The position numbers and the translations under genes were made by a program. Shown one piece after another: positions 1 through 64,000 of a stretch of 64,000 nt of DNA. How positions within the stretch are numbered: the first letter of the stretch is position 1; every line of letters begins with the position of its first letter. The stretch is from an uncultured Gemmatimonadaceae bacterium. GTDB lineage: Bacteria > Gemmatimonadota > Gemmatimonadetes > Gemmatimonadales > Gemmatimonadaceae. The notes beneath the pieces are model-generated. The model was given only the letters and a program-made list of their open reading frames with translations. It was not told where the DNA came from and searched no databases. The stretch lies in assembly GCA_963790305.1 (NCBI GenBank), contig CAWBOC010000002.1, positions 96,001 through 160,000 on the forward strand. Direction: 5' to 3'.

Positions 1-59
1 CGTCGTGGTCGCCTGACGGAAAGCGCCTGGCGTTCGTAAGCAACTCGAGGATGCGATGA
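1..59 (+). CDS. 3' end of a TolB/PD40-repeat protein (partial)
   Basis: Frame from nt 3 reads SWSPDGKRLAFVSNSRMR*; TGA overlaps the next ATG (ATGA). Confidence 0.6.
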   Translation, partial: SWSPDGKRLAFVSNSRMR

Positions 60-2149
60 TGCGTTTCCATGCTCTCGCGGTGGCGGCGGCGATGATCTGC
101 TGCTCCCCTTCGCGCGTGTCGCAATCGCCACCCAATGATCTCGCGGCTCGCGTGACCATCTATCGCGACACGTACGGCATTCCCCACGTGTTCGGCGAGA
201 CGGACGCCAGCACCATGTTCGGCTTCGCCTACGCGCAGGCGGAAGACAATTTCTGGCGCATCGAGGACAACTACATACGCTCGCTCGGCCGGCGCGCTGA
301 AGTCGACGGCGAGGACGGCGTGGGCGGCGACCGTCGCAACCACGCGCTCGAGATCCCGCGTCTCGCTCGGGAAGAGTATGCGCGCCTGCCACAACCGATG
401 CGCGCGCTGCTCGATGCCTTCGCCGCGGGGCTCAACGCGTACCTCGCCGATCATCCCGAGGTGCGTCCGCGAGTGTTGACCCGCTTCGAACCATGGTTTC
501 CGCTCGCGTACATTCGCTACAACTACTACCAGAGCGGCTTCTTCTGGGGCGCGGGTTTCCGCCCCGCCGACCTCCAGGTTGCGCTGGATGATTCGCTGCT
601 CGACTCGAAGCATCTCGGATCGAATGGGTGGGTAATCGGTCCGAGCAAGAGCGCGACCGGCCACGCGATGCTGTTCATCAATCCGCATCTGCCGTTCTTC
701 GGCTACGGCCAGGTCTACGAAGGTCACATCAGGAGCGCCGAAGGCTGGAACTTCACCGGGTACACCCGCCTCGGGTTTCCCTTTCCGTACGTGGGGCATA
801 ACGAGTCGCTCGGCTGGGTGAGCACCGACAACTCCGCCGATCAGGCCGATCTCTATGCCGAGACGTTCGACGATCCCGCGCGCCCGCTCGCGTATCGCTA
901 TGGAACGGGCTATCGCCTGGCGACGGCCTGGACCGACACGATCCTGGTGAAGACCGGCACAGGGATGGAGCGGCGGGCCATCACGCTCCGAAAGACGCAT
1001 CACGGGCCCATCCTCGGCATGCGCGATGGCAAACCGCTTGCCCTCAAGATGGCGAAGCTCGAGAGCGACGGCTGGTTAGGCGAGTGGTACGCCATGACCC
1101 GCGCGCGCCGAGTGTCGGAGCTCGAAAACGCAATGCGGCCGCTGAACATGCTGTTCGGCAACGTCATGGCGGCGGACGCGGACGGGAACACCTTCTACCT
1201 CTACAACGCAGCGGTGCCGGTACGCGACCCGCGCTTCGACTGGTCCGGGGCGGTCAATGGCAGCGATCCGGCGACCGAATGGCGCGGCTATCACGCGTTC
1301 GAAGACCTGCCGCAGCTCACCAATCCGCCCACGGGGTGGATGCAGAACTGCAACACGACACCCTTTCTGCTCACGAGCAGCGGCAATCCCGATCCCTCCA
1401 GGTTTCCGCGGTACATGGTGACCGAGGGCGACAACTGGCGCGGGCTCGTTTCCCGCCGGATTCTCGAATCGACGCCCAAGTTCACCTGGGACGGCTGGGT
1501 GCGCGCCGCGTTCGACACGTACGCCATCGCCGCCGATTCGCTATTGCCCGGCTTGCTGCGCGACTTCGCGGCGGACTCCGCACGCAACGGTCGCCTCGCT
1601 TCCGCGATCGACACACTGACGCGTTGGAATCGGCGAAGCGATACCGCCTCGGTCGCGATGACGTTGTTCGATCGCTGGCAGGACGCGCTGCGGCCAGGCA
1701 TAACGAGGCTTGCGGCGCTGGACACCGCGGTGGCTCGCCTGGAGCGTGACTGGGGTACGTGGCGGGTGCGCTGGGGCGAGATCAATCGTCTTCAGCGCGT
1801 CGACGAGCGCGTGGACCAGCAGTTCTCCGACGTCCGGCCCAGCATTCCGGTGATGGGCGCGGGCGGCCAGCACGGGACCGTGTTCACGTATTACGCCGCG
1901 CCCGTGTCCGGCCAGAAGCGGCGGTATGGCGTAGCCGGTGGGTCGTACGTCAGCGTGGTGGAATTCGGTCCGACGGTGCGGCGACTGGCGGTGCACACGA
2001 TGGGCGCCAGCGGGGATCCGCAGTCGCCGCACTACTTCGATCAAGCCCCGTTGTATGCACGCGGCCAGTTCAGGCCGGCGTGGTTTACGCTCGAAGAGAT
2101 CAAGGCAAACCTGGAGCGAGAATACAAACCGAGGCGCTCCGGACAATGA
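56..2149 (+). CDS. Penicillin acylase family Ntn-hydrolase, exported
   Basis: IYRDTYGIPHV, FGFAYAQAEDN, beta-subunit start SNGWVIG, NPHLP; signal peptide. Confidence 0.9.
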   Translation: MMRFHALAVAAAMICCSPSRVSQSPPNDLAARVTIYRDTYGIPHVFGETDASTMFGFAYAQAEDNFWRIEDNYIRSLGRRAEVDGEDGVGGDRRNHALEIPRLAREEYARLPQPMRALLDAFAAGLNAYLADHPEVRPRVLTRFEPWFPLAYIRYNYYQSGFFWGAGFRPADLQVALDDSLLDSKHLGSNGWVIGPSKSATGHAMLFINPHLPFFGYGQVYEGHIRSAEGWNFTGYTRLGFPFPYVGHNESLGWVSTDNSADQADLYAETFDDPARPLAYRYGTGYRLATAWTDTILVKTGTGMERRAITLRKTHHGPILGMRDGKPLALKMAKLESDGWLGEWYAMTRARRVSELENAMRPLNMLFGNVMAADADGNTFYLYNAAVPVRDPRFDWSGAVNGSDPATEWRGYHAFEDLPQLTNPPTGWMQNCNTTPFLLTSSGNPDPSRFPRYMVTEGDNWRGLVSRRILESTPKFTWDGWVRAAFDTYAIAADSLLPGLLRDFAADSARNGRLASAIDTLTRWNRRSDTASVAMTLFDRWQDALRPGITRLAALDTAVARLERDWGTWRVRWGEINRLQRVDERVDQQFSDVRPSIPVMGAGGQHGTVFTYYAAPVSGQKRRYGVAGGSYVSVVEFGPTVRRLAVHTMGASGDPQSPHYFDQAPLYARGQFRPAWFTLEEIKANLEREYKPRRSGQ

Positions 2150-2727
2150 AGAAAGTCATCCTGCAGGAGTTCGTGTCGCTCGACGGCCTCGCCGCGGGCC
2201 CGAATGACAGTGTCGACTTCGTCCCCGCGTCCATGCAGGGCGACCAGCGATTCGGTCAACGCCAGACAGAATTTCTCGATTCCATCGACACGATTCTGCT
2301 CGGACGCGTGACATACGAGATGTTCGCGCAGCACTGGCCCAAGGTCACATCAGGACCCGACCAGCCCTTCGCCGACAAGTTGAACGCGATTCCAAAGGTC
2401 GTGTTCTCCAGCACGCTCGACCGAGCGCCGTGGGGCTCATACCCTGACGCCAAGGTCGTGAAGACTGCCGCTGTGAAGGAAGTGGCGAAGCTGAGGCAAG
2501 GATCCGGGAAGGACATGGTGATCTGGGGGAGCATATCGCTCGCGCAGTCACTCATGAACGAAGGGCTGATCGACGAATACCAGTTGGTGGTGTGCCCGCT
2601 GGTCCTCGGAAGAGGACGATCGCTCTTTCCCGAGAAGAACGACGCAGCCAACATGAAGCTGCTCACGACGCAGCCGTTCGACCGCGGTGCGGTTCTCCTC
2701 GCGTACACGGCGGCCAAGACGCGATAG
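2146..2727 (+). CDS. Dihydrofolate reductase-like (RibD C-terminal domain) protein
   Basis: MKKVILQEFVSLDG, LLGRVTY, IWGSISLAQSL, LIDEYQLVVCPLVLGRG; ATGA overlap with the acylase stop. Confidence 0.9.
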   Translation: MKKVILQEFVSLDGLAAGPNDSVDFVPASMQGDQRFGQRQTEFLDSIDTILLGRVTYEMFAQHWPKVTSGPDQPFADKLNAIPKVVFSSTLDRAPWGSYPDAKVVKTAAVKEVAKLRQGSGKDMVIWGSISLAQSLMNEGLIDEYQLVVCPLVLGRGRSLFPEKNDAANMKLLTTQPFDRGAVLLAYTAAKTR

Positions 2728-2741
2728 CGCGGAAACTACCA

Positions 2742-3245
2742 ATGCATTTCTTGACCATCGTGAAGCCTGTCAGCGCAGTCGCGATCTCCCTCCACATCCT
2801 GGGGGCCGCGTGCTCCCCGACATCTCGCGAGTCTCCGAGTGACGCGAACGCCGGCATCGACTCACTGAACGCTCGCCTGGTGCAGGCATATCGTACTCGG
2901 GATCCTCGAGCCTACGGGACGCTGTACACCGACAGCGCGGTGTTCGAATGGCCGGCGTTCAATACGGTTCGAGGCCGCGCCGGGATGGAGGCGATGGCGC
3001 GCAGCAATTGGGCCGCCCTCAACGACATGGACCTGCGGCTGTCTGTTGCGTCTCGGCGCGTCGCATCCGATCACGCCACCGAATTCGGGGCGTTCGAACA
3101 ATCCTGGCGGGACTCCAGTGGCGCGCGCATGGCGGAGTTCGGCCGATACGTGGCCGTTGTCGCCCGCGGCAACGATGGCACGTGGCGGATCGACCGGTTC
3201 TTTGGCTTTTCAGACTCGACCAGGCCCGTGACGGCGAGGCCGTGA
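2742..3245 (+). CDS. NTF2/SnoaL-like (DUF4440) putative lipoprotein
   Basis: LGAAC lipobox-like; LYTDSAVFEWP..VRGR; GRYVAVV..DGTWRI. Confidence 0.7.
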   Translation: MHFLTIVKPVSAVAISLHILGAACSPTSRESPSDANAGIDSLNARLVQAYRTRDPRAYGTLYTDSAVFEWPAFNTVRGRAGMEAMARSNWAALNDMDLRLSVASRRVASDHATEFGAFEQSWRDSSGARMAEFGRYVAVVARGNDGTWRIDRFFGFSDSTRPVTARP

Positions 3246-3249
3246 GCGC

Positions 3250-5640
3250 CTAACGGAACGGGGGAAACGCGCCGGAGTTCAGCAGGCTCCAACGCTTGTC
3301 CGGCGCATTTCCAGCGTCCTCGTTCGCGATCGGCAACGTGAATAGGAAGCTGCTTCCCTCGCCAGGCTCGCTCTCGACCCAGATCTTTCCGCCGTGGGCT
3401 TCGACGATCCCCTTCGCGATCGCCAGGCCAAGACCAATGCCGCGGTGATCCCGCCGGTTCGCCTGCCAGAACTGTCCGAAGATGTGCGGGAGATGCTCGG
3501 CGGCGATTCCCGGGCCCGTATCACGAACCTCGAATTGCACCGCGCCCTCGGCAGGCCTGCAGCGCAGGACGACGCGGCCTCCTCTCGGTGTGAACTTGAT
3601 CGCGTTGCCGATCAAGTTCGAGAACACCTGCTGTACGCAATGGGGATCGGCCAACACCGGCTCGTCGTCGCCCGCTTCCATGGCGAGATCGACCGAGCTC
3701 GACGTCGCCAGCGATCGCAGCGTCTCGACCGCCTCGACGACGAGTGACTGGGAGGACATGCGACGTGTCTCGATGGCGAGGCGTCCGCTCTCCATGCGCT
3801 TCACATCGAGCAGGTCCTGCACGAGCCGGTTCATCCGTTCGCCAGCGCGTTGCACGATCGACGCGTGACGACGCGTCGGCGAGTCCGGCGGAGCGGAATC
3901 GAGAAGCAGCTCGGCCGCCATGAGCATCGTGTTGAGCGGATTGCGCAAGTCGTGCGCGACGACGCCGAGCATCTGGTCACGCGATCGCGTCGCCTGCTCG
4001 CTCTCGTGATAGAGCCGCGCATTCTCGACCGCGAGCGCGGCCCGCCGCGCGAGCTCCTCCGCCAGCTCGAGGTCCCGCTCATTGTACCGCCGGCTGTCGC
4101 CGGTCGTAAACCACACCACCGCCCCGATGATCTTGTCCGCCACCTTCAACGGGACTGCGGCAACTGATGTCGGCGCCAGGGCGAGAATGACGGCTTCATG
4201 CTCCTTATCGAGAGCATGCTGGGCAATGAGCGTGTTGTCGATCTCGGAGATGAGCGTGGGCTCTCCGTCCATCAGAGCGCGATGCAGATGGGGAACGAGT
4301 CGGCCCTCGCGTACCCACTTCGTGATGTGCTGCAGCAGCGGTTCCTTTTCTGGATCGGCGTGCGCGATGCCAAGGCGCTGCACCGCGCCGTTCCGGTCCA
4401 GGATGTCCACCGTGCAGAAGTCCGCGAACGTCGGCACGGCGAGCTGGGCCAGGTTGGCGAGCGTCGTGTGATAGTCGAACGACGCGCTGAGCAGCCGGCT
4501 CGCGTCAGCGAGAAATTCCGCGCGACGCTGCTCCTCCTCGGCGGCGGAGCGCCGAGTCTGCTCTTCGATGAGCTTGAGCGCGGTGAGCTCGGCCTCGTGC
4601 TGCTCGGTAATGTCCTGTCCCGCGCCAATGATCTGCGCCGGCAGGCCCGCGTCATCCAGGACGACGCGTCCCTCCACATTGAAGACCCGTATCTCATCCG
4701 GCGGACGGACGATACGATGCTTGACCTTGAAGCTCGTCCCTGCCGTAACGGCCGCGTCGATCGTCTCGCGGACCAGGTCGAAGTCATCGGGATGAACGCG
4801 CTGCAAGATCACTCCCGGAGAGAGCCTGGTGTCGGGCTCGAATCCGTATATCCGATACAGCTCGTCGGATCCACGGAGCTCGTTCGTGGCGATGTCCCAC
4901 ACGAAGCTCCCCACGTGTGCGATCGACTGCGCTTCGGCCAGCTGTGCCTCGCGGCTGCGGAGCTCCGCCTCCACGAGCTGCCGCTGGCGAACGTCCTCGC
5001 GCAGCGCCTCTTCCACACGATTGCGGTAGATCGCCGCGCCAAGCGTCGCGGCGGCGGCCCGCAGCGCCGAAATGGTGGCGCGCGCCCACTCGCGGTCGCT
5101 GTCATCGTGCGCGAAGCCGAGAAACCCCCACCAGGCTTCACCCACAAACACAGGGACCACGGCCACCGAGCGAAGCCCGAGTGACTCGAAGTAGGGGCGC
5201 TCGGACGGAGGGAACGAGGACACAGGACCGTCGAAGACGTCGCCATGCTCCAGACCGGCCCAGCGGGCCAGCCCCCTCGAAACCGGGTCGAACTCGGTCC
5301 GGGCGGGATCGTCGCCAAAGGGCTCGAAGCCTGGCGCGACCCACTCATGTTGCATTCGCATCCAGAGCGTGCCCTGGGCGTCCCGATCGGCGGCGAACAG
5401 GTAGACGCGGCTGACTTCCGCCGCGCTGCCCAGCCGGGAGAGCACGTCGCGGATGTCGCTATCCCAGTTGGCGGTTCCCAGGAATCGCGCGGCGGCGTAG
5501 GAGACCGCGTTGAGGATTGCTTCGCGTCGGCGAATCGCCGCCTCGAGACCGAGCACACGCGGGTCGTCCAACGCGCTGAGACTGGGCACCATGAACTCGC
5601 GGGTGACCGATCCCAGGGCGCGCTCCATACTCTCATTCAT
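3250..5640 (-). CDS. Soluble sensor histidine kinase (GAF-PAS-GAF-HisKA-HATPase)
   Basis: H-box [10 protein letters not shown]-box [29 protein letters not shown]; start uncertain. Confidence 0.9.
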
Positions 5641-5840
5641 GCGAGCCACTCGCGCGCGATGGAGCAGCTATCGCGGTCGCGAGCTCCGGTGAAGGAATCG
5701 GGCGCTGGACGTACTCACATAGTGTAGCGCTTTTCGGGCTCCGGCGCACGCCGAGAAACGGTCTTTTCCATGCAGCAATCGGGGGGTGGGTGGCATCCAA
5801 CAATTCAAACTTTCGTGGCGACTCCTTCGGGGAGGCTTCA

Positions 5841-6218
5841 ATGCACGTTGGACGATTCGCCGTCGCGGCGGCCAGTGTTGGTGTAGTGCTCGGGGTGACC
5901 GTGTTGTTCCAGGGCCGTCCCGCCGCTGCGCAGGCTCAACCGGATGTGGTTCGCGCCCGCTCGATCGAGCTCGTCGACGGTCGAGGTCGCGTGCGCGCGC
6001 AGCTCAACGTCGAGTCCAGTGGCGAGGTCGTGTTCCGACTACGAGACTCCGCGGGCACGATTCGGGTCAAGCTGGGCGCATCGGAGGACGGATCTGGTCT
6101 CCTGCTCGCCAATGAGGCCACGGAGCCGGGCGTGCACATTGTCGCCAACAGACGGGCGACGTCACTGACGGTCCAGCGAGGTGAGCAGAGACGCGTCATC
6201 ACGCCCGAAGCGAGGTAG
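5841..6218 (+). CDS. Hypothetical exported protein
   Basis: GGAGG RBS, signal peptide, ELVDGRGRVRAQL repeats of beta-hairpin type. Confidence 0.6.
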   Translation: MHVGRFAVAAASVGVVLGVTVLFQGRPAAAQAQPDVVRARSIELVDGRGRVRAQLNVESSGEVVFRLRDSAGTIRVKLGASEDGSGLLLANEATEPGVHIVANRRATSLTVQRGEQRRVITPEAR

Positions 6219-6250
6219 TCGAGGTGCTCGAGCACCTCGACCACCTCGGA
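6210..6250. repeat. Inverted 9-bp tandem-repeat hairpin (TCGAGGTGC family) between convergent genes
   Basis: gcgaggtagtcgaggtgctcgagcacctcgaccacctcgg. Confidence 0.75.
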
Positions 6251-6252
6251 CT

Positions 6253-7293
6253 TCAGATCGTCGCCGGGACGCTACGCGACGAAATCGCCGCCTCTTCCTC
6301 CGTCATCTCCGCCGGAATGTCGGCAAAGAGCGGCGTGCTGAGATAGCGCTCGCCGGTATCAGGAAGCATGCAGAGAATGCCCGATCCCTTGGGCGCATCG
6401 GCGGCTATCTGGATCGCGCCCGCGAACGTGGCACCGGCCGAGACGCCAACGAAGATCCCTTCCTTTTGCGCGAGCTGACGGCTCCACTTCATCGCCTCGG
6501 GGGCCGGGATCGTGAGAACGCGGTCGACAAACCCCATGTCTACCGCATCTCCAGCGAGCTTGGGGATGAAGTCGGGGCTCCACCCCTGAATCGGGTGCGG
6601 CTTCCAGGACGGATGTCTGGACGCGGGTGATCCGTCGTCCTTCCGTGCCTGCTTCGTCCCGCTGGTGAGCATCGGTGCGTCGGCCGGCTCGCACACGATG
6701 ACCTTCGTCTCGGGACGCTCCTTGTCGAGCACGCGAGCGACGCCCTTGAGCGTGCCGCCGGTCCCGATGCCCGTGACCCAATAGTCCAGGCGCTCTCCAG
6801 CGAAATCCTTCACGATCTCGCGCGCCGTCGTTCGCGAGTGGTAATCGGAGTTCGCCTCGTTCTCGAACTGCCGCGTGAGAAACCAGCCGTTCGCCTCGGC
6901 GAGCTCTACCGCCTTCCGCACCATCCCGGTGCCGCCTTCGGGTGCAGGCGTGAGGATGACCTTGGCGCCGAGGAAGCGCATCAGTCGCCGGCGCTCGACG
7001 CTGAAGCTCTCCGCCATCGTAACGACGAGCGGGTATCCCTTCTGCGCGCACACCATCGCCAACCCGATGCCAGTGTTCCCGCTCGTCGCCTCGATCACCG
7101 TCTGCCCCGGCTTGAGCGCGCCCGTGCGCTCGGCGTCCTCGATCACCCCGAGGGCGAGGCGATCCTTGACGGATCCCAGCGGGTTGAACGCTTCGATCTT
7201 GACGTAGAGGCTGACGTGCGTGGGGGCGAGGCTGTTGATGCGGACGACAGGGGTATTGCCTACGGTTTCGAGGATGTTGGCGAAGCGAGTCAT
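6253..7293 (-). CDS. cysK: Cysteine synthase A
   Basis: VGNTPVV, NPLGSVKDR (PLP Lys), EATSGNTGIGLA, GIGTGGT, PDTGERYLST. Confidence 0.92.
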   Translation of the reverse strand: MTRFANILETVGNTPVVRINSLAPTHVSLYVKIEAFNPLGSVKDRLALGVIEDAERTGALKPGQTVIEATSGNTGIGLAMVCAQKGYPLVVTMAESFSVERRRLMRFLGAKVILTPAPEGGTGMVRKAVELAEANGWFLTRQFENEANSDYHSRTTAREIVKDFAGERLDYWVTGIGTGGTLKGVARVLDKERPETKVIVCEPADAPMLTSGTKQARKDDGSPASRHPSWKPHPIQGWSPDFIPKLAGDAVDMGFVDRVLTIPAPEAMKWSRQLAQKEGIFVGVSAGATFAGAIQIAADAPKGSGILCMLPDTGERYLSTPLFADIPAEMTEEEAAISSRSVPATI

Positions 7294-7367
7294 GGACGCT
7301 CCTCAGGTGTTGGTGCTCGCGATGATGATATTGCTAACCGCAGGCTCAGCGGCCCGGTTCCAGCAAG

Positions 7368-7502
7368 GCGAATGCGGAATGCGGAATGCGGATTGAAAGC
7401 GTAAGACCTTGAAACGTGGAGGGCTCCGAGTCACGGATCGGAGCCCTGCACCTGTACGGTCTTACGCGTTTAATCCGCATTCCGCATTCCGCATTCTCGC
7501 CC
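7368..7502. repeat. Long hairpin element with (GCGGAAT)n/(ATTCCGC)n arms and inner GC stem
   Basis: gcgaatgcggaatgcggaatgcggattgaaagcgtaagacc ... ggtcttacgcgtttaatccgcattccgcattccgcattctcgc; inner agggctccga/tcggagccct. Confidence 0.85.
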
Positions 7503-9524
7503 TTACGGTGCCTCGGCGACCGCTTCCTTCGGCGTGTACCGCTCGAACCACGACCTGAGGTACAGCTGCGTCCTCATGAAGTTCGACGGCTTCGACGACG
7601 TTCCGTGGTACTCCTCGTTGAAGCGCACCATGGCCGTCGGCACCTTCCGGTACTTCAGCGCCTGATAGTACTCCTCGGTCTGCGAGATCGGCGTCCGCAG
7701 GTCGAGCACTCCCGTCATCAGCATGGTCGGCGTCTTCACGTTGCCGACGTACATGAGGGGGGAGAGCTTGAGGTAGAGCGACGGATCCTCCCACGGCGGA
7801 TTCGGGAAGCGGTTGTATCCCCAGAGGTTGATGTCCGTCGTGCCGGCGAAGCTGAGCCAGTTCGTCACCGGACAGTTGGCTGACGCCGCCGCGAAGCGAT
7901 CGGTGTGGCCGACGATCCACGAGGTAAGCACGCCGCCGCCGCTGCAGCCGTACACGAACATTTTCTTCGCGTCGATGTAGCCGCGGCCGAGCAGGGTGTC
8001 GACCGAGGCCATCAGATCGTCGTAGTCCTTGCTCGGATAGGCATGCTTGATCGCGTTACCGAATGCGCTCCCGTAGCCCGTGCTGCCCCTCGGATTCGTG
8101 TACAGCACGACGTAGCCGTTCGCCGCGTGCTCCTGCCATCCGAAGTTGAATCCGACGTTGTACATCGCGTGTGGTCCGCCATGAATCACCAGCATCATGG
8201 GGTATTTGCGGCGCGGATCGAAGTCGGGCGGCTTGACGACCCATCCCTGAATGCGATAGTCGTCCAGCGACTTGACCCACAGCTCCTCGACGGCGCCTAA
8301 CGTCTTGCCGGCGAGCACATCCTCGTTGACGCTCGTCAGGCGGCGAATCGCCCCGGGCGTCTTGAGCGCGAAGGTGACGACGTCGGTCGGGGCCTGGAAG
8401 CTGCTCTGCAGCCCGACCGCGGTCGCGCCGCGAATGTCGGTAATGGTGAGGAGGTGCGCTCCGGTCGTGATGGCGCGCGGCTCGCCACGGAGCGGCGCGA
8501 ACCAGAGGTTGCGCGAGCCCTTGTCCTCGACCGTGAAGTAGATCCCGGAGCCATCGCCCGCCCACTCGAGCTGCATTGGCGAGCGGTCGAGCGACGCGGT
8601 CAGCGCGCGCGGGCTCGAGCCGTCGGCGTTCATCACGTAGAGGGTTGCGTCACGCCAGGTGTCGTCCGTCCAGTCGAAGCCGGTGTAGGCGATCAGCCGT
8701 CCATCGGGGGAGACGACGGGGTCACCGTCGGGACCCTTCCGGGTGGTGAGCTGCTTCACCTCACCCGAGGCAACGTCCACCGCGTAGACTTCGCTCTCGT
8801 TGAACTGGTAGTCCGCGTCCGGATCGCGAAGCGCGCCGAACACGAGTCGGCGGCCGTCCGGGCTCCAGCGCCCCGGGCCGTGCTCGAAGTCCCCGCTCGT
8901 GAGCTGCCGAGGGGTTCCTCCATCAGCGGGGACGATGAAGAGGTGACGATATCCGTCGTCGACGTAGCCCTGCCTATCGAGCCGGTAGCGGAATCGAGTG
9001 ACGACCCGCGGCGGCTCCGTCCATTTCGCCCCCTTGGGCGCGGCGGGCATCCCAATGTCCCACTTCTCCTTGCTGAGCACGAGCATGCGGAACGCGAGGG
9101 ACTTCCCGTCGGGCGACCACTCGAGGTCGGCCGGCGACTCGGTCACGCGAGTGAGCTGCGATGTCCCGCCTTCGGCATCCATCCATCGAACGAACAGCTG
9201 CGTTCCGCTGGGCTCGCCCTTGGCGAGGTACGCGAGGCGGGTCCCATCGGGCGACCATTTGGGGCTCGATCCGTTGACGAGGAAGCGATTCCGCGACCCG
9301 TCGGCGTTCATGATCCACAGCGAGGCTTCCCACTTGTCGTTGAGCTTGTCGACCCAGCGGCGCGTGTAAATGACCTGACGCCCGTCGGGTGAGAGCTGTG
9401 GGTCTGCGACATCCTCCCACTCCAGATAGTCGGCGAGCGCGAGTCGCTTGGCCGGCGCTTGCGCGGCGAGGGAGGCGGCAACGACGAAGGACGCGAGGAA
9501 CGCGGTGAGACGAAGGGTAGGCAC
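7503..9524 (-). CDS. S9 family peptidase (dipeptidyl/acylaminoacyl peptidase) with PD40 propeller
   Basis: IHGGPH, NPRGSTGYG, GCSGGG nucleophile, DLRTP, EYHG; WSPDG repeats; GTG start inferred. Confidence 0.9.
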   Translation of the reverse strand: MPTLRLTAFLASFVVAASLAAQAPAKRLALADYLEWEDVADPQLSPDGRQVIYTRRWVDKLNDKWEASLWIMNADGSRNRFLVNGSSPKWSPDGTRLAYLAKGEPSGTQLFVRWMDAEGGTSQLTRVTESPADLEWSPDGKSLAFRMLVLSKEKWDIGMPAAPKGAKWTEPPRVVTRFRYRLDRQGYVDDGYRHLFIVPADGGTPRQLTSGDFEHGPGRWSPDGRRLVFGALRDPDADYQFNESEVYAVDVASGEVKQLTTRKGPDGDPVVSPDGRLIAYTGFDWTDDTWRDATLYVMNADGSSPRALTASLDRSPMQLEWAGDGSGIYFTVEDKGSRNLWFAPLRGEPRAITTGAHLLTITDIRGATAVGLQSSFQAPTDVVTFALKTPGAIRRLTSVNEDVLAGKTLGAVEELWVKSLDDYRIQGWVVKPPDFDPRRKYPMMLVIHGGPHAMYNVGFNFGWQEHAANGYVVLYTNPRGSTGYGSAFGNAIKHAYPSKDYDDLMASVDTLLGRGYIDAKKMFVYGCSGGGVLTSWIVGHTDRFAAASANCPVTNWLSFAGTTDINLWGYNRFPNPPWEDPSLYLKLSPLMYVGNVKTPTMLMTGVLDLRTPISQTEEYYQALKYRKVPTAMVRFNEEYHGTSSKPSNFMRTQLYLRSWFERYTPKEAVAEAP

Positions 9525-9587
9525 GGGAGCCCCGGGAGAAGGGAGGTATCTATTCTGGCTCACGGGCGCCATTCGCGCTACTCTCGA

Positions 9588-9693
9588 GAGGTCGTCGAGG
9601 ATGTCGAGGTGGTCGAGGTAATCGAGGTGCAAAACGCATCGCATTCCAGCAGATTCAGCCCCTTGGCCACCTCGACCACCTCGACCACCTCGG
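9588..9693. repeat. Inverted 9-bp tandem repeats (TCGAGGTGG family) between divergent genes
   Basis: gaggtcgtcgaggatgtcgaggtggtcgaggtaatcgaggtgc ... cacctcgaccacctcgaccacctcgg. Confidence 0.75.
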
Positions 9694-11015
9694 CGCTCGA
9701 CGTCGCGATCGTCGGCGCTGGCGTCGCAGGGCTTGCGGCGATGCGCCTGCTCGAGGAGCGGGGAATTCGCACCTGCGTTCTCGAGGCGCGCGACCGCATT
9801 GGCGGGCGCATTTACACCGTTCGAGACCCGCGGCTGGCGCATCCCTTGGAGCTGGGGGCGGAGTTCGTCCACGGCAGCGCCCCGGAGCTGCTCGAAATTG
9901 CGCGCGACGCACGCCTGCTCCTCTACGCCGTCGAAGGCGAGCGATGGCGCTCCCGGCGCGGCCGACTATCGCACCTCGATGATTTCTGGGAACAGCTTCA
10001 GACGATCAGCAGGCATCTCGACGCCAGGAGATCAGACCGCCCATTTGCCGAATTCCTCGGCGATGCACCGGGCGGGCGGGGTGCGGCAGATGCTCGATCG
10101 CTGACTCGAGCGTTCGTGGAAGGCTTTCACGCCGCGGACGTTCGGAGGATTGGCACCAAGGCGCTGGCCGACGGCGGTATTCCGAGCGATGAAGAGGAGC
10201 AGCGCCAGCTTCGAGTGGGGGACGGCTACGACCGTGTTCCTGAATGGCTGGCGAGTGGACTACGCGATCGCATTGCCACGAACGCGGTCGTCGAGCGGAT
10301 CGACTGGGAAGAAGACCGTGTGGAGATCTCGGTTCGTCGAGGCAACGAGCCTGCCACGACCGTCGCTGCTCGCGCCGCGATTATCACTGTCCCGCTCGGC
10401 GTTCTGCTCGCGGCGGCGGGGGAGCCCGGAGCGATCACGCTCTCGCCAGCACCACCGGTCGTCGCTCGCATTCGCGACTGCCTGACGATGGGAAGCGTGA
10501 CACGCGTCGTCTTTCTCTTTCGGGAGCGCTGGTGGACCGATCGCCCGCGCGGCGACTCGCTCGAATCCATGAGCTTCCTGCACGGCGATTCAGGAGACGT
10601 GGAGGTCTGGTGGTCGCTGCATCCGGCCCGCGTGCCGGTACTGGTCGGATGGGCGGGGGGACCGGCCGGCCTGCGACTGGCCGGTCGGGACCCAGCCGAA
10701 ATCCAGGATCGCGCGCTCGCGGCCCTGGCGAAGAATCTTGGGGTCTCGCGTCGCCGAGTTTCCGCGCAGGTCGAGGCATTCTGGACGCATGATTGGCAGA
10801 ACGACCCCTTCTCGCGGGGCGCGTACAGCTACGCACTCGTCGGGGGCTCTGAATCGGCGGCGCAACTCGCGCGCCCGATCAAGGGTACGCTGTGGTTCGC
10901 GGGGGAGGCGGTGGATCCGGAAGGGAGAAACGGCACCGTGCACGGCGCAATCGGCAGCGGGCGGCGCGCCGCGCAGTCATTGCTGCGCGCCCTCGAGCGC
11001 GCGAGCCCGCGCTAG
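9627..11015 (+). CDS. Flavin monoamine oxidase family FAD-dependent oxidoreductase
   Basis: IVGAGVAGLAA, EARDRIGGR, ELGAEFVHG, WQNDPFSRGAYS, FAGEA..GTVHGAIGSG; start GTG 9627 or TTG 9663. Confidence 0.9.
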   Translation: MQNASHSSRFSPLATSTTSTTSALDVAIVGAGVAGLAAMRLLEERGIRTCVLEARDRIGGRIYTVRDPRLAHPLELGAEFVHGSAPELLEIARDARLLLYAVEGERWRSRRGRLSHLDDFWEQLQTISRHLDARRSDRPFAEFLGDAPGGRGAADARSLTRAFVEGFHAADVRRIGTKALADGGIPSDEEEQRQLRVGDGYDRVPEWLASGLRDRIATNAVVERIDWEEDRVEISVRRGNEPATTVAARAAIITVPLGVLLAAAGEPGAITLSPAPPVVARIRDCLTMGSVTRVVFLFRERWWTDRPRGDSLESMSFLHGDSGDVEVWWSLHPARVPVLVGWAGGPAGLRLAGRDPAEIQDRALAALAKNLGVSRRRVSAQVEAFWTHDWQNDPFSRGAYSYALVGGSESAAQLARPIKGTLWFAGEAVDPEGRNGTVHGAIGSGRRAAQSLLRALERASPR

Positions 11016-11044
11016 TCCCCACGTGCGCTGATTATCATCCAACC

Positions 11045-12049
11045 ATGCGTTTTCCATCGATTCTGCTGACCGCCGCGATCCTTTCGACCGCCGTCGGGCG
11101 AACCGTCGCGGCGCAGGACACGACCCGCGCGCCGCGCCCCGATAGCGCCACCGTAGACTCGTCCACGGCGACGGCCACCACTCCGGCCACGGTCAAGAAG
11201 CCGGTCGCGACCCGGCCGCCGAGGCCCGCCCCGGTGTGGCCTGTCAAAGGTCCGCTCCCGCTTCCGGGATCGATCCTCCCGCACTCGCGGATCGTCGCGT
11301 TCTACGGGAACCCGCTTTCGAAGCGAATGGGTATCCTCGGCGCCCTTCCGCCCGAGCGCATGCTCGCCAAGCTCGACACCGTGGTCGCGGAGTGGCGTGC
11401 CGCCGATTCCCTCACGGTGGTTCAGCCGGCGCTGCATCTGATCGCGGTCGTCGCGCAGGCGGCGGCCGGCCGGGACGGGAAGTATCGCGCGCGCATGGCC
11501 GACACCCTGATCGACCGCGTGCTGGGCTGGGCGCAGACACGAAACGCCATCGTCTTCCTCGACATCCAGGTCGGGAAGAGCACGCTGCAGGACGAGCTGC
11601 CCCGGTTCGCGAAGTACCTCGCCCTGCCTAACGTCCACCTGGGCATCGACCCCGAATTCTCGATGAAACGTGGCGGACGCCCGGGCGAGCGCGTGGGCAC
11701 GTACGACGCGGCGGACATCAACTACGCCACATCGTTCCTTGCCGGCCTCGTGACGCAGCACAACTTGCCGCCGAAGGTGTTCGTCGTGCACCGGTTCACG
11801 CGGCCCATGGTCACGAATACGAGCAAGATCACGCTCGACCCTCGCGTGCAGATCGTAATGCACATGGACGGATGGGGATGGCCGTCGCTGAAGAAGGAAT
11901 CCTACCGGCGCTACATCTACCAGGAGCCCGTGCAGTTCACGGGATTCAAGCTCTTCTACCACAACGACACGAAGGCCGGCTACCCGCTGATGACACCGGC
12001 GCAGGTTCTCCTGCTCGAGCCCAGGCCGGTGTACATCCAGTACCAGTAA
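11045..12049 (+). CDS. Conserved hypothetical exported protein
   Basis: Signal peptide, Pro/Thr linker, IVAFYGNP..MGILG, VHLGIDPEF, HMDGWG, GFKLFY. Confidence 0.7.
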   Translation: MRFPSILLTAAILSTAVGRTVAAQDTTRAPRPDSATVDSSTATATTPATVKKPVATRPPRPAPVWPVKGPLPLPGSILPHSRIVAFYGNPLSKRMGILGALPPERMLAKLDTVVAEWRAADSLTVVQPALHLIAVVAQAAAGRDGKYRARMADTLIDRVLGWAQTRNAIVFLDIQVGKSTLQDELPRFAKYLALPNVHLGIDPEFSMKRGGRPGERVGTYDAADINYATSFLAGLVTQHNLPPKVFVVHRFTRPMVTNTSKITLDPRVQIVMHMDGWGWPSLKKESYRRYIYQEPVQFTGFKLFYHNDTKAGYPLMTPAQVLLLEPRPVYIQYQ

Positions 12050-12070
12050 CCGTGCGTCCTGGAGCGCCGA

Positions 12071-12565
12071 ATGCTCGTCCTGCTCCGCCACGTGTTCGCG
12101 ATTCTCGTGCTGCCCGTCGTAATGGCCATCGTCGTTCCCAGCTGGCTGCTCACGCGATACGCCCTGGTTGATTCGCGATGGAGCGACGGCTCAGCGCTGA
12201 TGTGGCCAATGCGCGGGCTCGGCGCGATCCTCTTGCTCGCCGGATTTCTGCTATTCGCCTGGTGCGTGAGCCTGTTCGCGCGCGTGGGACAGGGGACGTT
12301 GGCGCCGTGGGATCCCACGCGACGCCTCGTCGCGGTCGGTCCCTACCGGTACATTCGCAACCCGATGATCACCGGCGTCGCGACCGTGCTGGCGGGATGG
12401 GCGGTCTTCACCGGATCGTGGGTGCTCGCCCTCTGGTTCCTCACCTTCGTCGCGTTCAATTCGGTGTACTTCGTGCTCGTGGAAGAGCCCGGGCTCGAGC
12501 ACCGGTTTGGCGCGCCCTACCGCGAATACAAGGCGCAGGTTCCCCGGTGGATTCCTCGCCGTTAG
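12071..12565 (+). CDS. Isoprenylcysteine carboxyl methyltransferase/PEMT family membrane protein
   Basis: GQGTLAPWDP, LVAVGPYRYIRNPM, EEPGLEHRFG..Y..YKAQVPRWIPR. Confidence 0.85.
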   Translation: MLVLLRHVFAILVLPVVMAIVVPSWLLTRYALVDSRWSDGSALMWPMRGLGAILLLAGFLLFAWCVSLFARVGQGTLAPWDPTRRLVAVGPYRYIRNPMITGVATVLAGWAVFTGSWVLALWFLTFVAFNSVYFVLVEEPGLEHRFGAPYREYKAQVPRWIPRR

Positions 12566-13989
12566 GCTGACAGCCGCGCCTTCGGCTCCATGGCGATGGG
12601 GAACCGGAGGCGAAAGCGAGCACCGCCCTCATCCCGGTTCTCGGCAGTGACGGTTCCGCCGTGCTCGGTGATGATCTCGCGTGCGATCCAGAGGCCGAGT
12701 CCCGTGCCCTTGCCGACGGGCTTGGTGGTGAAGAAGCGGTCGAAGACACGTTCCGCGACGCCGGGCGCGAAGCCCGGGCCCGTGTCCTCGACGCAGAGCC
12801 ACACCTGCGTGGGATCGCCGCCCGTCGTGATGCGGACGAGACGCGGACCGCTGCGGCCTTCCATCGCCTGCACGGCATTGATCACGAGATTGAGCACGAT
12901 CTGCTCGAGCCTGCTCGCGAATCCCCGGATCGTCGGCAGTCCTTCGGGAAGCTCGGACTGTATGGAAACGCGCTGGTCGCGCAGCAGCGGGCGGAGCACG
13001 GCGAGCGCCTGCGTCGCGACCCGCGACAGCGAGATGGCGTCGTCTCGGGCCTCACGCGGATGCGACACACGGAGGAGATCGCGAACGACCTCGGCGGTCC
13101 GCCGCGATTCCTTGATGATGCCGTCCACGTCCTCCCGCTGTGAGGCGGTCAGCGGCGTCGTCTTCAGCATCTCGGCGAGCATCGAGATGGAGGCGAGCGG
13201 GTTGTTGACCTCGTGGACGACCGTCGCCGCGAGCGTTCCCACGGCCGCCAGCTTGTCAGCCTCCTGGAGGCGAACCGCCAGCGCGCGCTCCTCGGCGTCG
13301 CGCTGTACCTGCGCCGTCAGGGCGCGCCGCAGCGTCTGCGCCTGACGAGCCGTCGCGTAGGTCGCGGCGCCCCCGGCGACGGCGAGGAAGAACATTCGCG
13401 CGCCTTCGTCGAACAGCGACGATCCCGCCATGACCGGGGTGTCGAGCGGGTTGCCCACGAGGACCAGCCGGCCGGTCACGACGAGAAGCGTGACGAGCGC
13501 TCCGTACTCGGCGATCGCCAGCGTCGAGACGCCAGCCGCACGGCGCCAGGAATTGGTGAGCGACTGAGCGGCGATGATCAGGGTGTACGCGAGGAACATC
13601 GGCGACTTCACCGCCAGCTCCGCGCGGCCGAACACCCCGTAGCCGGCGAGCAGCACGGTGAGCGCTGTCGTGTCCACTATGGCGTTCAGCGTCGAGAGCC
13701 ACCGGGGCGCTTGTCCCTTTCGGTGAAACACCAGCTGCTGGCCCGCCGTCCACAGCAGCATCGGGACGAGCACCGCCGCATTGACGCGGTTCAGGGACTG
13801 AGTTAGCCGAGTGGCGTACAGCGCGCTGGCGACGGCGAGCAGCACCAACACCACCGCGCGCACGCCATTGAGCACCCGCTCGCTGCGTACCCGCTCGACG
13901 TCGAGCAGGTGCGTGGTGAGCTGCGCGATAAGTGACGTGGGCGTGTCGGCAGCGGAGGGCTGCTGCCCGAATGCGGGTGGCGGGACCAT
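12562..13989 (-). CDS. Membrane sensor histidine kinase (NtrB-like)
   Basis: ~6 TM segments; VVHEVNNPL, NLVINAVQAM, DTGPG, FFTTKPVGKGTGLGL. Confidence 0.88.
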   Translation of the reverse strand: MVPPPAFGQQPSAADTPTSLIAQLTTHLLDVERVRSERVLNGVRAVVLVLLAVASALYATRLTQSLNRVNAAVLVPMLLWTAGQQLVFHRKGQAPRWLSTLNAIVDTTALTVLLAGYGVFGRAELAVKSPMFLAYTLIIAAQSLTNSWRRAAGVSTLAIAEYGALVTLLVVTGRLVLVGNPLDTPVMAGSSLFDEGARMFFLAVAGGAATYATARQAQTLRRALTAQVQRDAEERALAVRLQEADKLAAVGTLAATVVHEVNNPLASISMLAEMLKTTPLTASQREDVDGIIKESRRTAEVVRDLLRVSHPREARDDAISLSRVATQALAVLRPLLRDQRVSIQSELPEGLPTIRGFASRLEQIVLNLVINAVQAMEGRSGPRLVRITTGGDPTQVWLCVEDTGPGFAPGVAERVFDRFFTTKPVGKGTGLGLWIAREIITEHGGTVTAENRDEGGARFRLRFPIAMEPKARLSA

Positions 13990-14096
13990 CTCCGACGAAT
14001 GGACTGATGATCGCGAGCGAGGGTCACGCCTCGCATTGCGATTCGGGGCGCCGCGGAGCATCGTCAACACCATGCGAGGCTCGGCCAGCGGAGCGT

Positions 14097-14285
14097 TTGA
14101 AATGCGAGCGGTGCAGCGCACGGCTCGGGCTGTCCGGAGGGACGGTCTGCTCCGGATGCCGCGAGCTGTTGTGCGGCCGACACTTCGGCCCGGGAACGGG
14201 GTCGCTGTGCGACGCCTGCCGCAACCCGCTTCGCCGCCGCCGAAGCCTCCTCCGGCCGTGGATACGTACCCGCGGCGCTGGTTAG
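14097..14285 (+). CDS. Small Cys-rich putative zinc-finger protein
   Basis: TTG start after GGAG; CERC..CSGC..LCGRH..LCDAC. Confidence 0.5.
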   Translation: MKCERCSARLGLSGGTVCSGCRELLCGRHFGPGTGSLCDACRNPLRRRRSLLRPWIRTRGAG

Positions 14286-14296
14286 CGCGAGAGCCG

Positions 14297-14722
14297 CTAC
14301 GTTCCCTTCGGCTTCAATCGTTTCACGTTACGAAGCGCTTCCTGTTGCTCCGGCGTCAGCAGGTTCTTGATGCGAACGAGGAGCGCCATGTGCGCTCGCT
14401 TGATCTCTCGCTCGATCTCCAGGACGCGGTCCACCTGCGCCAGCGTCTGCGCCTCATCGACCCTCGCGCCCTTCACGAGCTCCGTCAGCTTCTGTGCCTC
14501 ATCCTGCATCTTCCACTGGAGATCGACGACCTTGAGCTGCAAGTCCCGAATCGACTGCGTGATGGATGTCCGTTGCTCCGGCGTGAGGCGGAGGTTCTGC
14601 TGGTGCTGCATCACCAGCTCGGGTGGATAGAGGTGCTTCGCGAAGTCCGGCTCTGGTTCCTGCGCGGCCAATGGGGTCGCGATGAGCAGCAGAAGGATCG
14701 CGTATCGGCGTGAATGCATCAT
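14297..14722 (-). CDS. Spy/CpxP-like periplasmic protein
   Basis: Signal peptide; LRLTPEQ and LLTPEQQ (LTxxQ motifs). Confidence 0.8.
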   Translation of the reverse strand: MMHSRRYAILLLLIATPLAAQEPEPDFAKHLYPPELVMQHQQNLRLTPEQRTSITQSIRDLQLKVVDLQWKMQDEAQKLTELVKGARVDEAQTLAQVDRVLEIEREIKRAHMALLVRIKNLLTPEQQEALRNVKRLKPKGT

Positions 14723-15105
14723 GACGGATTCCTTTGAGAACGTGTGGATTCTGAGGCGGGCGAACGGCCCCGCAGGTCTATCGGCGTCCAGTCGTCAGGC
14801 GATCCTACCGATGGCACCGATCGCAGCAGCTCGCTTCCCGGCGTGACCAGGAGAAAGTCCGTAGGCGACCGCCAGGCCGCCGCTCCAAGGTCCACGACCT
14901 GATGTACCATGCTCCGCGGCGTCCGATCTGGTCGCGCGAGCGGGAGTGCGATGAGGACGATGGCTGCCGCCACGGCCACCCGCGCTCCCCGCCCCCATCG
15001 CGGCGCCTCCCGGGCGATCGGCGCCCGAAAGGGCGGAATGCGAGCGCGATCTTCCTGTTTCAGTCGAGCGAACGCCTCACGGAGATCGCGATCGTCGTCA
15101 TTCAT
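14719..15105 (-). CDS. Putative membrane anti-sigma factor
   Basis: Single TM, WRSPTDFLL; ATGA-coupled to the ECF gene. Confidence 0.6.
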   Translation of the reverse strand: MNDDDRDLREAFARLKQEDRARIPPFRAPIAREAPRWGRGARVAVAAAIVLIALPLARPDRTPRSMVHQVVDLGAAAWRSPTDFLLVTPGSELLRSVPSVGSPDDWTPIDLRGRSPASESTRSQRNPS

Positions 15106-15614
15106 CGGTGATCCTCCACCGTGAGCAGATCGCGAAGCCGCTGCTTGCCGCGCTCGTAATGCGTGCGCGCCGTGCCGATCGAGATGCCCATCACACCGGC
15201 GGCTTCAGCGATGGTCAGGTCCTGGTAGAACACGAGATGCAGCAGCTGCCGTTGCCGAGTGGTCAAGGTCGCCAGTGCGCCGACGAGCCGGGCCGCCGAT
15301 TCCGAGTGAACGACCACCGTTGCCGGGTCGGCCGATGGGTCGGCGCGATCGGTCAGCGACGTGGATCGAAACCGTTGCAGTGCGCGCCACCGACGGTGCT
15401 CCGCGGCTGTTCGCCGAATGACCCCGAAGAGCCAGGTCTTGAGGCTCGAGCGCGACGCGAAGACAGCCCGCCCATCCAGCACCTTGAGATAGCTCGTCTG
15501 CAACACGTCCTCCGCTTCGGTACGATCTCGGCCGCAGCACGCCATCGCCCAGGCGAAGCAGTCGGCATGGTGTCGCTCGAGCTCCGATTCGACGTTTGCC
15601 CGCGCGATCTCCAA
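15102..15614 (-). CDS. ECF RNA polymerase sigma-70 factor
   Basis: EAEDVLQ, SLKTWLFGV, region 4 LTIAEAAGVMGISIGTARTHYERGK. Confidence 0.9.
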   Translation of the reverse strand: MEIARANVESELERHHADCFAWAMACCGRDRTEAEDVLQTSYLKVLDGRAVFASRSSLKTWLFGVIRRTAAEHRRWRALQRFRSTSLTDRADPSADPATVVVHSESAARLVGALATLTTRQRQLLHLVFYQDLTIAEAAGVMGISIGTARTHYERGKQRLRDLLTVEDHR

Positions 15615-15760
15615 ATGCGTTCTCCGGGAGCCAATGGCGTCCTGGGAATGTGTGGGCGGACGGCCCAGCCTATATGACGGAAGGAATTCCGAAGCGCCAT
15701 CTCTGGCGAGCGGAGCGCGCCGGGCTAATTTTCCCGGCAGACCGAACCGGAGAGGCCGTG

Positions 15761-15937
15761 ATGAAGCGCAAGCACCGCCCCGTCATTCCGAAATTCGGGC
15801 GTAGTCCGGCGCCGAAGTCCGAGCGTCCACGCCCCGACGGCGACGTGCCATCGCCCGTGAAACCCGTCGTGCCGGCACGCGTGCAGGTCGTCAAGCCGCA
15901 TTCCACGTCAATGAAGTCCGGGCGCCGCGGCTCGTAG
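15761..15937 (+). CDS. Small basic Pro/Lys-rich hypothetical protein
   Basis: GGAGAGG RBS; MKRKHRPVIPKFGR...KPHSTSMKSGRRGS. Confidence 0.5.
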   Translation: MKRKHRPVIPKFGRSPAPKSERPRPDGDVPSPVKPVVPARVQVVKPHSTSMKSGRRGS

Positions 15938-15938
15938 G

Positions 15939-16018
15939 CCTCAGGGTGCTCGAGGTGCTCAGGGTGCTCCAGGTGCGGCGGCCTGTCACTCGAGCACCTC
16001 GAGCACCTCGAGCACCTG
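15939..16018. repeat. Inverted 9-bp tandem-repeat hairpin (GAGGTGCTC family)
   Basis: tcagggtgctcgaggtgctcagggtgctccaggtgc ... ctcgagcacctcgagcacctcgagcacctg. Confidence 0.8.
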
Positions 16019-16021
16019 TAA

Positions 16022-16603
16022 ATGAATTCCGGCCTTCGCGACGAGCTGCTTCGCATGGACGCGCGCGATCAGACGGTGCGCGCGGAGCTCGCCGCTGACG
16101 GCTCACTTTTCAAGGGGTATCACCCGCGGATGGAAGCGGTGCACCGCGAGCACGCCGCGCGGCTGCGCGACATCATCCTCCGCGTGGGGTGGCCGGGCGA
16201 AAAGCTCGTCGGGAAGGACGGGGCGCATGCGGCGTGGCGCATCGCGCAGCACTCGATCGGCGAGCCCGCCTTCATGCGCGCCTGTCGAAAGCTGCTCGAC
16301 GAAGCGTCTCAGAGTGGCGATGCGCCGCGGTGGCAGTTCGCGATGATGGACGATCGCATTCGCGCCTTCGAAGGCGTGCCGCAGCGGTTTGGCTCCCAGC
16401 TCCGCGAGACGACTAACGGCCTCGCCCCCTACCCACTCGAGGATGTGAGCAAGGTCGAGGAGTGGCGGGCCGAGGTCGGCCTGCCGCGCCTCGGCGAGCT
16501 GCTGTCGGGGCTTCGTGAGAATCCCCCTCCAACTGCGGATGAGGTCGCCGCCAACAATGTCGCGGAGCTCGAGTGGCGTCGCAGGGTGGGCTGGATCGGC
16601 TGA
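16022..16603 (+). CDS. DUF6624-like protein
   Basis: ELLRMDARDQTVR, GWPGEKLVG..GAHAAWRIAQH, DRIR..EG.PQRFGSQ. Confidence 0.7.
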   Translation: MNSGLRDELLRMDARDQTVRAELAADGSLFKGYHPRMEAVHREHAARLRDIILRVGWPGEKLVGKDGAHAAWRIAQHSIGEPAFMRACRKLLDEASQSGDAPRWQFAMMDDRIRAFEGVPQRFGSQLRETTNGLAPYPLEDVSKVEEWRAEVGLPRLGELLSGLRENPPPTADEVAANNVAELEWRRRVGWIG

Positions 16604-16605
16604 GC

Positions 16606-17160
16606 TCACCAGCCCTGTTCGTCGACGTATTCGGTGGTCGTGCTCTTCGGCATCATGAACATGAAGGCGCCGTACATCGCGTACATGATCTTCGCCTTCG
16701 TTGGAAGATCGCCCGTCTCCAGCTCCTGCTTGAGGAGACCGAGGATCTCCCTCCATCCGGCAGCGACTTTCTCCGGCGCTTTGTGCGCGGTCGTCCAGCC
16801 AGAGTGGGTAATGGTGACGCGGCACCCGCCGGCTTCCTCCTGAAGCTCCCAGGTCACGAGCGTGAAGGGTGACACGCTGCTCGTGAACATGTAGGTGTGC
16901 GAAAACTTGCGCGGCGGCTCGACGGCCACCACTTCGCCCACGATGAAGACGCGCTTCCGGTCCGGGCTGTAGTAGCGAAGCCGGCTCCCCGGTTTGAGCT
17001 CACTCTCGAGCACGGTGTTGTAGAGCGCGCGCTGGATCTTCCCCGTTTTGGTGATCTCATCCCACACGCGGTGCACCGGCACGGCAATGTGGATGGAGAC
17101 GACGTGATCGGGCAGGGGAGTGCCGGCAGCCGCGGGCTTGGATCCTGTCGGAGTGGTCAT
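16606..17160 (-). CDS. SRPBCC/AHSA1-like domain protein
   Basis: IHIAVPVHRVWDEIT, GEVVAVEPPRKF, GWREILGLLKQELETG; ATGA-coupled to ArsR. Confidence 0.85.
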   Translation of the reverse strand: MTTPTGSKPAAAGTPLPDHVVSIHIAVPVHRVWDEITKTGKIQRALYNTVLESELKPGSRLRYYSPDRKRVFIVGEVVAVEPPRKFSHTYMFTSSVSPFTLVTWELQEEAGGCRVTITHSGWTTAHKAPEKVAAGWREILGLLKQELETGDLPTKAKIMYAMYGAFMFMMPKSTTTEYVDEQGW

Positions 17161-17504
17161 GCGCGCTCCTTGCGCGTTTGGGTCTCCAGCTCGTCCCGCA
17201 GACTGACCAGCGCCTCGGTCCACGGTCTCGTGTAGCGCGACACCCACCGGTCGACCACCTGCTGGATGGGAACGGGATTCAGATAGTTGTACCGCTCGCG
17301 CCCGTCGCGCCTCGGGATCACGAGGTCGGCATCCTCGAGCACCCGCAAATGCTGCATGACAGCGAATCGCGTGAGCTTGGGAAAGCGCTCGGCGATCGAT
17401 CCGGTCGTGAGGGGACCCTCTCGCAGATGATCGAGGATCGCTCGGCGAGTCGAGCTCGAGAGCGCCTTCCACACGGGGGCGAGAGGATCGCGGCGTCGGG
17501 GCAT
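17157..17504 (-). CDS. ArsR/SmtB family transcriptional regulator
   Basis: VWKALSSSTRRAILDHL, RFAVMQHLRVLEDADLV, GRERYNYLNPVPI. Confidence 0.9.
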   Translation of the reverse strand: MPRRRDPLAPVWKALSSSTRRAILDHLREGPLTTGSIAERFPKLTRFAVMQHLRVLEDADLVIPRRDGRERYNYLNPVPIQQVVDRWVSRYTRPWTEALVSLRDELETQTRKERA

Positions 17505-17593
17505 TCGGGAACGGCAAAGATGACGGAGTTCAGAATATCTGCGTGGCCCCGCGGCTCAAGCCCAACCGGAACCATCGCGAAGCCCAGCCTTGC

Positions 17594-17617
17594 ATATGTG
17601 ATAATAATGTCACATAT
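17594..17617. promoter_or_regulatory. Palindromic operator, probably for the adjacent ArsR
   Basis: ATATGTGA-taataatg-TCACATAT in an AT-rich gap between divergent genes. Confidence 0.65.
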
Positions 17618-17663
17618 TCATTCCGTCAATGGTGGCGACGACATTCAACGGAAGAGGTGTACA

Positions 17664-18074
17664 ATGGGGAAGATCGGACGAACCATTCTCGCGGTGCTGG
17701 CCGGCGCCATCGTGTGGGCGGTGCTGTGGGTCGGCGGAACGCAGGCCGCGCAACGGGCCTTTCCGGCCCTGCTCGCTGTGGGACAGCCCGTCACCAATGT
17801 CGGCGCGCTCGTCGGGCTCATCCTCTATAGCGTCGCGTTGTCCGTTCTCGCCGGGTACGTGACGGCAACGGTTGCGTCGAGGGAGCCCCTGCCGGCCGTG
17901 AGAGCGCTGGCGATTGTCCAGCTCGTGCTTGGCCTCGGGTTCGAGGTCTCGGCGTGGAGTCTCACGCCGGTGTGGTACCACCTCGTGTTCCTGGCGCTGA
18001 TCGTCCCGGCGACGATCTACGGAGGCCGGCTCCGCGTTAGGCGCGGCGGGGCTGCGGCGCTGCTGCCCGTGTAA
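17664..18074 (+). CDS. Hypothetical 4-TM membrane protein
   Basis: GAGG RBS, hydrophobic helices, PVWYHLVFLALIVP. Confidence 0.7.
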   Translation: MGKIGRTILAVLAGAIVWAVLWVGGTQAAQRAFPALLAVGQPVTNVGALVGLILYSVALSVLAGYVTATVASREPLPAVRALAIVQLVLGLGFEVSAWSLTPVWYHLVFLALIVPATIYGGRLRVRRGGAAALLPV

Positions 18075-18335
18075 GGCCAGGGCTGCGACGGCGGCCGGTC
18101 GGGCGACGGCCCGATTCCCTGGCCGCCGTCCGCGCACGCCTGTTTCGGACGCGAATCAACCCTCGTTGCAGCGAACAGGCCCCGGCACCCGTGTTCTCGC
18201 TGCGTCCGAGCAAAGCCCGAACTCGTTTCGACTACGCCTTTGAAATCGTCTGAACAAGTGTATCGAGCACGGTCTATCCACTGACATGTGACGGGGTTGC
18301 TCCCGTCCTCAGCGCCTCCCGTCTTGCGTCGAGTC

Positions 18336-21300
18336 ATGCCGCATCGCGCTCGTCGATTTTCTGTGCATGCACTCGCCACGGCGCTCGCGCGCTTCTCGGC
18401 GGCGATGGCAACCGTCGCGGCCACGGCCACCTGTGATGGCGCCAACGTCCTCGGGCCCGTCGGTGTCAACGAGCTCGAGCTCGAGTGGCTCAGCGATACC
18501 CTCCTCTTCGTCGAGAGCCGAGTAGCGCCGGTCCTCCGCATAACGAGCGGCGGCGCCGCGGTGAGCGATTCCCGGGTCATCTTCACCAGCGACAATCCCG
18601 AGATCGTCGCCGTGTCGCCGGCCGGTGATTCGATTCATGCGCGACGCCTCGGCACGACCGAAATGACGATTCGCGTGCTCGGGTCGCTCTTTCCGGAAGA
18701 AGGCGAATCCTGGCGCCGAACGCTGCGAGTGGTGCTCAAGGATCTCCAGCTCGACCGGTCCCTCGTGGGCCTTACCAGCGTGGGCGACACCGCGACAATC
18801 CACGCGATGCCGTTAGGTGCGGACGATCAGATCATCAATGTCCCGGTGACGTGGCGGTCCCTCGACACCAACAGGGTCTCGGTGACCGACGGACGGCTCA
18901 CCGCGCGCGGCACCGGCGCGACCGAGGTCCAGGCCATCGTGGCGGGGGATACCGCTCGCGCGGCGGTGACCGTCGAGCAGCGCCTGTCGAGCTTCGTCCT
19001 CTCGCCGGAGGCCGCCACTCTGCGCAGCATCGGCGAAGAAGTGACCATCACCGCGACCCCCGTCGACAACAACGGGGCACCGGTGCCCGGGGTGACTCCG
19101 TTCTGGGAGAGCGGGGATGCCTCAGTGGCACGTGTCGATGACGCCGGGCGCGTCACCGCGATCGGCGGGGGCATAACAATGATTTACGCCTTCAAGGGTC
19201 CCGTGCGGTCGGGAGCGCGAGTGCAAGTCACGAACGACCCGGCCACGATCGCGATCGACCCGTCGGCGGACACCCTCACGAGGCCCGGCCAGCAGCTCGT
19301 CTACACGGCGGTCGTTCGCAACGCCCAGGGCGTGCCGATCGCCAACTATCCAACGGCCTGGCGCTCTGACAACCCCGCTGTCGCGTCCGTCACGGCCACG
19401 GGCACGGTCACATCCGTGGCGGCGGGCGCCGCGCGCATCATCGGCGAAGCAGGCACCATCGCCGATACGGTCGCGCTGGTGGTTCGCGACCTCACCGTGC
19501 TCCACGTCGACAACGCCTCCAATGCCCAGCCGCGCATCGGCACCCACGCCCGACCGTTCGCCACCATTCAGGCTGCGCTCGCCGACGCGACCTCGGGTGA
19601 CACGATCGCCCTGCGTCCGGGCAACCGACCGTATGCCGAGTCTCCGGCGCTCAGTGGACAAATCTCGCTGATCGGGAACGACTCCGCCTATCGAGCGAAT
19701 GGCAGCAACAACGCCGCCCTCCTCCCGACGATCTCGCACGAGACTGGTGCCGCCGCAATCGCCGTTTCCGCCGGGTCGTCGGTGTTGCTCCGCCATGTCG
19801 CCATCCGGCACATGGTCGATGGGCCAGCGATCGACGCCAATGGCGCCGGGGTGCGCATTGAGAACGTACACGTCAATCCTGGCCAGACGTCCAGAGTTGG
19901 TCGTGGTTTCCGCATTGCGAACGCCACGGGAGCGGTGATCAGCGATAGCCGCGTGAACGCCGTCGTCGGCTACGGGATACTGCTGTCGAACGTGAGCACT
20001 GGTCTCGTCTCACGCGTTCAGGTCGTTGGCGTCGATTCCGTCGCCGGAGCCAACGGTGAGGGAATTCGCGTCGTCCGCGGTTTTGGGAACGCCGTCGAGC
20101 TGAGCGCGGTCGCGTCGACGGCCGGACCACGCATCCTCCTCGACTCGACGTCTGGTGCCCGTGCTACCGGCGACACGCTGGCGGGCCGCCACCGCCTGCT
20201 GCGCGTTCGCGCTGCGACGGGCGCGACGGTGATCGCGAACAACGTGTTCTCGCTCAACCAGCAGGCGACCGATCCGCCCTCTGGCGGAAGCGCCGTGGAT
20301 GGACGCGCGGCGCTGGAGATTCTCGAGTCTGGCGGCGTGACGCTCAGCGGCAACTCGTTCGCCGAGGCGGGGAGTACGGCGATGGACGCGATTCGTCTCG
20401 TGGATGCGCGGGGTGCGGGGATAACGATCTCCGCGAGCCGGTTCAACGGCGGCAGATTCCATATCCGGTCGACGCGCTCGACCTGGGCGCTCAGCGGCTC
20501 CCTGCTCGAGAATGCGGTGCGCGCCATCGTCGCCGAAGAGGCGGACACGATCGCAATGACCTCCGATACCCTGCGCAGTGGGCAAGGTCGAGGGTGCGTC
20601 GACGTTCGCGGCTCGTCATCGATCTCCGTCATCGACGGCTGGCTCGCCAATTGTACGGCTGCGACGGCCGATACCGGGATGGCGGCGATCACGGTCGATG
20701 GATCGGGGGCGACACTGACGGTTCGCGGCACGCGCTTCACCGGCGCGAACGAGACCGCCATCGCGTTCACGGGTGCCGTGCTCACGGTGCAGAACGCGTC
20801 GCTCTCCGGCGCGGGCACCCGCACTGTCCCGACTCTCCGCTGGCCAGCGGCCATCACGGCCACCGCGAGCTCCGCCGACGTGACCGGGTCGAGCATCGTC
20901 GACTACCGGTTGCTCAATGGCGCATCGCTGCGGGCCGGGAGCGTTCGCTTCGAGGGGAATCGTGTCTGGCGTCAGCGGCGTGGCCTCGAGGTCGCGCAGT
21001 GGGTCACGGCCAGCATCGCGAACAACGACTTCGCCGACCATGAAGTGTCGGCGCTGGTGAACGCCGAGGCGGCGGTGCTCAGTGCCCAGCCTAACTGGTG
21101 GGGCGACGGGCGCGGTCCGCGTCGCTCCGTCGCGCCCGACGCGGTGGGTGATAGCGTCGTCGGCGCGGTCAACTTCGGCACCCCGGCGGCAGCGCCACAG
21201 TTCCCGGGCGCCGCAGCCTCGGAAGATTCGCTCCGGATCGTGCGCGGGAGCGGCCAATCGGCGTTGCGCGGAACGACGCTGCCGCAGCGCCTGACCGTTC

Positions 21301-21533
21301 GCGTGATGGACCAGCAGGGGCGCCCCGTGACTGGAGTGTCCGTGCGCTTCAGAATCCTCTCGGGAGGGGGAAGCCTCGAGGGCTCGAACCTTGTAGACCG
21401 CATCTCGAACGCCAGTGGCCTCTCCGAGGTGCAGATGACGTTAGGCAGCTCGGCCGGCACCGCTACCGTCGAGGCTGCCCAGGGCAACGGCAGCAAGCGG
21501 CGCGTCGTCACCTTCACCGTGACGAGCCAATGA
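18336..21533 (+). CDS. Large surface protein: Big_2 Ig repeats + right-handed beta-helix + C-terminal Big_1
   Basis: Repeated W.S.(D/N)..VA.V..G.VTA...G; LHVDNAS..GTHARPFATIQAAL; NWWGD..GP; GSGQSA..GTTLP..LTVRV.D..GRPV. Confidence 0.75.
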   Translation: MPHRARRFSVHALATALARFSAAMATVAATATCDGANVLGPVGVNELELEWLSDTLLFVESRVAPVLRITSGGAAVSDSRVIFTSDNPEIVAVSPAGDSIHARRLGTTEMTIRVLGSLFPEEGESWRRTLRVVLKDLQLDRSLVGLTSVGDTATIHAMPLGADDQIINVPVTWRSLDTNRVSVTDGRLTARGTGATEVQAIVAGDTARAAVTVEQRLSSFVLSPEAATLRSIGEEVTITATPVDNNGAPVPGVTPFWESGDASVARVDDAGRVTAIGGGITMIYAFKGPVRSGARVQVTNDPATIAIDPSADTLTRPGQQLVYTAVVRNAQGVPIANYPTAWRSDNPAVASVTATGTVTSVAAGAARIIGEAGTIADTVALVVRDLTVLHVDNASNAQPRIGTHARPFATIQAALADATSGDTIALRPGNRPYAESPALSGQISLIGNDSAYRANGSNNAALLPTISHETGAAAIAVSAGSSVLLRHVAIRHMVDGPAIDANGAGVRIENVHVNPGQTSRVGRGFRIANATGAVISDSRVNAVVGYGILLSNVSTGLVSRVQVVGVDSVAGANGEGIRVVRGFGNAVELSAVASTAGPRILLDSTSGARATGDTLAGRHRLLRVRAATGATVIANNVFSLNQQATDPPSGGSAVDGRAALEILESGGVTLSGNSFAEAGSTAMDAIRLVDARGAGITISASRFNGGRFHIRSTRSTWALSGSLLENAVRAIVAEEADTIAMTSDTLRSGQGRGCVDVRGSSSISVIDGWLANCTAATADTGMAAITVDGSGATLTVRGTRFTGANETAIAFTGAVLTVQNASLSGAGTRTVPTLRWPAAITATASSADVTGSSIVDYRLLNGASLRAGSVRFEGNRVWRQRRGLEVAQWVTASIANNDFADHEVSALVNAEAAVLSAQPNWWGDGRGPRRSVAPDAVGDSVVGAVNFGTPAAAPQFPGAAASEDSLRIVRGSGQSALRGTTLPQRLTVRVMDQQGRPVTGVSVRFRILSGGGSLEGSNLVDRISNASGLSEVQMTLGSSAGTATVEAAQGNGSKRRVVTFTVTSQ

Positions 21534-23081
21534 GCCAGTGCCAGCGCTGCGGCGCGGCGATCGCGCCGGGCTCACGCTTCTGCCCGAGCTGTGGGCGGCA
21601 GGTCCTCGATCCGGGTGCATCCACGCTCCTCGTTGGCCCTGCCAATGACGCACTGCTGGCGGAGGTGCGTCATGCCCTCTCCGGGGAGTACGACATCGAC
21701 CGCGAGGTCGGCCGCGGCGCCATGGCGATCGTCTACCGTGGAACGGAAGCCGGTCTCGGACGCCGCGTTGCCCTCAAGGTCCTCCCTCCCGAGATGACCC
21801 TGAACCGGGAGCTCACCGAGCGCTTCAAGCGCGAGGCGCGCCTGGCTGCCTCGCTCGAGCATCCCAACATCATCCCCGTGTATCGGGAAGGGCAGGCGGG
21901 TCGGTTCCTGTTCATGGCGATGAAGTTCATCGAGGGCCGCTCCCTCGAGGACATCATCGCGTCGCAGGGCCCACTGCCGGTGCCTGTCGTGCTCCACGTC
22001 CTGCGGGCAGCGACGAGCGCGCTGGCGTACGCGCACGAGCGCGGCATTGTCCACCGCGACATCAAGAGCGCCAACATCCTCGTCGATCGCGACGGCCGCG
22101 TGGTGGTCAGCGACTTCGGAATCGCTCGCGCCGCCGAGGATGCGAGTCTCACCTCGACCGGGACGATGGTCGGGACGCCGTATTTCATGAGTCCTGAGCA
22201 ATGCGCCGCACGACGCATCGGGCCACAGAGCGATCAGTACTCGTTAGGGGTCGTCGCCTTTCGAGATGCTCACCGGGAGCGTGCCCTTCCAGGCCGAGTC
22301 GCTGCCGGGGATCATGCATCACCACTTCTACACGCAGGTGCCCGACGTCACGACCGCGCGTCTCGACGTCCCGCTGCCGCTGCGTGAGCTGATCGACCGC
22401 GCACTCGCGAAAAAGCCCGAGAATCGCTTTGCCTCCACGCATGCGATGCTCGCGGCCGTCGAGGCGGTTCCGTTCGTGGAAGAGGGTCGGCGCGAGGGGC
22501 TCGCACACCTTCGCGATCTCGCGCATGGTGCGCCGATTCCCGTCGTCGGCATCTCCGCACTGCCGCAGCTCGCGAGCTCGATCCGTCTCACGCCCCCGCA
22601 GCACGCGCCCGCGATACAGCCGCGCGCGGCGGCCCTCTCGAAGTGGGCCATCGTGTTGATCGCCGCGACGGTGTTGGGCGCCGGTGGGGCCGCCGCGGTC
22701 GTCCTGCGGCGACCTCCCGCACCCGTGCCGGTTCCGACTGCGGTGGTGGTCGCGCCGGAGATGACGCCACGCATCGAGCGACCGCAGGCGGCCACGCCCC
22801 CTCCCGTCGATTCGACGCGGCGCGTCGCCGAGGCACCGGCAGTCGAGTCGAAGGCGGTGGGCCGCTTGCGCGTGCGCGCCTTCCCCGCCGATGCAGAAAT
22901 CCGAGTCGACGGGCAACTGCTCGGACGTGGCGTCGTCCTCGATTCCACCGTTCGAATCGGCTCCCGGCGGCTGCGCGTTTCGGCGCCGGGCTACAAGTCG
23001 TTCGACACCACGGTCACCGTCGTGGCCGATGAGATCACCGCGCTCGCTCGCATCGCACTGCCGACACAGGACCCCGAGTGA
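21530..23081 (+). CDS. Ser/Thr protein kinase with N-terminal zinc ribbon, TM and C-terminal PEGA (frameshift ~22262)
   Basis: CQRC..FCPSCG; GRGAMA, VALK, HRDIKSAN, DFG, GTPYFMSPEQ; continues in the 22266 frame after an extra T. Confidence 0.85.
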
Positions 23082-24127
23082 TGACCTTCCTTCGCATCAT
23101 CGTCGTCATGATCTCGCTGACGGCATTCGCGCGACCAGGCATGGCGCAGCGCGCTCCGGGTGAAGTCCTGAGTCGTGGAGTGATCCTGTACGAGGAGCTC
23201 CAGCTGGAGCGCGCGGTCGTGCTCCTGCGCGAGGTGACATCGCCGAGCAATACCGCCGCCTCAATGGCGGAGCGCGTGCAGGCAATGAAGTATCTCGGCG
23301 CGGCGTTCTCGCTCATGGGTCAACGCGATTCGGCGATCGTGTACTTCCGACGGATGCTGGAGCGCGATCCCTTCATGGACCTCGATCCCGCCGTGTTTAC
23401 GGCGCAGGAGCGACAGCTCTTCGCACTCGCACGGCGGCAGACGTTCGTGGTGGGCGTGAGGACGCTGTCCGACACCGCGTTCCTGCCAGGACAGGGGGGC
23501 GTGTCGCTGCGGTTCGTGACGACGCAGCATGCGCGCGTGCAGGCCATCGTGCGTCACCCAACCGAGTCCGAGCCGGTGGCGACGTTCCGATGGACCGCGG
23601 AAGGCGCTTCGGAATCTCCGTGGGACGGGCTCGATCAGAAGGGAGAGCGGCTGCCAGCGGGGCGCTATCAGCTGGACGTTACCGCGACCGCCACCAACGA
23701 CTCCTCGAGTGACACGGTCACGCTTCGCTTCGACGTCAACTACCAGCACGAGCCGCTCGAGGATTCGCTCGCATTCGATCCGCGCTCCCTTCTGCCCGAG
23801 CGACGCCCCCCGTCGATCGCGCGCTCGCAGCTTGCCGCGGGGTTGGCGCTCGCGTCCTTCGCCATCGCGGTGCCGAGCGTCATCGGACATGGCGACCTGG
23901 ACGGCACCCGGAAACACGCCGTCGTGATGGCGAGCGTCACGGCCTCCGGTGGTATCGCATCGTTCTTTTTCCTGCGACGGGGCTCGGGGATTCCCGCCAA
24001 CGTCCTGGAGAACGCGCGTCGCCGCGAGCAGCACGTACGCCAGAACCGCGAGATCCGCGAGCGCAACACCGCCCGCCTGGCCGCCGCGCGCATGGTCATC
24101 ACGCCGACGATTGGAGAGTCGCGATGA
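23078..24127 (+). CDS. Exported TPR-like + FlgD-type Ig domain protein
   Basis: Signal peptide, helical repeat (YLGAA..GQRDSAIVYFR), WDGLDQKGERLPAGRYQL. Confidence 0.6.
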   Translation: MMTFLRIIVVMISLTAFARPGMAQRAPGEVLSRGVILYEELQLERAVVLLREVTSPSNTAASMAERVQAMKYLGAAFSLMGQRDSAIVYFRRMLERDPFMDLDPAVFTAQERQLFALARRQTFVVGVRTLSDTAFLPGQGGVSLRFVTTQHARVQAIVRHPTESEPVATFRWTAEGASESPWDGLDQKGERLPAGRYQLDVTATATNDSSSDTVTLRFDVNYQHEPLEDSLAFDPRSLLPERRPPSIARSQLAAGLALASFAIAVPSVIGHGDLDGTRKHAVVMASVTASGGIASFFFLRRGSGIPANVLENARRREQHVRQNREIRERNTARLAAARMVITPTIGESR

Positions 24128-24768
24128 GGACGCGCTGGTGGTTCTGGTTGATGTCCCTTGCCTGTGCCGGGCCGCTTCGCGCGCAGATCCCGGTGACGAC
24201 CGGAGTGTCCGTCTCGCTGGCCGAGCATCGGGTGACGGCGGGCGCAGGGCTCGAGCGGTCGTCAGGCACGATGTTCGGGCTGTGGGCAACGACGACGGTC
24301 CCATGGCAAGCCGTCGAGGCGCGTGCCTCGCTCCGGGCCGGGTCGTTAGGGGCCAACGAGCGCTCGGCCATCGATCGAGACGTGGGCGAAGTGAGCCTGG
24401 GCGCCAGCATTCCGGTGAGCGACTGGCTTGGCCTCGACGCCGGCGTGGTCGTTCGGCGATACGAATCGGCGCTCGCCGCCCAGCGGTGGGTGTGGGGTGA
24501 AGTCGGGATTCATGGCCGCCGGTCGATGCTCGAGGATGCCCTGAAGCTTTCGGCGGGACTGTCGATCATGCCCTGGGTGAGCGTGAGCGGGATCTCCCGC
24601 CCCGATCTCGCCGTGGCTGCGCACAGCGCGGTCGGCTACACCGCCGGCCGGCTGACCGCAACGATTCGCTACGGCCTGGAGCGATTCGATTTCCCCGCGC
24701 GCAACGATGTGCGACGACTCGAGGAGCTCTCATCCCTCGAGCTCGGCGTGGCCTGGAAGATTCGCTGA
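24124..24768 (+). CDS. Putative outer-membrane beta-barrel protein
   Basis: Signal peptide, alternating beta strands, C-terminal LELGVAWKIR. Confidence 0.5.
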   Translation: MRTRWWFWLMSLACAGPLRAQIPVTTGVSVSLAEHRVTAGAGLERSSGTMFGLWATTTVPWQAVEARASLRAGSLGANERSAIDRDVGEVSLGASIPVSDWLGLDAGVVVRRYESALAAQRWVWGEVGIHGRRSMLEDALKLSAGLSIMPWVSVSGISRPDLAVAAHSAVGYTAGRLTATIRYGLERFDFPARNDVRRLEELSSLELGVAWKIR

Positions 24769-24806
24769 GCCTGTCGCGATAGCGTTCCGGGCCCCACCTT
24801 TCCGGG

Positions 24807-27752
24807 ATGGCGACCGTCTTCCACGCCGTCCCCGAGCCCACCTCGGTGCCCGGCGCGCCCTCCCCATCGCTTTCCCAACGTGAGGCCATCGAGGCGGCGC
24901 CCGGACCCCTGCTCGTTCTTGCAGGCCCGGGTGCCGGAAAGACGTACTGCCTCATCGAGCGCATTCGCTTTCTCATCGAAGAGTGCGACGTCCCGCCCCC
25001 GCGCATCTGCGCCTTCACCTTCACCAACAAGGCCGCGGACGAGATCACGCACCGCCTCGAGCGCGCGTTAGGCGACGACGGGGCGCCGGTGAGGTCGGGG
25101 ACGATTCACGCCTTCTGCGCCGAGCTGCTCCGGGAGTATGCGGCGCGCGTGGGACTGCCGCCGGGGTTCGGGATCGCTGACGAGGACTATCAGCTCAACG
25201 TCCTGCGTCGCCTCGAGGGCCCGAAGCCATGGCATCGGCGGCTCCTCACCGAGTTCAGCGCCAACCGATTTCGGGGCGCGGCATTCGCGCGACACGAGAG
25301 CCACGAGCTCTTCGATCGCTACGAGCGATTTCTCGCGCAGCGAAAGATGGTGGACTTCGACATGCTCGTGCTCAAGGCGGCCGAGCTGCTCGAGCACACG
25401 CCCGAAGCGAAGACGATTCGCTCCCGCTGGGATGTGGTGCTCGTCGACGAATTTCAGGATCTGAACCCGGTCCAGTACCGCGTCATTCGCGAGCTCGCGC
25501 GCGATCACGAGCATCTCTTCGCCGTGGGCGATCACGAGCAGTCGATCTACTCGTTCGCGGGGGCCGATCCGGGCGTCTTCCAAAGACTGCTCAACGACTT
25601 TGGGCTGGCGAGGAAGATCCGCCTCGAGGAAAATCGCCGTTGCCCCCGGGATGTCTTTGCGTTGGCTCGGCGCCTCGTGTCGATGAACCCTCAGATGTTC
25701 GCCGACCTGCCCCCGCCGCAGGCGAACCGCGCGTCACCCCATCAACCCAGCGCGCTTTCCTTCGCCACCGACGACGCGGAGCGTGCCTGGATCGTCGACG
25801 ACGTTCGCCGGGACCAGGCCGAGTGGATGCATGACTGGGCCGAAGTGGCGCTCCTCTACCGCACGAACGAAATGGGAGAGGCACTGGAAGGGGCCTTTCT
25901 CAACGCGGGCATTCCGTGCCGTCTGGCGCGCGGGCGCGCGCTGGCCGAGGACCCCGTCGTCGCGTATGTGATCGCCGCGCTGCGGGTCATCGCGTATCCG
26001 AACGACCCGCTCCATTGCGAGGCCTTCTTCGAGGCAGTGCTGTCGCGGGTGCTCTTCGATCAGGCTCGGGTGCGGGCCGACGAGACGCGGCAGGACCTGA
26101 TCCGACAGCTCTACCACATTGCTGCGCACGTGTCCCGCGCTGGTGAGGACGGGCGCCAGGTGCATCGTGCGCTCTCGCACTGGAGAAACTTGCAGGCCAT
26201 CGGCTGTCGCCACTCGTCGTTAGGCCCGCTCATCCACGATCTCCTGTCCCAGCGTGTGGGGCAGAGGCGCTCGGTCCTCGAGGAACGGCATGACGAGCTG
26301 AGCGATCCGATCGAGCAGCCCGACGTCGTGTCGCTCGCCGATCGCCTTCGCGACGCGCGCGAGCGGCACGCAGCGATCTGCCTTCCCGACCTGCACGGCG
26401 TCGAGATCCCGCTCAAGGCCATCCTGCTCGGTCTCGGCTTCGGTGAGGTGTACACGGGGAACGTGGTCATGCCGCGATCGGAGCGCATCTCCCCGCACGA
26501 GTGCAAGACGCTCGGCCTGCCGTTAGGGCTGTTCAAGGCCGCCCAGCTTCTGGAGAGCCGAGCATTCGGCGAGCCATTCCGGAACTTCATTGCGTTCGAT
26601 CTGGAGACGACCAGCAATGACCCGGAGATCGCCGAGATCGTGGAGATCGCGGCGGTGCGCGTGAGGAACGGCAAGCCATGCGAGACGTTCAACGCGCTGG
26701 TGAAGCCTCGCGGTCCGATACCGCGTCAAGCCACCGAGATCCATGGGCTGCGTGACGCCGACGTCGAGGGCGCTTCGCGCTTCGAGGACGTGTGGCCACA
26801 GTTCCGTCGCTTCTGCGGCAGCGACGTCGTGGCCGCCCACAATGGCTACGAGTTCGACTTCCAGGTTCTCAAACGCATGGTGAAGGAGCTGGGCGGGCGA
26901 TTCGACCTGTGCATGTACGACACGCTCCCGCTCTCGTGCGATCTCCTGTCTACGAGCCACAAGCTGATCAACCTCGCGCGTGTATTCGGCATCGATCCAG
27001 GACGCTCGCACCGTGCACTCGACGACTCCCGTACTCTGGCGCAGGTCGTCATTAAGCTCGATGAGGCCAAGCTTGCGCGCTCGCGAAAAAGCGCGTTGCT
27101 CAACCTCTTGGGCCATCTCGGCGTCGCGCTTGCGCTGTGCGACCAGCAAACCCTCTGCGCCGAGGCTGCCCTCTTCCGCGATTTCGCCCGACCCTTCGCG
27201 CTAGGGCGATATAGCGGCAGTCTGGAGTTCTACGAGAACGAGGCGGCGGACAACGAGTCCGTTCCGAGCGTCGACGAGGTCATCGAGGCACTCGGCGGAG
27301 CGAAGCTCATGATGAAGATCCGCGCCGAGAAGACGGCGGAGGAGATGTATCCGAGTGCGCTGCTGCGGCTGCGCCGGTTGATCGAGCGGATTCCCGACGG
27401 AACGCTGCAGGCGCAGATCGTGACATTTCTCGAGTGCGCGGTTCTCTCGAAGTTTGATGGGCACGAGCCCGAGCGTGGCCGAGTCAACCTGCTCACGCTC
27501 CATTCCACGAAGGGGCTCGAGTTCTCACGCGTGTACATCGTCGGTTCGGAAGACGCGCACCTTCCCGGCCGCACCGCGAGCCGTGAGGCGACACCCGAGG
27601 AGGTCGAAGAGGCGCGGCGGCTGCTGTACGTGGGCATGACCCGCGCGAAAGACCGCATCGTGCTGACGCACACGCAGTCGCGCGCGGGCCGGCCTGGCGG
27701 TGGACATCGTTTTCTCGACGAGATGGGCCTGGCGCCGAGGACCATGGCCTGA
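24807..27752 (+). CDS. UvrD/PcrA-type SF1 helicase with inserted DEDDh 3'-5' exonuclease
   Basis: AGPGAGKT, FTNKAA, VDEFQD, VGDHEQSIYSF, LHSTKGLEF, YVGMTRAK; exonuclease FDLETT, AAHNGYEFD, HRALDD. Confidence 0.9.
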   Translation: MATVFHAVPEPTSVPGAPSPSLSQREAIEAAPGPLLVLAGPGAGKTYCLIERIRFLIEECDVPPPRICAFTFTNKAADEITHRLERALGDDGAPVRSGTIHAFCAELLREYAARVGLPPGFGIADEDYQLNVLRRLEGPKPWHRRLLTEFSANRFRGAAFARHESHELFDRYERFLAQRKMVDFDMLVLKAAELLEHTPEAKTIRSRWDVVLVDEFQDLNPVQYRVIRELARDHEHLFAVGDHEQSIYSFAGADPGVFQRLLNDFGLARKIRLEENRRCPRDVFALARRLVSMNPQMFADLPPPQANRASPHQPSALSFATDDAERAWIVDDVRRDQAEWMHDWAEVALLYRTNEMGEALEGAFLNAGIPCRLARGRALAEDPVVAYVIAALRVIAYPNDPLHCEAFFEAVLSRVLFDQARVRADETRQDLIRQLYHIAAHVSRAGEDGRQVHRALSHWRNLQAIGCRHSSLGPLIHDLLSQRVGQRRSVLEERHDELSDPIEQPDVVSLADRLRDARERHAAICLPDLHGVEIPLKAILLGLGFGEVYTGNVVMPRSERISPHECKTLGLPLGLFKAAQLLESRAFGEPFRNFIAFDLETTSNDPEIAEIVEIAAVRVRNGKPCETFNALVKPRGPIPRQATEIHGLRDADVEGASRFEDVWPQFRRFCGSDVVAAHNGYEFDFQVLKRMVKELGGRFDLCMYDTLPLSCDLLSTSHKLINLARVFGIDPGRSHRALDDSRTLAQVVIKLDEAKLARSRKSALLNLLGHLGVALALCDQQTLCAEAALFRDFARPFALGRYSGSLEFYENEAADNESVPSVDEVIEALGGAKLMMKIRAEKTAEEMYPSALLRLRRLIERIPDGTLQAQIVTFLECAVLSKFDGHEPERGRVNLLTLHSTKGLEFSRVYIVGSEDAHLPGRTASREATPEEVEEARRLLYVGMTRAKDRIVLTHTQSRAGRPGGGHRFLDEMGLAPRTMA

Positions 27753-28411
27753 TGTGGCGCGTTGGCGTCGGGGATGAGGAGGTGACCGCCGAGCATGATT
27801 CGGCGAGCTCACCGATCGTCTTCGTGTGCGCGCATGGGGCCGGCGGCAACATGGCCGATCGCGGTGTCCTCTCGGTATCGCAGGTGATGCGTGCGCAGGG
27901 CATGGACGTCGTTCGCTTCAACTTTCTGTACAAGGAGAGGCGCAGCGGGCGTCCCGACGCGATGCCCCTGCTCAAGGCCACGGTCGAGGCGGTGGTGGCG
28001 CGCACTCGCGAAGAGCTTCGACCCGACGTCGTGATTATCGGTGGGCGATCGATGGGCGGACGAGCGGCATCCATGCTCGCCGCGGATGGCTTCGCCTGCG
28101 ACGGTCTCCTCCTGCTCGCGTACCCGCTGCACCCCGCGGGAAAGCCCGATCAGCTTCGCGACGCGCATCTCCCAAGGGTCGAGGCGCCTGTACTCTGTCT
28201 CAACGGTACGCGCGATGCACTGTGCAGACGCGACCTCATGGACGCCGTACTGCAGCGCGTGGGCCCGAACTGGACGATGCACTGGCTCGACGGTGCCGAC
28301 CACAGCTTTCACGTTCTCAAGTCATCGGGGAGAACGGACGCCGAGGTGCTGGCGGAGATAGGGGAGACGAGCCGGGAGTGGGTGGAGCGGCTGGCGCGCG
28401 TCCACCGTTAG
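27752..28411 (+). CDS. Alpha/beta hydrolase (KANL3/Tex30-like)
   Basis: AHGAGG, RFNFLY, GGRSMGGR, YPLHP.GKP..LR..HL, DHSF. Confidence 0.85.
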   Translation: MWRVGVGDEEVTAEHDSASSPIVFVCAHGAGGNMADRGVLSVSQVMRAQGMDVVRFNFLYKERRSGRPDAMPLLKATVEAVVARTREELRPDVVIIGGRSMGGRAASMLAADGFACDGLLLLAYPLHPAGKPDQLRDAHLPRVEAPVLCLNGTRDALCRRDLMDAVLQRVGPNWTMHWLDGADHSFHVLKSSGRTDAEVLAEIGETSREWVERLARVHR

Positions 28412-28783
28412 GCCCAGCGCGGCGGCAGGCACGGGCCCGCCGGGCACCAGGGTCCGGCTCCCGAGATCGATGCGCAGGTTGAGCCCGTCGAGCGAGCGGG
28501 CACCGAGCAGGACGAGGTCACCTCGCGCCGCGAAGACGACCAGGTCCGGCGCTGATGCTCCGGCGACATGGATGTTCGCGAAGCCCACCCCGCGCTCGAT
28601 CTCCCGTCCATCGGCGGTCACGAAGTCGACGAGGCGCTCGGGAACGAGCCCGATCGACTCGAGCACGGGCTGCGGCACCCAGGTGTACTCGCTTCCCGTG
28701 TCGACGATGACATCCGAGAGCTCGACCACGGTGCCACGCCGGGCCGGATGCTCGATCGCGATGGTCGTTCGCAGAATGCCCAT
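28322..28783 (-). CDS. Clan AA (retropepsin-like) aspartic protease
   Basis: IVDTGSEYTWVP, LLGARSLDGLNL. Confidence 0.8.
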   Translation of the reverse strand: MGILRTTIAIEHPARRGTVVELSDVIVDTGSEYTWVPQPVLESIGLVPERLVDFVTADGREIERGVGFANIHVAGASAPDLVVFAARGDLVLLGARSLDGLNLRIDLGSRTLVPGGPVPAAALGLTVDARQPLHPLPARLPYLRQHLGVRSPR

Positions 28784-28842
28784 CGCGTCGAGCATACGGT
28801 CTTCGCCGCCGAGTGCGGCATCGAACTAGCGCGTGGCGTCTC

Positions 28843-30261
28843 TTATCGTGCCGTCCCCACCCCGGGAGCATAGAGCGACCGGAGGCGCTGTGCCCGAAAG
28901 ACGTATCCCGCATTGCCCTGGATGCTCCACGTCAGACGACCCTGGGCGTCGTACTCCTCCACTCGGCCCTCCGTACCGAAGGAAACGAGAGTGCGTCCAC
29001 CCGCGAGCGGCTGAACACTTCCACCGATTTGCGTCGTGACCCCCGGAGTGGACCCGTACGAGTGCGACAGTCGCACCGTGCGCGCCGTCTCGCTCACGAC
29101 ATAGCGCTCGGCTCGGGACTCCGAAGGATTTCCAATGTTGTCGAGAATGACGAACGTGCTGCCGCCGGCGATCCGCACCCCATGTTGATGCGCAAACGCC
29201 GGTGCGGGCGTGTCGAGGAAGGTGAACTGGTTGCGGCGGCCACCGAGCCGCCATAGCACCGCCCCGGTGCGCGTGTCGATTTTCGTGATCTCGCTCAGGT
29301 TCCGAAACGACACGAGCAGGCTGCCGTCGGTATCGAGATCGATCGCGTTGCCGTGCGTCCAGTTGACGGTTGCGCCTCGGCGTTCCGCCTCATCGACGTC
29401 GGTGATGGCGAAGTGGTCGAACGGGCTCCACTCGAACAGGAGTGCGCCATCGGCAGCGATGTGCTGGACGACGGTTCCCGTGACGCGCGCCGCCGCGAGG
29501 CCGCCGTAGGGTGTGAGGTCCACGGTGCGCGACTCGTCGCACATGATCCAGTAGCTCCCATCGGGCAGACTGATCAGATCATGGAGACGTGACGAGAGGT
29601 TGCGCGCGCAACCAAGCGTCCGGGTCACACGGCCTAACGGGTCGATCTCGACCCACGGCTCCAGATCTCCGGGGGCGGGTGTCGGCGGCCTCGCGGTGTA
29701 GCGGCCGTTGGGCTGCGCCATGAAGCTCAGCCCGGCGCCGGTCGAGAATCGGTGATACCAGACGACTCGGCCGTCATTGTCGATGACGACGCCGTACATG
29801 CCGGCCGCGAAGACGACGTACCCCGGTGCGGGATCGGCGCCACCCGCGGTGTAAACAGGGAGATCGGACGGGAGCGCGCCCGTCGTCAGGCTCACCGGTT
29901 CGCCGACCGTCACACCCCCGCTGCCATACGCAACCGGTCGGAGGCGATAGTGCTGCGCGGGCCGAAGTCTCAAGATAGGGATCGAGACCGTGTCACCATC
30001 GACTGCGACCGCGGCTGTCACGCTGTCGTCCAACGCGGGCTCGAGCCGCACGACGACGCTATCGGCGTTACGAGCGCGCACCGACATCGCAGCGGTGAGC
30101 ACGTTATGCGTGCTTGCTCGCGCGACGGCCGACTCGATCAGCGGAGCGGGGGCGCGCTCGGGCCCGGCCGGTGCGTCCGAGCATCCGGCCAGCACCCCGG
30201 CGGTGAGAAGCAGCGCCCAGCGCCCCTGGCGCCTAGGGCTTCCAGACCGCGCTGCGTCCAT
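28843..30261 (-). CDS. Arylsulfate sulfotransferase (ASST) family lipoprotein
   Basis: LAGC lipobox; HDL, NWTHGNAI, SFRN, FAHQH, ILDN, YVFRAQR. Confidence 0.8.
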   Translation of the reverse strand: MDAARSGSPRRQGRWALLLTAGVLAGCSDAPAGPERAPAPLIESAVARASTHNVLTAAMSVRARNADSVVVRLEPALDDSVTAAVAVDGDTVSIPILRLRPAQHYRLRPVAYGSGGVTVGEPVSLTTGALPSDLPVYTAGGADPAPGYVVFAAGMYGVVIDNDGRVVWYHRFSTGAGLSFMAQPNGRYTARPPTPAPGDLEPWVEIDPLGRVTRTLGCARNLSSRLHDLISLPDGSYWIMCDESRTVDLTPYGGLAAARVTGTVVQHIAADGALLFEWSPFDHFAITDVDEAERRGATVNWTHGNAIDLDTDGSLLVSFRNLSEITKIDTRTGAVLWRLGGRRNQFTFLDTPAPAFAHQHGVRIAGGSTFVILDNIGNPSESRAERYVVSETARTVRLSHSYGSTPGVTTQIGGSVQPLAGGRTLVSFGTEGRVEEYDAQGRLTWSIQGNAGYVFRAQRLRSLYAPGVGTAR

Positions 30262-31942
30262 CGGGAGTGACCCGCTGCAATACCGCGCCCTGGATATCGA
30301 CTGCCCATATCGCCGGCATGTCGCAGTAGTAGTAGTACCCGCACGACTGCTTGGTGAACGAGATGGTCTGCCCATCGGTGAGCCACGCCGGGTCGCTGTG
30401 GAACGAGTAGGTTTGCCAGCCGGTGGCAAGCCGTCTCTGGTTCGTTCCATCGGCGTTCATGACGAAAATGTCGTGGGTACAGCCATAGTAGCATTCGACC
30501 TCGCGCGTGAAAGCGATCATCGAGCCGTCAGGCGACCATGCTGGCGCCGCTTCCGCCGAATCGTTCTGGGTGAGACGAACGACGTTCGAGCCGTCCGCGT
30601 TCATCACATAGATCTCACCGGCAGGATGGTCGCGCGTACTCACGAAGGCGATCTTGCCAGTACTCGACCACGTCGGATTGATGTCGTCGGCATCGTTGGT
30701 GGTCAGCTGGGCCAACCCGGTACCGTCGGGGTTGATGACGTGGATCTCCCAGTTGACGGTCCGGTAGCTCTGGAAGGCGATCTTCTGTCCGTCCGGAGAC
30801 CAGGTGGGCGACTCATCGCCGCCGGCGCTGGTCGTGAGGCGTGTCGCGTTCGTTCCATCCTCGTCCATGACGTAGAGCTCAGGGTCGCCGGAGTGTCGGA
30901 GCGTCGTAAACGCGATCCGACCGGTCGAGGACCAGGCGGGCTCCCAGTCGACGTTTGGCGTCGTCGTCAGACGCACAAGGCCGGTGCCGTCCGAGCCCAT
31001 GATGTGGATGTCGTCGTCCCTCACGAATGCGAGGAGCCGAGGTGCTTCGCACGAGATCGCGAACGCCGCCTGGGCGGTGGCACCAGGATCCACAGCGAGC
31101 GTGTGAGCAGCGGCGCCGGCCACGCGGCAATTCGCGCTCAACCCCTGGATGCTGACTGTGTAATCAGGAGCGGGCCGCAGGCGCTCGAACGTCGCGGATG
31201 CGTTCGAGCCGACGGGAAGCGTTGCGGAGGACTCCAGACTTGGCGACCGCAGGTCGAGGGTGTACCCATCCGGGTCCGTGCCCCCACCTGACGTGGCGAC
31301 TGTCACCGCCAGATTGCCGAACCTGACGCAAACGATGGAGAACGCAACGTCCGCTGTGGCACCGATCGGCACGGTGGCGACGGCCGTCTGTGCGCCCGTG
31401 ATCGTGCAGTTGGTTGCGACGCCGTTGAGTGCAACCGTATGACTCCCTTCGCGAACCCCAGCGATCGTTGTCGTTCCGTTGACCGGAACAGCCTGATTGG
31501 GTACTCCGCCTATGACGGCGACGTAGCCGTCGGGGTCGAGGTCTGCTCCGGTGGTCACGGTCGTCAGGCGCACACTCCCCACACGCGCTGTGCACGCGAG
31601 CACGAACGTGATAACCGCGATCTGGTTGCGCTCCACCCTGACCTGTCGCGGGTTCGTGCTGGTGACCTGGCAATTCACGCTCATCCCCTCGAGCTCCACC
31701 TCGTAGGTGCCTGGGGCGAGATCCGGAATCCAGATCTGGAGGCGCCCCGAGTCCACTCGATGCACCGGCCCATTCGCGACGGTGATCTGCAGGTTTTGGG
31801 TGATGACATCCTGGCCGGATGGGAGAATCAGGACCTCGATGGCGCCGAAGTTGGGAGGTTCCGCCGGGTTGTCGCACGCTCCGGCGAGGATGAGCAGCGC
31901 AGCACCTAACGCCGTGGCGACGGGTCTGGACCAGGCTCGCAT
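30233..31942 (-). CDS. Lipoprotein with Ig-like repeats and TolB/PD40 beta-propeller
   Basis: LAGAC lipobox; repeated G...NC motifs; PAWSS/PTWSPDG, IYVMNADGS repeats. Confidence 0.85.
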   Translation of the reverse strand: MRAWSRPVATALGAALLILAGACDNPAEPPNFGAIEVLILPSGQDVITQNLQITVANGPVHRVDSGRLQIWIPDLAPGTYEVELEGMSVNCQVTSTNPRQVRVERNQIAVITFVLACTARVGSVRLTTVTTGADLDPDGYVAVIGGVPNQAVPVNGTTTIAGVREGSHTVALNGVATNCTITGAQTAVATVPIGATADVAFSIVCVRFGNLAVTVATSGGGTDPDGYTLDLRSPSLESSATLPVGSNASATFERLRPAPDYTVSIQGLSANCRVAGAAAHTLAVDPGATAQAAFAISCEAPRLLAFVRDDDIHIMGSDGTGLVRLTTTPNVDWEPAWSSTGRIAFTTLRHSGDPELYVMDEDGTNATRLTTSAGGDESPTWSPDGQKIAFQSYRTVNWEIHVINPDGTGLAQLTTNDADDINPTWSSTGKIAFVSTRDHPAGEIYVMNADGSNVVRLTQNDSAEAAPAWSPDGSMIAFTREVECYYGCTHDIFVMNADGTNQRRLATGWQTYSFHSDPAWLTDGQTISFTKQSCGYYYYCDMPAIWAVDIQGAVLQRVTPDGRSAVWKP

Positions 31943-32188
31943 GAGCCCTCCGCGAAGGGACATTTTTTAGAGCGGGAACGGACGTGCGCCGGGTGGTGGC
32001 GCAGCGCCCCCGAAGGCGGGTCGCGCGAATCGCGGGTGCAGCAGGATAGCGGCGCGATGAAGCGCCGAGGGTGGGCGACGTGCGCACGTCCCGTTGGAGT
32101 TGCGACGGCGCAACTCCTTCATCCAGTCATCCACGGCCGCCTCCGGCCCGGGATGACTGGATATAGGTCCTAGGAGCGGACTGTCAAG

Positions 32189-32698
32189 CTAGTGGGCTCG
32201 ACCGTCGGCGATGGTCGGTCCGGCGGCACGGTCCTTCGTTAGGTTCCCGCACGCCACGGCCGACGAGTTCACGAGCTCCGACTGGAGGACGGTCACGGAG
32301 TATTCGCCCTCCGTGGGAACGGTGAAGGGAAGGGGGATGCTCGCGGCGGCGGTGCCGTGCTCGTCGGCGGTGATCGGTGTGTACGGCTGCAGACCGGCGA
32401 GTATCCCGCGTTCGTGGCCGCACTGGCCGAGGTGGACGAACCATGCGTGAGCGGCGCGCGGGGTGGCGCCGCTGACGGTGATCGTGGCCAGCGTCTCTCG
32501 ATAGGTGGCGCCCGGTGAGAGCGTCACCGTGCCATGTAGTGCCCCCGAGAGCGTTGCGGTCCACGTTTCCAGTTGGACGACATCGCCTGTCGAGGTCTCG
32601 ATCACCATCGGTGGTCGCTGCACGCAGGCAAGCAGTGCCAGCGCCGGCATCGCGAGTGCCGTCAATACGACCAGCGCGCGTCGGGCGGTGCGTAGCAT
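32189..32698 (-). CDS. CHRD/Cu-Zn SOD-like fold lipoprotein
   Basis: Own RBS and LLAC lipobox; HAWFVHLGQC...VACGNL. Confidence 0.55.
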   Translation of the reverse strand: MLRTARRALVVLTALAMPALALLACVQRPPMVIETSTGDVVQLETWTATLSGALHGTVTLSPGATYRETLATITVSGATPRAAHAWFVHLGQCGHERGILAGLQPYTPITADEHGTAAASIPLPFTVPTEGEYSVTVLQSELVNSSAVACGNLTKDRAAGPTIADGRAH

Positions 32699-32699
32699 C

Positions 32700-33196
32700 T
32701 CATGACCCCCCTTCGTCGAACTCCTCGGTGGTTGCACAGCTTTGGGTGGACTCGCGGATGTCGCCTGGAGGAACTTCCGGAGGCAGCTGCGCGGCAGACG
32801 CCGGTTGATCCAAACCACGCCTTCTCCCTTGTCGCGACCGAACGCTTCGAGGAGGGTTTGCTCCCCATCCTGAACGAAGAGGTGCGCGCACACCGCCTCG
32901 GGTGCGCAGCCGGCGACGAGGCGCGCCAACTCCGCGGTCGACCCGTCCTCTAACGAGAGGAAATACTCGCCGGTGCTCCGCCGTCGCGCAATGGAGCGAG
33001 TGGTGAGGAATGCTATCAGCGCGGGGTTGCGCGGACCAATCAATTGGAGGATCGCCGTCCGCGGCATTGCCGCGCCGATCGCCCGGATCAGTAACGCGGT
33101 GTCAGGCACACTTCCAATGTCGATCCGGTCGGGATCGGGAAGGGAAAGGCCGTGCATGCCGTTCAGGATCGAGCGTGCCCTGTCGAGCCAGTACAT
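32700..33196 (-). CDS. Hypothetical protein (reads through in frame into the downstream lipoprotein)
   Basis: Open frame MYWLDRARS...; an off-frame TGA at 32700-32702 lies just before the next ATG. Confidence 0.35.
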
Positions 33197-33521
33197 GAAG
33201 TTGCTCCACGTTCGCAATCAATGGACGATGGGCAGACCTCCCTAACGGCGGCCCCGGTCACAACGTTGTCGGGCCAATTGTGGGTGTGGTGCATGATCGC
33301 GCCAACAGCGATGCGGTAACGGTCTGTTTTTCGCCGGCCTGCGCGCATCCGGCGCGAGCATCGAGCACGAGACACATGACAGCCCCGCCGACGAGATAGA
33401 TGTAGAACCGTTCGGCTGAATGGCTCGCGCACGGGGCGTCGAAAGCCGTCAGCTAGATGAACGGACAGGAGCCGCCTCTTTTGCGTTGTACTCATGTGCC
33501 TTCCGACGCTTCGGAGCTGCA

Positions 33522-35839
33522 TCATGGTCTGCTTCCACGGCGTATCGCTCTGGACGGCTTCGTCCGGGCGTCACGGAGTTGTTGGAACCCATCATGCAGC
33601 GAGCGTATACCAGACGATCCACGAACTGCCGCCGACGATGTCGGCGCGCCACCCCAGCGACCCGCCGTACGGATTGCTGCTCCGTCGTCCAGCGAGAAGG
33701 AAAGGAGGAATGAGCCGCTTGTGGCGAAGGCTTCCCACTCGGTTGCGCCACCAGGTCGCAGTCCCCAGGCGGGGTCGAAGCCGGCAGCGGCAGTCAGATC
33801 CGGAACGACCAACTCCCACTCGGGTGGAGAGCCACCGAAGTAACCGAGTGTAGCAGCAACTTCACTGGTTGCCTGCGTCGCCGGCTGGACGAAGCGACCG
33901 ACGACCTCCTCGCCATACTCGCTCTGCCGCGGCAGCACCATCCGGTGGCGCAGATATGGCGAGCTCGCTACGACACTCAGCGTCGGCGTCGCCAACTGCG
34001 GTCCGAGCGCGACGCTGCGATTCTCGGCTCTGTGGAACGCCGTAAACAGGCGCCTGAGACCATTCGGAGCCGCAGCCTCGACGAACAACTCATGCAGGTC
34101 CCCCGGCGACTGAAGCGAGGTTGGTACGCCCGCGTACGGGAGGATCCCGACCGGCGATCCAAAGAAGTGCAGGTTGAGCAGCTCTTCGGTGCCGCCAGCG
34201 GTGATGTAGGTCATGAGCCAGCTCAGCGCGTCCGAGCCCAGCCCGGCCAGCGTTAGGCTCGACGATAATGGTGTGACGGCCTCGGCGGCGTCGAAGTCGA
34301 GCACCGGAATCACTGCGCCGTCGGGCAGATCGAGCCCGCGGCGGATGATAAGCTTCGTGGCATTGAAGTCGAACACATTGCCGGAGTGGCCTCTCGATGC
34401 CACGAGATCGAGCGCGCCGTCCGGAACGTTCCGGAGCGTGTAGCTCGTGCGATCCTGGGAGACGCTCGCGCCCCGTGGCCCGAGTGAGATGCTGACGTCC
34501 TGCCCGGCAACACCCGCGAGCGTACCGCTGAGCTGCTTGGTCCCGACGGGCGGCGAGCAGGACGGATCCCACGTCGATCCGATCTCGGCGAGCTCGGTCG
34601 CGGTGGCGTAGATGACATCGATCCGGTAGGCGAAACCAGACGGCCTAACGATCGCCACCCCGCCGCGCGAGGAGACGTTGAACGAGTAGGTTTCGCTGGG
34701 GCCGGCGGCGACGCGCGTCCACGGGCCGGCGTCGTCCTGTGAGGCGACCCAGATGGGGCGGGCCGCGCAGAAGCGGAACGAAACGTTCTGTGCACCACCG
34801 GCTGCCGCGATCTGTAGCGACAGCGTTGCCACGGCATCCGTTATTTCGGGGGAGCTGGCCTTGACTCTGAGAGCGTGGACGCCGGGTGCGGTACCCGCCG
34901 CGACATTGATCGTCAGCGCCGAGCGCGTACCCGCCTGTGGATTTGGCGTGAACGTGCCGGTCACGCCGGCGGGCGCGTCCTCGAGAGCAAAGGTCACAGC
35001 GCCGGTGAAGTTTCCTGTGCGCGTGAGTTTCACCTCGACCGCGGCGCGTCCACCCGCCTCGACGACTGCGGTAGCGGGGCTCACCGCGAGCGAAACCCCA
35101 GGGGCAGCCACGGTCAGCGCGAGCGTCGCGGTCTGGTCGCTGACTCCCTGGCCCTTGGCGCGCACGACGATCGCGTGCTGCCCCGACGCCGCGGAGGGAG
35201 CCACGGCAATCGTCGCCGTGCTTGTGTTTCCGCCTGCGGGAATACTCGCGGGATTGAACGACACGGTGACGCCCGCGGGCACATTCTTCCGCGCCGAGCT
35301 CGACCGCGCCAGTAAAGCTGCCGGCGCGCGTGATCGTAGCGGCCACTGTTGTGCTTTGCCCCGGTGCGACGGTGCGTGCGCCAGGAGTAAGCGAGAGCGC
35401 GAGTGTGCCTGGCACGTGAATGACAGTGAGTGTGACAGCCGCCGTTCTGTCTTCGACGCCCTGGGCACGGGCGCGTACGGTCAGGGCGTGATTTCCCGGG
35501 GCGGCCGAGGCGTCGGCGGCAATCAGCAGGCCGATGGCTGTACTGTGGTGCTCGCAGGGATTGGAATCGAGTGCGGCCCCAAAGTAAATCCCGCGACGAC
35601 ACCGGTGAGGCACACCTTCCACCGAGAGCGTAACCGCGAGGCGAACCCGTTGAGGCCCACAATCTGCGACAACCACGCTGTCATTCCCTGGCGGCCGGCC
35701 CTGTTCAAGCTCGATGGTCGCTGGGGAGACAGACAACGCGATGGCGGGCGCCAGGCCGAATAGGGTCATGCGGCTACACGACGCCAGCGTAAGACGAGAG
35801 GAAGGCGATCGTTAGGTCTGCGCGCCGGAGGGGGATCAT
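33522..35839 (-). CDS. Large Ig-like repeat surface lipoprotein (several frameshifts)
   Basis: LASC lipobox near 35775; three repeats TR.G.FTGAV....PAGVT..F.P...G...L.V.A split across ORFs 34645..35769 and 33522..35468. Confidence 0.6.
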
Positions 35840-36025
35840 GGCGGATTTCCGAAAGAAGAGGCAAGCCCCCGCCCAATGCGTTGACCTACCATGGGTATGG
35901 CGCGGGGCCACCCGCCGTGGGGGTTCGTCGAGTTCGGGTCCTGATACTTCGAGTCGTACCGAATTGAACGGACTGCAACAGACATTTTTCCGCGTCCGCG
36001 CGCGCGGACGACGGTCTACGGTGAC

Positions 36026-37243
36026 CTAACGTTGAGAGGCGTTGACACGCGCCCATCCGCTCCGTGCGGAAGACTGTGCGCGCCGCGTCGTCTGAAGTCG
36101 GGGCAAGTCGTCCGTGCGCGCGTTCCCGATCCGTGGATTCGAAGCGACGTCGAGGCCGACCGATAGACTGTAGGTGCCGATCTGCTGGGCTCCGACGCTC
36201 GATGCGCGGATCGCGTACAAATCGTCCGCCTCGGCGGTGTAAATGACGACCGCGGTGCCACTGCCGCTCCCATCGGTTTGGGCCACGACCTGGCCGGCGC
36301 GAACGATTCGAAGAAGAGGTGCAAACTGCGTCAATGTTTCCGTTACTCTCACGCGTTGCCCTCTGAGGATCACGAAACGAAATTCGTCCTCGTAGCGACC
36401 GGATGGGCCGGAACAGTCTGTCGAGGCGAGATTCTGTGACGTCGTGATACCAAGCATGACGAACACGCGCTCGCACGACTCGGCGCTTCCCGAGGTAGGC
36501 ACCACCGTGAGCTCGAACGGGCCCGTTGCCCCCGCCTCCATCGACGTGGCGGCGATCCCGTACGCGCCGCCTGTACCGATCGCTTCGCTCGCGGGGAGAA
36601 TTGCCTTGAACCGAGCCTCGCGAGTCGCGTTGACGGAGTCGTTCACGAAGTAGAACCACGGAGCAAAGCTGTAGAACTGCACCTCCGGGTCGAAGCTGGT
36701 GGATCGCAGGCTGATGCTGAGCGCTTGCTGTGTGGGCAGGTTGAGGGGAAACAGGTCATGGAACCGGCCCTCCACTTCGCAATCGTGAGGGCGCAACGTT
36801 CCGGAGATCGTGCTTCCCGGCGCAATCAGCGGCCAGGCCCACCACTCACACGACGGGAGGGCGACGGACGAAAAGCTGATCGGCTCCGTACCTGGGACAC
36901 TGGCGCGGACGGTCACCGGGCCTACCGAGGATCCCATGGTCACGCGGGTTTCCGCATTGCCACTGCCGTTCGTGGTACTCTGCGCAGGATTAATGGTCGC
37001 AGTACCCCCGATGACCGCCCACTGAACGGGGGCGCCGGCGAAGGGACGATCGTCTGAGCCGAATACCCGGACCCGCAGCGGTATCGGGAGCTCCTCGCCA
37101 GGACGTGATTGCTGGGTGTCGCCTGCCACGAGCTCGAGCCGTCGCGGTTGGACAGGGCCGGTTCCGTCGCTGCACGCGACACACACCACAGCCAATGACG
37201 TGACGGCTACCGTCAGGCAGGAGGAGACAGAGCGTCTGGTCAT
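36026..37243 (-). CDS. Lipoprotein with Big_1 and PPC-like domains
   Basis: CVAC lipobox; AGDTQ..PG.ELP.PLRVRV; ISLRSTSFDP. Confidence 0.65.
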   Translation of the reverse strand: MTRRSVSSCLTVAVTSLAVVCVACSDGTGPVQPRRLELVAGDTQQSRPGEELPIPLRVRVFGSDDRPFAGAPVQWAVIGGTATINPAQSTTNGSGNAETRVTMGSSVGPVTVRASVPGTEPISFSSVALPSCEWWAWPLIAPGSTISGTLRPHDCEVEGRFHDLFPLNLPTQQALSISLRSTSFDPEVQFYSFAPWFYFVNDSVNATREARFKAILPASEAIGTGGAYGIAATSMEAGATGPFELTVVPTSGSAESCERVFVMLGITTSQNLASTDCSGPSGRYEDEFRFVILRGQRVRVTETLTQFAPLLRIVRAGQVVAQTDGSGSGTAVVIYTAEADDLYAIRASSVGAQQIGTYSLSVGLDVASNPRIGNARTDDLPRLQTTRRAQSSARSGWARVNASQR

Positions 37244-39759
37244 GGTTGGCCCTCGACTCGTACCGGCACCCCGACGCCGGGTGACTGGTCGTCGGTCCCG
37301 AGCGCGAAGTTTCCATTAAAGCCCCAGCAGTACGCGAGGCTGCTTGTCGTCACACCGCAGCTGTGGTCTCGGCCAGCGCTCACGTTCGCGAAAGAGAGAC
37401 CTCCCACGACGGCGACCGGTGAAGCGGAATTGGTCGTCGTCGCGTTTCCGAGCTGACCCCAGCTGTTAAGTCCCCAGCAGTACGCCCTACCTGTTGACGT
37501 CACTGCGCATGTGTGCGCCTCACCGGCAGTAATCGCGGTGAATCTGAGGTCACCCGTTACTGGCTCAGGCGCCGTGCTGCACGGGAACGGCCGGTTGAAC
37601 GGATCTGGGTTCTGGCAGAAGTCGGGGCCCTCGAAGGCACCGTGGCCAAGTGCGCCCAACCCACTGGCCCCCCAGCAGTACGCCCTTCCATCAGTCGTCA
37701 GGCCGCACGTATGGCGTGCCCCGGCGGTGAGCGACACAAACTGCAGCCCGCCGATAACCACGACCGGCGTCGATCGATTCGTTTCGGTGCCATCCCCAAG
37801 CTGGCCGAACAGATTTTCGCCCCAGCAGTAGGCATCACCCGCAGCGCTGAGGGCGCACGCATGGATATCACCTAACGCGATCGAGGTAAACACGTGTCCG
37901 CCAGAGACTTCGACGGGAAGCGTGCTGCAGGGGAGGGCTGGCCCCCCCTGGGGAGTGCAGCTCCCTGGGCCCGTTGCCGTCCCGATGCCTAACGCTCCGG
38001 CAACATTGGCACCCCAGCAATACGCGGCGCCGGTCGGCGTGAGTCCACAAGCGAATTGATACCAACCACCATGCTTGTTCGCCTGAATGTCCGAGTACGA
38101 CCGCCCGCCGGACACGGCGACCGGCGTCCTGCTGCACGGCCCGCCAAACTCACATTGTTCCGGACCGCTCGTAGTCCCGATCCCAAGGGCGCCGAGCGCG
38201 TTCGCGCCCCAGCAGTACGCCTCGCCGGCCGCGGTGATGGCGCAGGTATGGCCGCCGCCCATGCTGATCTGCACGAACCGCAACCCGCGGGAGACCGCTC
38301 TGGGCAACATCCACGAATTGGCGGACCCATCGCCGACTTTCCCCGTCGAGTTCTCGCCCCAGCAGAACGCCCACGAGCTACCCCTCAAGCCGCAAGTCCC
38401 GCTATGCCAGCGCTCACCGTCTGGTACGGTCCCGGTGAGACGACATCGACCGTCGTCGTGTCGCTACGCCCCTGACTGGTGGCGACGATCGATACCGTGC
38501 CTGGCGACACGCCCATGACCCAGGCCTTCCCTGACGCCGCCTGTTCGACCGTCGCGATCGATGAGTTGCTGGTGCTCCAGGACAAGGTTGGAATGGGACG
38601 ACAATGCCGGCCGCGTCCTTGGTCACTGCGGCCATTCCGATCTTCCCCGTCAGCGGAACCGTATCGGACGGCGGCGACAGCTCGAGCGAGGCGACCGGCG
38701 TTATTGAACCGACTTGAATCACCGCTGTGCCCACGACGCTGGCATTGTCAGAACGTGGGCACGGATCCGTGTTTCTCCCTGAGCGACCGCACTGACGAGA
38801 CCTGTCGAGGACACGGACGCCACGGCCGGGTTCTCGCTCGTCCACAGGAGGGGGACGCCAGCGATTGAAATGGGTACGCGCGTCGTGTCATCACCGCCGC
38901 TCGCTCTGGCGGTAAGTTGAAGGCGTGAGCCAATGTTCAGCGCCGTGATATCTGGCAGTACCGTCAGCTGCGTGACTTCGGGCGCGAATGTCGAACCAGT
39001 CGTGAACTCGATTGCCACTTCCTGCTCCAGAGGATCACCATCTAGATCTCGGACTTCTGGTCGAACGACGAGTCGGAAGGTCGTATTCGCGCTAAGCGGC
39101 TCTGCTGACTGGAATGCCACACCAGCTGTGACGCCCTCGAGCAAGCGCGGCGTCCCGGCGACGGGTATGGTTCCACGCAAGAGCTGGATCGTCGAGGACG
39201 ATACCGAGCTCGCCGAAATAGGCTCGCTGAATACGATCACGATGACGCCATTGACGGCGACGTCCGTCTTGCCACGCGGCGGAATCGTGCGGATGACGCG
39301 TGGGCGCCGCTTGGTCGGAACCTTGCTTCCGGTGCGAGCGAGGGTCACACCCCCGGTGAGAATCTCGATCTCGATACTGTCCCCCGCCGTGGCGGGGACA
39401 GCTACCGGGTCAAGTCCACCCTCGACCATGAGGGCCGTTACCGTGCCCGTGATGCGCGGACTGTGGATCCGTGCGACGGTGGCGGTTGGGTAGCTTGCTG
39501 GCGCGAGCGAAACGTACGCGACCTCTTCGTCTCCGCTCGTCGTTTGCGCGGCAAAGGCGAATTCCGTGTCTCCCGACGATCGGTGACGAGCGGCTGAAAC
39601 ATTGGGCGCGCTCGCCGAATCCGACACAACGAGGCTCCCCAAGTCCGGTAGCAGATTGACCACCGGACGACCGGCGTCCGAGCACGCGCTGAGACATATC
39701 AGCGCAGCGGCACTTGCGAGCCCCATCCGTCGGATTCGCATGCGTGCCCCCTTCATCAT
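37240..39759 (-). CDS. Lipoprotein with Big_5/Big_2 domains and RCC1-repeat propeller (frameshifts ~38750, ~38580, ~38385)
   Basis: LSAC lipobox; IVIVFSEPI; WTSENPAVASV; repeated HTC.....G.AYCWG.N..G.LG. Confidence 0.8.
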
Positions 39760-42700
39760 CGTCCGCCGACCAGGACGAACCCCGCCCAGTAGAACGGATC
39801 CGCCGTCGCTGACTGTCGCAGAGCTTCACGTTGCGCGGCCGACAACGCCGAGCCTTCGGTCTCACCGGCGCGCAACCGTCGATACAACATTCGCATCACC
39901 CTCGCCGTCGCGCGATCTTCGACTGGCCAGAGGGTCGCGATGACATTCGACGCTCCGATGCCAAGAAAGGCGCGAACGAGTCCCACCCAGTCGTCGCCCG
40001 CTGGCACGTCCGTCACCAACCCGAGGCCAGCGCGGTCTGACACGCGCTGAGCACGACCAATCGCGCCCTGAGCTCGAGTCCAAAGACCTCGTGCACTTCA
40101 AGCCGGCCGTCGACATCCGCGCCAGGCGACAATGCGACGTAAGAGAACATCGGATTGTGCTTGTTGAGCACGCCATACGTCGCGAGGTGCACGATGCCGT
40201 GCTGCGGCGCCTCCACACGAAACGCCGCCTCCGACGCCGCACCATCCCGGAGCACCGTCGCCTGACGGCCGAAAAGCGACCGGATCATCTCGACCTCCTC
40301 ACCCGATCCCGGCAAGGCCGCCGAGCGCGGGGCGAGCGCCAGGACGTCCGATCCCCTGGGTGTCGGGCGCTCGCCGAGGCGCAGCCACACCGACGCCGAT
40401 GGAGCGTAGGCGATGTCGTATTGCTCGATGAGAAACGTGTCGCGCGGGCCAGAGCGGAGGAGCGCCGCAAAAGGGAGGTAATGCAGCTCGGCGTGTGGAA
40501 TGATGATGAGCCGCTGGACGCCTTTGAGGGCCCCGGCATTCTCGAGCGGCGCAATGAGATATTCGTGCAGACGGCGTAGCGGCGTGCGCCAGGCGGCACG
40601 TGCGGCCGACGTCGCGGCCTTGGGACGCGAGAGAGTGCCGCGCGCGAAATCCACCAGCGACTCGATCGCACGACGTCCCGCGTCCAGGTCGACGACGCGC
40701 AGGGTATCACGCGTCAGCACGAAGACAACGGTGCCGGAGTCCGCCACCAGATATTCCAGCATCACCTCGCCGGGTCGAAGGCGACCGGCGACCTCGCGCC
40801 ATCCGGACACCTCTCCGCGAACGATTCGCGCATATGACCACGCATCCTCGCGGAGCGCGAGAAGAAGCTCCTCGTATTGCTCGTGCGCTCGCGCAAGCAC
40901 GTGTCGGGTGGTACCGGGCTCACTCCGGGGATCGTCGACGAGCGTTCGCCCACGCCGGGTGCCGACCGTGGTCTCCTCGACCTCCACGCGCTGTGTCAGC
41001 TCAATGATCCGTCGTCGAAGATCCTGCTCTCGCTCGACCAGCCCGGAATCCAGCGACATGGGCCGTGTCACGCGTCCTCGTGCCAGGAGATCGAGCATCT
41101 GCCGTGCACGCATCCGCTCGCTCGCCGCGAAGGCGGCGGCGGCGTCCCCGCGCGCCCGTTCCACCATGGCGAGCTGTGCGTACACGTCCCACTTGTCCGC
41201 GAGGAACGCGGCGCGACGCTCCTCGAGCCTGAGCGTTCCGGCGACCCGCTCGATGTCCTCGACCGATGCGCGCAGCTCGGCTGCGGCATCGCCCAAGGCT
41301 CCGCGGCGGTGCAGTGCGCGGCCCAGACCCGCGCGCAGCTGCCATGACACCGGCGCCGCGGGACGCCTCGTCAGGCGCGAGAGGCCGCGGCGATACAGCC
41401 TCTCCGCCGCGAGTGGCCGGCCCTCGTCGAGCTCGAGGTCGGCGAGCGCGCTCAATGCCGCCGCTTCCCCGACGACGTCGCCTAACGCGCGCAGGCTGTC
41501 GGTGGCCTGTTCCAGCGTTCGGCGTGCCCCGGCGACATCACCCTGGCGGTGCTGCACGTGTCCGATCATGAGCTGCGTCAGCGCTGCCGGCCGCCGGTCG
41601 CCAGAGGCGGCCTGGGCTTGCCCTGCCGCGCGCAGGACCACCAGCGCGCGCGCATACTGGCGTCGCTCACTCAACAGCATGCCCAGCCCGTGCTGCGCCT
41701 CGGCCCGCTCCGCGCGCATTCCCGCCCGCCGGTACAGCACCTCCGCGCGCGCATACTGCCGCTCCGCTTCGGGATAGCTATTGAGCAGCATCGCGAGATC
41801 AGCGCGAGCGAGCGCCACTCCCGCTACCAGCTCGGGATCGGATTCGGCACGAACGAGCCGCTCCGCACGCTGTAGCTGCGCCGACGCACCGCTCAGGTCG
41901 CCGGCGGCCGCGGCCACCGAAGCCAGGTCACGTCGAACGAGCACGACGTCGGCTGGCGTTCCGGCGCGGCCGAAGATCGCCAGGGCCTCGGTGAGACGAG
42001 CCTTCGCGGTCGCGTAGTCACCGCGACGCAGCGCCAGCAATCCGAGATTGTGCAGGACGAGCGCGGCATCGACGTCAACGCCGGCGGTGCGATAGACGGC
42101 GAGCGCCTCCACATATCGCCGCGCCGCTTCGGCGTACTCGCCCTCGGTGCTGGCCGCGTTGCCGAGGTTGAGCAGTGCCGCCGCGGCTGCCTCGTCGTGC
42201 GCATGCCGCCGCGCGATGCCGAGCGCCTCCTCGTAATGCCCCCGCGCATCCTCGGTCTCGCCCAGCTCCGCGGAGAGCAACCCCAGGTTGTTGTGATCGG
42301 CGGCGGTTCCGCGCATGTCGCCGATGCGCGAACGGAGATCCAGCGCACGGGAATACATCACTCGCGCTCGATGTAGGTCGCCTCGGTCCTTGGCGACGCT
42401 GCCCAGCGTGTTGAGCGCATTGAGGGCGGTGCGGCGATCGCCAACCGATTCGGCGAGCTCTCTCGCCCGTTCGAGCAAGGTTTCGGCGCTATCGAGCTCG
42501 GCGAGCCGATACATCCCGGCGCCAATGTTGCCTAACGCCGCCGCGATGCCAGCTGTATCGTTGATCGCGGTGGAGCGGCGCATCGCTTCGCGCCACAGAC
42601 GAAGGGCGGCGTCGATGCCCGACTGGCCTTGCGCCGCGTTTCCGGCGCGGCGAACGCTGTCACTCTCCAGCTTCGCCATGCGCTCACGAGCTTCCAGGCG

Positions 42701-42997
42701 TGCGAAGCGCGTCACCTGGGCAAGCGGAAACGAGTCTTCCCACGCCGAGGCGTACACTCTGCCGACACGCCGGGCGAGCGCGAGAACAGAGTCCGCGTGG
42801 ATCACTCGACGCCGGCCCGCCTCGATCAGCAGCAAACGCACGACCTCGCGCGCATTGTCGGGGTAGTCGCGGACGGCATTGAGGAGCGCCGTCTCATCGT
42901 TGCGCATTGCAAGCGTGCGGATGCGGTCGGTCGAGGGTGGCTGAGCGGACAGTCCCTGAGCGACAGCGAGTGCAGCCGCGATGAGCGCGATCCTCAT
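39756..42997 (-). CDS. Exported TPR-CHAT (caspase-like) protein (frameshift ~40030)
   Basis: Signal peptide MRIALIAAALAVAQGLSA; TPRs (ALGNIG, LNTLG, HNNLG, LLNLG); PHAELHYLPF, HLATYG, LVVLSACQT, ATLWPV, PFYWAGF. Confidence 0.9.
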
Positions 42998-43576
42998 TGT
43001 CCTGGTCGCCCGCGAAGACGAAACTCGACCAGCTCCGACTCCACCCGGCGGTCGAAACCGGTCTGGGCTTCCACTCGCCAGTAGTATGCTGTCTGTTGAG
43101 TCAGCAGCACGGTTGACGGCAGTGCCACGACGGTGTCGGGGGTTTCGTGCTCCCATATCACCGTTCCGTCGCGGTCGAAAAGCCGCACGCGGTAGCCGCT
43201 CGCGTCGGACACCGACGACCATGTCAATTCGCTCGCGGCGTCGACGGTTCCGATTGGAACGATCGGCCGCGGTGCGAGCGCTGTCCCCGACTCCTGGCGA
43301 TGTTGCGGTGAGCCCTCCTGACGCGCCGTCCGCGGCGCCACCCAGAGGAGCGCGAGCACTGCGGCCGCGGCGGCGGGAATCCAGACGCGTCGTGATACAC
43401 CGCCGGATCGAGGCGCCCCATGCACGACCTGCATCACCTCACCCACCTCGGCCCGGCATTCGGTGCATTGGGCGAGGTGCGCCTGAATCAATGCACGCTC
43501 CCGCTCGCCGACGACTCCATTCGACGTAGGCTGCGATCTCGTGCGGATCGAGGTGTTCATTGAATGGGTCGGTCAT
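42994..43576 (-). CDS. zf-HC2 anti-sigma factor with TM and periplasmic domain (frameshift ~43521)
   Basis: MTDPFNEHLDPHEIAAYVD + GVVGERERALIQAHLAQCTECR; TM; YYWRVEA; ATGA overlap with CHAT. Confidence 0.85.
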
Positions 43577-43621
43577 CGCTTCATTCAACGGACAGGTCGT
43601 GGTCGGTTGCGGCTCGGATTT

Positions 43622-44290
43622 TCACGGCTCCGCCTCCACCACGCCCCGCCGCGCGAGGGCGCGCTTCAGCTCGGAAAGCGCCGCCCCGACGCGCCGGTAG
43701 ACGTGGAATACGGTTGGCAGATTCATCATTGCGGCGATTTCCCGGACCGGGCGCTCGTCCTCGAAGCGGAGTGCGAGGAGCAGGCGGTCCGACGGCTCGA
43801 GCTCATCCAGCGCCTGGCGCAGCGCACGCGTCAGCTCCTCACGGCGAAGGTCAAGGTCGGGGCTGCTTGATGAGGACGAGGCGATCTGCTCGGGATCGAT
43901 CTCGGTTGCGACGAGATCTTCGAGCCGGCGCCGCGCGGTGTGCTCCTCGCGACGCGCTCCGTCATCGCTGCGGGTCCGGCCGTAGCGATGCCTCTGGTAA
44001 TCGAGCAGAAGGCGTCGTGCGACGACCACGAGCCAGGTCGTGAATCGGGTCGTTAGGTGAGGCGTGTACGCGCGAAGACGCCGGTAAGAGTCTTCGCGCA
44101 GCTTCTCGACGACGTGGGCGTATCCGTCCATCGCCGCATTGCGGTCGCGCACCACCGTCCGGCAGGTGTGCAGCAGAAGACCGCTGTATGCGGTAAGGAA
44201 CTTCGCCCATGCCTCTTCCTGGTCAGCCGCTTGCGCGCTCAGAACGCGCGAGAGCTCCGGAGGAAGGCTGGGTGCATGCGGCGGCTGCAT
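43622..44290 (-). CDS. ECF RNA polymerase sigma-70 factor
   Basis: AWAKFL, RFTTWLVVVARRLLLDYQR, LLLALRFEDERPVREIAAMM. Confidence 0.88.
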   Translation of the reverse strand: MQPPHAPSLPPELSRVLSAQAADQEEAWAKFLTAYSGLLLHTCRTVVRDRNAAMDGYAHVVEKLREDSYRRLRAYTPHLTTRFTTWLVVVARRLLLDYQRHRYGRTRSDDGARREEHTARRRLEDLVATEIDPEQIASSSSSSPDLDLRREELTRALRQALDELEPSDRLLLALRFEDERPVREIAAMMNLPTVFHVYRRVGAALSELKRALARRGVVEAEP

Positions 44291-44473
44291 TGGCTGTGGA
44301 ACCCCACGTCGGGTAGGCCGGGCAACGTGGTCCAGGGGAGACTACGCTACAGCTTCCCCGCGTGGGGCGCAAACATTTGACCGCCGCTCAGCCTGGATGC
44401 AGGTGTGGCCGCGCCCGCCTTCTGGTTCTTGAACCGGTGACGCGTCATTGCCTCACGAAACGTCGATTAAAGC

Positions 44474-44509
44474 AAGGGGGTCGCGACGCCGCGGCGTCGC
44501 GACCCCCTT
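44474..44509 (-). terminator. Perfect 36-bp palindrome, probable terminator of the hydrolase gene
   Basis: AAGGGGGTCGCGACGCCG-CGGCGTCGCGACCCCCTT, followed on the minus strand by GCTTTAAT. Confidence 0.55.
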
Positions 44510-44620
44510 CGGTACCTGCCAACGGGTTGGTCGAACCTCTCCGCACGTCTTCACGCGGCAATTGAGCGTGCCGGGACCTATCGCGCCGATGGCGGATACG
44601 TCAGGTTCGCCATCCCAACG

Positions 44621-46800
44621 TCACGGGATGTAGTTGAAGACCTCCGGTAGCGGCAACCCAACGGGCACCTCGAAAAAGCGCTGTGGCTCCGGGTGAAGGA
44701 TCGTCGCACCACCCGAGGAGAAGAATACGGCGATCTGCCGCTGCGCGCCGATCGCAATCTCCCGGAAAGCGAACGTCCCCGTGGCCGGCATGAACCCGTG
44801 CCCATTCTTCGGGAGCGCGCCGTTCTCGGCGCGAGCCAAGTCGTGAAGGTAGTAGGTCGTGACGTCCGCCAGCTCGCCCGCGCGCAGCATCATGCTCGTG
44901 ATGGGGTTCGGCACGTTCTGATCGCCCTTGGCGAACTGGATCAGTACCGGTCGCGAGCGCACGCCGGAGAGCGGCGCCTTGCGGAGATGCGGCATGTACG
45001 CCATCGCGTCGCCGGACATCGCGGCCCACTCGATGTTCTCGAACGCGGCCTGGATGGCCATCGCCCCGGCGATGTCGTTGACTCGCGGCGGCTCGTTCCG
45101 GAGCGGCAGGTTCTCGTTGTAGCGCGGTGTGCCAACGGGAACGCCCCCGATTGTCGCGAGGCCCGAAGGGTTGATCAGCGAGGGGATACGCTCGTCGAGC
45201 CACCGTCCACGGCTGGCCCGGAAGACCGGCGAGAGACTTCCCCGAACAGCCTGCAGCGCCACCGGCACATTCAGCACGGCTGCCGACACGCTGGGGTCGA
45301 CGGCAAAAAGCTGCGCGCCGTACATGCCGCCTAGCGAGTGGCCGGCGTAGTAGATCCTTGATCGATCGAGCTCCGGAGACCCGTCTCCGTCGACATCGAC
45401 GCCCGCCTCGATCACGCGGACGAGCTGCATCAGATCGACGACCGTCTGCCGAAGTCCATCACGGTCGCGCAACACCCTCCGCGGCGCCGCGGCGTCAATG
45501 CCCTCTTGTGCGTCGATGGTCCCGTTGCCGTCTTGATCGATCCCGCGCCCTCCGGAGGCGAGGGTCACAGACCGAGCGCCGACGAGCGACACGGTGAGCG
45601 TGCTGCCTGCGCCGAAGCCGTGGCCGACCGCGTTGATGGTGACCGTGGCAATCCCACGTTCGGCCATGGTGGCCGCGATGCCCAAGGAGAAACCCTCCTT
45701 CGCCCCTCCGCTGCCGTGGCCGACAATCGCCACCGGCCACCCGCCCCCCGGCGCGGGACCTGAGGGTAGGAACAGGTTGAAATAGACGTCGTTCCAGCCT
45801 TGGACGGTCGGGCCGCTCCGGGTTGGAGCCGGCGGAATGAACTCCCCGGGATGCAGCATGTAGTCGGGCGAGCGGAACTTCCCGAACGCGATGCGGCCGA
45901 CGACGCTTTCGCCATTCTGGGAGCCGATGGAGGTCGACCAGGCCTACGTTGAGCGGCGTCGAGCTCAGCGTCGGACCGGCCGTCATTCTGACGGTTCCAC
46001 ATCATGCCGGTCACGTCATTCCGATTGAATACCGCGCGGCTGCCCTCCGGGCCCACGCCGAAGTCCGCACGGTCAGCTGAGCCTGCCTTGATCTGGTCCC
46101 GGATCTTCTCCAGGATCGCCGTGGCACTCTGGGTCGTGAACACGCTCGCCATGGCGATCTCCTCCTCCTGTACTCCCGCGAGCCGAGCCGCGTGAACTGC
46201 CTCGAGGAGTGCGTGCTTGTAATCGTCCCTCTCGGTCTGACGGAAGCTTTGAAACGCCTCGGTCACGCCGATCGGCGCAGCGGAGGCGTCGCGTACCGCG
46301 CGGGTTACGATGAGCGCATAACGCGTGTGCTGCTGGAGGAGCTCGTCCGATTCGGCGTGAAGCGTGTTGGTCCCTGGATCCCAGACGACCTGATTGATGC
46401 CGATCTTCCGCCCGCCGCCGTCTCGAGCGTTGACCGGATCCCCGAGCTCGATCAGGAAGATGGCCTCGCTCGTCGGTGAGCTCACGTCAATCGGGCCGTC
46501 GAACGGGATTGAGAGCCTCGGCTGAAGGTTGAACCCGTCCAGCGTGTTGAGCACCTCCACGTCCTCGCAGTCGGTGGGGCGCGCGGCACAGTCAGGCAGC
46601 GGGAGGTGAACGCGTCGACCAGTGTTTTGGGCTGGGTCAGCCAGGGTAAACCGGTCACTCGGGAAGAGGCCGATGGGAGGATCTCGGTCTGCGATGGAGA
46701 AGCTTGGCCCGGCCGCCGGAACGGGCGCGATCGGGGCTTCGGTGCAGCCAGAGAGAGCAGCCATTGTGATGAGAACGCAGGGAAAAATCCGGGTCTTCAT
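44621..46800 (-). CDS. Ig-like + alpha/beta hydrolase lipoprotein (extracellular lipase-like; frameshifts ~45900-45990)
   Basis: LSGC lipobox; LNTLDGFN; AIVGHG; YAGHSLGG nucleophile; GDQNVPN. Confidence 0.75.
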
Positions 46801-47030
46801 GTGTCCCTCCCGATGCCGGGCGATCGGGTTTCGGAGCCTGCGCCAATGTCAAACGGACCGCGTGGCGCAGATTGCGGTCGAGCGCCATGACGGGCGTTGC
46901 GCAGGCTCGACGCGTTGCCGCGGCGTCCTTTTTGTTGGGAGGCACGCTGAAATCAGGATCGGTTCCAGCCAATCGCCGACGGAACCGTCGAACGTCAACA
47001 CCCGATAGAGCACCGCCTATCTGCCACGAC

Positions 47031-48774
47031 TTATTCGGGCCCTACCACCTGGGGATCTGCCGTGAGGAGCTTGTCGATCTCCTCCGACGGCACCGGCTTC
47101 GAGAACAAATAGCCCTGCGCGTACTCACACCCGATCTCGCGAAGCGTCGCGAGCTGGGACTCAGTCTCGACCCCCTCGGCTACCGCCGCCGACGCCGATG
47201 TTGCTCGCCAGCGCCTGCACGGTGCGAACGAGCTGCAGATGCGTCGGCTCGGTCTGCATCCGCATGACGAACGAGCGGTCGATCTTGATCGCGTCCAGCG
47301 GCCACTGATGCAGCGAGCCTAACGACGAGTAGCCGGTGCCGAAGTCGTCGAGGTAGATTCGGACCCCGAGCTGACGGAGCGCCGCCAGCATCTCGAGGGT
47401 GCGCGCCGAGTCCTCGATCGCGATGCTCTCCGTGATCTCGAGCCGGAGCAGCTTGGGATCGATGCCGGTCGCCTGGATCGTCTCCTGCACCCGGCTGACG
47501 AACTCGAGCTGCGTAAATTCGCGCACCGAGAGATTCACGCTGATGCTGAGCGGGGATCGCGAACTGAACCGCTCCTGCCACGCCCGAAGCTGGCGGCAGG
47601 CCTGCACCGAGAACGTACGACCCGATGGGAATGATCAACCCGGTCTCTTCAGCCAGCGGGATGAACTCGAGCGGCGGAATGACTCGCTGTCGAGCCTGCC
47701 AGCGCACCAGCGCCTCGAGCTCCGTGATGCGCCCCGACCGGAGATCGACCATTGGCTGGTAGTAGACGACGAACTCGCGCCGATCCACAGCGCGGTGGAG
47801 ATCGGTCTCCGCCTTGAGACGCGTGAGCGCACGCGCCTGCATCACCCGGTCGAACATCTCGAACCGACTGCGACCAGCGCGCTTCGCACGAGACAGCGCA
47901 ATGTCGGCGCACTGGAGCAGCTCCGCGGACCCTTGCGACGTGCCAGCGAGCTCGTCACCACCCCCATGCTTGCGGAGGGAAAGATCTCGGCCGATTCCCC
48001 GTCATCAGCACGCAAGAGGACCGGAGCGGCGAGCGCCTCACGAATACGCTCGGTCACACGCCCCGCGTCTGTCTCGTCGGCGAGGCTCTCGAGCAGGATC
48101 GCAAAGTCGTCACCGCCCAGGCGCGCGACCGTGTCCTCCCCGCGCACGCAGGTTCCCAGCCGGCGGGCCATCTCGATCAGCAGCTCGTCGCCCGCGCCAT
48201 GACCCAGGCTGTCATTCACGGCCTTGAACCCGTCGAGGTCGAGCACCACGACCGCGAAACGAAAGTCCTTGTGGCGACGGCCGCGGGTCACCGCGTGAGC
48301 GAGCCGATCGAGGAAGAGCGAGCGATTCGGCAGGCCGGTCAGCGCGTCGTGAAGCGCGTGACGACGAAGGTGGATCTCGGTCGAAACCCAGTCAGCGAGA
48401 TCCGTGATCGCCGCCGACGTCTCGATCGGACCAGTGTCGTGGTTCGTTGTCGAGCACCCAGAGTGTGCCCGCTGCGCGCAACAGCGTTGCCGACGCTCAC
48501 CGCGACGTAGGCACTGCGCCGGCACCGGTGGCTGCGGTGGCGTGGTCGACGACCGGCCCGCATCGCGCGTCGTGCGACGAGCAGATCGGCTCCGCGGGCG
48601 CGCGTCGCCTCCGTGAGCAGGTATTGAGAGCGCGGGTTTGCCAAAGGCGGCCCCCACGATTCGCGTGAGCCGCTCGACCGACTCGCTAGGCAGGAGGGCG
48701 AGCAGGGATCGGTTCGGTGTGTGCGTGCGACTTTCCTCTTGCAATGGGACGTGTCGGGAGGGCCACCAGGCCAT
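47031..48774 (-). CDS. GGDEF-EAL protein, fragmented by multiple frameshifts
   Basis: HDALTGLPNR, DLDGFKAVNDSLGHGAGD, RLGGDDF; LEALVRW, LEITES, DDFGTGYSS, AEGVET..QGYLFSKP. Confidence 0.8.
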
Positions 48775-48878
48775 TCCTATGACGGCCGACGTCTCGGCAG
48801 GAAACGTCAGATCATAACAAAGGGGTGCATTGCAGGACCGCGCTACACCCCTCCCCGACCTCCCGCACGCCGGGGATC

Positions 48879-49590
48879 CTAGACCGAGCAGGCTCTCACG
48901 AACGCGGTCACCGCCTCGGGCCGGAGCCGCCGCCCGCGTCCTCGTCATGCTTGAAGAAGACGTACGCCTCGCTCCATGTCTGGCCGCTCACGCATTTGGC
49001 CCACTCGCCTAACGCCCCGTCAGTGTAGTCCGGGCGGTGGAGCCGCAAGTATCCCCACGACGCCGTCGCGTGCACGGGACACTTGAAGTCCTCCTGCTCG
49101 GCGAGACACATCGCGACGTCGTGCTCGCGCAGCGCGGCGAACACGTCGTCGTCGAACCAGCTCTCGTGGCGGAACTCGATGCGTGAACCGGCGATCGGAG
49201 GGGAGCAGCCCGAGGAAGCCGCGCAGGCGCGCCGTGTCCTTCTGCATGTTCGGCGGAAGCTGGAACAGAATCGGGTCCCAGCCGATCGCCGAGCGTCGCG
49301 GTATTTCGGAGCAGGTAATCGACGGTGTCAGCGCAGTCGGGCTTGAGCCGCGAGTAGTGCGTGATGCGCTGGCTCGCCTTGATCGAGAAGGTGAACTGCT
49401 CGGGAACCTGCGCCGCCCACTCCCGCAACACGTTCTCCTTCGGCAGCCGGTAGAACGTGTTGTTGATCTCGACGGTCGGAAACTTCGAGGCGTAGTAGCC
49501 CAGCCACCCGTCGCTCTTCAGGTCGTCCGGATAAAACGAGCCCTTCCACTCCTTGAACGCATAGCCGCTCGTCCCCGCGAGCAGCTTCAT
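48879..49590 (-). CDS. DUF72 (YecE-like) protein (frameshifts)
   Basis: AGTSGYAFKEWKGSFYP, TVEINNTFYRLP, FSIKASQRITH, YLRLH, YVFFKH; ATGA-coupled to ku. Confidence 0.85.
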
Positions 49591-50399
49591 GACACCATGC
49601 GCCCCGCTTTGGTCTCTTCGGGCTTCGACGTCTTCGCGAGGCTCGCCTTCAGCGCTTCCATCAGGTCGAGGATCTTGCCGCTCGAGTCCGGCTGCACGTC
49701 GGACGTGATGTCCTGACCCTCCACCTTCCGCTGGATCGCCTCGAGCACCCGCTCGCGAACGGTGTCCTTGTACTTGTTCGGCTCGAACGACTCGTTGACC
49801 AGCTGCTCGATGAGCTGCTTGGCGAGCGCGAGCTCGGCGGGCTTCACTTCGCCAGGTGGAACCGTGACCTCGTGCGCGGGCCGGACCTCCTCCGCGTACT
49901 TGAGCTGCTCCATGGCGAGAATGCCGTTGAGCGGGCGGAGCAGCACGAGCGTCTGGCCCCCGCGCGCGGCATACTGTCCGAGCGCAGCTCGACCGGTCTC
50001 TCGGAGCGCCTCGCACAGCAGGCGATAGGCGCGGTCTCCTCCCTTATCCGGTCCCAGGTAGTACACTTTGTCGACGTACTCCCGATCGACCTTCTCGAGC
50101 GGGACGAACTCGACGACCTCGATCATCCCCGTCGCCTTTTCGTCCAGCGCCTTCAGCTCCTCGGCGGTGAAGACCACGTACTGGTCTTTCGCGAACTCGT
50201 ATCCCTTGACGGTCTCGTCACGTCCGACGATCTCGTTGTCCTTGGGACAGGTGTACTGCTGCTTGAGCCGCGTGTTGCACTTCTTGTGGAGCATGTTGAA
50301 CGACACGCTGCTCTTCGATTCCGATGACGAATAGAGGTTCACCGGAACGGAGACGAGGCCGAACGAGATTGTCGCGGTAGCTATGGAACGAGGGGGCAT
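49587..50399 (-). CDS. ku: NHEJ DNA end-binding protein Ku
   Basis: ISFGLVSVPVNLY, VKGYEF, YYLGPD, RAYRLL, YKDTVRE, LDLMEALKASL. Confidence 0.93.
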   Translation of the reverse strand: MPPRSIATATISFGLVSVPVNLYSSSESKSSVSFNMLHKKCNTRLKQQYTCPKDNEIVGRDETVKGYEFAKDQYVVFTAEELKALDEKATGMIEVVEFVPLEKVDREYVDKVYYLGPDKGGDRAYRLLCEALRETGRAALGQYAARGGQTLVLLRPLNGILAMEQLKYAEEVRPAHEVTVPPGEVKPAELALAKQLIEQLVNESFEPNKYKDTVRERVLEAIQRKVEGQDITSDVQPDSSGKILDLMEALKASLAKTSKPEETKAGRMVS

Positions 50400-50489
50400 G
50401 GTCGGCAACCTGGTGGGGGGCGCGAAGACGACGAGCAGAACGCGCTCAAGGAAACTCTTACCTCGTACGCGTTTCGGATGCAAGAGGTG

Positions 50490-53069
50490 ACTAATTACTA
50501 ACACCCCGCCCCCCGACGACAGCCTCGGCACGTACCGGGCGAAGCGCTCTCCCGACAGCACCACGGAGCCGATGGGGACGGTATCACCCGTCCTCGGCCG
50601 GCTGTTCGTGGTGCACAAGCACGCCGCCCGGCAGCTCCACTTCGACCTGCGGCTCGAGATGGAGGGGGTTCTTCGCTCGTGGGCGGTGCCGAAGGGCCCG
50701 TCCTACGATCAAAACGACAAGCGGCTCGCCGTGCGGGTGGAGGACCACCCCATCGAGTACGGGGACTTCGAGGGAATGATCCCCAAGGGCAACTACGGCG
50801 CGGGCGCCGTCATCGTGTGGGATCGTGGCGAATGGGTGCCGCTCGAGGATTGGCGCGAGGGCCTGGAGAAGGGGAAGCTCCTCTTCGAGCTCAAGGGCTA
50901 CAAGCTCAAGGGCAAGTGGACGCTGGTGAAGATCAAGAAGAGCGAGCGCGACTGGCTGCTGATCAAGGAGCGCGACGCCTTCATGAAGTCGCCGGGTGAC
51001 CAGTTCCCCGAGCAGTCGGTGCTCTCCGGCGTCACCGTCGAGGAAATGCTGGCGGGAGAAACGCCGGGCTCGAGGCTGCGCGCAGCGGCGGAAAAGGCTG
51101 GCGCCGCGAAGTCCCGCGTCGACCCACGTGCCGCGCCGCCGATGCTCGCCGAAACGGCGGACGAACGCATTCACGCGGGACGACTGGATCTTCGAGCTCA
51201 AGCTCGACGGATACCGTCTCATCGCCAGCAAGACCAAGGGCGAAGCGCTCCTTCTCACCCGCAACGGGAACGACTACACGGCGGTTTTTCCCGAGATCGC
51301 GCGTGCGATCAAGGCGCTGCCGATCGATGAGTTCATCATCGACGGCGAAGTGGTGTGTCTCGATGGCGACGGCAAGCCGAGCTTCGCCCGCCTCCAGCGG
51401 CGTGGACGGCTGCACGTCCGACATCGACATTCGCCGCGCGGCGGTCGAGCTTCCCGCGACGTTCTACGCCTTCGACTTGCTCGCGGTCGATGATCTCGAT
51501 CTGCGCGCCGCTCCCGCTCGTCGCGCGCAAGGAGCTCCTGGCGCAGGCGGTGCCCAAGCTGGGCCCGGTGCGCCTGCTCGAGCACATCGAGCGTGAAGGG
51601 GAAGCGTTTCTCGAGCAGGTCGAGAAGCTCGGGCTCGAGGGGATCATCGCCAAGAAGGCGGATGCGCCCTATCGGCCGGGGCGCACGGCGCAGTGGCTCA
51701 AGATCAAGGCAGAGGCAACCGGCGACTTCGTGATCGTCGGGTTCACGCAGCCCAAAGGCTCGCGCAGCAGCCTGGGTGCGTTGCAGCTCGGCGACTTCGT
51801 GAATGGCGAGCTGGTGTATGCCGGCCGGGTCGGGACGGGATTCAACGATGAGCTGCTTCGCGAGCTCGGCGAGCTGCTCGCTCCGATCGTTCGCCGCGAC
51901 TCCGCCCTGTCGAGGTCCGGTGATCGGCGGCGCTAATCGACGCGACGCGATTCCGGAGATCAAGACGACGACGTGGGTGGAGCCCATGTACGTGTGCGAA
52001 GTACAGTTCCGCGAGTGGACGCCCGACGGGCTGCTGCGTCATGCGGCGTATCTGCGCGCGCGGTCGGACAAGCGCCCGCAGGACTGTGTGCGCCAGGGTG
52101 TGGTGCACGAAGAGGATGGTTCACCGACCGCCGCGGTGGTGAGCGAGCCACCGCCCTCGCCTCCGAAGGAGCCGGTCAAGAAGACGATCAGCTTCTCGAA
52201 CCTGAAGAAGATCTACTGGCCTGCCGAGCGGTACACGAAGGGCGACATGATCGAGTACTATCGCGCCGTGTCGCGCTGGCTGCTGCCGTATCTTCGCAAT
52301 CGCCCGGTGGTGATGACGCGCTTTCCGGACGGGATCGACGGGAAGTCGTTCTATCAAAAGGATGCGCCCGAGTTCGCGCCCGAGTGGATGCGCACGGTGC
52401 GGATCTGGAGCGAGGATACGCAGCGCGAGATTCGATACTTCGTCTGCGACGACGAAGAATCGTTGCTGTACGTGGCCAATCTGGGGACGATTCCGCTGCA
52501 CATCTGGGCGAGTCGCGTCGGCTCGCTCGAGCTGTGCGACTGGTGCGTGCTCGACCTGGATCCCAAGGAGGCGCCCTTTGCGGATGTGATCCGCTGCGCC
52601 CAGGCTGCTGCGACAGTTATGTCAAGCGGTCGGATTGTCGAGCTACATCAAGACGACGGGGAAAACCGGGCTGCACATCATGCTCCCCCTCGGGCGCCAG
52701 TGCACCTACGCGCAGTCGCGCACGTTAGGCGAGTTGCTCGCGCGCGTCGTGCTTCGGGAGCTGAAGGACATCGCGACGATCACGCGGCACGTCACCAAGC
52801 GCGGCGACAAGGTGTACCTCGATTATCTGCAGAACCGGCACGGGCAGACGATCGTGGCCCCGTTCAGCGTCAGGCCCTTGCCCGGCGCGACGGTGTCGAT
52901 GCCGTTGCTTTGGGACGAGGTCAACGATTCACTCGATCCGCGCGCGTTCACGATCAAGACCGCGATCGAGCGCATGGAGCGCCTGACGAGCGACCCGGTG
53001 GCGCCGGTCCTCGAGGAGAAGCCCGATCTGGGGCAGGTACTCGAGAGGCTCGCGGGTCTGATGGAATAG
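50490..53069 (+). CDS. ligD: NHEJ DNA ligase D (phosphoesterase-ligase-polymerase), about 5 frameshifts
   Basis: VVHKHAARQLHFDLRLE, SWAVPKGPS; FELKLDGYR, EGIIAKK, WLKIK; RFPDGI, FYQK, DLDP, KTTGKTGLH, YLDYLQN; start uncertain. Confidence 0.9.
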
Positions 53070-53108
53070 GGGTCAGGAGTCAGGACTCCTGACTCCTGAC
53101 CACCTAGG
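53067..53108. repeat. (CAGGAGT)n inverted heptamer hairpin between convergent stop codons
   Basis: taggggtcaggagtcaggactcctgactcctgaccacctagg. Confidence 0.8.
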
Positions 53109-54054
53109 GCTTAGGCTCCCTCATTCGCGCCAGATCCACTTCGGCCGCAATGAAGCCGAACGCCGGCCACTGGTCGCCACCCACGATGCGCTCGAACAGC
53201 GCGCGCGCGCGGGTCGTGTCTCCTTCCATTAAATGCCAGTTGGCGACGCCATACGCACCCGTCACGAAGGGCAGCTCCCCGGCGGCCGAGAGTGAATCGA
53301 GTGTCGAGGTCTCATCGCGAATGCCCCGATAGAAGAGCAGCGCCCGGTAGTACGGAGCGTTGTCGCGAACGGTCCACCCCTCTCGAATCACGCGCGCGAG
53401 CCGGCGAGCATCCGCGTGCTTGCCGGCACGGCGGAGCGCGCGATAGCGCCAGTCGAGCATCGCGGCGCGTCCGTCATCGTCGGTCTTGAGCGACATACAG
53501 CTGCGGTACCAGATCGGATTGACGCGCGCCTCCTCGACCGCCTGCCACTTTGGATTCTCGGCGAACTCCGTGCACTTCTCGATGACCGCCGCGGCATTGG
53601 CGTAGCGCTGCGTCAGGTAGTAGGCGAGGGCGAGCTGGTACGAGATGTCGTAATTGGTCGAGTCGAGCGAGACGGCGCGCTCCAGATCTCGCACCGCCTC
53701 ATCGAAGCGCCGTAGCGACATGTACCGATGACCGCGGAACCGATAGAGCCGCGCCTCATCGGGATACCTCTCGATGCCGCGCGTGAACATCTCGATCGCC
53801 GAGTTGAATCGGCGCGCGGCCGACCGCGCAATGCCGGCGTTGATGATTAGGGTGACGCTGTTGGGATCGTCGGCGAGCTCGGCGTCGGCACGCGCGATGA
53901 GACCGGCGGTGTCGCGGATGGCACGCAGGGGGACGCCGAGGAGCGAGATGCCCTCGGGGCCGGCGGGGGCATCGACGGATGGCGAGCGGCGCCCCCCTCC
54001 GCAGGCGAGGGCGATGGTCGCAATCCCGATGATCGAGATTCGGTGCAGACGCAA
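53104..54054 (-). CDS. TPR lipoprotein
   Basis: ALAC lipobox; LYRFRGHRYMSLRRFDEA; YQLALAYYL; W.AFGFIAAE; TTG start after GGAG. Confidence 0.75.
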   Translation of the reverse strand: MRLHRISIIGIATIALACGGGRRSPSVDAPAGPEGISLLGVPLRAIRDTAGLIARADAELADDPNSVTLIINAGIARSAARRFNSAIEMFTRGIERYPDEARLYRFRGHRYMSLRRFDEAVRDLERAVSLDSTNYDISYQLALAYYLTQRYANAAAVIEKCTEFAENPKWQAVEEARVNPIWYRSCMSLKTDDDGRAAMLDWRYRALRRAGKHADARRLARVIREGWTVRDNAPYYRALLFYRGIRDETSTLDSLSAAGELPFVTGAYGVANWHLMEGDTTRARALFERIVGGDQWPAFGFIAAEVDLARMREPKP

Positions 54055-54122
54055 ACGAGCAACTCCGGTGGAGCGGTCTACCGTCAAAGCTCGCCAGGGT
54101 GTAGCGAGAACGGCAAGCCGCG

Positions 54123-54560
54123 TCAGCGCTTCGAGACGGCCTCGAAGCCGCTCATGAGCGCACCGGAGTACAACATCGGGCTCTGCTGCGCCGCGAGCTT
54201 CTTGAGGCGCCTCCCGCGCTTGGGCGCCGGCGTCCGGTTGGGCAGCCAGGCCGCATAGGCGAGCGCGCTGGCCACGAGTCCCTCGGCAGGCCGTGACAGC
54301 TCGCCGCGATTCCTGATCACGCCGTACGCCGCACCGAGAAGGGCTGAATACGCGAGGTGCGTGACCCAGCCAACCGCCGTCGCCCGCCTCGACCGTCCCT
54401 GACCGAGCCGCGACGCCCAGCGGCGCCCAACCGTTGGCCCGCGCGCGAGATCGGTCCTCTCGCCGATGTGCTCGGCAACGAGCATCGCCGCGCCGGCGAG
54501 CGCCCCCGAGACGGCCCCGCGCAGCGCCGCTTCCGGCGCCCCCATGCGTTTTCGCTTCAT
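54123..54560 (-). CDS. Hypothetical membrane protein
   Basis: GAVSGALAGAAML; HLAYSALLGAAYG. Confidence 0.5.
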   Translation of the reverse strand: MKRKRMGAPEAALRGAVSGALAGAAMLVAEHIGERTDLARGPTVGRRWASRLGQGRSRRATAVGWVTHLAYSALLGAAYGVIRNRGELSRPAEGLVASALAYAAWLPNRTPAPKRGRRLKKLAAQQSPMLYSGALMSGFEAVSKR

Positions 54561-54595
54561 GCGGAAAATAGAATGAAAAGTGTGTGCCACGGAGA

Positions 54596-54712
54596 CGAAT
54601 GCGGAATCCGGAATGCGGATCCACCCCATGCAACAAGGGCCCCAAGTTCGATTGGGGCCCTGTCGCCTACTACGGTCTTACAAGAATCCGCATTCCGCAA
54701 TCCGCATTCGCC
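54596..54712. repeat. Second (GCGGAAT)n/(ATTCCGC)n hairpin element enclosing a terminator-like stem
   Basis: cgaatgcggaatccggaatgcggat ... agggccccaa/ttggggccct ... tacggtcttacaagaatccgcattccgcaatccgcattcg. Confidence 0.85.
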
Positions 54713-57044
54713 CTAGAACATTCCGCTCGTCCGCCTCGCGCTGCCTCGCACGGACTGCATCACCCGGCCATACTCGTGCTGGGAGTCGATGCTGTCAGCA
54801 GCTTTCATGAAGCTCTCGCGCATCGCGGCGCTCATCTCCGGATACTTCGCGGCGAACGAGACCAGGAACGAGGCCAGCTCGAAATCGGACTCGATTCCCG
54901 ACGCGGACTCCAGCAGGCTCGTCTGCACCGCTTCGGAGTTGTCGGCGCTCTTGAGGATCGACGACAGTACGCGCCGCTGCTCGAAATCCGACTCGATCGT
55001 CCCCACTGCCTTGAAGTACGCCGTACGCGCTTCGCTCGACTCGAGGCCTCGCTTGGAGACGGCGATCAACAGCTCCGCCAGCTCGAAGTCGGACTCGATG
55101 TCGTCCGCAACCGAAAGGAGCAGCGGCATCGCGTTGGCGTCCATCGTCGCCGACTTCACCAACGTCGTCAGCACGCGCCGGGCCTCGAAATCAGACTCGA
55201 TGTTCCGCACTGCTTCCAGATACGCTTTCGATCCCGCACCAAGCTTCCCGGTTTTCCCGATCGCCAGGAGCGTCTGCGCGATCTCGTGATCGGACTCCAT
55301 CTTGCCGGCGAGCTCGAGCGCACGCCGCGTCTCGCTTTCACTGAGCGAGGGCGTTTCCTTGAACAGCGCCTCGAAGTAGCGGCGGCGAGCGTGATCGCCT
55401 GACAGCGACGCGATCTCTTTCATGACTGCCTCGACACCGCCTTCCTTGTAGAGCGACGGCACGCGGGTGTCGGCGGCGAACGCGGTGCGCCGCTCGAACG
55501 CGACGAGCACCGTCGCGAGCCAGCGGCGACCCTCATCGTCCCATGGACGCTCCACGCCATCCACGGTGAACTTCCGCGTCAAGCGACCACCGTCCTCGGC
55601 GCGAATCTCCAGGCGGCGGGTGGTCAGCGCGTCGTTCTCGGTGAGGACGAACGATCCGCCAGCCGGGAGGCTCTGCACATCCGACAGGTCATTCGCGAAC
55701 CGTACCTTCCCGATGGCGCGGATGGTGAGGTCGCAGTCGCCGGTGGAGATGTGCGCGCGCCAGGTGTCGTTTTCATCATCGCTGTTTCGCGAGATGCTCG
55801 TGTTGCCCTTTCCGGTGTAGTCGCACTGCGTCGGCTCACCGAGCAAATCGTTGGCGGTGAACACGCGCATGGGCTTGGCTGCGGCGCTCTTGCCGCGCGG
55901 CATCGCCCTGTGCTCCGCGACCAACGCCTCGGACGGTACGATCGCCGAGACGATCACCGGGAAGGTGCCGAGCGCGCGCGAAGGAACGAACGCCGCAGCA
56001 GGAATCAGGATGAGCAGCGCAACCAGCCACGTGGGAACCGCGAAGCGACGCGACACGTTGCGGCGGTTGCGGCGCTCGTCGAGAATCGCGAGCAGGCGGT
56101 CGGAGAGCTGCGAGCGACGGGCCATGCAGACGGTGGCCAGCGCCGTCGTGCGCGGAACGCGCAGGTCCCGAGCGACCTGGAGCAGGTGCGTGGCGTATTC
56201 GGATGGCCGCGCTCCAGCACGAACGACCGCATCATCACAGGCGCGCTCGCGCTCGCCGCGCAATGCACGCGACGCGAGCCACACCAGCGGGTCGAACCAG
56301 TACAGGGCGCACGCGGCCTGTGCGATGAGCTGCGTGAGACAATCGCGACGTGCTACATGCGCGAGCTCATGCAGCATGACATCACGCCGCCGCTCGGCGG
56401 GCCACTGCTCGGCGTTCGCCGGGAGCAGCACCGTTGGGTTCACGATGCCGAACGCCATGGGCATCGTCGCACGGTCGCTGGTCATGATCCGCACGCGTCC
56501 GGCCAGCCCGAGTTGTGCGGGCAGGACTGAATGCGAGCGCTCCCCAGGCTCCGCCGCTTGCGGGCTTGGCGGTTTTCGAGAGACGCCAGACCCGCACGTG
56601 ACCGAGCAGCATCGGCAGCGCGACGACGGACGCGCCGAGACACCAGAAAAGGAATGCGATCTGTCCCCAGTCACGCGGCGCGGCTGGCTCTCCGACTGAG
56701 ATCGTGCCGACGGTCGCCGGCGTGGCGGCCGGCGTCGAGGCTGACGCGAGCGCCGAGACCGATGGCGACACGGCCGCCGGAAGCGCGACGATCCGCAGCT
56801 CGGTTGGCATCGTCTCGATCTCGGTCGGCGGCAGCACGGCGACGCGCCACGCCGGGAGTGATGCCGAGAGGAGCGGAAGGGCGAGCATGCAGGCGATCGC
56901 CACCAGCCACACGAGATGACGCGCCGCAGCGGACGAGCGGCGCCAACCAATCGCCGCCGCACCCGCGAGGAGAAGCAGAGGTGCGCCGCGGAGCGCCGCG
57001 GCGAGGATGGCCTCGATCCAGGGATCCGACCACAGCTGACTCAT
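54713..57044 (-). CDS. BlaR1/MecR1-like M56 metallopeptidase with C-terminal helical repeats (frameshift ~56525)
   Basis: SAAARHLVW, HELAHVARRD, YWFDPLVW, ERACDD; repeated IESDFE. Confidence 0.88.
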
Positions 57045-57430
57045 CGTCCCTCCACCTTCGCCTGGTCGATCAGGCGTTGAAGCTGGTCCAGCTCCTCGTC
57101 GGTCATCTTCGACGCGGACATGTCGAGGAGCGCCGCGACGGCTTCCGATGCGGAGCCGTCGAAGAACGTGCGAAGTACCTGCCGCAGCGCCGACTGCCGC
57201 GCGGTGTTGCGCGGGACGGTGGGCAGGTACACATAGCGCGGGCCGTCGTGCTCGAAACGTAAATGGCCTTTCTCGAGCAGGACGCGCAGGAGAGCCCGCA
57301 CAGCGGAATATGTAGGCGGATCGGGGAGCGCTTCCATCACCTCGGCGGCCGTCGCTCGGCCACTCGCGTAAATGACGTCCATGATCTGCCGCTCTCGTCG
57401 AGAGAGGGGAGGGGTCTGGGCAGCTATCAC
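57041..57430 (-). CDS. BlaI/MecI/CopY family repressor
   Basis: LSRRERQIMD, YSAVRALLRVLLEKGH, TFFDGS; GTG start after AGAGGAG. Confidence 0.92.
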   Translation of the reverse strand: MIAAQTPPLSRRERQIMDVIYASGRATAAEVMEALPDPPTYSAVRALLRVLLEKGHLRFEHDGPRYVYLPTVPRNTARQSALRQVLRTFFDGSASEAVAALLDMSASKMTDEELDQLQRLIDQAKVEGR

Positions 57431-57443
57431 GATCGCTCCTCTA

Positions 57444-57497
57444 TGTTGAAAATGCAGCACTGTGCTAGAGAATTAGCATTGCCCTGTATTTCGTCAA
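57444..57497 (-). promoter_or_regulatory. Sigma-70-like promoter with two palindromic operator candidates
   Basis: Minus strand TTGACG-16 nt-TAATTC preceded by TG; TGCTA-N6-TAGCA (57463-57478) and TGTTG-N6-CAGCA (57444-57459). Confidence 0.6.
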
Positions 57498-57528
57498 TAG
57501 TGCGGCGTGTAAGGTTTGTGCGAAGACG

Positions 57529-57659
57529 AGGGGTCAGGAGTCAGGAGTCAGGGGCCAGGGGGTGTCAGGTTGAAGGTGCGAGGAGCACGGCTCGCGCAAA
57601 CTCCCGTAACCTTTGCCCTGACACCCCCTGATCCCTGACTCCTGACTCCTGACCCCTAG
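57529..57659. repeat. Long (CAGGAGT)n inverted heptamer hairpin
   Basis: aggggtcaggagtcaggagtcaggggccaggggggtgtcagg ... cctgacaccccctgatcccctgactcctgactcctgacccct. Confidence 0.85.
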
Positions 57660-57660
57660 A

Positions 57661-60099
57661 TCACTCGTACCTCAACGCCACCGCCGGCTCGACCTTCGCC
57701 GCCCGGCGCGCCGGGAGGTAGGACGCCACCAGTCCGACCGTCAGCAACACGAATGAGATCCCGATGTAGCTCATGGGATCGGTCGGGCTCACGCCGAAGA
57801 GCACCCCCGCGAGGACGCGTGTGAGCGCGAAGGCTCCCACCAGGCCGATCAGCAGACCCGTTACCGTCAGGACCACACCCTTCCGCACGACCAGGGACAG
57901 CACGTCCCGCAGCTGAGCGCCGAGTGCGACGCGAACGCCGATTTCATGCGTCCGCTGGCTTACGGCGTAGGACATCACGCCGAACACACCAACCGCCGCG
58001 AGCAGGAGGGCGATGATTCCAAAGCTCGCGAACAACATTCCGAACAGGCGCTTGTCCCAGTACGACAGCTGGGCGAGCTGGGTCATCGTCTGCACTTCGA
58101 ACAACGGGAGCGCCGGGTCCACCTCGGCAACCGCGCGCCGGAGGAGAGGTGCGAAGGCCGCCGGGTCACCGCGCACGCGCGCGACGAGCGACATCGTACG
58201 CCACGGTGAGTAGGCATACGGCACGTAGAACTGATTCTCGACCGGAATGTCGATGTCGCGAAGCTTCACCGTCGGAACGACGCCAACGACGGTGAGCCAT
58301 TGCGACTCTTCCGCCAGGCCGGTCGAGAAGCGCCTGCCTAACGCCTCCTGGTTCGGCCAGAAGCGATCGGCCATGGCCTGATTGATGATCGCGACGCGCG
58401 CGGTGCTGTCGAAGACCTCGGCGTCGGTGAACGCCCGTCCGCGTGGCTCGCGCATGCCGAACGCACGGAAATAGTCCCGTGTGATCGGGCGCCAGCTGGC
58501 GAGCGGATGCTCTCCCGGCGCCATGGGCTGCCCTTCGATCTCGAAGGACGAGCCACTGTTATTGCCTGACAACGGCAGGTAGTTGACGGCCGCGGCGGCT
58601 TCGACGCCGGGCGTATTGGCGAGACGCTCGAGGGCGGCCCGGAAGAAGGCGACGCGATTCGCCGGGTCGGGGAAGCGGTCGGTCGAGAGATAGAGACGCG
58701 TCGTAACCTGGGTGCTCGTGTCGAAGCCCGGCTCGAGGTTCCGCAGGTAGAGGAAGCTCCGCATCATCAGCGTCGCCCCGATCAGCAGCACCAGCGCAAG
58801 CGCGGTCTCGAGCACGACGAGGCCGCTGCGCATCCGGCCACGCCGCCCGCCGACGCTCGTACCGCGACCACCATCCTTGAGCGTCTCGTTGAGGTTCGGC
58901 CGTGACGATTCGAGGGCGGGCACGATGCCGAAGATGAGTCCGGTCGCGAGCGCGGTGATGGCGGTGAAGATGAGCACCCCTCGGTCGATCTTGAATTCCA
59001 TCCAGTTGGGCAGCTCCTCGGGGATCTGCGACAACACCAGGTCGTTGCCCCACACGGCGAGCAGAATCCCGACGCCGCCACCGATGACGCCGATGAGCAG
59101 GCTCTCGGTGAGCAGCTGCCGTATGATGCGTCCGCGCTTCGCACCCAATGCCGTGCGAATGGCGATCTCTTTCTGACGGGCGGTGGCACGAGCGAGCAGC
59201 AGATTCGCAACGTTGGCGCACGCGATCAGGAGCACGAACACGACTGCGCCCATCATCACCGTCACGACGAGCTTCACTTCCCCGGGAAGGAGGTGCTCGC
59301 GAATGGGGATCGCGCCGAAGCCGTGCCCGGCGTGATCGGCGGGCGATTCTTCGCCGACCCGGGCCGCGACCGCCATCAGCGCCGCGTTCGCCTGCTCCAT
59401 GGAAACGCCGTTCTTGAGACGCGCGACTCCTTCGAGATAGTGCGAGCCTCGCGGCTCGTTCGCGCGGTCCAGTGCGAGCGGGAGGAAGAGATCCTCCTCG
59501 TCGAACCACCCAAAGCGGGATGGCATGACCCCAATGATTTCCGTCGGTTGGCCATTGAGGCGAACACTTCGGCCGATGACCCCTGAATCCAGTGCGTAGC
59601 GGCTTCGCCAGAGCTCGTATCCCAGCATAACGACCCGCGGACCGCCTGGTCGGTCTTCCTCCTCGCGGAAGTGTCGGCCCAGTGCCGGACTGATGCCAAG
59701 CATGGGGAACATGTTGGCGCTTACGGTTGCCGCCTCGATCCCTTCTGCCTCGGTGGTGGTGCCACCACTCGCCGCCATTTCTTCGTAGTTGACGAAGCGG
59801 TCGGTGTAGAGGGCCACATCGTCGAAGACGTTGCGTGTCTGCTCGCGGATGTCGAGGTAGTCGAGATAGGACATTTCGCTGTCGACCCAGCCTTCCTTGG
59901 GATAGCTCTCGCCAACCGCCACGATCGCTTCCGGATCGGTGTAGGGCAGCGGACGTACGAGCATGGCATGGACGCAACTGTAGATGGTGCTGTTGATGCC
60001 GATACCGAGCGCCAGGCAGAAGATCGCGATGAAGGTGAAGCTCCGGTCACGCAGGAGAGCCCGCGCGGCGTAGCGGAGATCGCGCGACAGCGAAGTCAC
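57661..60099 (-). CDS. Duplicated MacB/FtsX-type ABC permease (ADOP-like)
   Basis: RDLRYAARAL, LLIACANVANLLLARA..RQKEIAIR.ALGA, QRTHEIGVR.ALGA, PARRAAKVEP..ALRYE. Confidence 0.92.
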   Translation of the reverse strand: MTSLSRDLRYAARALLRDRSFTFIAIFCLALGIGINSTIYSCVHAMLVRPLPYTDPEAIVAVGESYPKEGWVDSEMSYLDYLDIREQTRNVFDDVALYTDRFVNYEEMAASGGTTTEAEGIEAATVSANMFPMLGISPALGRHFREEEDRPGGPRVVMLGYELWRSRYALDSGVIGRSVRLNGQPTEIIGVMPSRFGWFDEEDLFLPLALDRANEPRGSHYLEGVARLKNGVSMEQANAALMAVAARVGEESPADHAGHGFGAIPIREHLLPGEVKLVVTVMMGAVVFVLLIACANVANLLLARATARQKEIAIRTALGAKRGRIIRQLLTESLLIGVIGGGVGILLAVWGNDLVLSQIPEELPNWMEFKIDRGVLIFTAITALATGLIFGIVPALESSRPNLNETLKDGGRGTSVGGRRGRMRSGLVVLETALALVLLIGATLMMRSFLYLRNLEPGFDTSTQVTTRLYLSTDRFPDPANRVAFFRAALERLANTPGVEAAAAVNYLPLSGNNSGSSFEIEGQPMAPGEHPLASWRPITRDYFRAFGMREPRGRAFTDAEVFDSTARVAIINQAMADRFWPNQEALGRRFSTGLAEESQWLTVVGVVPTVKLRDIDIPVENQFYVPYAYSPWRTMSLVARVRGDPAAFAPLLRRAVAEVDPALPLFEVQTMTQLAQLSYWDKRLFGMLFASFGIIALLLAAVGVFGVMSYAVSQRTHEIGVRVALGAQLRDVLSLVVRKGVVLTVTGLLIGLVGAFALTRVLAGVLFGVSPTDPMSYIGISFVLLTVGLVASYLPARRAAKVEPAVALRYE

Positions 60100-60833
60100 T
60101 GACTCACCTCATCGACGACGCGTCCGTCGAACAGGCTCACCGTGCGGTCCGCGTGCCGCGCATACCGGGGATCATGCGTCACCATGATGATCGTTGCGCC
60201 ATCGCGGTGGAGCTCCTGGAGGAGCCGCATCACCGATTCTCCGTTGACGGAGTCGAGGTTTCCCGTCGGCTCGTCCGCGAGCAGGAGCAGCGGCGAGCCG
60301 GCCACCGCGCGGGCGACGGCAACGCGCTGCTGCTGACCGCCAGACAGCTGCGCCGGGTAGTGCTTCATCCGGTGCAGCATCCCGACGCGATCGAGCGCCT
60401 CCTGCACACGACGCTTCCGCTCGTCGGCGGACATGTCGCGATAGGTGAGTGGCAGCTCGACGTTCTCGTAGACGGTGAGATCACCGATCAGGTTGAACGC
60501 CTGAAAGATGAATCCGATCTGCCGATTCCTCACGCGCGCGCGCTCGGCCGGCGTGAGGTTCGCCACCGGCTTGTCGTCGAGCATGTACTGCCCGTCGGTC
60601 GGCGCATCGAGCAACCCCAGAATGGAGAGCAGCGTCGTCTTGCCGCACCCGGACGGACCGGCAACGGCGACGTACTCGCCGCGCCGGATGTCGAGATGGA
60701 TTCCCGAGAGTGCGTGCGTCTCCACCTCATCGGTGAGGAACACCTTCCGGATGTTGTCGAGACGAATGAGTGGGGAGGCGCCATCGTTCGGCGAGCGAGA
60801 GTAGCTGCCAGGGGCTTCGGCGAGAGAAGACAT
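60096..60833 (-). CDS. ABC transporter ATP-binding protein (LolD/MacB-like)
   Basis: GPSGCGKT, LSGGQQQRVA, ADEPTGNLD, VTHD. Confidence 0.95.
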   Translation of the reverse strand: MSSLAEAPGSYSRSPNDGASPLIRLDNIRKVFLTDEVETHALSGIHLDIRRGEYVAVAGPSGCGKTTLLSILGLLDAPTDGQYMLDDKPVANLTPAERARVRNRQIGFIFQAFNLIGDLTVYENVELPLTYRDMSADERKRRVQEALDRVGMLHRMKHYPAQLSGGQQQRVAVARAVAGSPLLLLADEPTGNLDSVNGESVMRLLQELHRDGATIIMVTHDPRYARHADRTVSLFDGRVVDEVSQ

Positions 60834-60875
60834 TGGACGTCGACGAGGAGTGAGGGAGAAGCGAGGAAAGGGGGA

Positions 60876-62123
60876 TCAGTTCCGAAGCTTGAGACGCGGG
60901 GCGTCGCCGTACTGACTGAGATCCGAGAGGATGACGCGATCGCCCTCCTGGAGCCCGTCGAGAATCTCGATGGCGTTCACCGACCCTCGGCCGAATTGCA
61001 CGCGAGTGCGCGTGGCGGCGCGGCCGTCGGGCTCGAGGCGGAAGACCTCGATCGTGGTGTTCGCTTGACCGTATGCCGGGCGCCCGACGAAGAGCGCGTT
61101 AGGCAGCCGCTCGATCTCGATGGTCCCGTCGACGGTGAGATCGGGGCGGGCACCGGGCGGGAGCGCGCCATCGAGCGCGATGTCCACGCTCACCGTCCCG
61201 TTGCGTGCCGCGGGATCGATGCGCGTGACACGCCCGGCAATGACACCGTTGCGCGTGTCGATCGACGCGCGCTGCCCAATGGCGACGTCCTTCGCTTGCG
61301 TCTCGGGAACGTTGAGCACCGCCTTGAGCCGGCCGGGCTCGACGACCTTCGCCAACGTCGTCCCCGACATCGCCCACTGGCCGACCTCGAGCGGAAGCTC
61401 CTGGAGCACGCCGTCCGCGCCGGCCGTGACGCGCATGGAGGCGACCTGCTGGCGACGGAACGCGAGGATCTCGCGCAGGCGGCCGATCTGTGAGCGCTGC
61501 ACGTTGAGCTGTGCGACGATCGCGTCCGTGTGCACGCGAAGGCGCTCCTGCTCGATCCGGTATCGTGTGTCCAGCTCCTCCTGTTTGTCCTTCGCGCGCT
61601 GGAGGTCCGTGGGGGCGATGAGCTTCTTGGCGGCGAGCCCGTCACCGACTTCGACCCCGCGCTTGGCCTCGAGGTATTCCGACCGAACCGTCGCGATCAC
61701 CCCTTCCTGGTTCAGGCGCTGCGTCTCGAGCGATGCGCGGAGGTTGACCAGGGTCGCTTCGGCCTCGGTGAGCTGCCGTTGCGCCTCGAGCGCCTGGAGC
61801 TCGACATCGGGGTTCGAAAGCTCGACCAGAACCGTCGCCGCCGAGACCTTTTCGCCCGGCTCGACGTGCTTGCGCTCGACGCGGCCAGCAGTGACGGCGG
61901 CGATCCACCGGATCTGCTCAGGTACGAGCGTGCCGGGGCCGTGCACTTCGCGCAGCATTTCACCGCGTGCGACGGTATCGATCCACAGGGTCGACGCCTC
62001 GACGGTCGGCACGGCGCGGTCCAGCTGCGACAGGGCGACGGTGACGAGCACGAGCCCAAGGAGCGCGCCTCCGGCGTACAGATAGCGCCGAGTGTTGGTT
62101 TTTGGTGCGCGGGGAATGTCCAA
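60876..62123 (-). CDS. Efflux periplasmic adaptor (HlyD family)
   Basis: MDIPR, N-terminal TM, GPGTLVPE, coiled coil, ARPDLTVDG, GLQEGDRVILSD. Confidence 0.88.
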   Translation of the reverse strand: MDIPRAPKTNTRRYLYAGGALLGLVLVTVALSQLDRAVPTVEASTLWIDTVARGEMLREVHGPGTLVPEQIRWIAAVTAGRVERKHVEPGEKVSAATVLVELSNPDVELQALEAQRQLTEAEATLVNLRASLETQRLNQEGVIATVRSEYLEAKRGVEVGDGLAAKKLIAPTDLQRAKDKQEELDTRYRIEQERLRVHTDAIVAQLNVQRSQIGRLREILAFRRQQVASMRVTAGADGVLQELPLEVGQWAMSGTTLAKVVEPGRLKAVLNVPETQAKDVAIGQRASIDTRNGVIAGRVTRIDPAARNGTVSVDIALDGALPPGARPDLTVDGTIEIERLPNALFVGRPAYGQANTTIEVFRLEPDGRAATRTRVQFGRGSVNAIEILDGLQEGDRVILSDLSQYGDAPRLKLRN

Positions 62124-62173
62124 AACGTGACCGGCTGACGCGAGCGGAAGGGGTGGGAACCGCCTTCCCTATA

Positions 62174-62287
62174 CGGAAGCAGCGTGCCGGGGATTCTGCG
62201 CCGGAACTCGTTATGGCTAAGGAACTTGACTAGTTCCTTTCACCCCGCGGGCGTCCGGTTCCGGGATTCGTCATCCCAATTATGGGA
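62174..62287 (-). promoter_or_regulatory. Sigma-54-like promoter with paired upstream activator sites
   Basis: Minus strand CGGCACG-CTGC-TTCC (imperfect -12); dyads GTCCGGTTCCGGGA and TCCCAATTATGGGA ~70-100 bp upstream. Confidence 0.4.
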
Positions 62288-62322
62288 AAGCCTCGACGGG
62301 CAAGGCTCGTGCGGCCGGAACC

Positions 62323-63282
62323 CTACTGCGTGCCGCCAAGCTCGATCGGCCGTGCCGCGCGCTCGGGGAGCGGCAGGCCCAGGAGAGCGCCGACCGTTGG
62401 CGCGACCTGAGTGATCGTGACATCGCCGGCCAGTCGCTTTGGGGTAACTCCCTTCGCTACCAGCACGAAGGGGACAAGGTGATCCCCCGCGTGCGCGGTG
62501 CAGTGCGTATGCGTGGCGAGCTCGCCCGTGTTGCAGCCGTCACCATGGCCGCCGCCATGATCCGCGGTCACGATCAACGCGGTGTGCCCCGCCTCGACTG
62601 ATGCCGCAATCTCGCTCCACAATGTCGCAATCGCGCTGTCGACGCGTGCAAGCGCGGCGCGATAGGCGGCGGTGTGCGCGCCATCCGAGCCGATCCACCC
62701 GTAGGTGTGCCCGGCGAAGTCGGCGTCTGGAAAGTGGATGAACATCATGCGCACCAATGTGTCGGTGCGGAGCAGCTCGCTCGCGGCGCTCGCCAGGGCG
62801 GGCGCATCGCCATCGGTGGCGACCAGCGTGTCCACGCCAAAGAACGCCTGCGCCTCCGCGCGCTGAGCGGCCGGAATCAGCGACATCCCGGCGACCGCGG
62901 CCGAGCGCATGTCGGCGACGCGAGCCCACTCGAACATCGGCGTCATGCCGTTCAGGCGCATGATCGCGGCAATGCCTGCGTCCATCTCGTTCTGCGTGAT
63001 GCCATTCTGCGTGACGTCACGCCCGCTCAACATCGACAGATGCGCGGGAAGCGTGAGCGCGGGCAGGACGGTCTGCATGGCATCCGTCCACACGGCGCGC
63101 CCGGTGAGCGAGGCAACGGTGGCCAGATAGGGCAGCGCATCGGCGCGCGCGCCGTCGATCGAGATCAGGATCACGCGCTGCGCGGTCACCGGATACTCTT
63201 CGACCGGTGCCATCTTGAGCTCAGCGCACCCGGCAAGCGCGAGAGCAGCGAGCCCGGGGAACGTGCTGCGAAGAGAAGGCAT
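62323..63282 (-). CDS. Alkaline phosphatase/nucleotide pyrophosphatase superfamily lipoprotein
   Basis: LAGC lipobox; ISIDGAR, TLPAH.SMLSG, DFAGH..GW, TADHGG. Confidence 0.85.
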   Translation of the reverse strand: MPSLRSTFPGLAALALAGCAELKMAPVEEYPVTAQRVILISIDGARADALPYLATVASLTGRAVWTDAMQTVLPALTLPAHLSMLSGRDVTQNGITQNEMDAGIAAIMRLNGMTPMFEWARVADMRSAAVAGMSLIPAAQRAEAQAFFGVDTLVATDGDAPALASAASELLRTDTLVRMMFIHFPDADFAGHTYGWIGSDGAHTAAYRAALARVDSAIATLWSEIAASVEAGHTALIVTADHGGGHGDGCNTGELATHTHCTAHAGDHLVPFVLVAKGVTPKRLAGDVTITQVAPTVGALLGLPLPERAARPIELGGTQ

Positions 63283-63363
63283 GCGTGCGACTCGAGTGAG
63301 TCGGGGGGAGGCGCGCGCATGAAGAGGACGAAGGGGCGAGAGGGGTGGTCACCTTAGGAAGGT

Positions 63364-63456
63364 AAAAGGCGCTAAAGGCGCTAAAGGCGCTAAGGGCGCT
63401 AAGGGCGCTGCAAAGGCTCAGCGCTCCTAGCGCTCCTAGCGCTTCCTAGCGCCCTT
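63364..63456. repeat. Inverted 9-bp tandem repeat (AAAGGCGCT family) between divergent genes
   Basis: aaaggcgctaaaggcgctaaaggcgctaagggcgctaagggcgct ... agcgctcctagcgctcctagcgcttcctagcgccctt. Confidence 0.8.
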
Positions 63457-63485
63457 GAGCTCCTCTCGAATACCTTGCGCCCCGC

Positions 63486-64000
63486 ATGGCCTCCTCTCGC
63501 TTTGGAAGCGTCATTTTCGACTGCGATTCGACGCTTTCGGCGATCGAGGGCATCGAGGAGCTCGCGCACGCGCACCGAGAGGAGATCGCACGCCTCACCG
63601 AGGCGGCGATGCGCGGGGAGATTCCACTCGAGGATGTGTACGGCCGCCGCCTCGAGCTCGTTCGACCGACGCGCGAGCAAGTCGAGGCGCTTGGCGATCG
63701 CTACGTGCGAACGCTCGTCACCGACGCGCGTGAGACGATCGCTGCGCTCCTGGCCGAGGGAATCGAGGTCCGTGTGATGTCGGGCGGAATCCGTCAGGCC
63801 GTGGTGCCGCTGGCGATCGCGCTCGGCCTCACCGAGCGCGCCGTGGCGGCGGTTGACGTACATTTCGGCGCCAACGGCGAGTACGCCGGCTTCGACCGAG
63901 CGTCACCGCTTGCCCGTTCTGGCGGAAAGCGCACGGTGCTGGAACAATGGCTGCCTGAGCTGCCCCGTCCGATCTTGCTGGTTGGCGATGGCGCGACGGA
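63486..64000 (+). CDS. HAD-IB phosphoserine phosphatase-like protein (partial, runs off the window)
   Basis: VIFDCDSTLSAIEGIEEL, AMRGEIPLEDVYGRRL, MSGG, GGK, LVGDGATD. Confidence 0.85.
   Translation, partial: MASSRFGSVIFDCDSTLSAIEGIEELAHAHREEIARLTEAAMRGEIPLEDVYGRRLELVRPTREQVEALGDRYVRTLVTDARETIAALLAEGIEVRVMSGGIRQAVVPLAIALGLTERAVAAVDVHFGANGEYAGFDRASPLARSGGKRTVLEQWLPELPRPILLVGDGAT

Follow-up and report, generated by a model that had tools for sequence, protein, structure and literature searches.

The stretch of DNA analysed here, hereafter called the window, comprises 64,000 nucleotides with a GC content of 66.2 % and carries genes for, among others, a histidine kinase, a UvrD-type helicase/DEDD-exonuclease, a TPR-CHAT protein and a MacB/FtsX permease. 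Scattered over these genes and the DNA between them are exactly 31 matches to the heptamer CGTTAGG/CCTAACG, 16 on the plus strand and 15 on the minus strand (Table 1). The sequence-only reading of the window had listed these same 31 copies, and none was found elsewhere in it. In 100 dinucleotide-preserving shuffles the mean count was 2.82 (sd 1.71, largest 8) and none reached 31, so that the enrichment claimed in that reading holds, against an expectation lower than its rough estimate of about 7, which had assumed 68 % GC. In 14 copies the word spells x-Leu-Gly with the Leu codon TTA, while two copies are read as GTT AGG, two as CCT AAC G and four as CTA ACG. Of the remaining copies, three supply a TAG stop codon and six are intergenic or uncalled.

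Table 1. Copies of CGTTAGG/CCTAACG in the window, with their reading in codons and their state in the related genome G008
Position	Strand	Reading	Gene or context	In G008
3249..3255	-	CGTTAGG(C), read CGT TAG G, TAG stop	histidine kinase, 3250-5649(-)	
8296..8302	-	ACG TTA GGC (T-L-G)	peptidase S9, 7503-9872(-)	
11627..11633	-	antisense; gene reads CCT AAC GTC (P-N-V)	10892-12049(+)	
12560..12566	+	CGT TAG G, TAG stop	PEMT-like, 12071-12565(+)	
18035..18041	+	CGC GTT AGG (R-V-R)	17178-18074(+)	
18811..18817	+	CCG TTA GGT (P-L-G)	Big/beta-helix, 18288-21533(+)	shared
21439..21445	+	ACG TTA GGC (T-L-G)	Big/beta-helix, 18288-21533(+)	shared
22242..22248	+		intergenic	shared
24344..24350	+	TCG TTA GGG (S-L-G)	24124-24768(+)	shared
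25066..25072	+	GCG TTA GGC (A-L-G)	UvrD-type helicase/DEDD-exonuclease, 24807-27752(+)	shared
26218..26224	+	TCG TTA GGC (S-L-G)	helicase/exonuclease, 24807-27752(+)	CGCTCGG (CTC Leu)
26521..26527	+	CCG TTA GGG (P-L-G)	helicase/exonuclease, 24807-27752(+)	absent
28406..28412	+	antisense; gene reads GGC CTA ACG (G-L-T)	28322-28795(-)	shared
29633..29639	-		no called gene	
31905..31911	-	GCG TTA GGT (A-L-G)	PD40-repeat, 30233-31963(-)	
32237..32243	+	antisense; gene reads AAC CTA ACG (N-L-T)	32189-33217(-)	
33241..33247	-		intergenic	
34251..34257	+	antisense; gene reads AGC CTA ACG (S-L-T)	33522-35468(-)	
34644..34650	-	ATC GTT AGG (I-V-R)	33522-35468(-)	
35810..35816	+		intergenic	
36025..36031	-	CGT TAG G, TAG stop	Big_1, 36026-37243(-)	
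37871..37877	-		no called gene	
37988..37994	-		no called gene	
41481..41487	-	GCG TTA GGC (A-L-G)	TPR-CHAT, 40013-43222(-)	
42531..42537	-	GCG TTA GGC (A-L-G)	TPR-CHAT, 40013-43222(-)	
44051..44057	+	antisense; gene reads CAC CTA ACG (H-L-T)	sigma-70-like, 43622-44290(-)	
47318..47324	-	TCG TTA GGC (S-L-G)	short EAL-domain ORF, 47161-47607(-)	
49008..49014	-	GCG TTA GGC (A-L-G)	short DUF72 ORF, 48908-49144(-)	
52723..52729	+	ACG TTA GGC (T-L-G)	short LigD Prim-Pol ORF, 52635-53069(+)	
58337..58343	-	GCG TTA GGC (A-L-G)	MacB/FtsX permease, 57661-60099(-)	
61097..61103	+	antisense; gene reads CCT AAC GCG (P-N-A)	HlyD-family, 60876-62123(-)	

Genome-wide (G000; 4,313,030 bp), CGTTAGG was found in 601 + 628 = 1229 copies, and CGTTAGGC in 855 copies, where Markov models of orders 1-3 predict 44-68. 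A second null consisted of 30 synonymous-codon shuffles of 3397 crude gene calls, which were our own, made from open reading frames and codon scores with no annotation used. Among sense-strand 7-mers, CGTTAGG (488 observed, mean 32.1, maximum 46) and GTTAGGC (494 against 29.4) ranked first and second under this null, and CCTAACG (384 against 77.1) and GCCTAAC (330 against 54.5) were also in excess. The frames named in the sequence-only reading were correct, with 407 copies as nCG TTA GGn, 81 as nnC GTT AGG, 196 as CCT AAC G and 184 as nnC CTA ACG, and 357 copies either intergenic or at gene edges. TTA and CTA are rare, as had been supposed (0.9 and 1.14 per 1000 codons in 678 long ORFs), and 407 of the 1061 TTA codons (38 %) stand in the context CG-TTA-GG, 538 (51 %) in G-TTA-GG, and 185 of the 1799 CTA codons in C-CTA-ACG. 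The codon-shuffled null and the TTA context, both named beforehand as tests that could refute the signal, left it standing. The word is used to write 407 of 3028 [SPTA]-L-G and 199 of 847 P-N-[VADEG] tripeptides, and contains the stop codon in 52 of 885 TAG and 44 of 459 TAA cases. (C)GTTAGG(C) is thereby confirmed as a real, non-palindromic signal at the level of DNA that overrides codon use; a literature search found no published account of this Gemmatimonadales word.

The 3' C, which makes the full word (C)GTTAGG(C) an 8-mer, is present in 70 % of copies. The copies are solitary, conservation stopping one flanking base on either side. Variants differing by one base at the ends were also enriched (CGTTAGGT, 194 copies against 29 expected; TGTTAGGC, 115 against 17), the neighbour word CGTCAGGC was abundant (826 against 311-402), and a second scattered variant, CGTTATGC, occurred 253 times against 35 expected. 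The GTTAGAC form, CGTTAGAC, was unenriched in the scatter (10 copies against 33). No transition-specific depletion was seen among the neighbours, G>A being as low as G>T at both position 2 and position 7. Forward and reverse copies numbered 247 and 242 in bins of positive GC skew and 339 and 372 in bins of negative GC skew, so that no replication polarity was found by this comparison; this agrees with the sequence-only reading and speaks against Chi and KOPS. The copies avoid one another within about 800 bp. When an equal number of copies was dealt 300 times among all encodable sites, 10.8 % of gaps were expected to be shorter than 400 bp and 2.8 % shorter than 100 bp, compared with 5.3 % and 0.6 % observed, and none of the 300 deals gave as few gaps below 400 bp. 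The overall coefficient of variation of spacing in G000 was 1.02, indicating no long-range regularity, and that in a sample of the richest genome was 0.73. Inverted, terminator-like pairs were few, 17 in total under 100 bp.

Within the single order Gemmatimonadales the word is patchy, ranging from 6 to 6360 copies per genome. In the richest genome, G016, the 8-mer occurs 6360 times over about 5.1 Mb, and a 112-kb sample of it contained 185 CGTTAGG against 7 expected. One genus includes genomes with 3896 (G235), 4141 (G291) and only 66 (G287) copies, and no alternative word or 'dialect' was found in a 101-kb sample of the last. On an RpoB tree of 26 genomes the distribution of richness needs at least six changes, five of them forced by well-supported branches, and the word recurs in at least five separate lineages. 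Between G000 and G008, 60 of 85 sites were kept, compared with 34 % of all aligned 7-mers (238 kb, 84 % identity), and the non-conserved sites were mostly one transition apart, CGTCAGG and CGTTGGG making up 14 of 25. In the codon alignment of rpoB, rich genomes have nCG TTA GGC where the poor G287 has nCG CTC GGN for the same residues, and in G016 K>R and D>N changes create the word. The rpoB gene contains 15 hexamers in G016, 10 in G235, 9 in G291, 4 in G000, 0 in the G287 gene, which ends early, cut off at residue 741, and 0 in 12 of 12 poor genomes. All replicons sampled from G298 carry the word at 0.57-0.85 per kb, including a contig of 21 kb. Three crude tests revealed no depletion in accessory DNA: the density was 0.265, 0.262, 0.269 and 0.206 per kb by codon-score quartile, 0.389 per kb in G008 DNA non-alignable to G000 compared with 0.294 per kb in aligned DNA, and six copies in 28.2 kb of an integron cassette array.

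The R box, or core site, of integron attC sites has the consensus GTTRRRY. In relatives, attC sites have the word as their R' box, with a C before it and paired with the R'' box GCCTAAC, so that these sites begin GCCTAAC and end (C)GTTAGGC; such arrays were seen in G021, G019, G029, G020 and the rich G298, and CGTTATGC is the R' box in the 13 attC sites of G000 itself. The identity of the letters, shared by this scattered variant, would suit copies that are genomic R boxes read by IntI or a related protein, with a role in landing, titration or regulation, for instance. IntI is widespread: among 31 relatives, 22 (G000 included) score above its cut-off, and it was also found in all five of a further set of genomes. 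Recurrence of the word in separate lineages is in keeping with a reader that the whole order already had. This explanation is nevertheless judged distinctly unlikely. The presence of IntI fails to track richness, 11 IntI-positive genomes being poor in the word and the richest genome having IntI only as three frameshifted pieces; IntI was not found in G012, the IntI tree has no rich clade, and no stand-alone integrase N-terminal domain specific to rich genomes was found. GTTAGAC is common as an R' box, making up 6 of 16 candidate sites on one strand of the G298 array, 3 of 11 on the other and 2 of 7 sites in G019, but it is unenriched in the scatter. The scattered copies lie outside arrays and lack L boxes and a hairpin, and an attC-like partner box accompanies only 2-6 of 1105 GTTAGGC copies. 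We can name no way in which IntI would spread the word, and the attG insertion consensus is just GWT in the available part of bioRxiv 10.1101/2022.09.11.507474. Identity with the R' box would also suggest an origin of the copies as relics or scars left by integron cassettes and attC sites, but this origin is effectively refuted and almost certainly wrong: the flanks are not conserved, more than 99 % of copies are without a partner box, and in-frame synonymous copies lie inside conserved genes such as rpoB. Precise attC recombination by IntI, moreover, leaves no scar.

Neither protein coding nor repeats, attC sites or mobile elements explain the word, which has the properties of a solitary double-stranded recognition word, written and kept genome-wide by a force on the DNA itself. 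The best explanation, favoured tentatively and at somewhat less than even confidence, is that (C)GTTAGG(C) is a self-tag resembling uptake sequences, and that molecular drive spreads it through a putative reader protein. The reading of the word would be tied to DNA exchange, and drive would probably maintain it instead of selection site by site. If a putative protein of DNA exchange or of a recombination pathway preferred DNA carrying the word, alleles with it would replace alleles without it. Such drive could replace CTC by TTA as the Leu codon of x-Leu-Gly, favour CCT AAC for Pro-Asn and draw in both TAG and TAA as stop codons; where the word is densest, it could force conservative amino acid changes. 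If one copy per few hundred bases sufficed, a second copy nearby would gain little. In this soil bacterium and certain relatives, genes, stop codons and spacers carry this one word of 7-8 letters well beyond what chance or codon use permits, a pattern that resembles the self-tags of some bacteria in DNA uptake. The competence genes fail to separate rich from poor genomes, ComEC being encoded in 5 of 5 genomes, a PilQ-like secretin (scores below cut-off) in 5 of 5 and PilM in 30 of 30, rich and poor alike. A ComEA-type region was present in 27 of 30 genomes and was not found in G000, and a search for ComP_DUS gave no match in any genome, controls included. The uptake-tag reading leaves the identity of the word with the attC R box unexplained.

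The word could alternatively be a Chi-like or self-marking signal taming a nuclease or helicase that acts on resident DNA, in end processing or defence. Such a machine would need a minimum density on every replicon and would gain little from a second copy nearby, to which the uniform density (in all sampled replicons of G298, cassettes, non-alignable DNA and genes of low codon score), the short-range repulsion and the conserved sites correspond. The phenomenon is also confined to an order in which the AddAB-like PDDEXK_1 pair has mostly been lost: in families f1-f3 the pair was found in 41 of 197 genomes, compared with 95 of 103 in the other nine families. Of the 12 genomes that have 450 copies or more, one (G213) has the pair; among 30 chosen genomes, it was found in three of the 16 that are rich or intermediate, compared with 8 of the 14 poor ones. 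Within the order, however, the contrast is weak (the 1 of 12 against about 38 of 181 poor genomes) and confounded by phylogeny, and the 30-genome set overstated it. RecC and alpha-type AddB were found in 0 of 5 genomes and PDDEXK_1 had no match in G000, leaving no candidate machine, and the window's helicase-exonuclease is dispensable, as rich G298, G160 and G125 are without it. The word is also unpolarised, and the codon override and RpoB residue changes seen here exceed what site-by-site selection on E. coli Chi is known to bring about, so that we consider a Chi-like role rather unlikely. A mutational or repair bias without a reader, of the VSP or early-HIP1 type, turning near-cognates into CGTTAGGC, is unlikely, even though most non-conserved sites are one transition away, CGTCAGGC is itself abundant and density is uniform across all kinds of DNA. 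Vsr was found in no rich genome among the 31 searched, the C5 methyltransferase family PF00145 only in the poor G287 among five genomes, and PF01555 in neither of the rich genomes G000 and G235. PF02384 gave no more than a 22.9-bit match in G000, and PF02086, though found in G000, G235 and the poor G287, was not found in the richest genome, G016, so that among these families none was found that G000, G016 and G235 have in common. Neighbour words show no transition-specific depletion, in rpoB the change between rich and poor genomes takes two steps (CTC against TTA), and short-range repulsion with doubled site conservation is not expected from independent mutational input, an argument also made for HIP1 in the available part of PMC5861425. 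The sequence-only reading had offered uptake, nucleoid-protein binding and methylation- or repair-driven enrichment as mechanisms; its unpolarised, non-palindromic signal is upheld, while the last of the three is the least supported. Binding of a nucleoid-structuring protein at a regular spacing held by selection, which we strongly doubt, would be compatible with the repulsion, the spacing in the G016 sample, the conserved sites and the lack of polarity, and a role in chromosome structure has been proposed for HIP1 (PMC5861425, part available). The spacing in G000 is not regular over long range, copy numbers so different among close relatives are hard to square with an essential architectural role, and the benefit per site would probably be too small to change RpoB residues.

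Among known systems, USS and DUS are likewise short, non-palindromic words without polarity on both strands, in several reading frames and in spacers, affecting peptides, at densities from about 0.2 to above 1 copy per kb. Enriched one-off variants and a spacing more even than chance are a further likeness in the available parts of PMC2817400 and PMC1939737, the latter reporting both for uptake sequences. The accessible text of PMC2817400 describes uptake sequences as scarce in accessory genes and USS frames as following preferred codons, whereas the commonest frame of the Gemmatimonadales word uses the rarest Leu codon and the word is undepleted in accessory DNA. DUS and USS are also family-wide and belong to a different phylum, whereas the present word occurs patchily, both between genera and inside a single one, without a dialect in the G287 sample and with few terminator pairs. 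HIP1 (GCGATCGC) of cyanobacteria is another hyper-abundant octamer in all frames inside genes, with sites conserved between genomes and missing from some lineages (available parts of PMC5861425 and PMC13756078); long without a known function, it is now proposed as an uptake signal (PMC13756078, part available). HIP1 is palindromic and recognised by two methyltransferases, whereas the present word is asymmetric and has no methyltransferase family common to rich genomes. Chi, recognised by RecBCD or AddAB, resembles it as an asymmetric word of 5-8 letters at about one per 5 kb (as in G000) that could mark self DNA, but the Gemmatimonadales word runs against codon use. The 3' C that gives the 8-mer, the exact match to the attC R box and the patchiness among relatives go beyond what the sequence-only reading had described.

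The heptamer CGTTAGG/CCTAACG occurred 31 times in the window (16 forward, 15 reverse; GC content 66.2 %), exactly where the sequence-only reading had placed the copies by eye, against an expected number of 2.8; none of 100 dinucleotide shuffles reached 31. The source genome (G000; 4.31 Mb, 13 contigs) contained 1229 copies, 601 forward and 628 reverse, and all 13 contigs carried the word, at densities of 0.19–0.43 per kb. The pentamer TTAGG was the leading outlier in this genome under a maximal-order model and was directly preceded by G in 1547 of its 1741 copies. In the sequence logo, C followed the word at its 3' side in 70 % of copies, and no conservation was seen in the flanks beyond one base on each side, with which the logo of the richest related genome (G016) agreed. 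Since only the 3' C was added and the flanks were unconserved, the unit is (C)GTTAGG(C) and not a piece of a longer repeat; identity with a MITE, a REP element or a longer repeat was ruled out by the same lack of conserved flanks. The fuller form CGTTAGGC was present in 855 copies, compared with 44–68 expected under Markov models of orders 1–3. Other over-used words of G000, namely AGAGGCGCTA/TAGCGCCTCT (166 versus 53), TCAGGAGTCA, AATGCGGAA/TTCCGCATT and CGTCAGGC (826 copies versus 562 in the maximal-order model), are probably other repeat families or neighbours of the word.

The word had been described as unpolarised, and this applied to the whole genome: when grouped by the sign of GC skew, forward and reverse copies numbered 247/242 and 339/372, and GC skew did not correlate with word orientation (Spearman rho 0.02), giving no replication polarity. 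Copies were evenly distributed along genes, with per-gene counts that were roughly Poisson, and the intergenic density (0.32–0.41 per kb) was only slightly above that of genes. Only 17 pairs of copies were less than 100 bp apart. As a null for the spacing, an equal number of copies was dealt 300 times to positions able to encode the word in the same amino acid context and to random intergenic positions. Gaps below 100, 200, 400 and 800 bp made up 0.6, 2.1, 5.3 and 14.8 % of the observed gaps, compared with 2.8, 5.6, 10.8 and 20.4 % in the null, and at all four distances the observed share was under the minimum of the 300 deals. The overall coefficient of variation of the spacing was 1.02 in G000 and there was therefore no long-range regularity in this genome; in a sample of G016 it was 0.73.

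Genes of G000 were called with a home-made procedure in which a codon log-odds score served to rank long ORFs (3397 crude calls, 81 % of the genome), and synonymous codons were then shuffled within each gene 30 times. The proposed distortion of codon use was confirmed in this test, with CGTTAGG exceeding all other sense-strand 7-mers (488 copies versus a mean of 32.1 and a maximum of 46) and GTTAGGC ranking second (494 versus 29.4), while the reverse complements of both were 5–6 fold enriched. Likewise, the TTA codons were found in the predicted context: CG-TTA-GG held 407 of the 1061 TTA codons (38 %) and G-TTA-GG 538 (51 %), and 185 of 1799 CTA codons were in the context C-CTA-ACG. The word occurred in several frames within genes, and both codon and peptide use were shifted; it spelled 407 of 3028 [SPTA]-Leu-Gly tripeptides (13 %) and 199 of 847 Pro-Asn-[VADEG] tripeptides (23 %). 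Forward/reverse tripeptide ratios were mostly 1.1–1.6 (seven of nine), the exceptions being PLG (0.80) and PNE (0.79). Stop codons inside the word accounted for 52 of 885 TAG and 44 of 459 TAA stops, and three of the copies in the window supplied TAG stops. The genes of the window which carried copies were unrelated to each other, coding for kinases, peptidases, Big-domain proteins, a helicase, a TPR-CHAT protein, an ABC permease and a HlyD-family protein. In rich genomes, i.e. those with many copies, half of the TTA codons and some of the TAG and TAA stops exist because of the word. This matters in practice for modelling codon usage, for gene finding and for designing genes to be expressed in these organisms.

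Among related Gemmatimonadota genomes the copy number was graded, with 6 and 6360 as the extremes. The 8-mer was present in 382–1006 copies in all nine genomes of the same genus (reversed control word, 200–366). In a sample of 301 genomes of the phylum, 12 had at least 450 copies, all belonging to two families of one order, and none of the 103 genomes from nine other families had more than 70. Additional counts were 605 in G012 and 345 in G030, which belongs to the same order but to a third family; intermediate genomes had 84–337. Four genomes flagged as unpublished (G015, G079, G198 and G118) were counted in denominators only. The highest count, 6360 copies in about 5.1 Mb, was that of G016, in which a 112-kb sample had 185 copies of CGTTAGG compared with 7 expected and a logo of (C)(T)C-GTTAGG-C. 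Both states were found within one genus, with 3896 copies in G235 and 4141 in G291 versus 66 in G287. A different 'dialect' word was sought in 101 kb of the poor G287 and no scattered word was found; the search turned up local tandem arrays of (GAAAGCA)n and nothing else. At least six changes of the rich state were required on a 26-genome RpoB tree, five of them forced by well-supported branches; as few changes were needed in 22 of 500 label shuffles.

In the rpoB codon alignment, rich genomes had GCG TTA GGC, TCG TTA GGC and similar codons at positions where G287 encoded the same residues with GCG CTC GGC or TCG CTC GGA. The rpoB of G016 also had word-creating substitutions, Lys>Arg (GTT AGG) and Asp>Asn (CCT AAC), and the hexamer was absent from rpoB in 12 of 12 poor genomes. 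When G000 was aligned with its relative G008 (238 kb, 84 % identity), 60 of 85 G000 sites were kept, compared with 34 % of all aligned 7-mers, and 14 of the 25 sites not kept differed by a single transition. All replicons sampled in the rich G298 had the word at similar density (5.3-Mb replicon, 0.66 per kb; two replicons of roughly 1 Mb, 0.83 and 0.57; a 21-kb contig, 0.85), and three crude proxies gave no depletion in accessory or recently acquired DNA. The acting force works on DNA, overrides codon bias and alters RpoB; it holds sites in place and saturates locally. On several occasions it was turned on or off, always with the same word.

The word is identical in its letters to an integron recombination box, GTTRRRY/GTTAGGC being the classical integron core site. 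In four poor genomes (G021, G019, G029 and G020) and in the rich G298, the 8-mer formed same-strand arrays with a spacing of about 500–700 bp, which are true attC sites, having R'' GCCTAAC, complementary L boxes and R' (C)GTTAGGC (CGTTAGGC). Scattered copies are not such sites: of 1105 GTTAGGC copies in G000 only 2–6 had an attC-like partner 30–170 nt upstream, and with partner boxes rare, flanks unconserved and no same-strand array beside intI this reading was ruled out. G000 has an integron of its own, with attC sites of 133–140 nt of the form GCATAAC...GCGTTATGC and further sites on contigs C8 (3), C3 (1) and C5 (1). That rich genomes shift the attC R box off the word against cross-talk would fit G000 (GTTATGC) but was rejected, as G298 keeps CGTTAGGC. 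Of 31 relatives, 22 had an integrase IntI above cut-off, and 11 of the 22 were poor. It was present in the rich G235, G291, G298 and G160 and also in G287, absent from the rich G012, and without a rich clade in the IntI tree; presence, intactness and clade do not follow richness, and IntI was rejected as the driver. GTTAGAC is also a frequent R' box, yet the scattered copies showed no excess of it (10 versus 33 expected). The published consensus for attG is GWT only (bioRxiv 10.1101/2022.09.11.507474). A chance match between word and R box is unlikely, and none of the readings tested accounted for the identity, which may connect cassette traffic to a genome-wide signal.

Enrichment driven by repair or methylation, which had also been suggested, would in its VSP form require Dcm/Vsr. 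Of 31 genomes searched, three had Vsr, each of them poor, and the C5 methyltransferase family PF00145 was found, among five genomes, only in the poor G287. Depletion of transition neighbours in the style of VSP repair was not seen; the depletion that appeared under the codon shuffle was artefactual, since TTA codons confined to the word are spread elsewhere by shuffling. Loss of MutS was ruled out by its presence in 30 of 30 genomes. PF01555 had no match in G000 or G235, PF02384 had only a 22.9-bit match in G000, and PF02086 was present in G000, G235 and G287 and not found in G016 or G010. A conserved ORF with a weak N6_Mtase match was present in five of five tested genomes, rich and poor alike. 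Missing AddAB was considered as the key factor and rejected. Among 30 hand-picked genomes, the AddAB-like PDDEXK_1 pair occurred in 3 of the 16 that were rich or intermediate and in 8 of the 14 poor ones; this difference looked strong, but in the 301-genome sample it was weak once the comparison stayed inside the order (1 of the 12 genomes having 450 copies or more versus about 38 of 181 poor genomes). Outside the order (nine families) the pair was present in 95 of 103 genomes, inside it in 41 of 197, and the anticorrelation is a lead confounded by phylogeny and not a result. The AddAB locus, examined for a replacement gene, had no synteny with G000. The scarcity of the domain in the order suggests that the classical enzyme of end resection has been lost on a large scale.

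Words of such abundance are rare in genomes, and the mechanisms behind them are under debate; USS and DUS are, to our knowledge, the only ones whose mechanism is established. Among the known kinds, the word is closest to uptake sequences and HIP1. Like DUS and USS, it is hyper-abundant, equal on both strands, without replication polarity, present in several gene frames with codon and peptide use shifted, and more evenly spaced than by chance, here through short-range repulsion only. Unlike DUS and USS, which are family-wide, dialect-forming and rare in accessory DNA, it is patchy, with at least six state changes, has no dialect in the G287 sample and is not depleted in accessory DNA by the three crude proxies. 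Its orientation is independent of replication, unlike that of Chi and KOPS, and for Chi the cognate RecC and alpha-type AddB were each found in none of five genomes and PDDEXK_1 had no match in G000. With attC it shares the letters of the R box, but not the inverted repeat of the hairpin or the array. HIP1 is a palindrome with methyltransferase targets, whereas the word is asymmetric and none of the methyltransferase families searched was common to G000, G016 and G235. HIP1 is now proposed as an uptake signal, recently tied to transformation (PMC13756078).

An uptake-like, exchange-linked molecular drive may maintain the word, and we give this reading somewhat less than an even chance. The patchiness, the absence of a dialect, the undepleted accessory DNA (by three crude proxies) and the lack of a discriminating competence gene count against it: ComEC (five of five genomes), PilQ-like proteins (five of five, below cut-off), PilM (30 of 30) and a ComEA-type region (27 of 30, G000 not among them) were equally present in poor genomes. 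PF16732 (ComP_DUS) had no match in any genome searched, control genomes included. More speculatively, and in our judgement improbably, the Gemmatimonadales could have a system of DNA exchange or recombination, not described so far, that recognises the integron R box as its word. Its reader, tuned to (C)GTTAGGC, would prefer DNA of kin and also integron cassettes, each with two copies of the word, and where it was active molecular drive would spread the word through the whole genome; were the reader mobile or easily switched, the at least five gains or losses of the same word would be explained. Such a system would extend self-tagging beyond Proteobacteria and Cyanobacteria and would, for the first time, tie integron recombination sites functionally to a signal found throughout a genome. 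The word is a third, asymmetric example of hyper-abundance, in a poorly studied soil phylum. The literature search found nothing on it and nothing joining Gemmatimonadetes with an uptake sequence, and the matches to CGTTAGGC (best 15 of 223) were primers. On/off contrasts among close relatives (G235 and G291 versus G287; G298 versus G089) permit a search for the putative reader gene by phylogenetic profiling.

Coordinates of features in the window, the source genome (G000) and related genomes (G016, G115, G287); C, contig
Source	Position	Strand	Feature
Window	24807–27752	+	UvrD/PcrA-type helicase with inserted DEDD (DnaQ-like) 3'-5' exonuclease, 981 aa
Window	47161–47607		Short ORF, partial EAL match (positions 70–204 of 236)
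Window	48908–49144		Short ORF, partial DUF72 match (positions 128–204 of 217)
Window	52635–53069		Short ORF, partial LigD Prim-Pol match (positions 135–253 of 254)
G000	C9:694984–695919		Intact IntI, 449 bits, followed by cassette array
G000	C9, about 696–724 kb		Array of 13 attC sites, GCATAAC...GTTATGC
G000	C9, about 694.9–724 kb		Sedentary chromosomal integron; intI upstream, same strand, roughly 28-kb cassette array
G000	C7:234198–234407		Weak N6_Mtase match (21–26 bits with orthologues); conserved ORF about 1030–1140 aa
G016	C182:835–1781		IntI in three consecutive pieces, different frames
G115	C6:13593–16499		Helicase-exonuclease orthologue, two in-frame stops
G287	L041 (C5), about 600–700, 5700–5800		Intergenic GAAAGCA arrays, inverted pairs
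G287	L042 (C6), about 12650–13280		Intergenic GAAAGCA arrays, inverted pairs

The helicase-exonuclease encoded in the window had no NCBIfam model above cut-off. Full-length orthologues were present in 17 of 30 relatives, in a distribution nearly complementary to that of the AddAB-like pair: 24 of the 30 had one without the other, both were present in G213 and G030, and G125, G160, G298 and G037 had neither. The protein may be an AddAB analogue. As a reader of the word it was rejected, being missing in the rich G298, G160 and G125 and present in five poor genomes. The three short ORFs of the window with partial domain matches may be gene fragments, or their starts may be misplaced.
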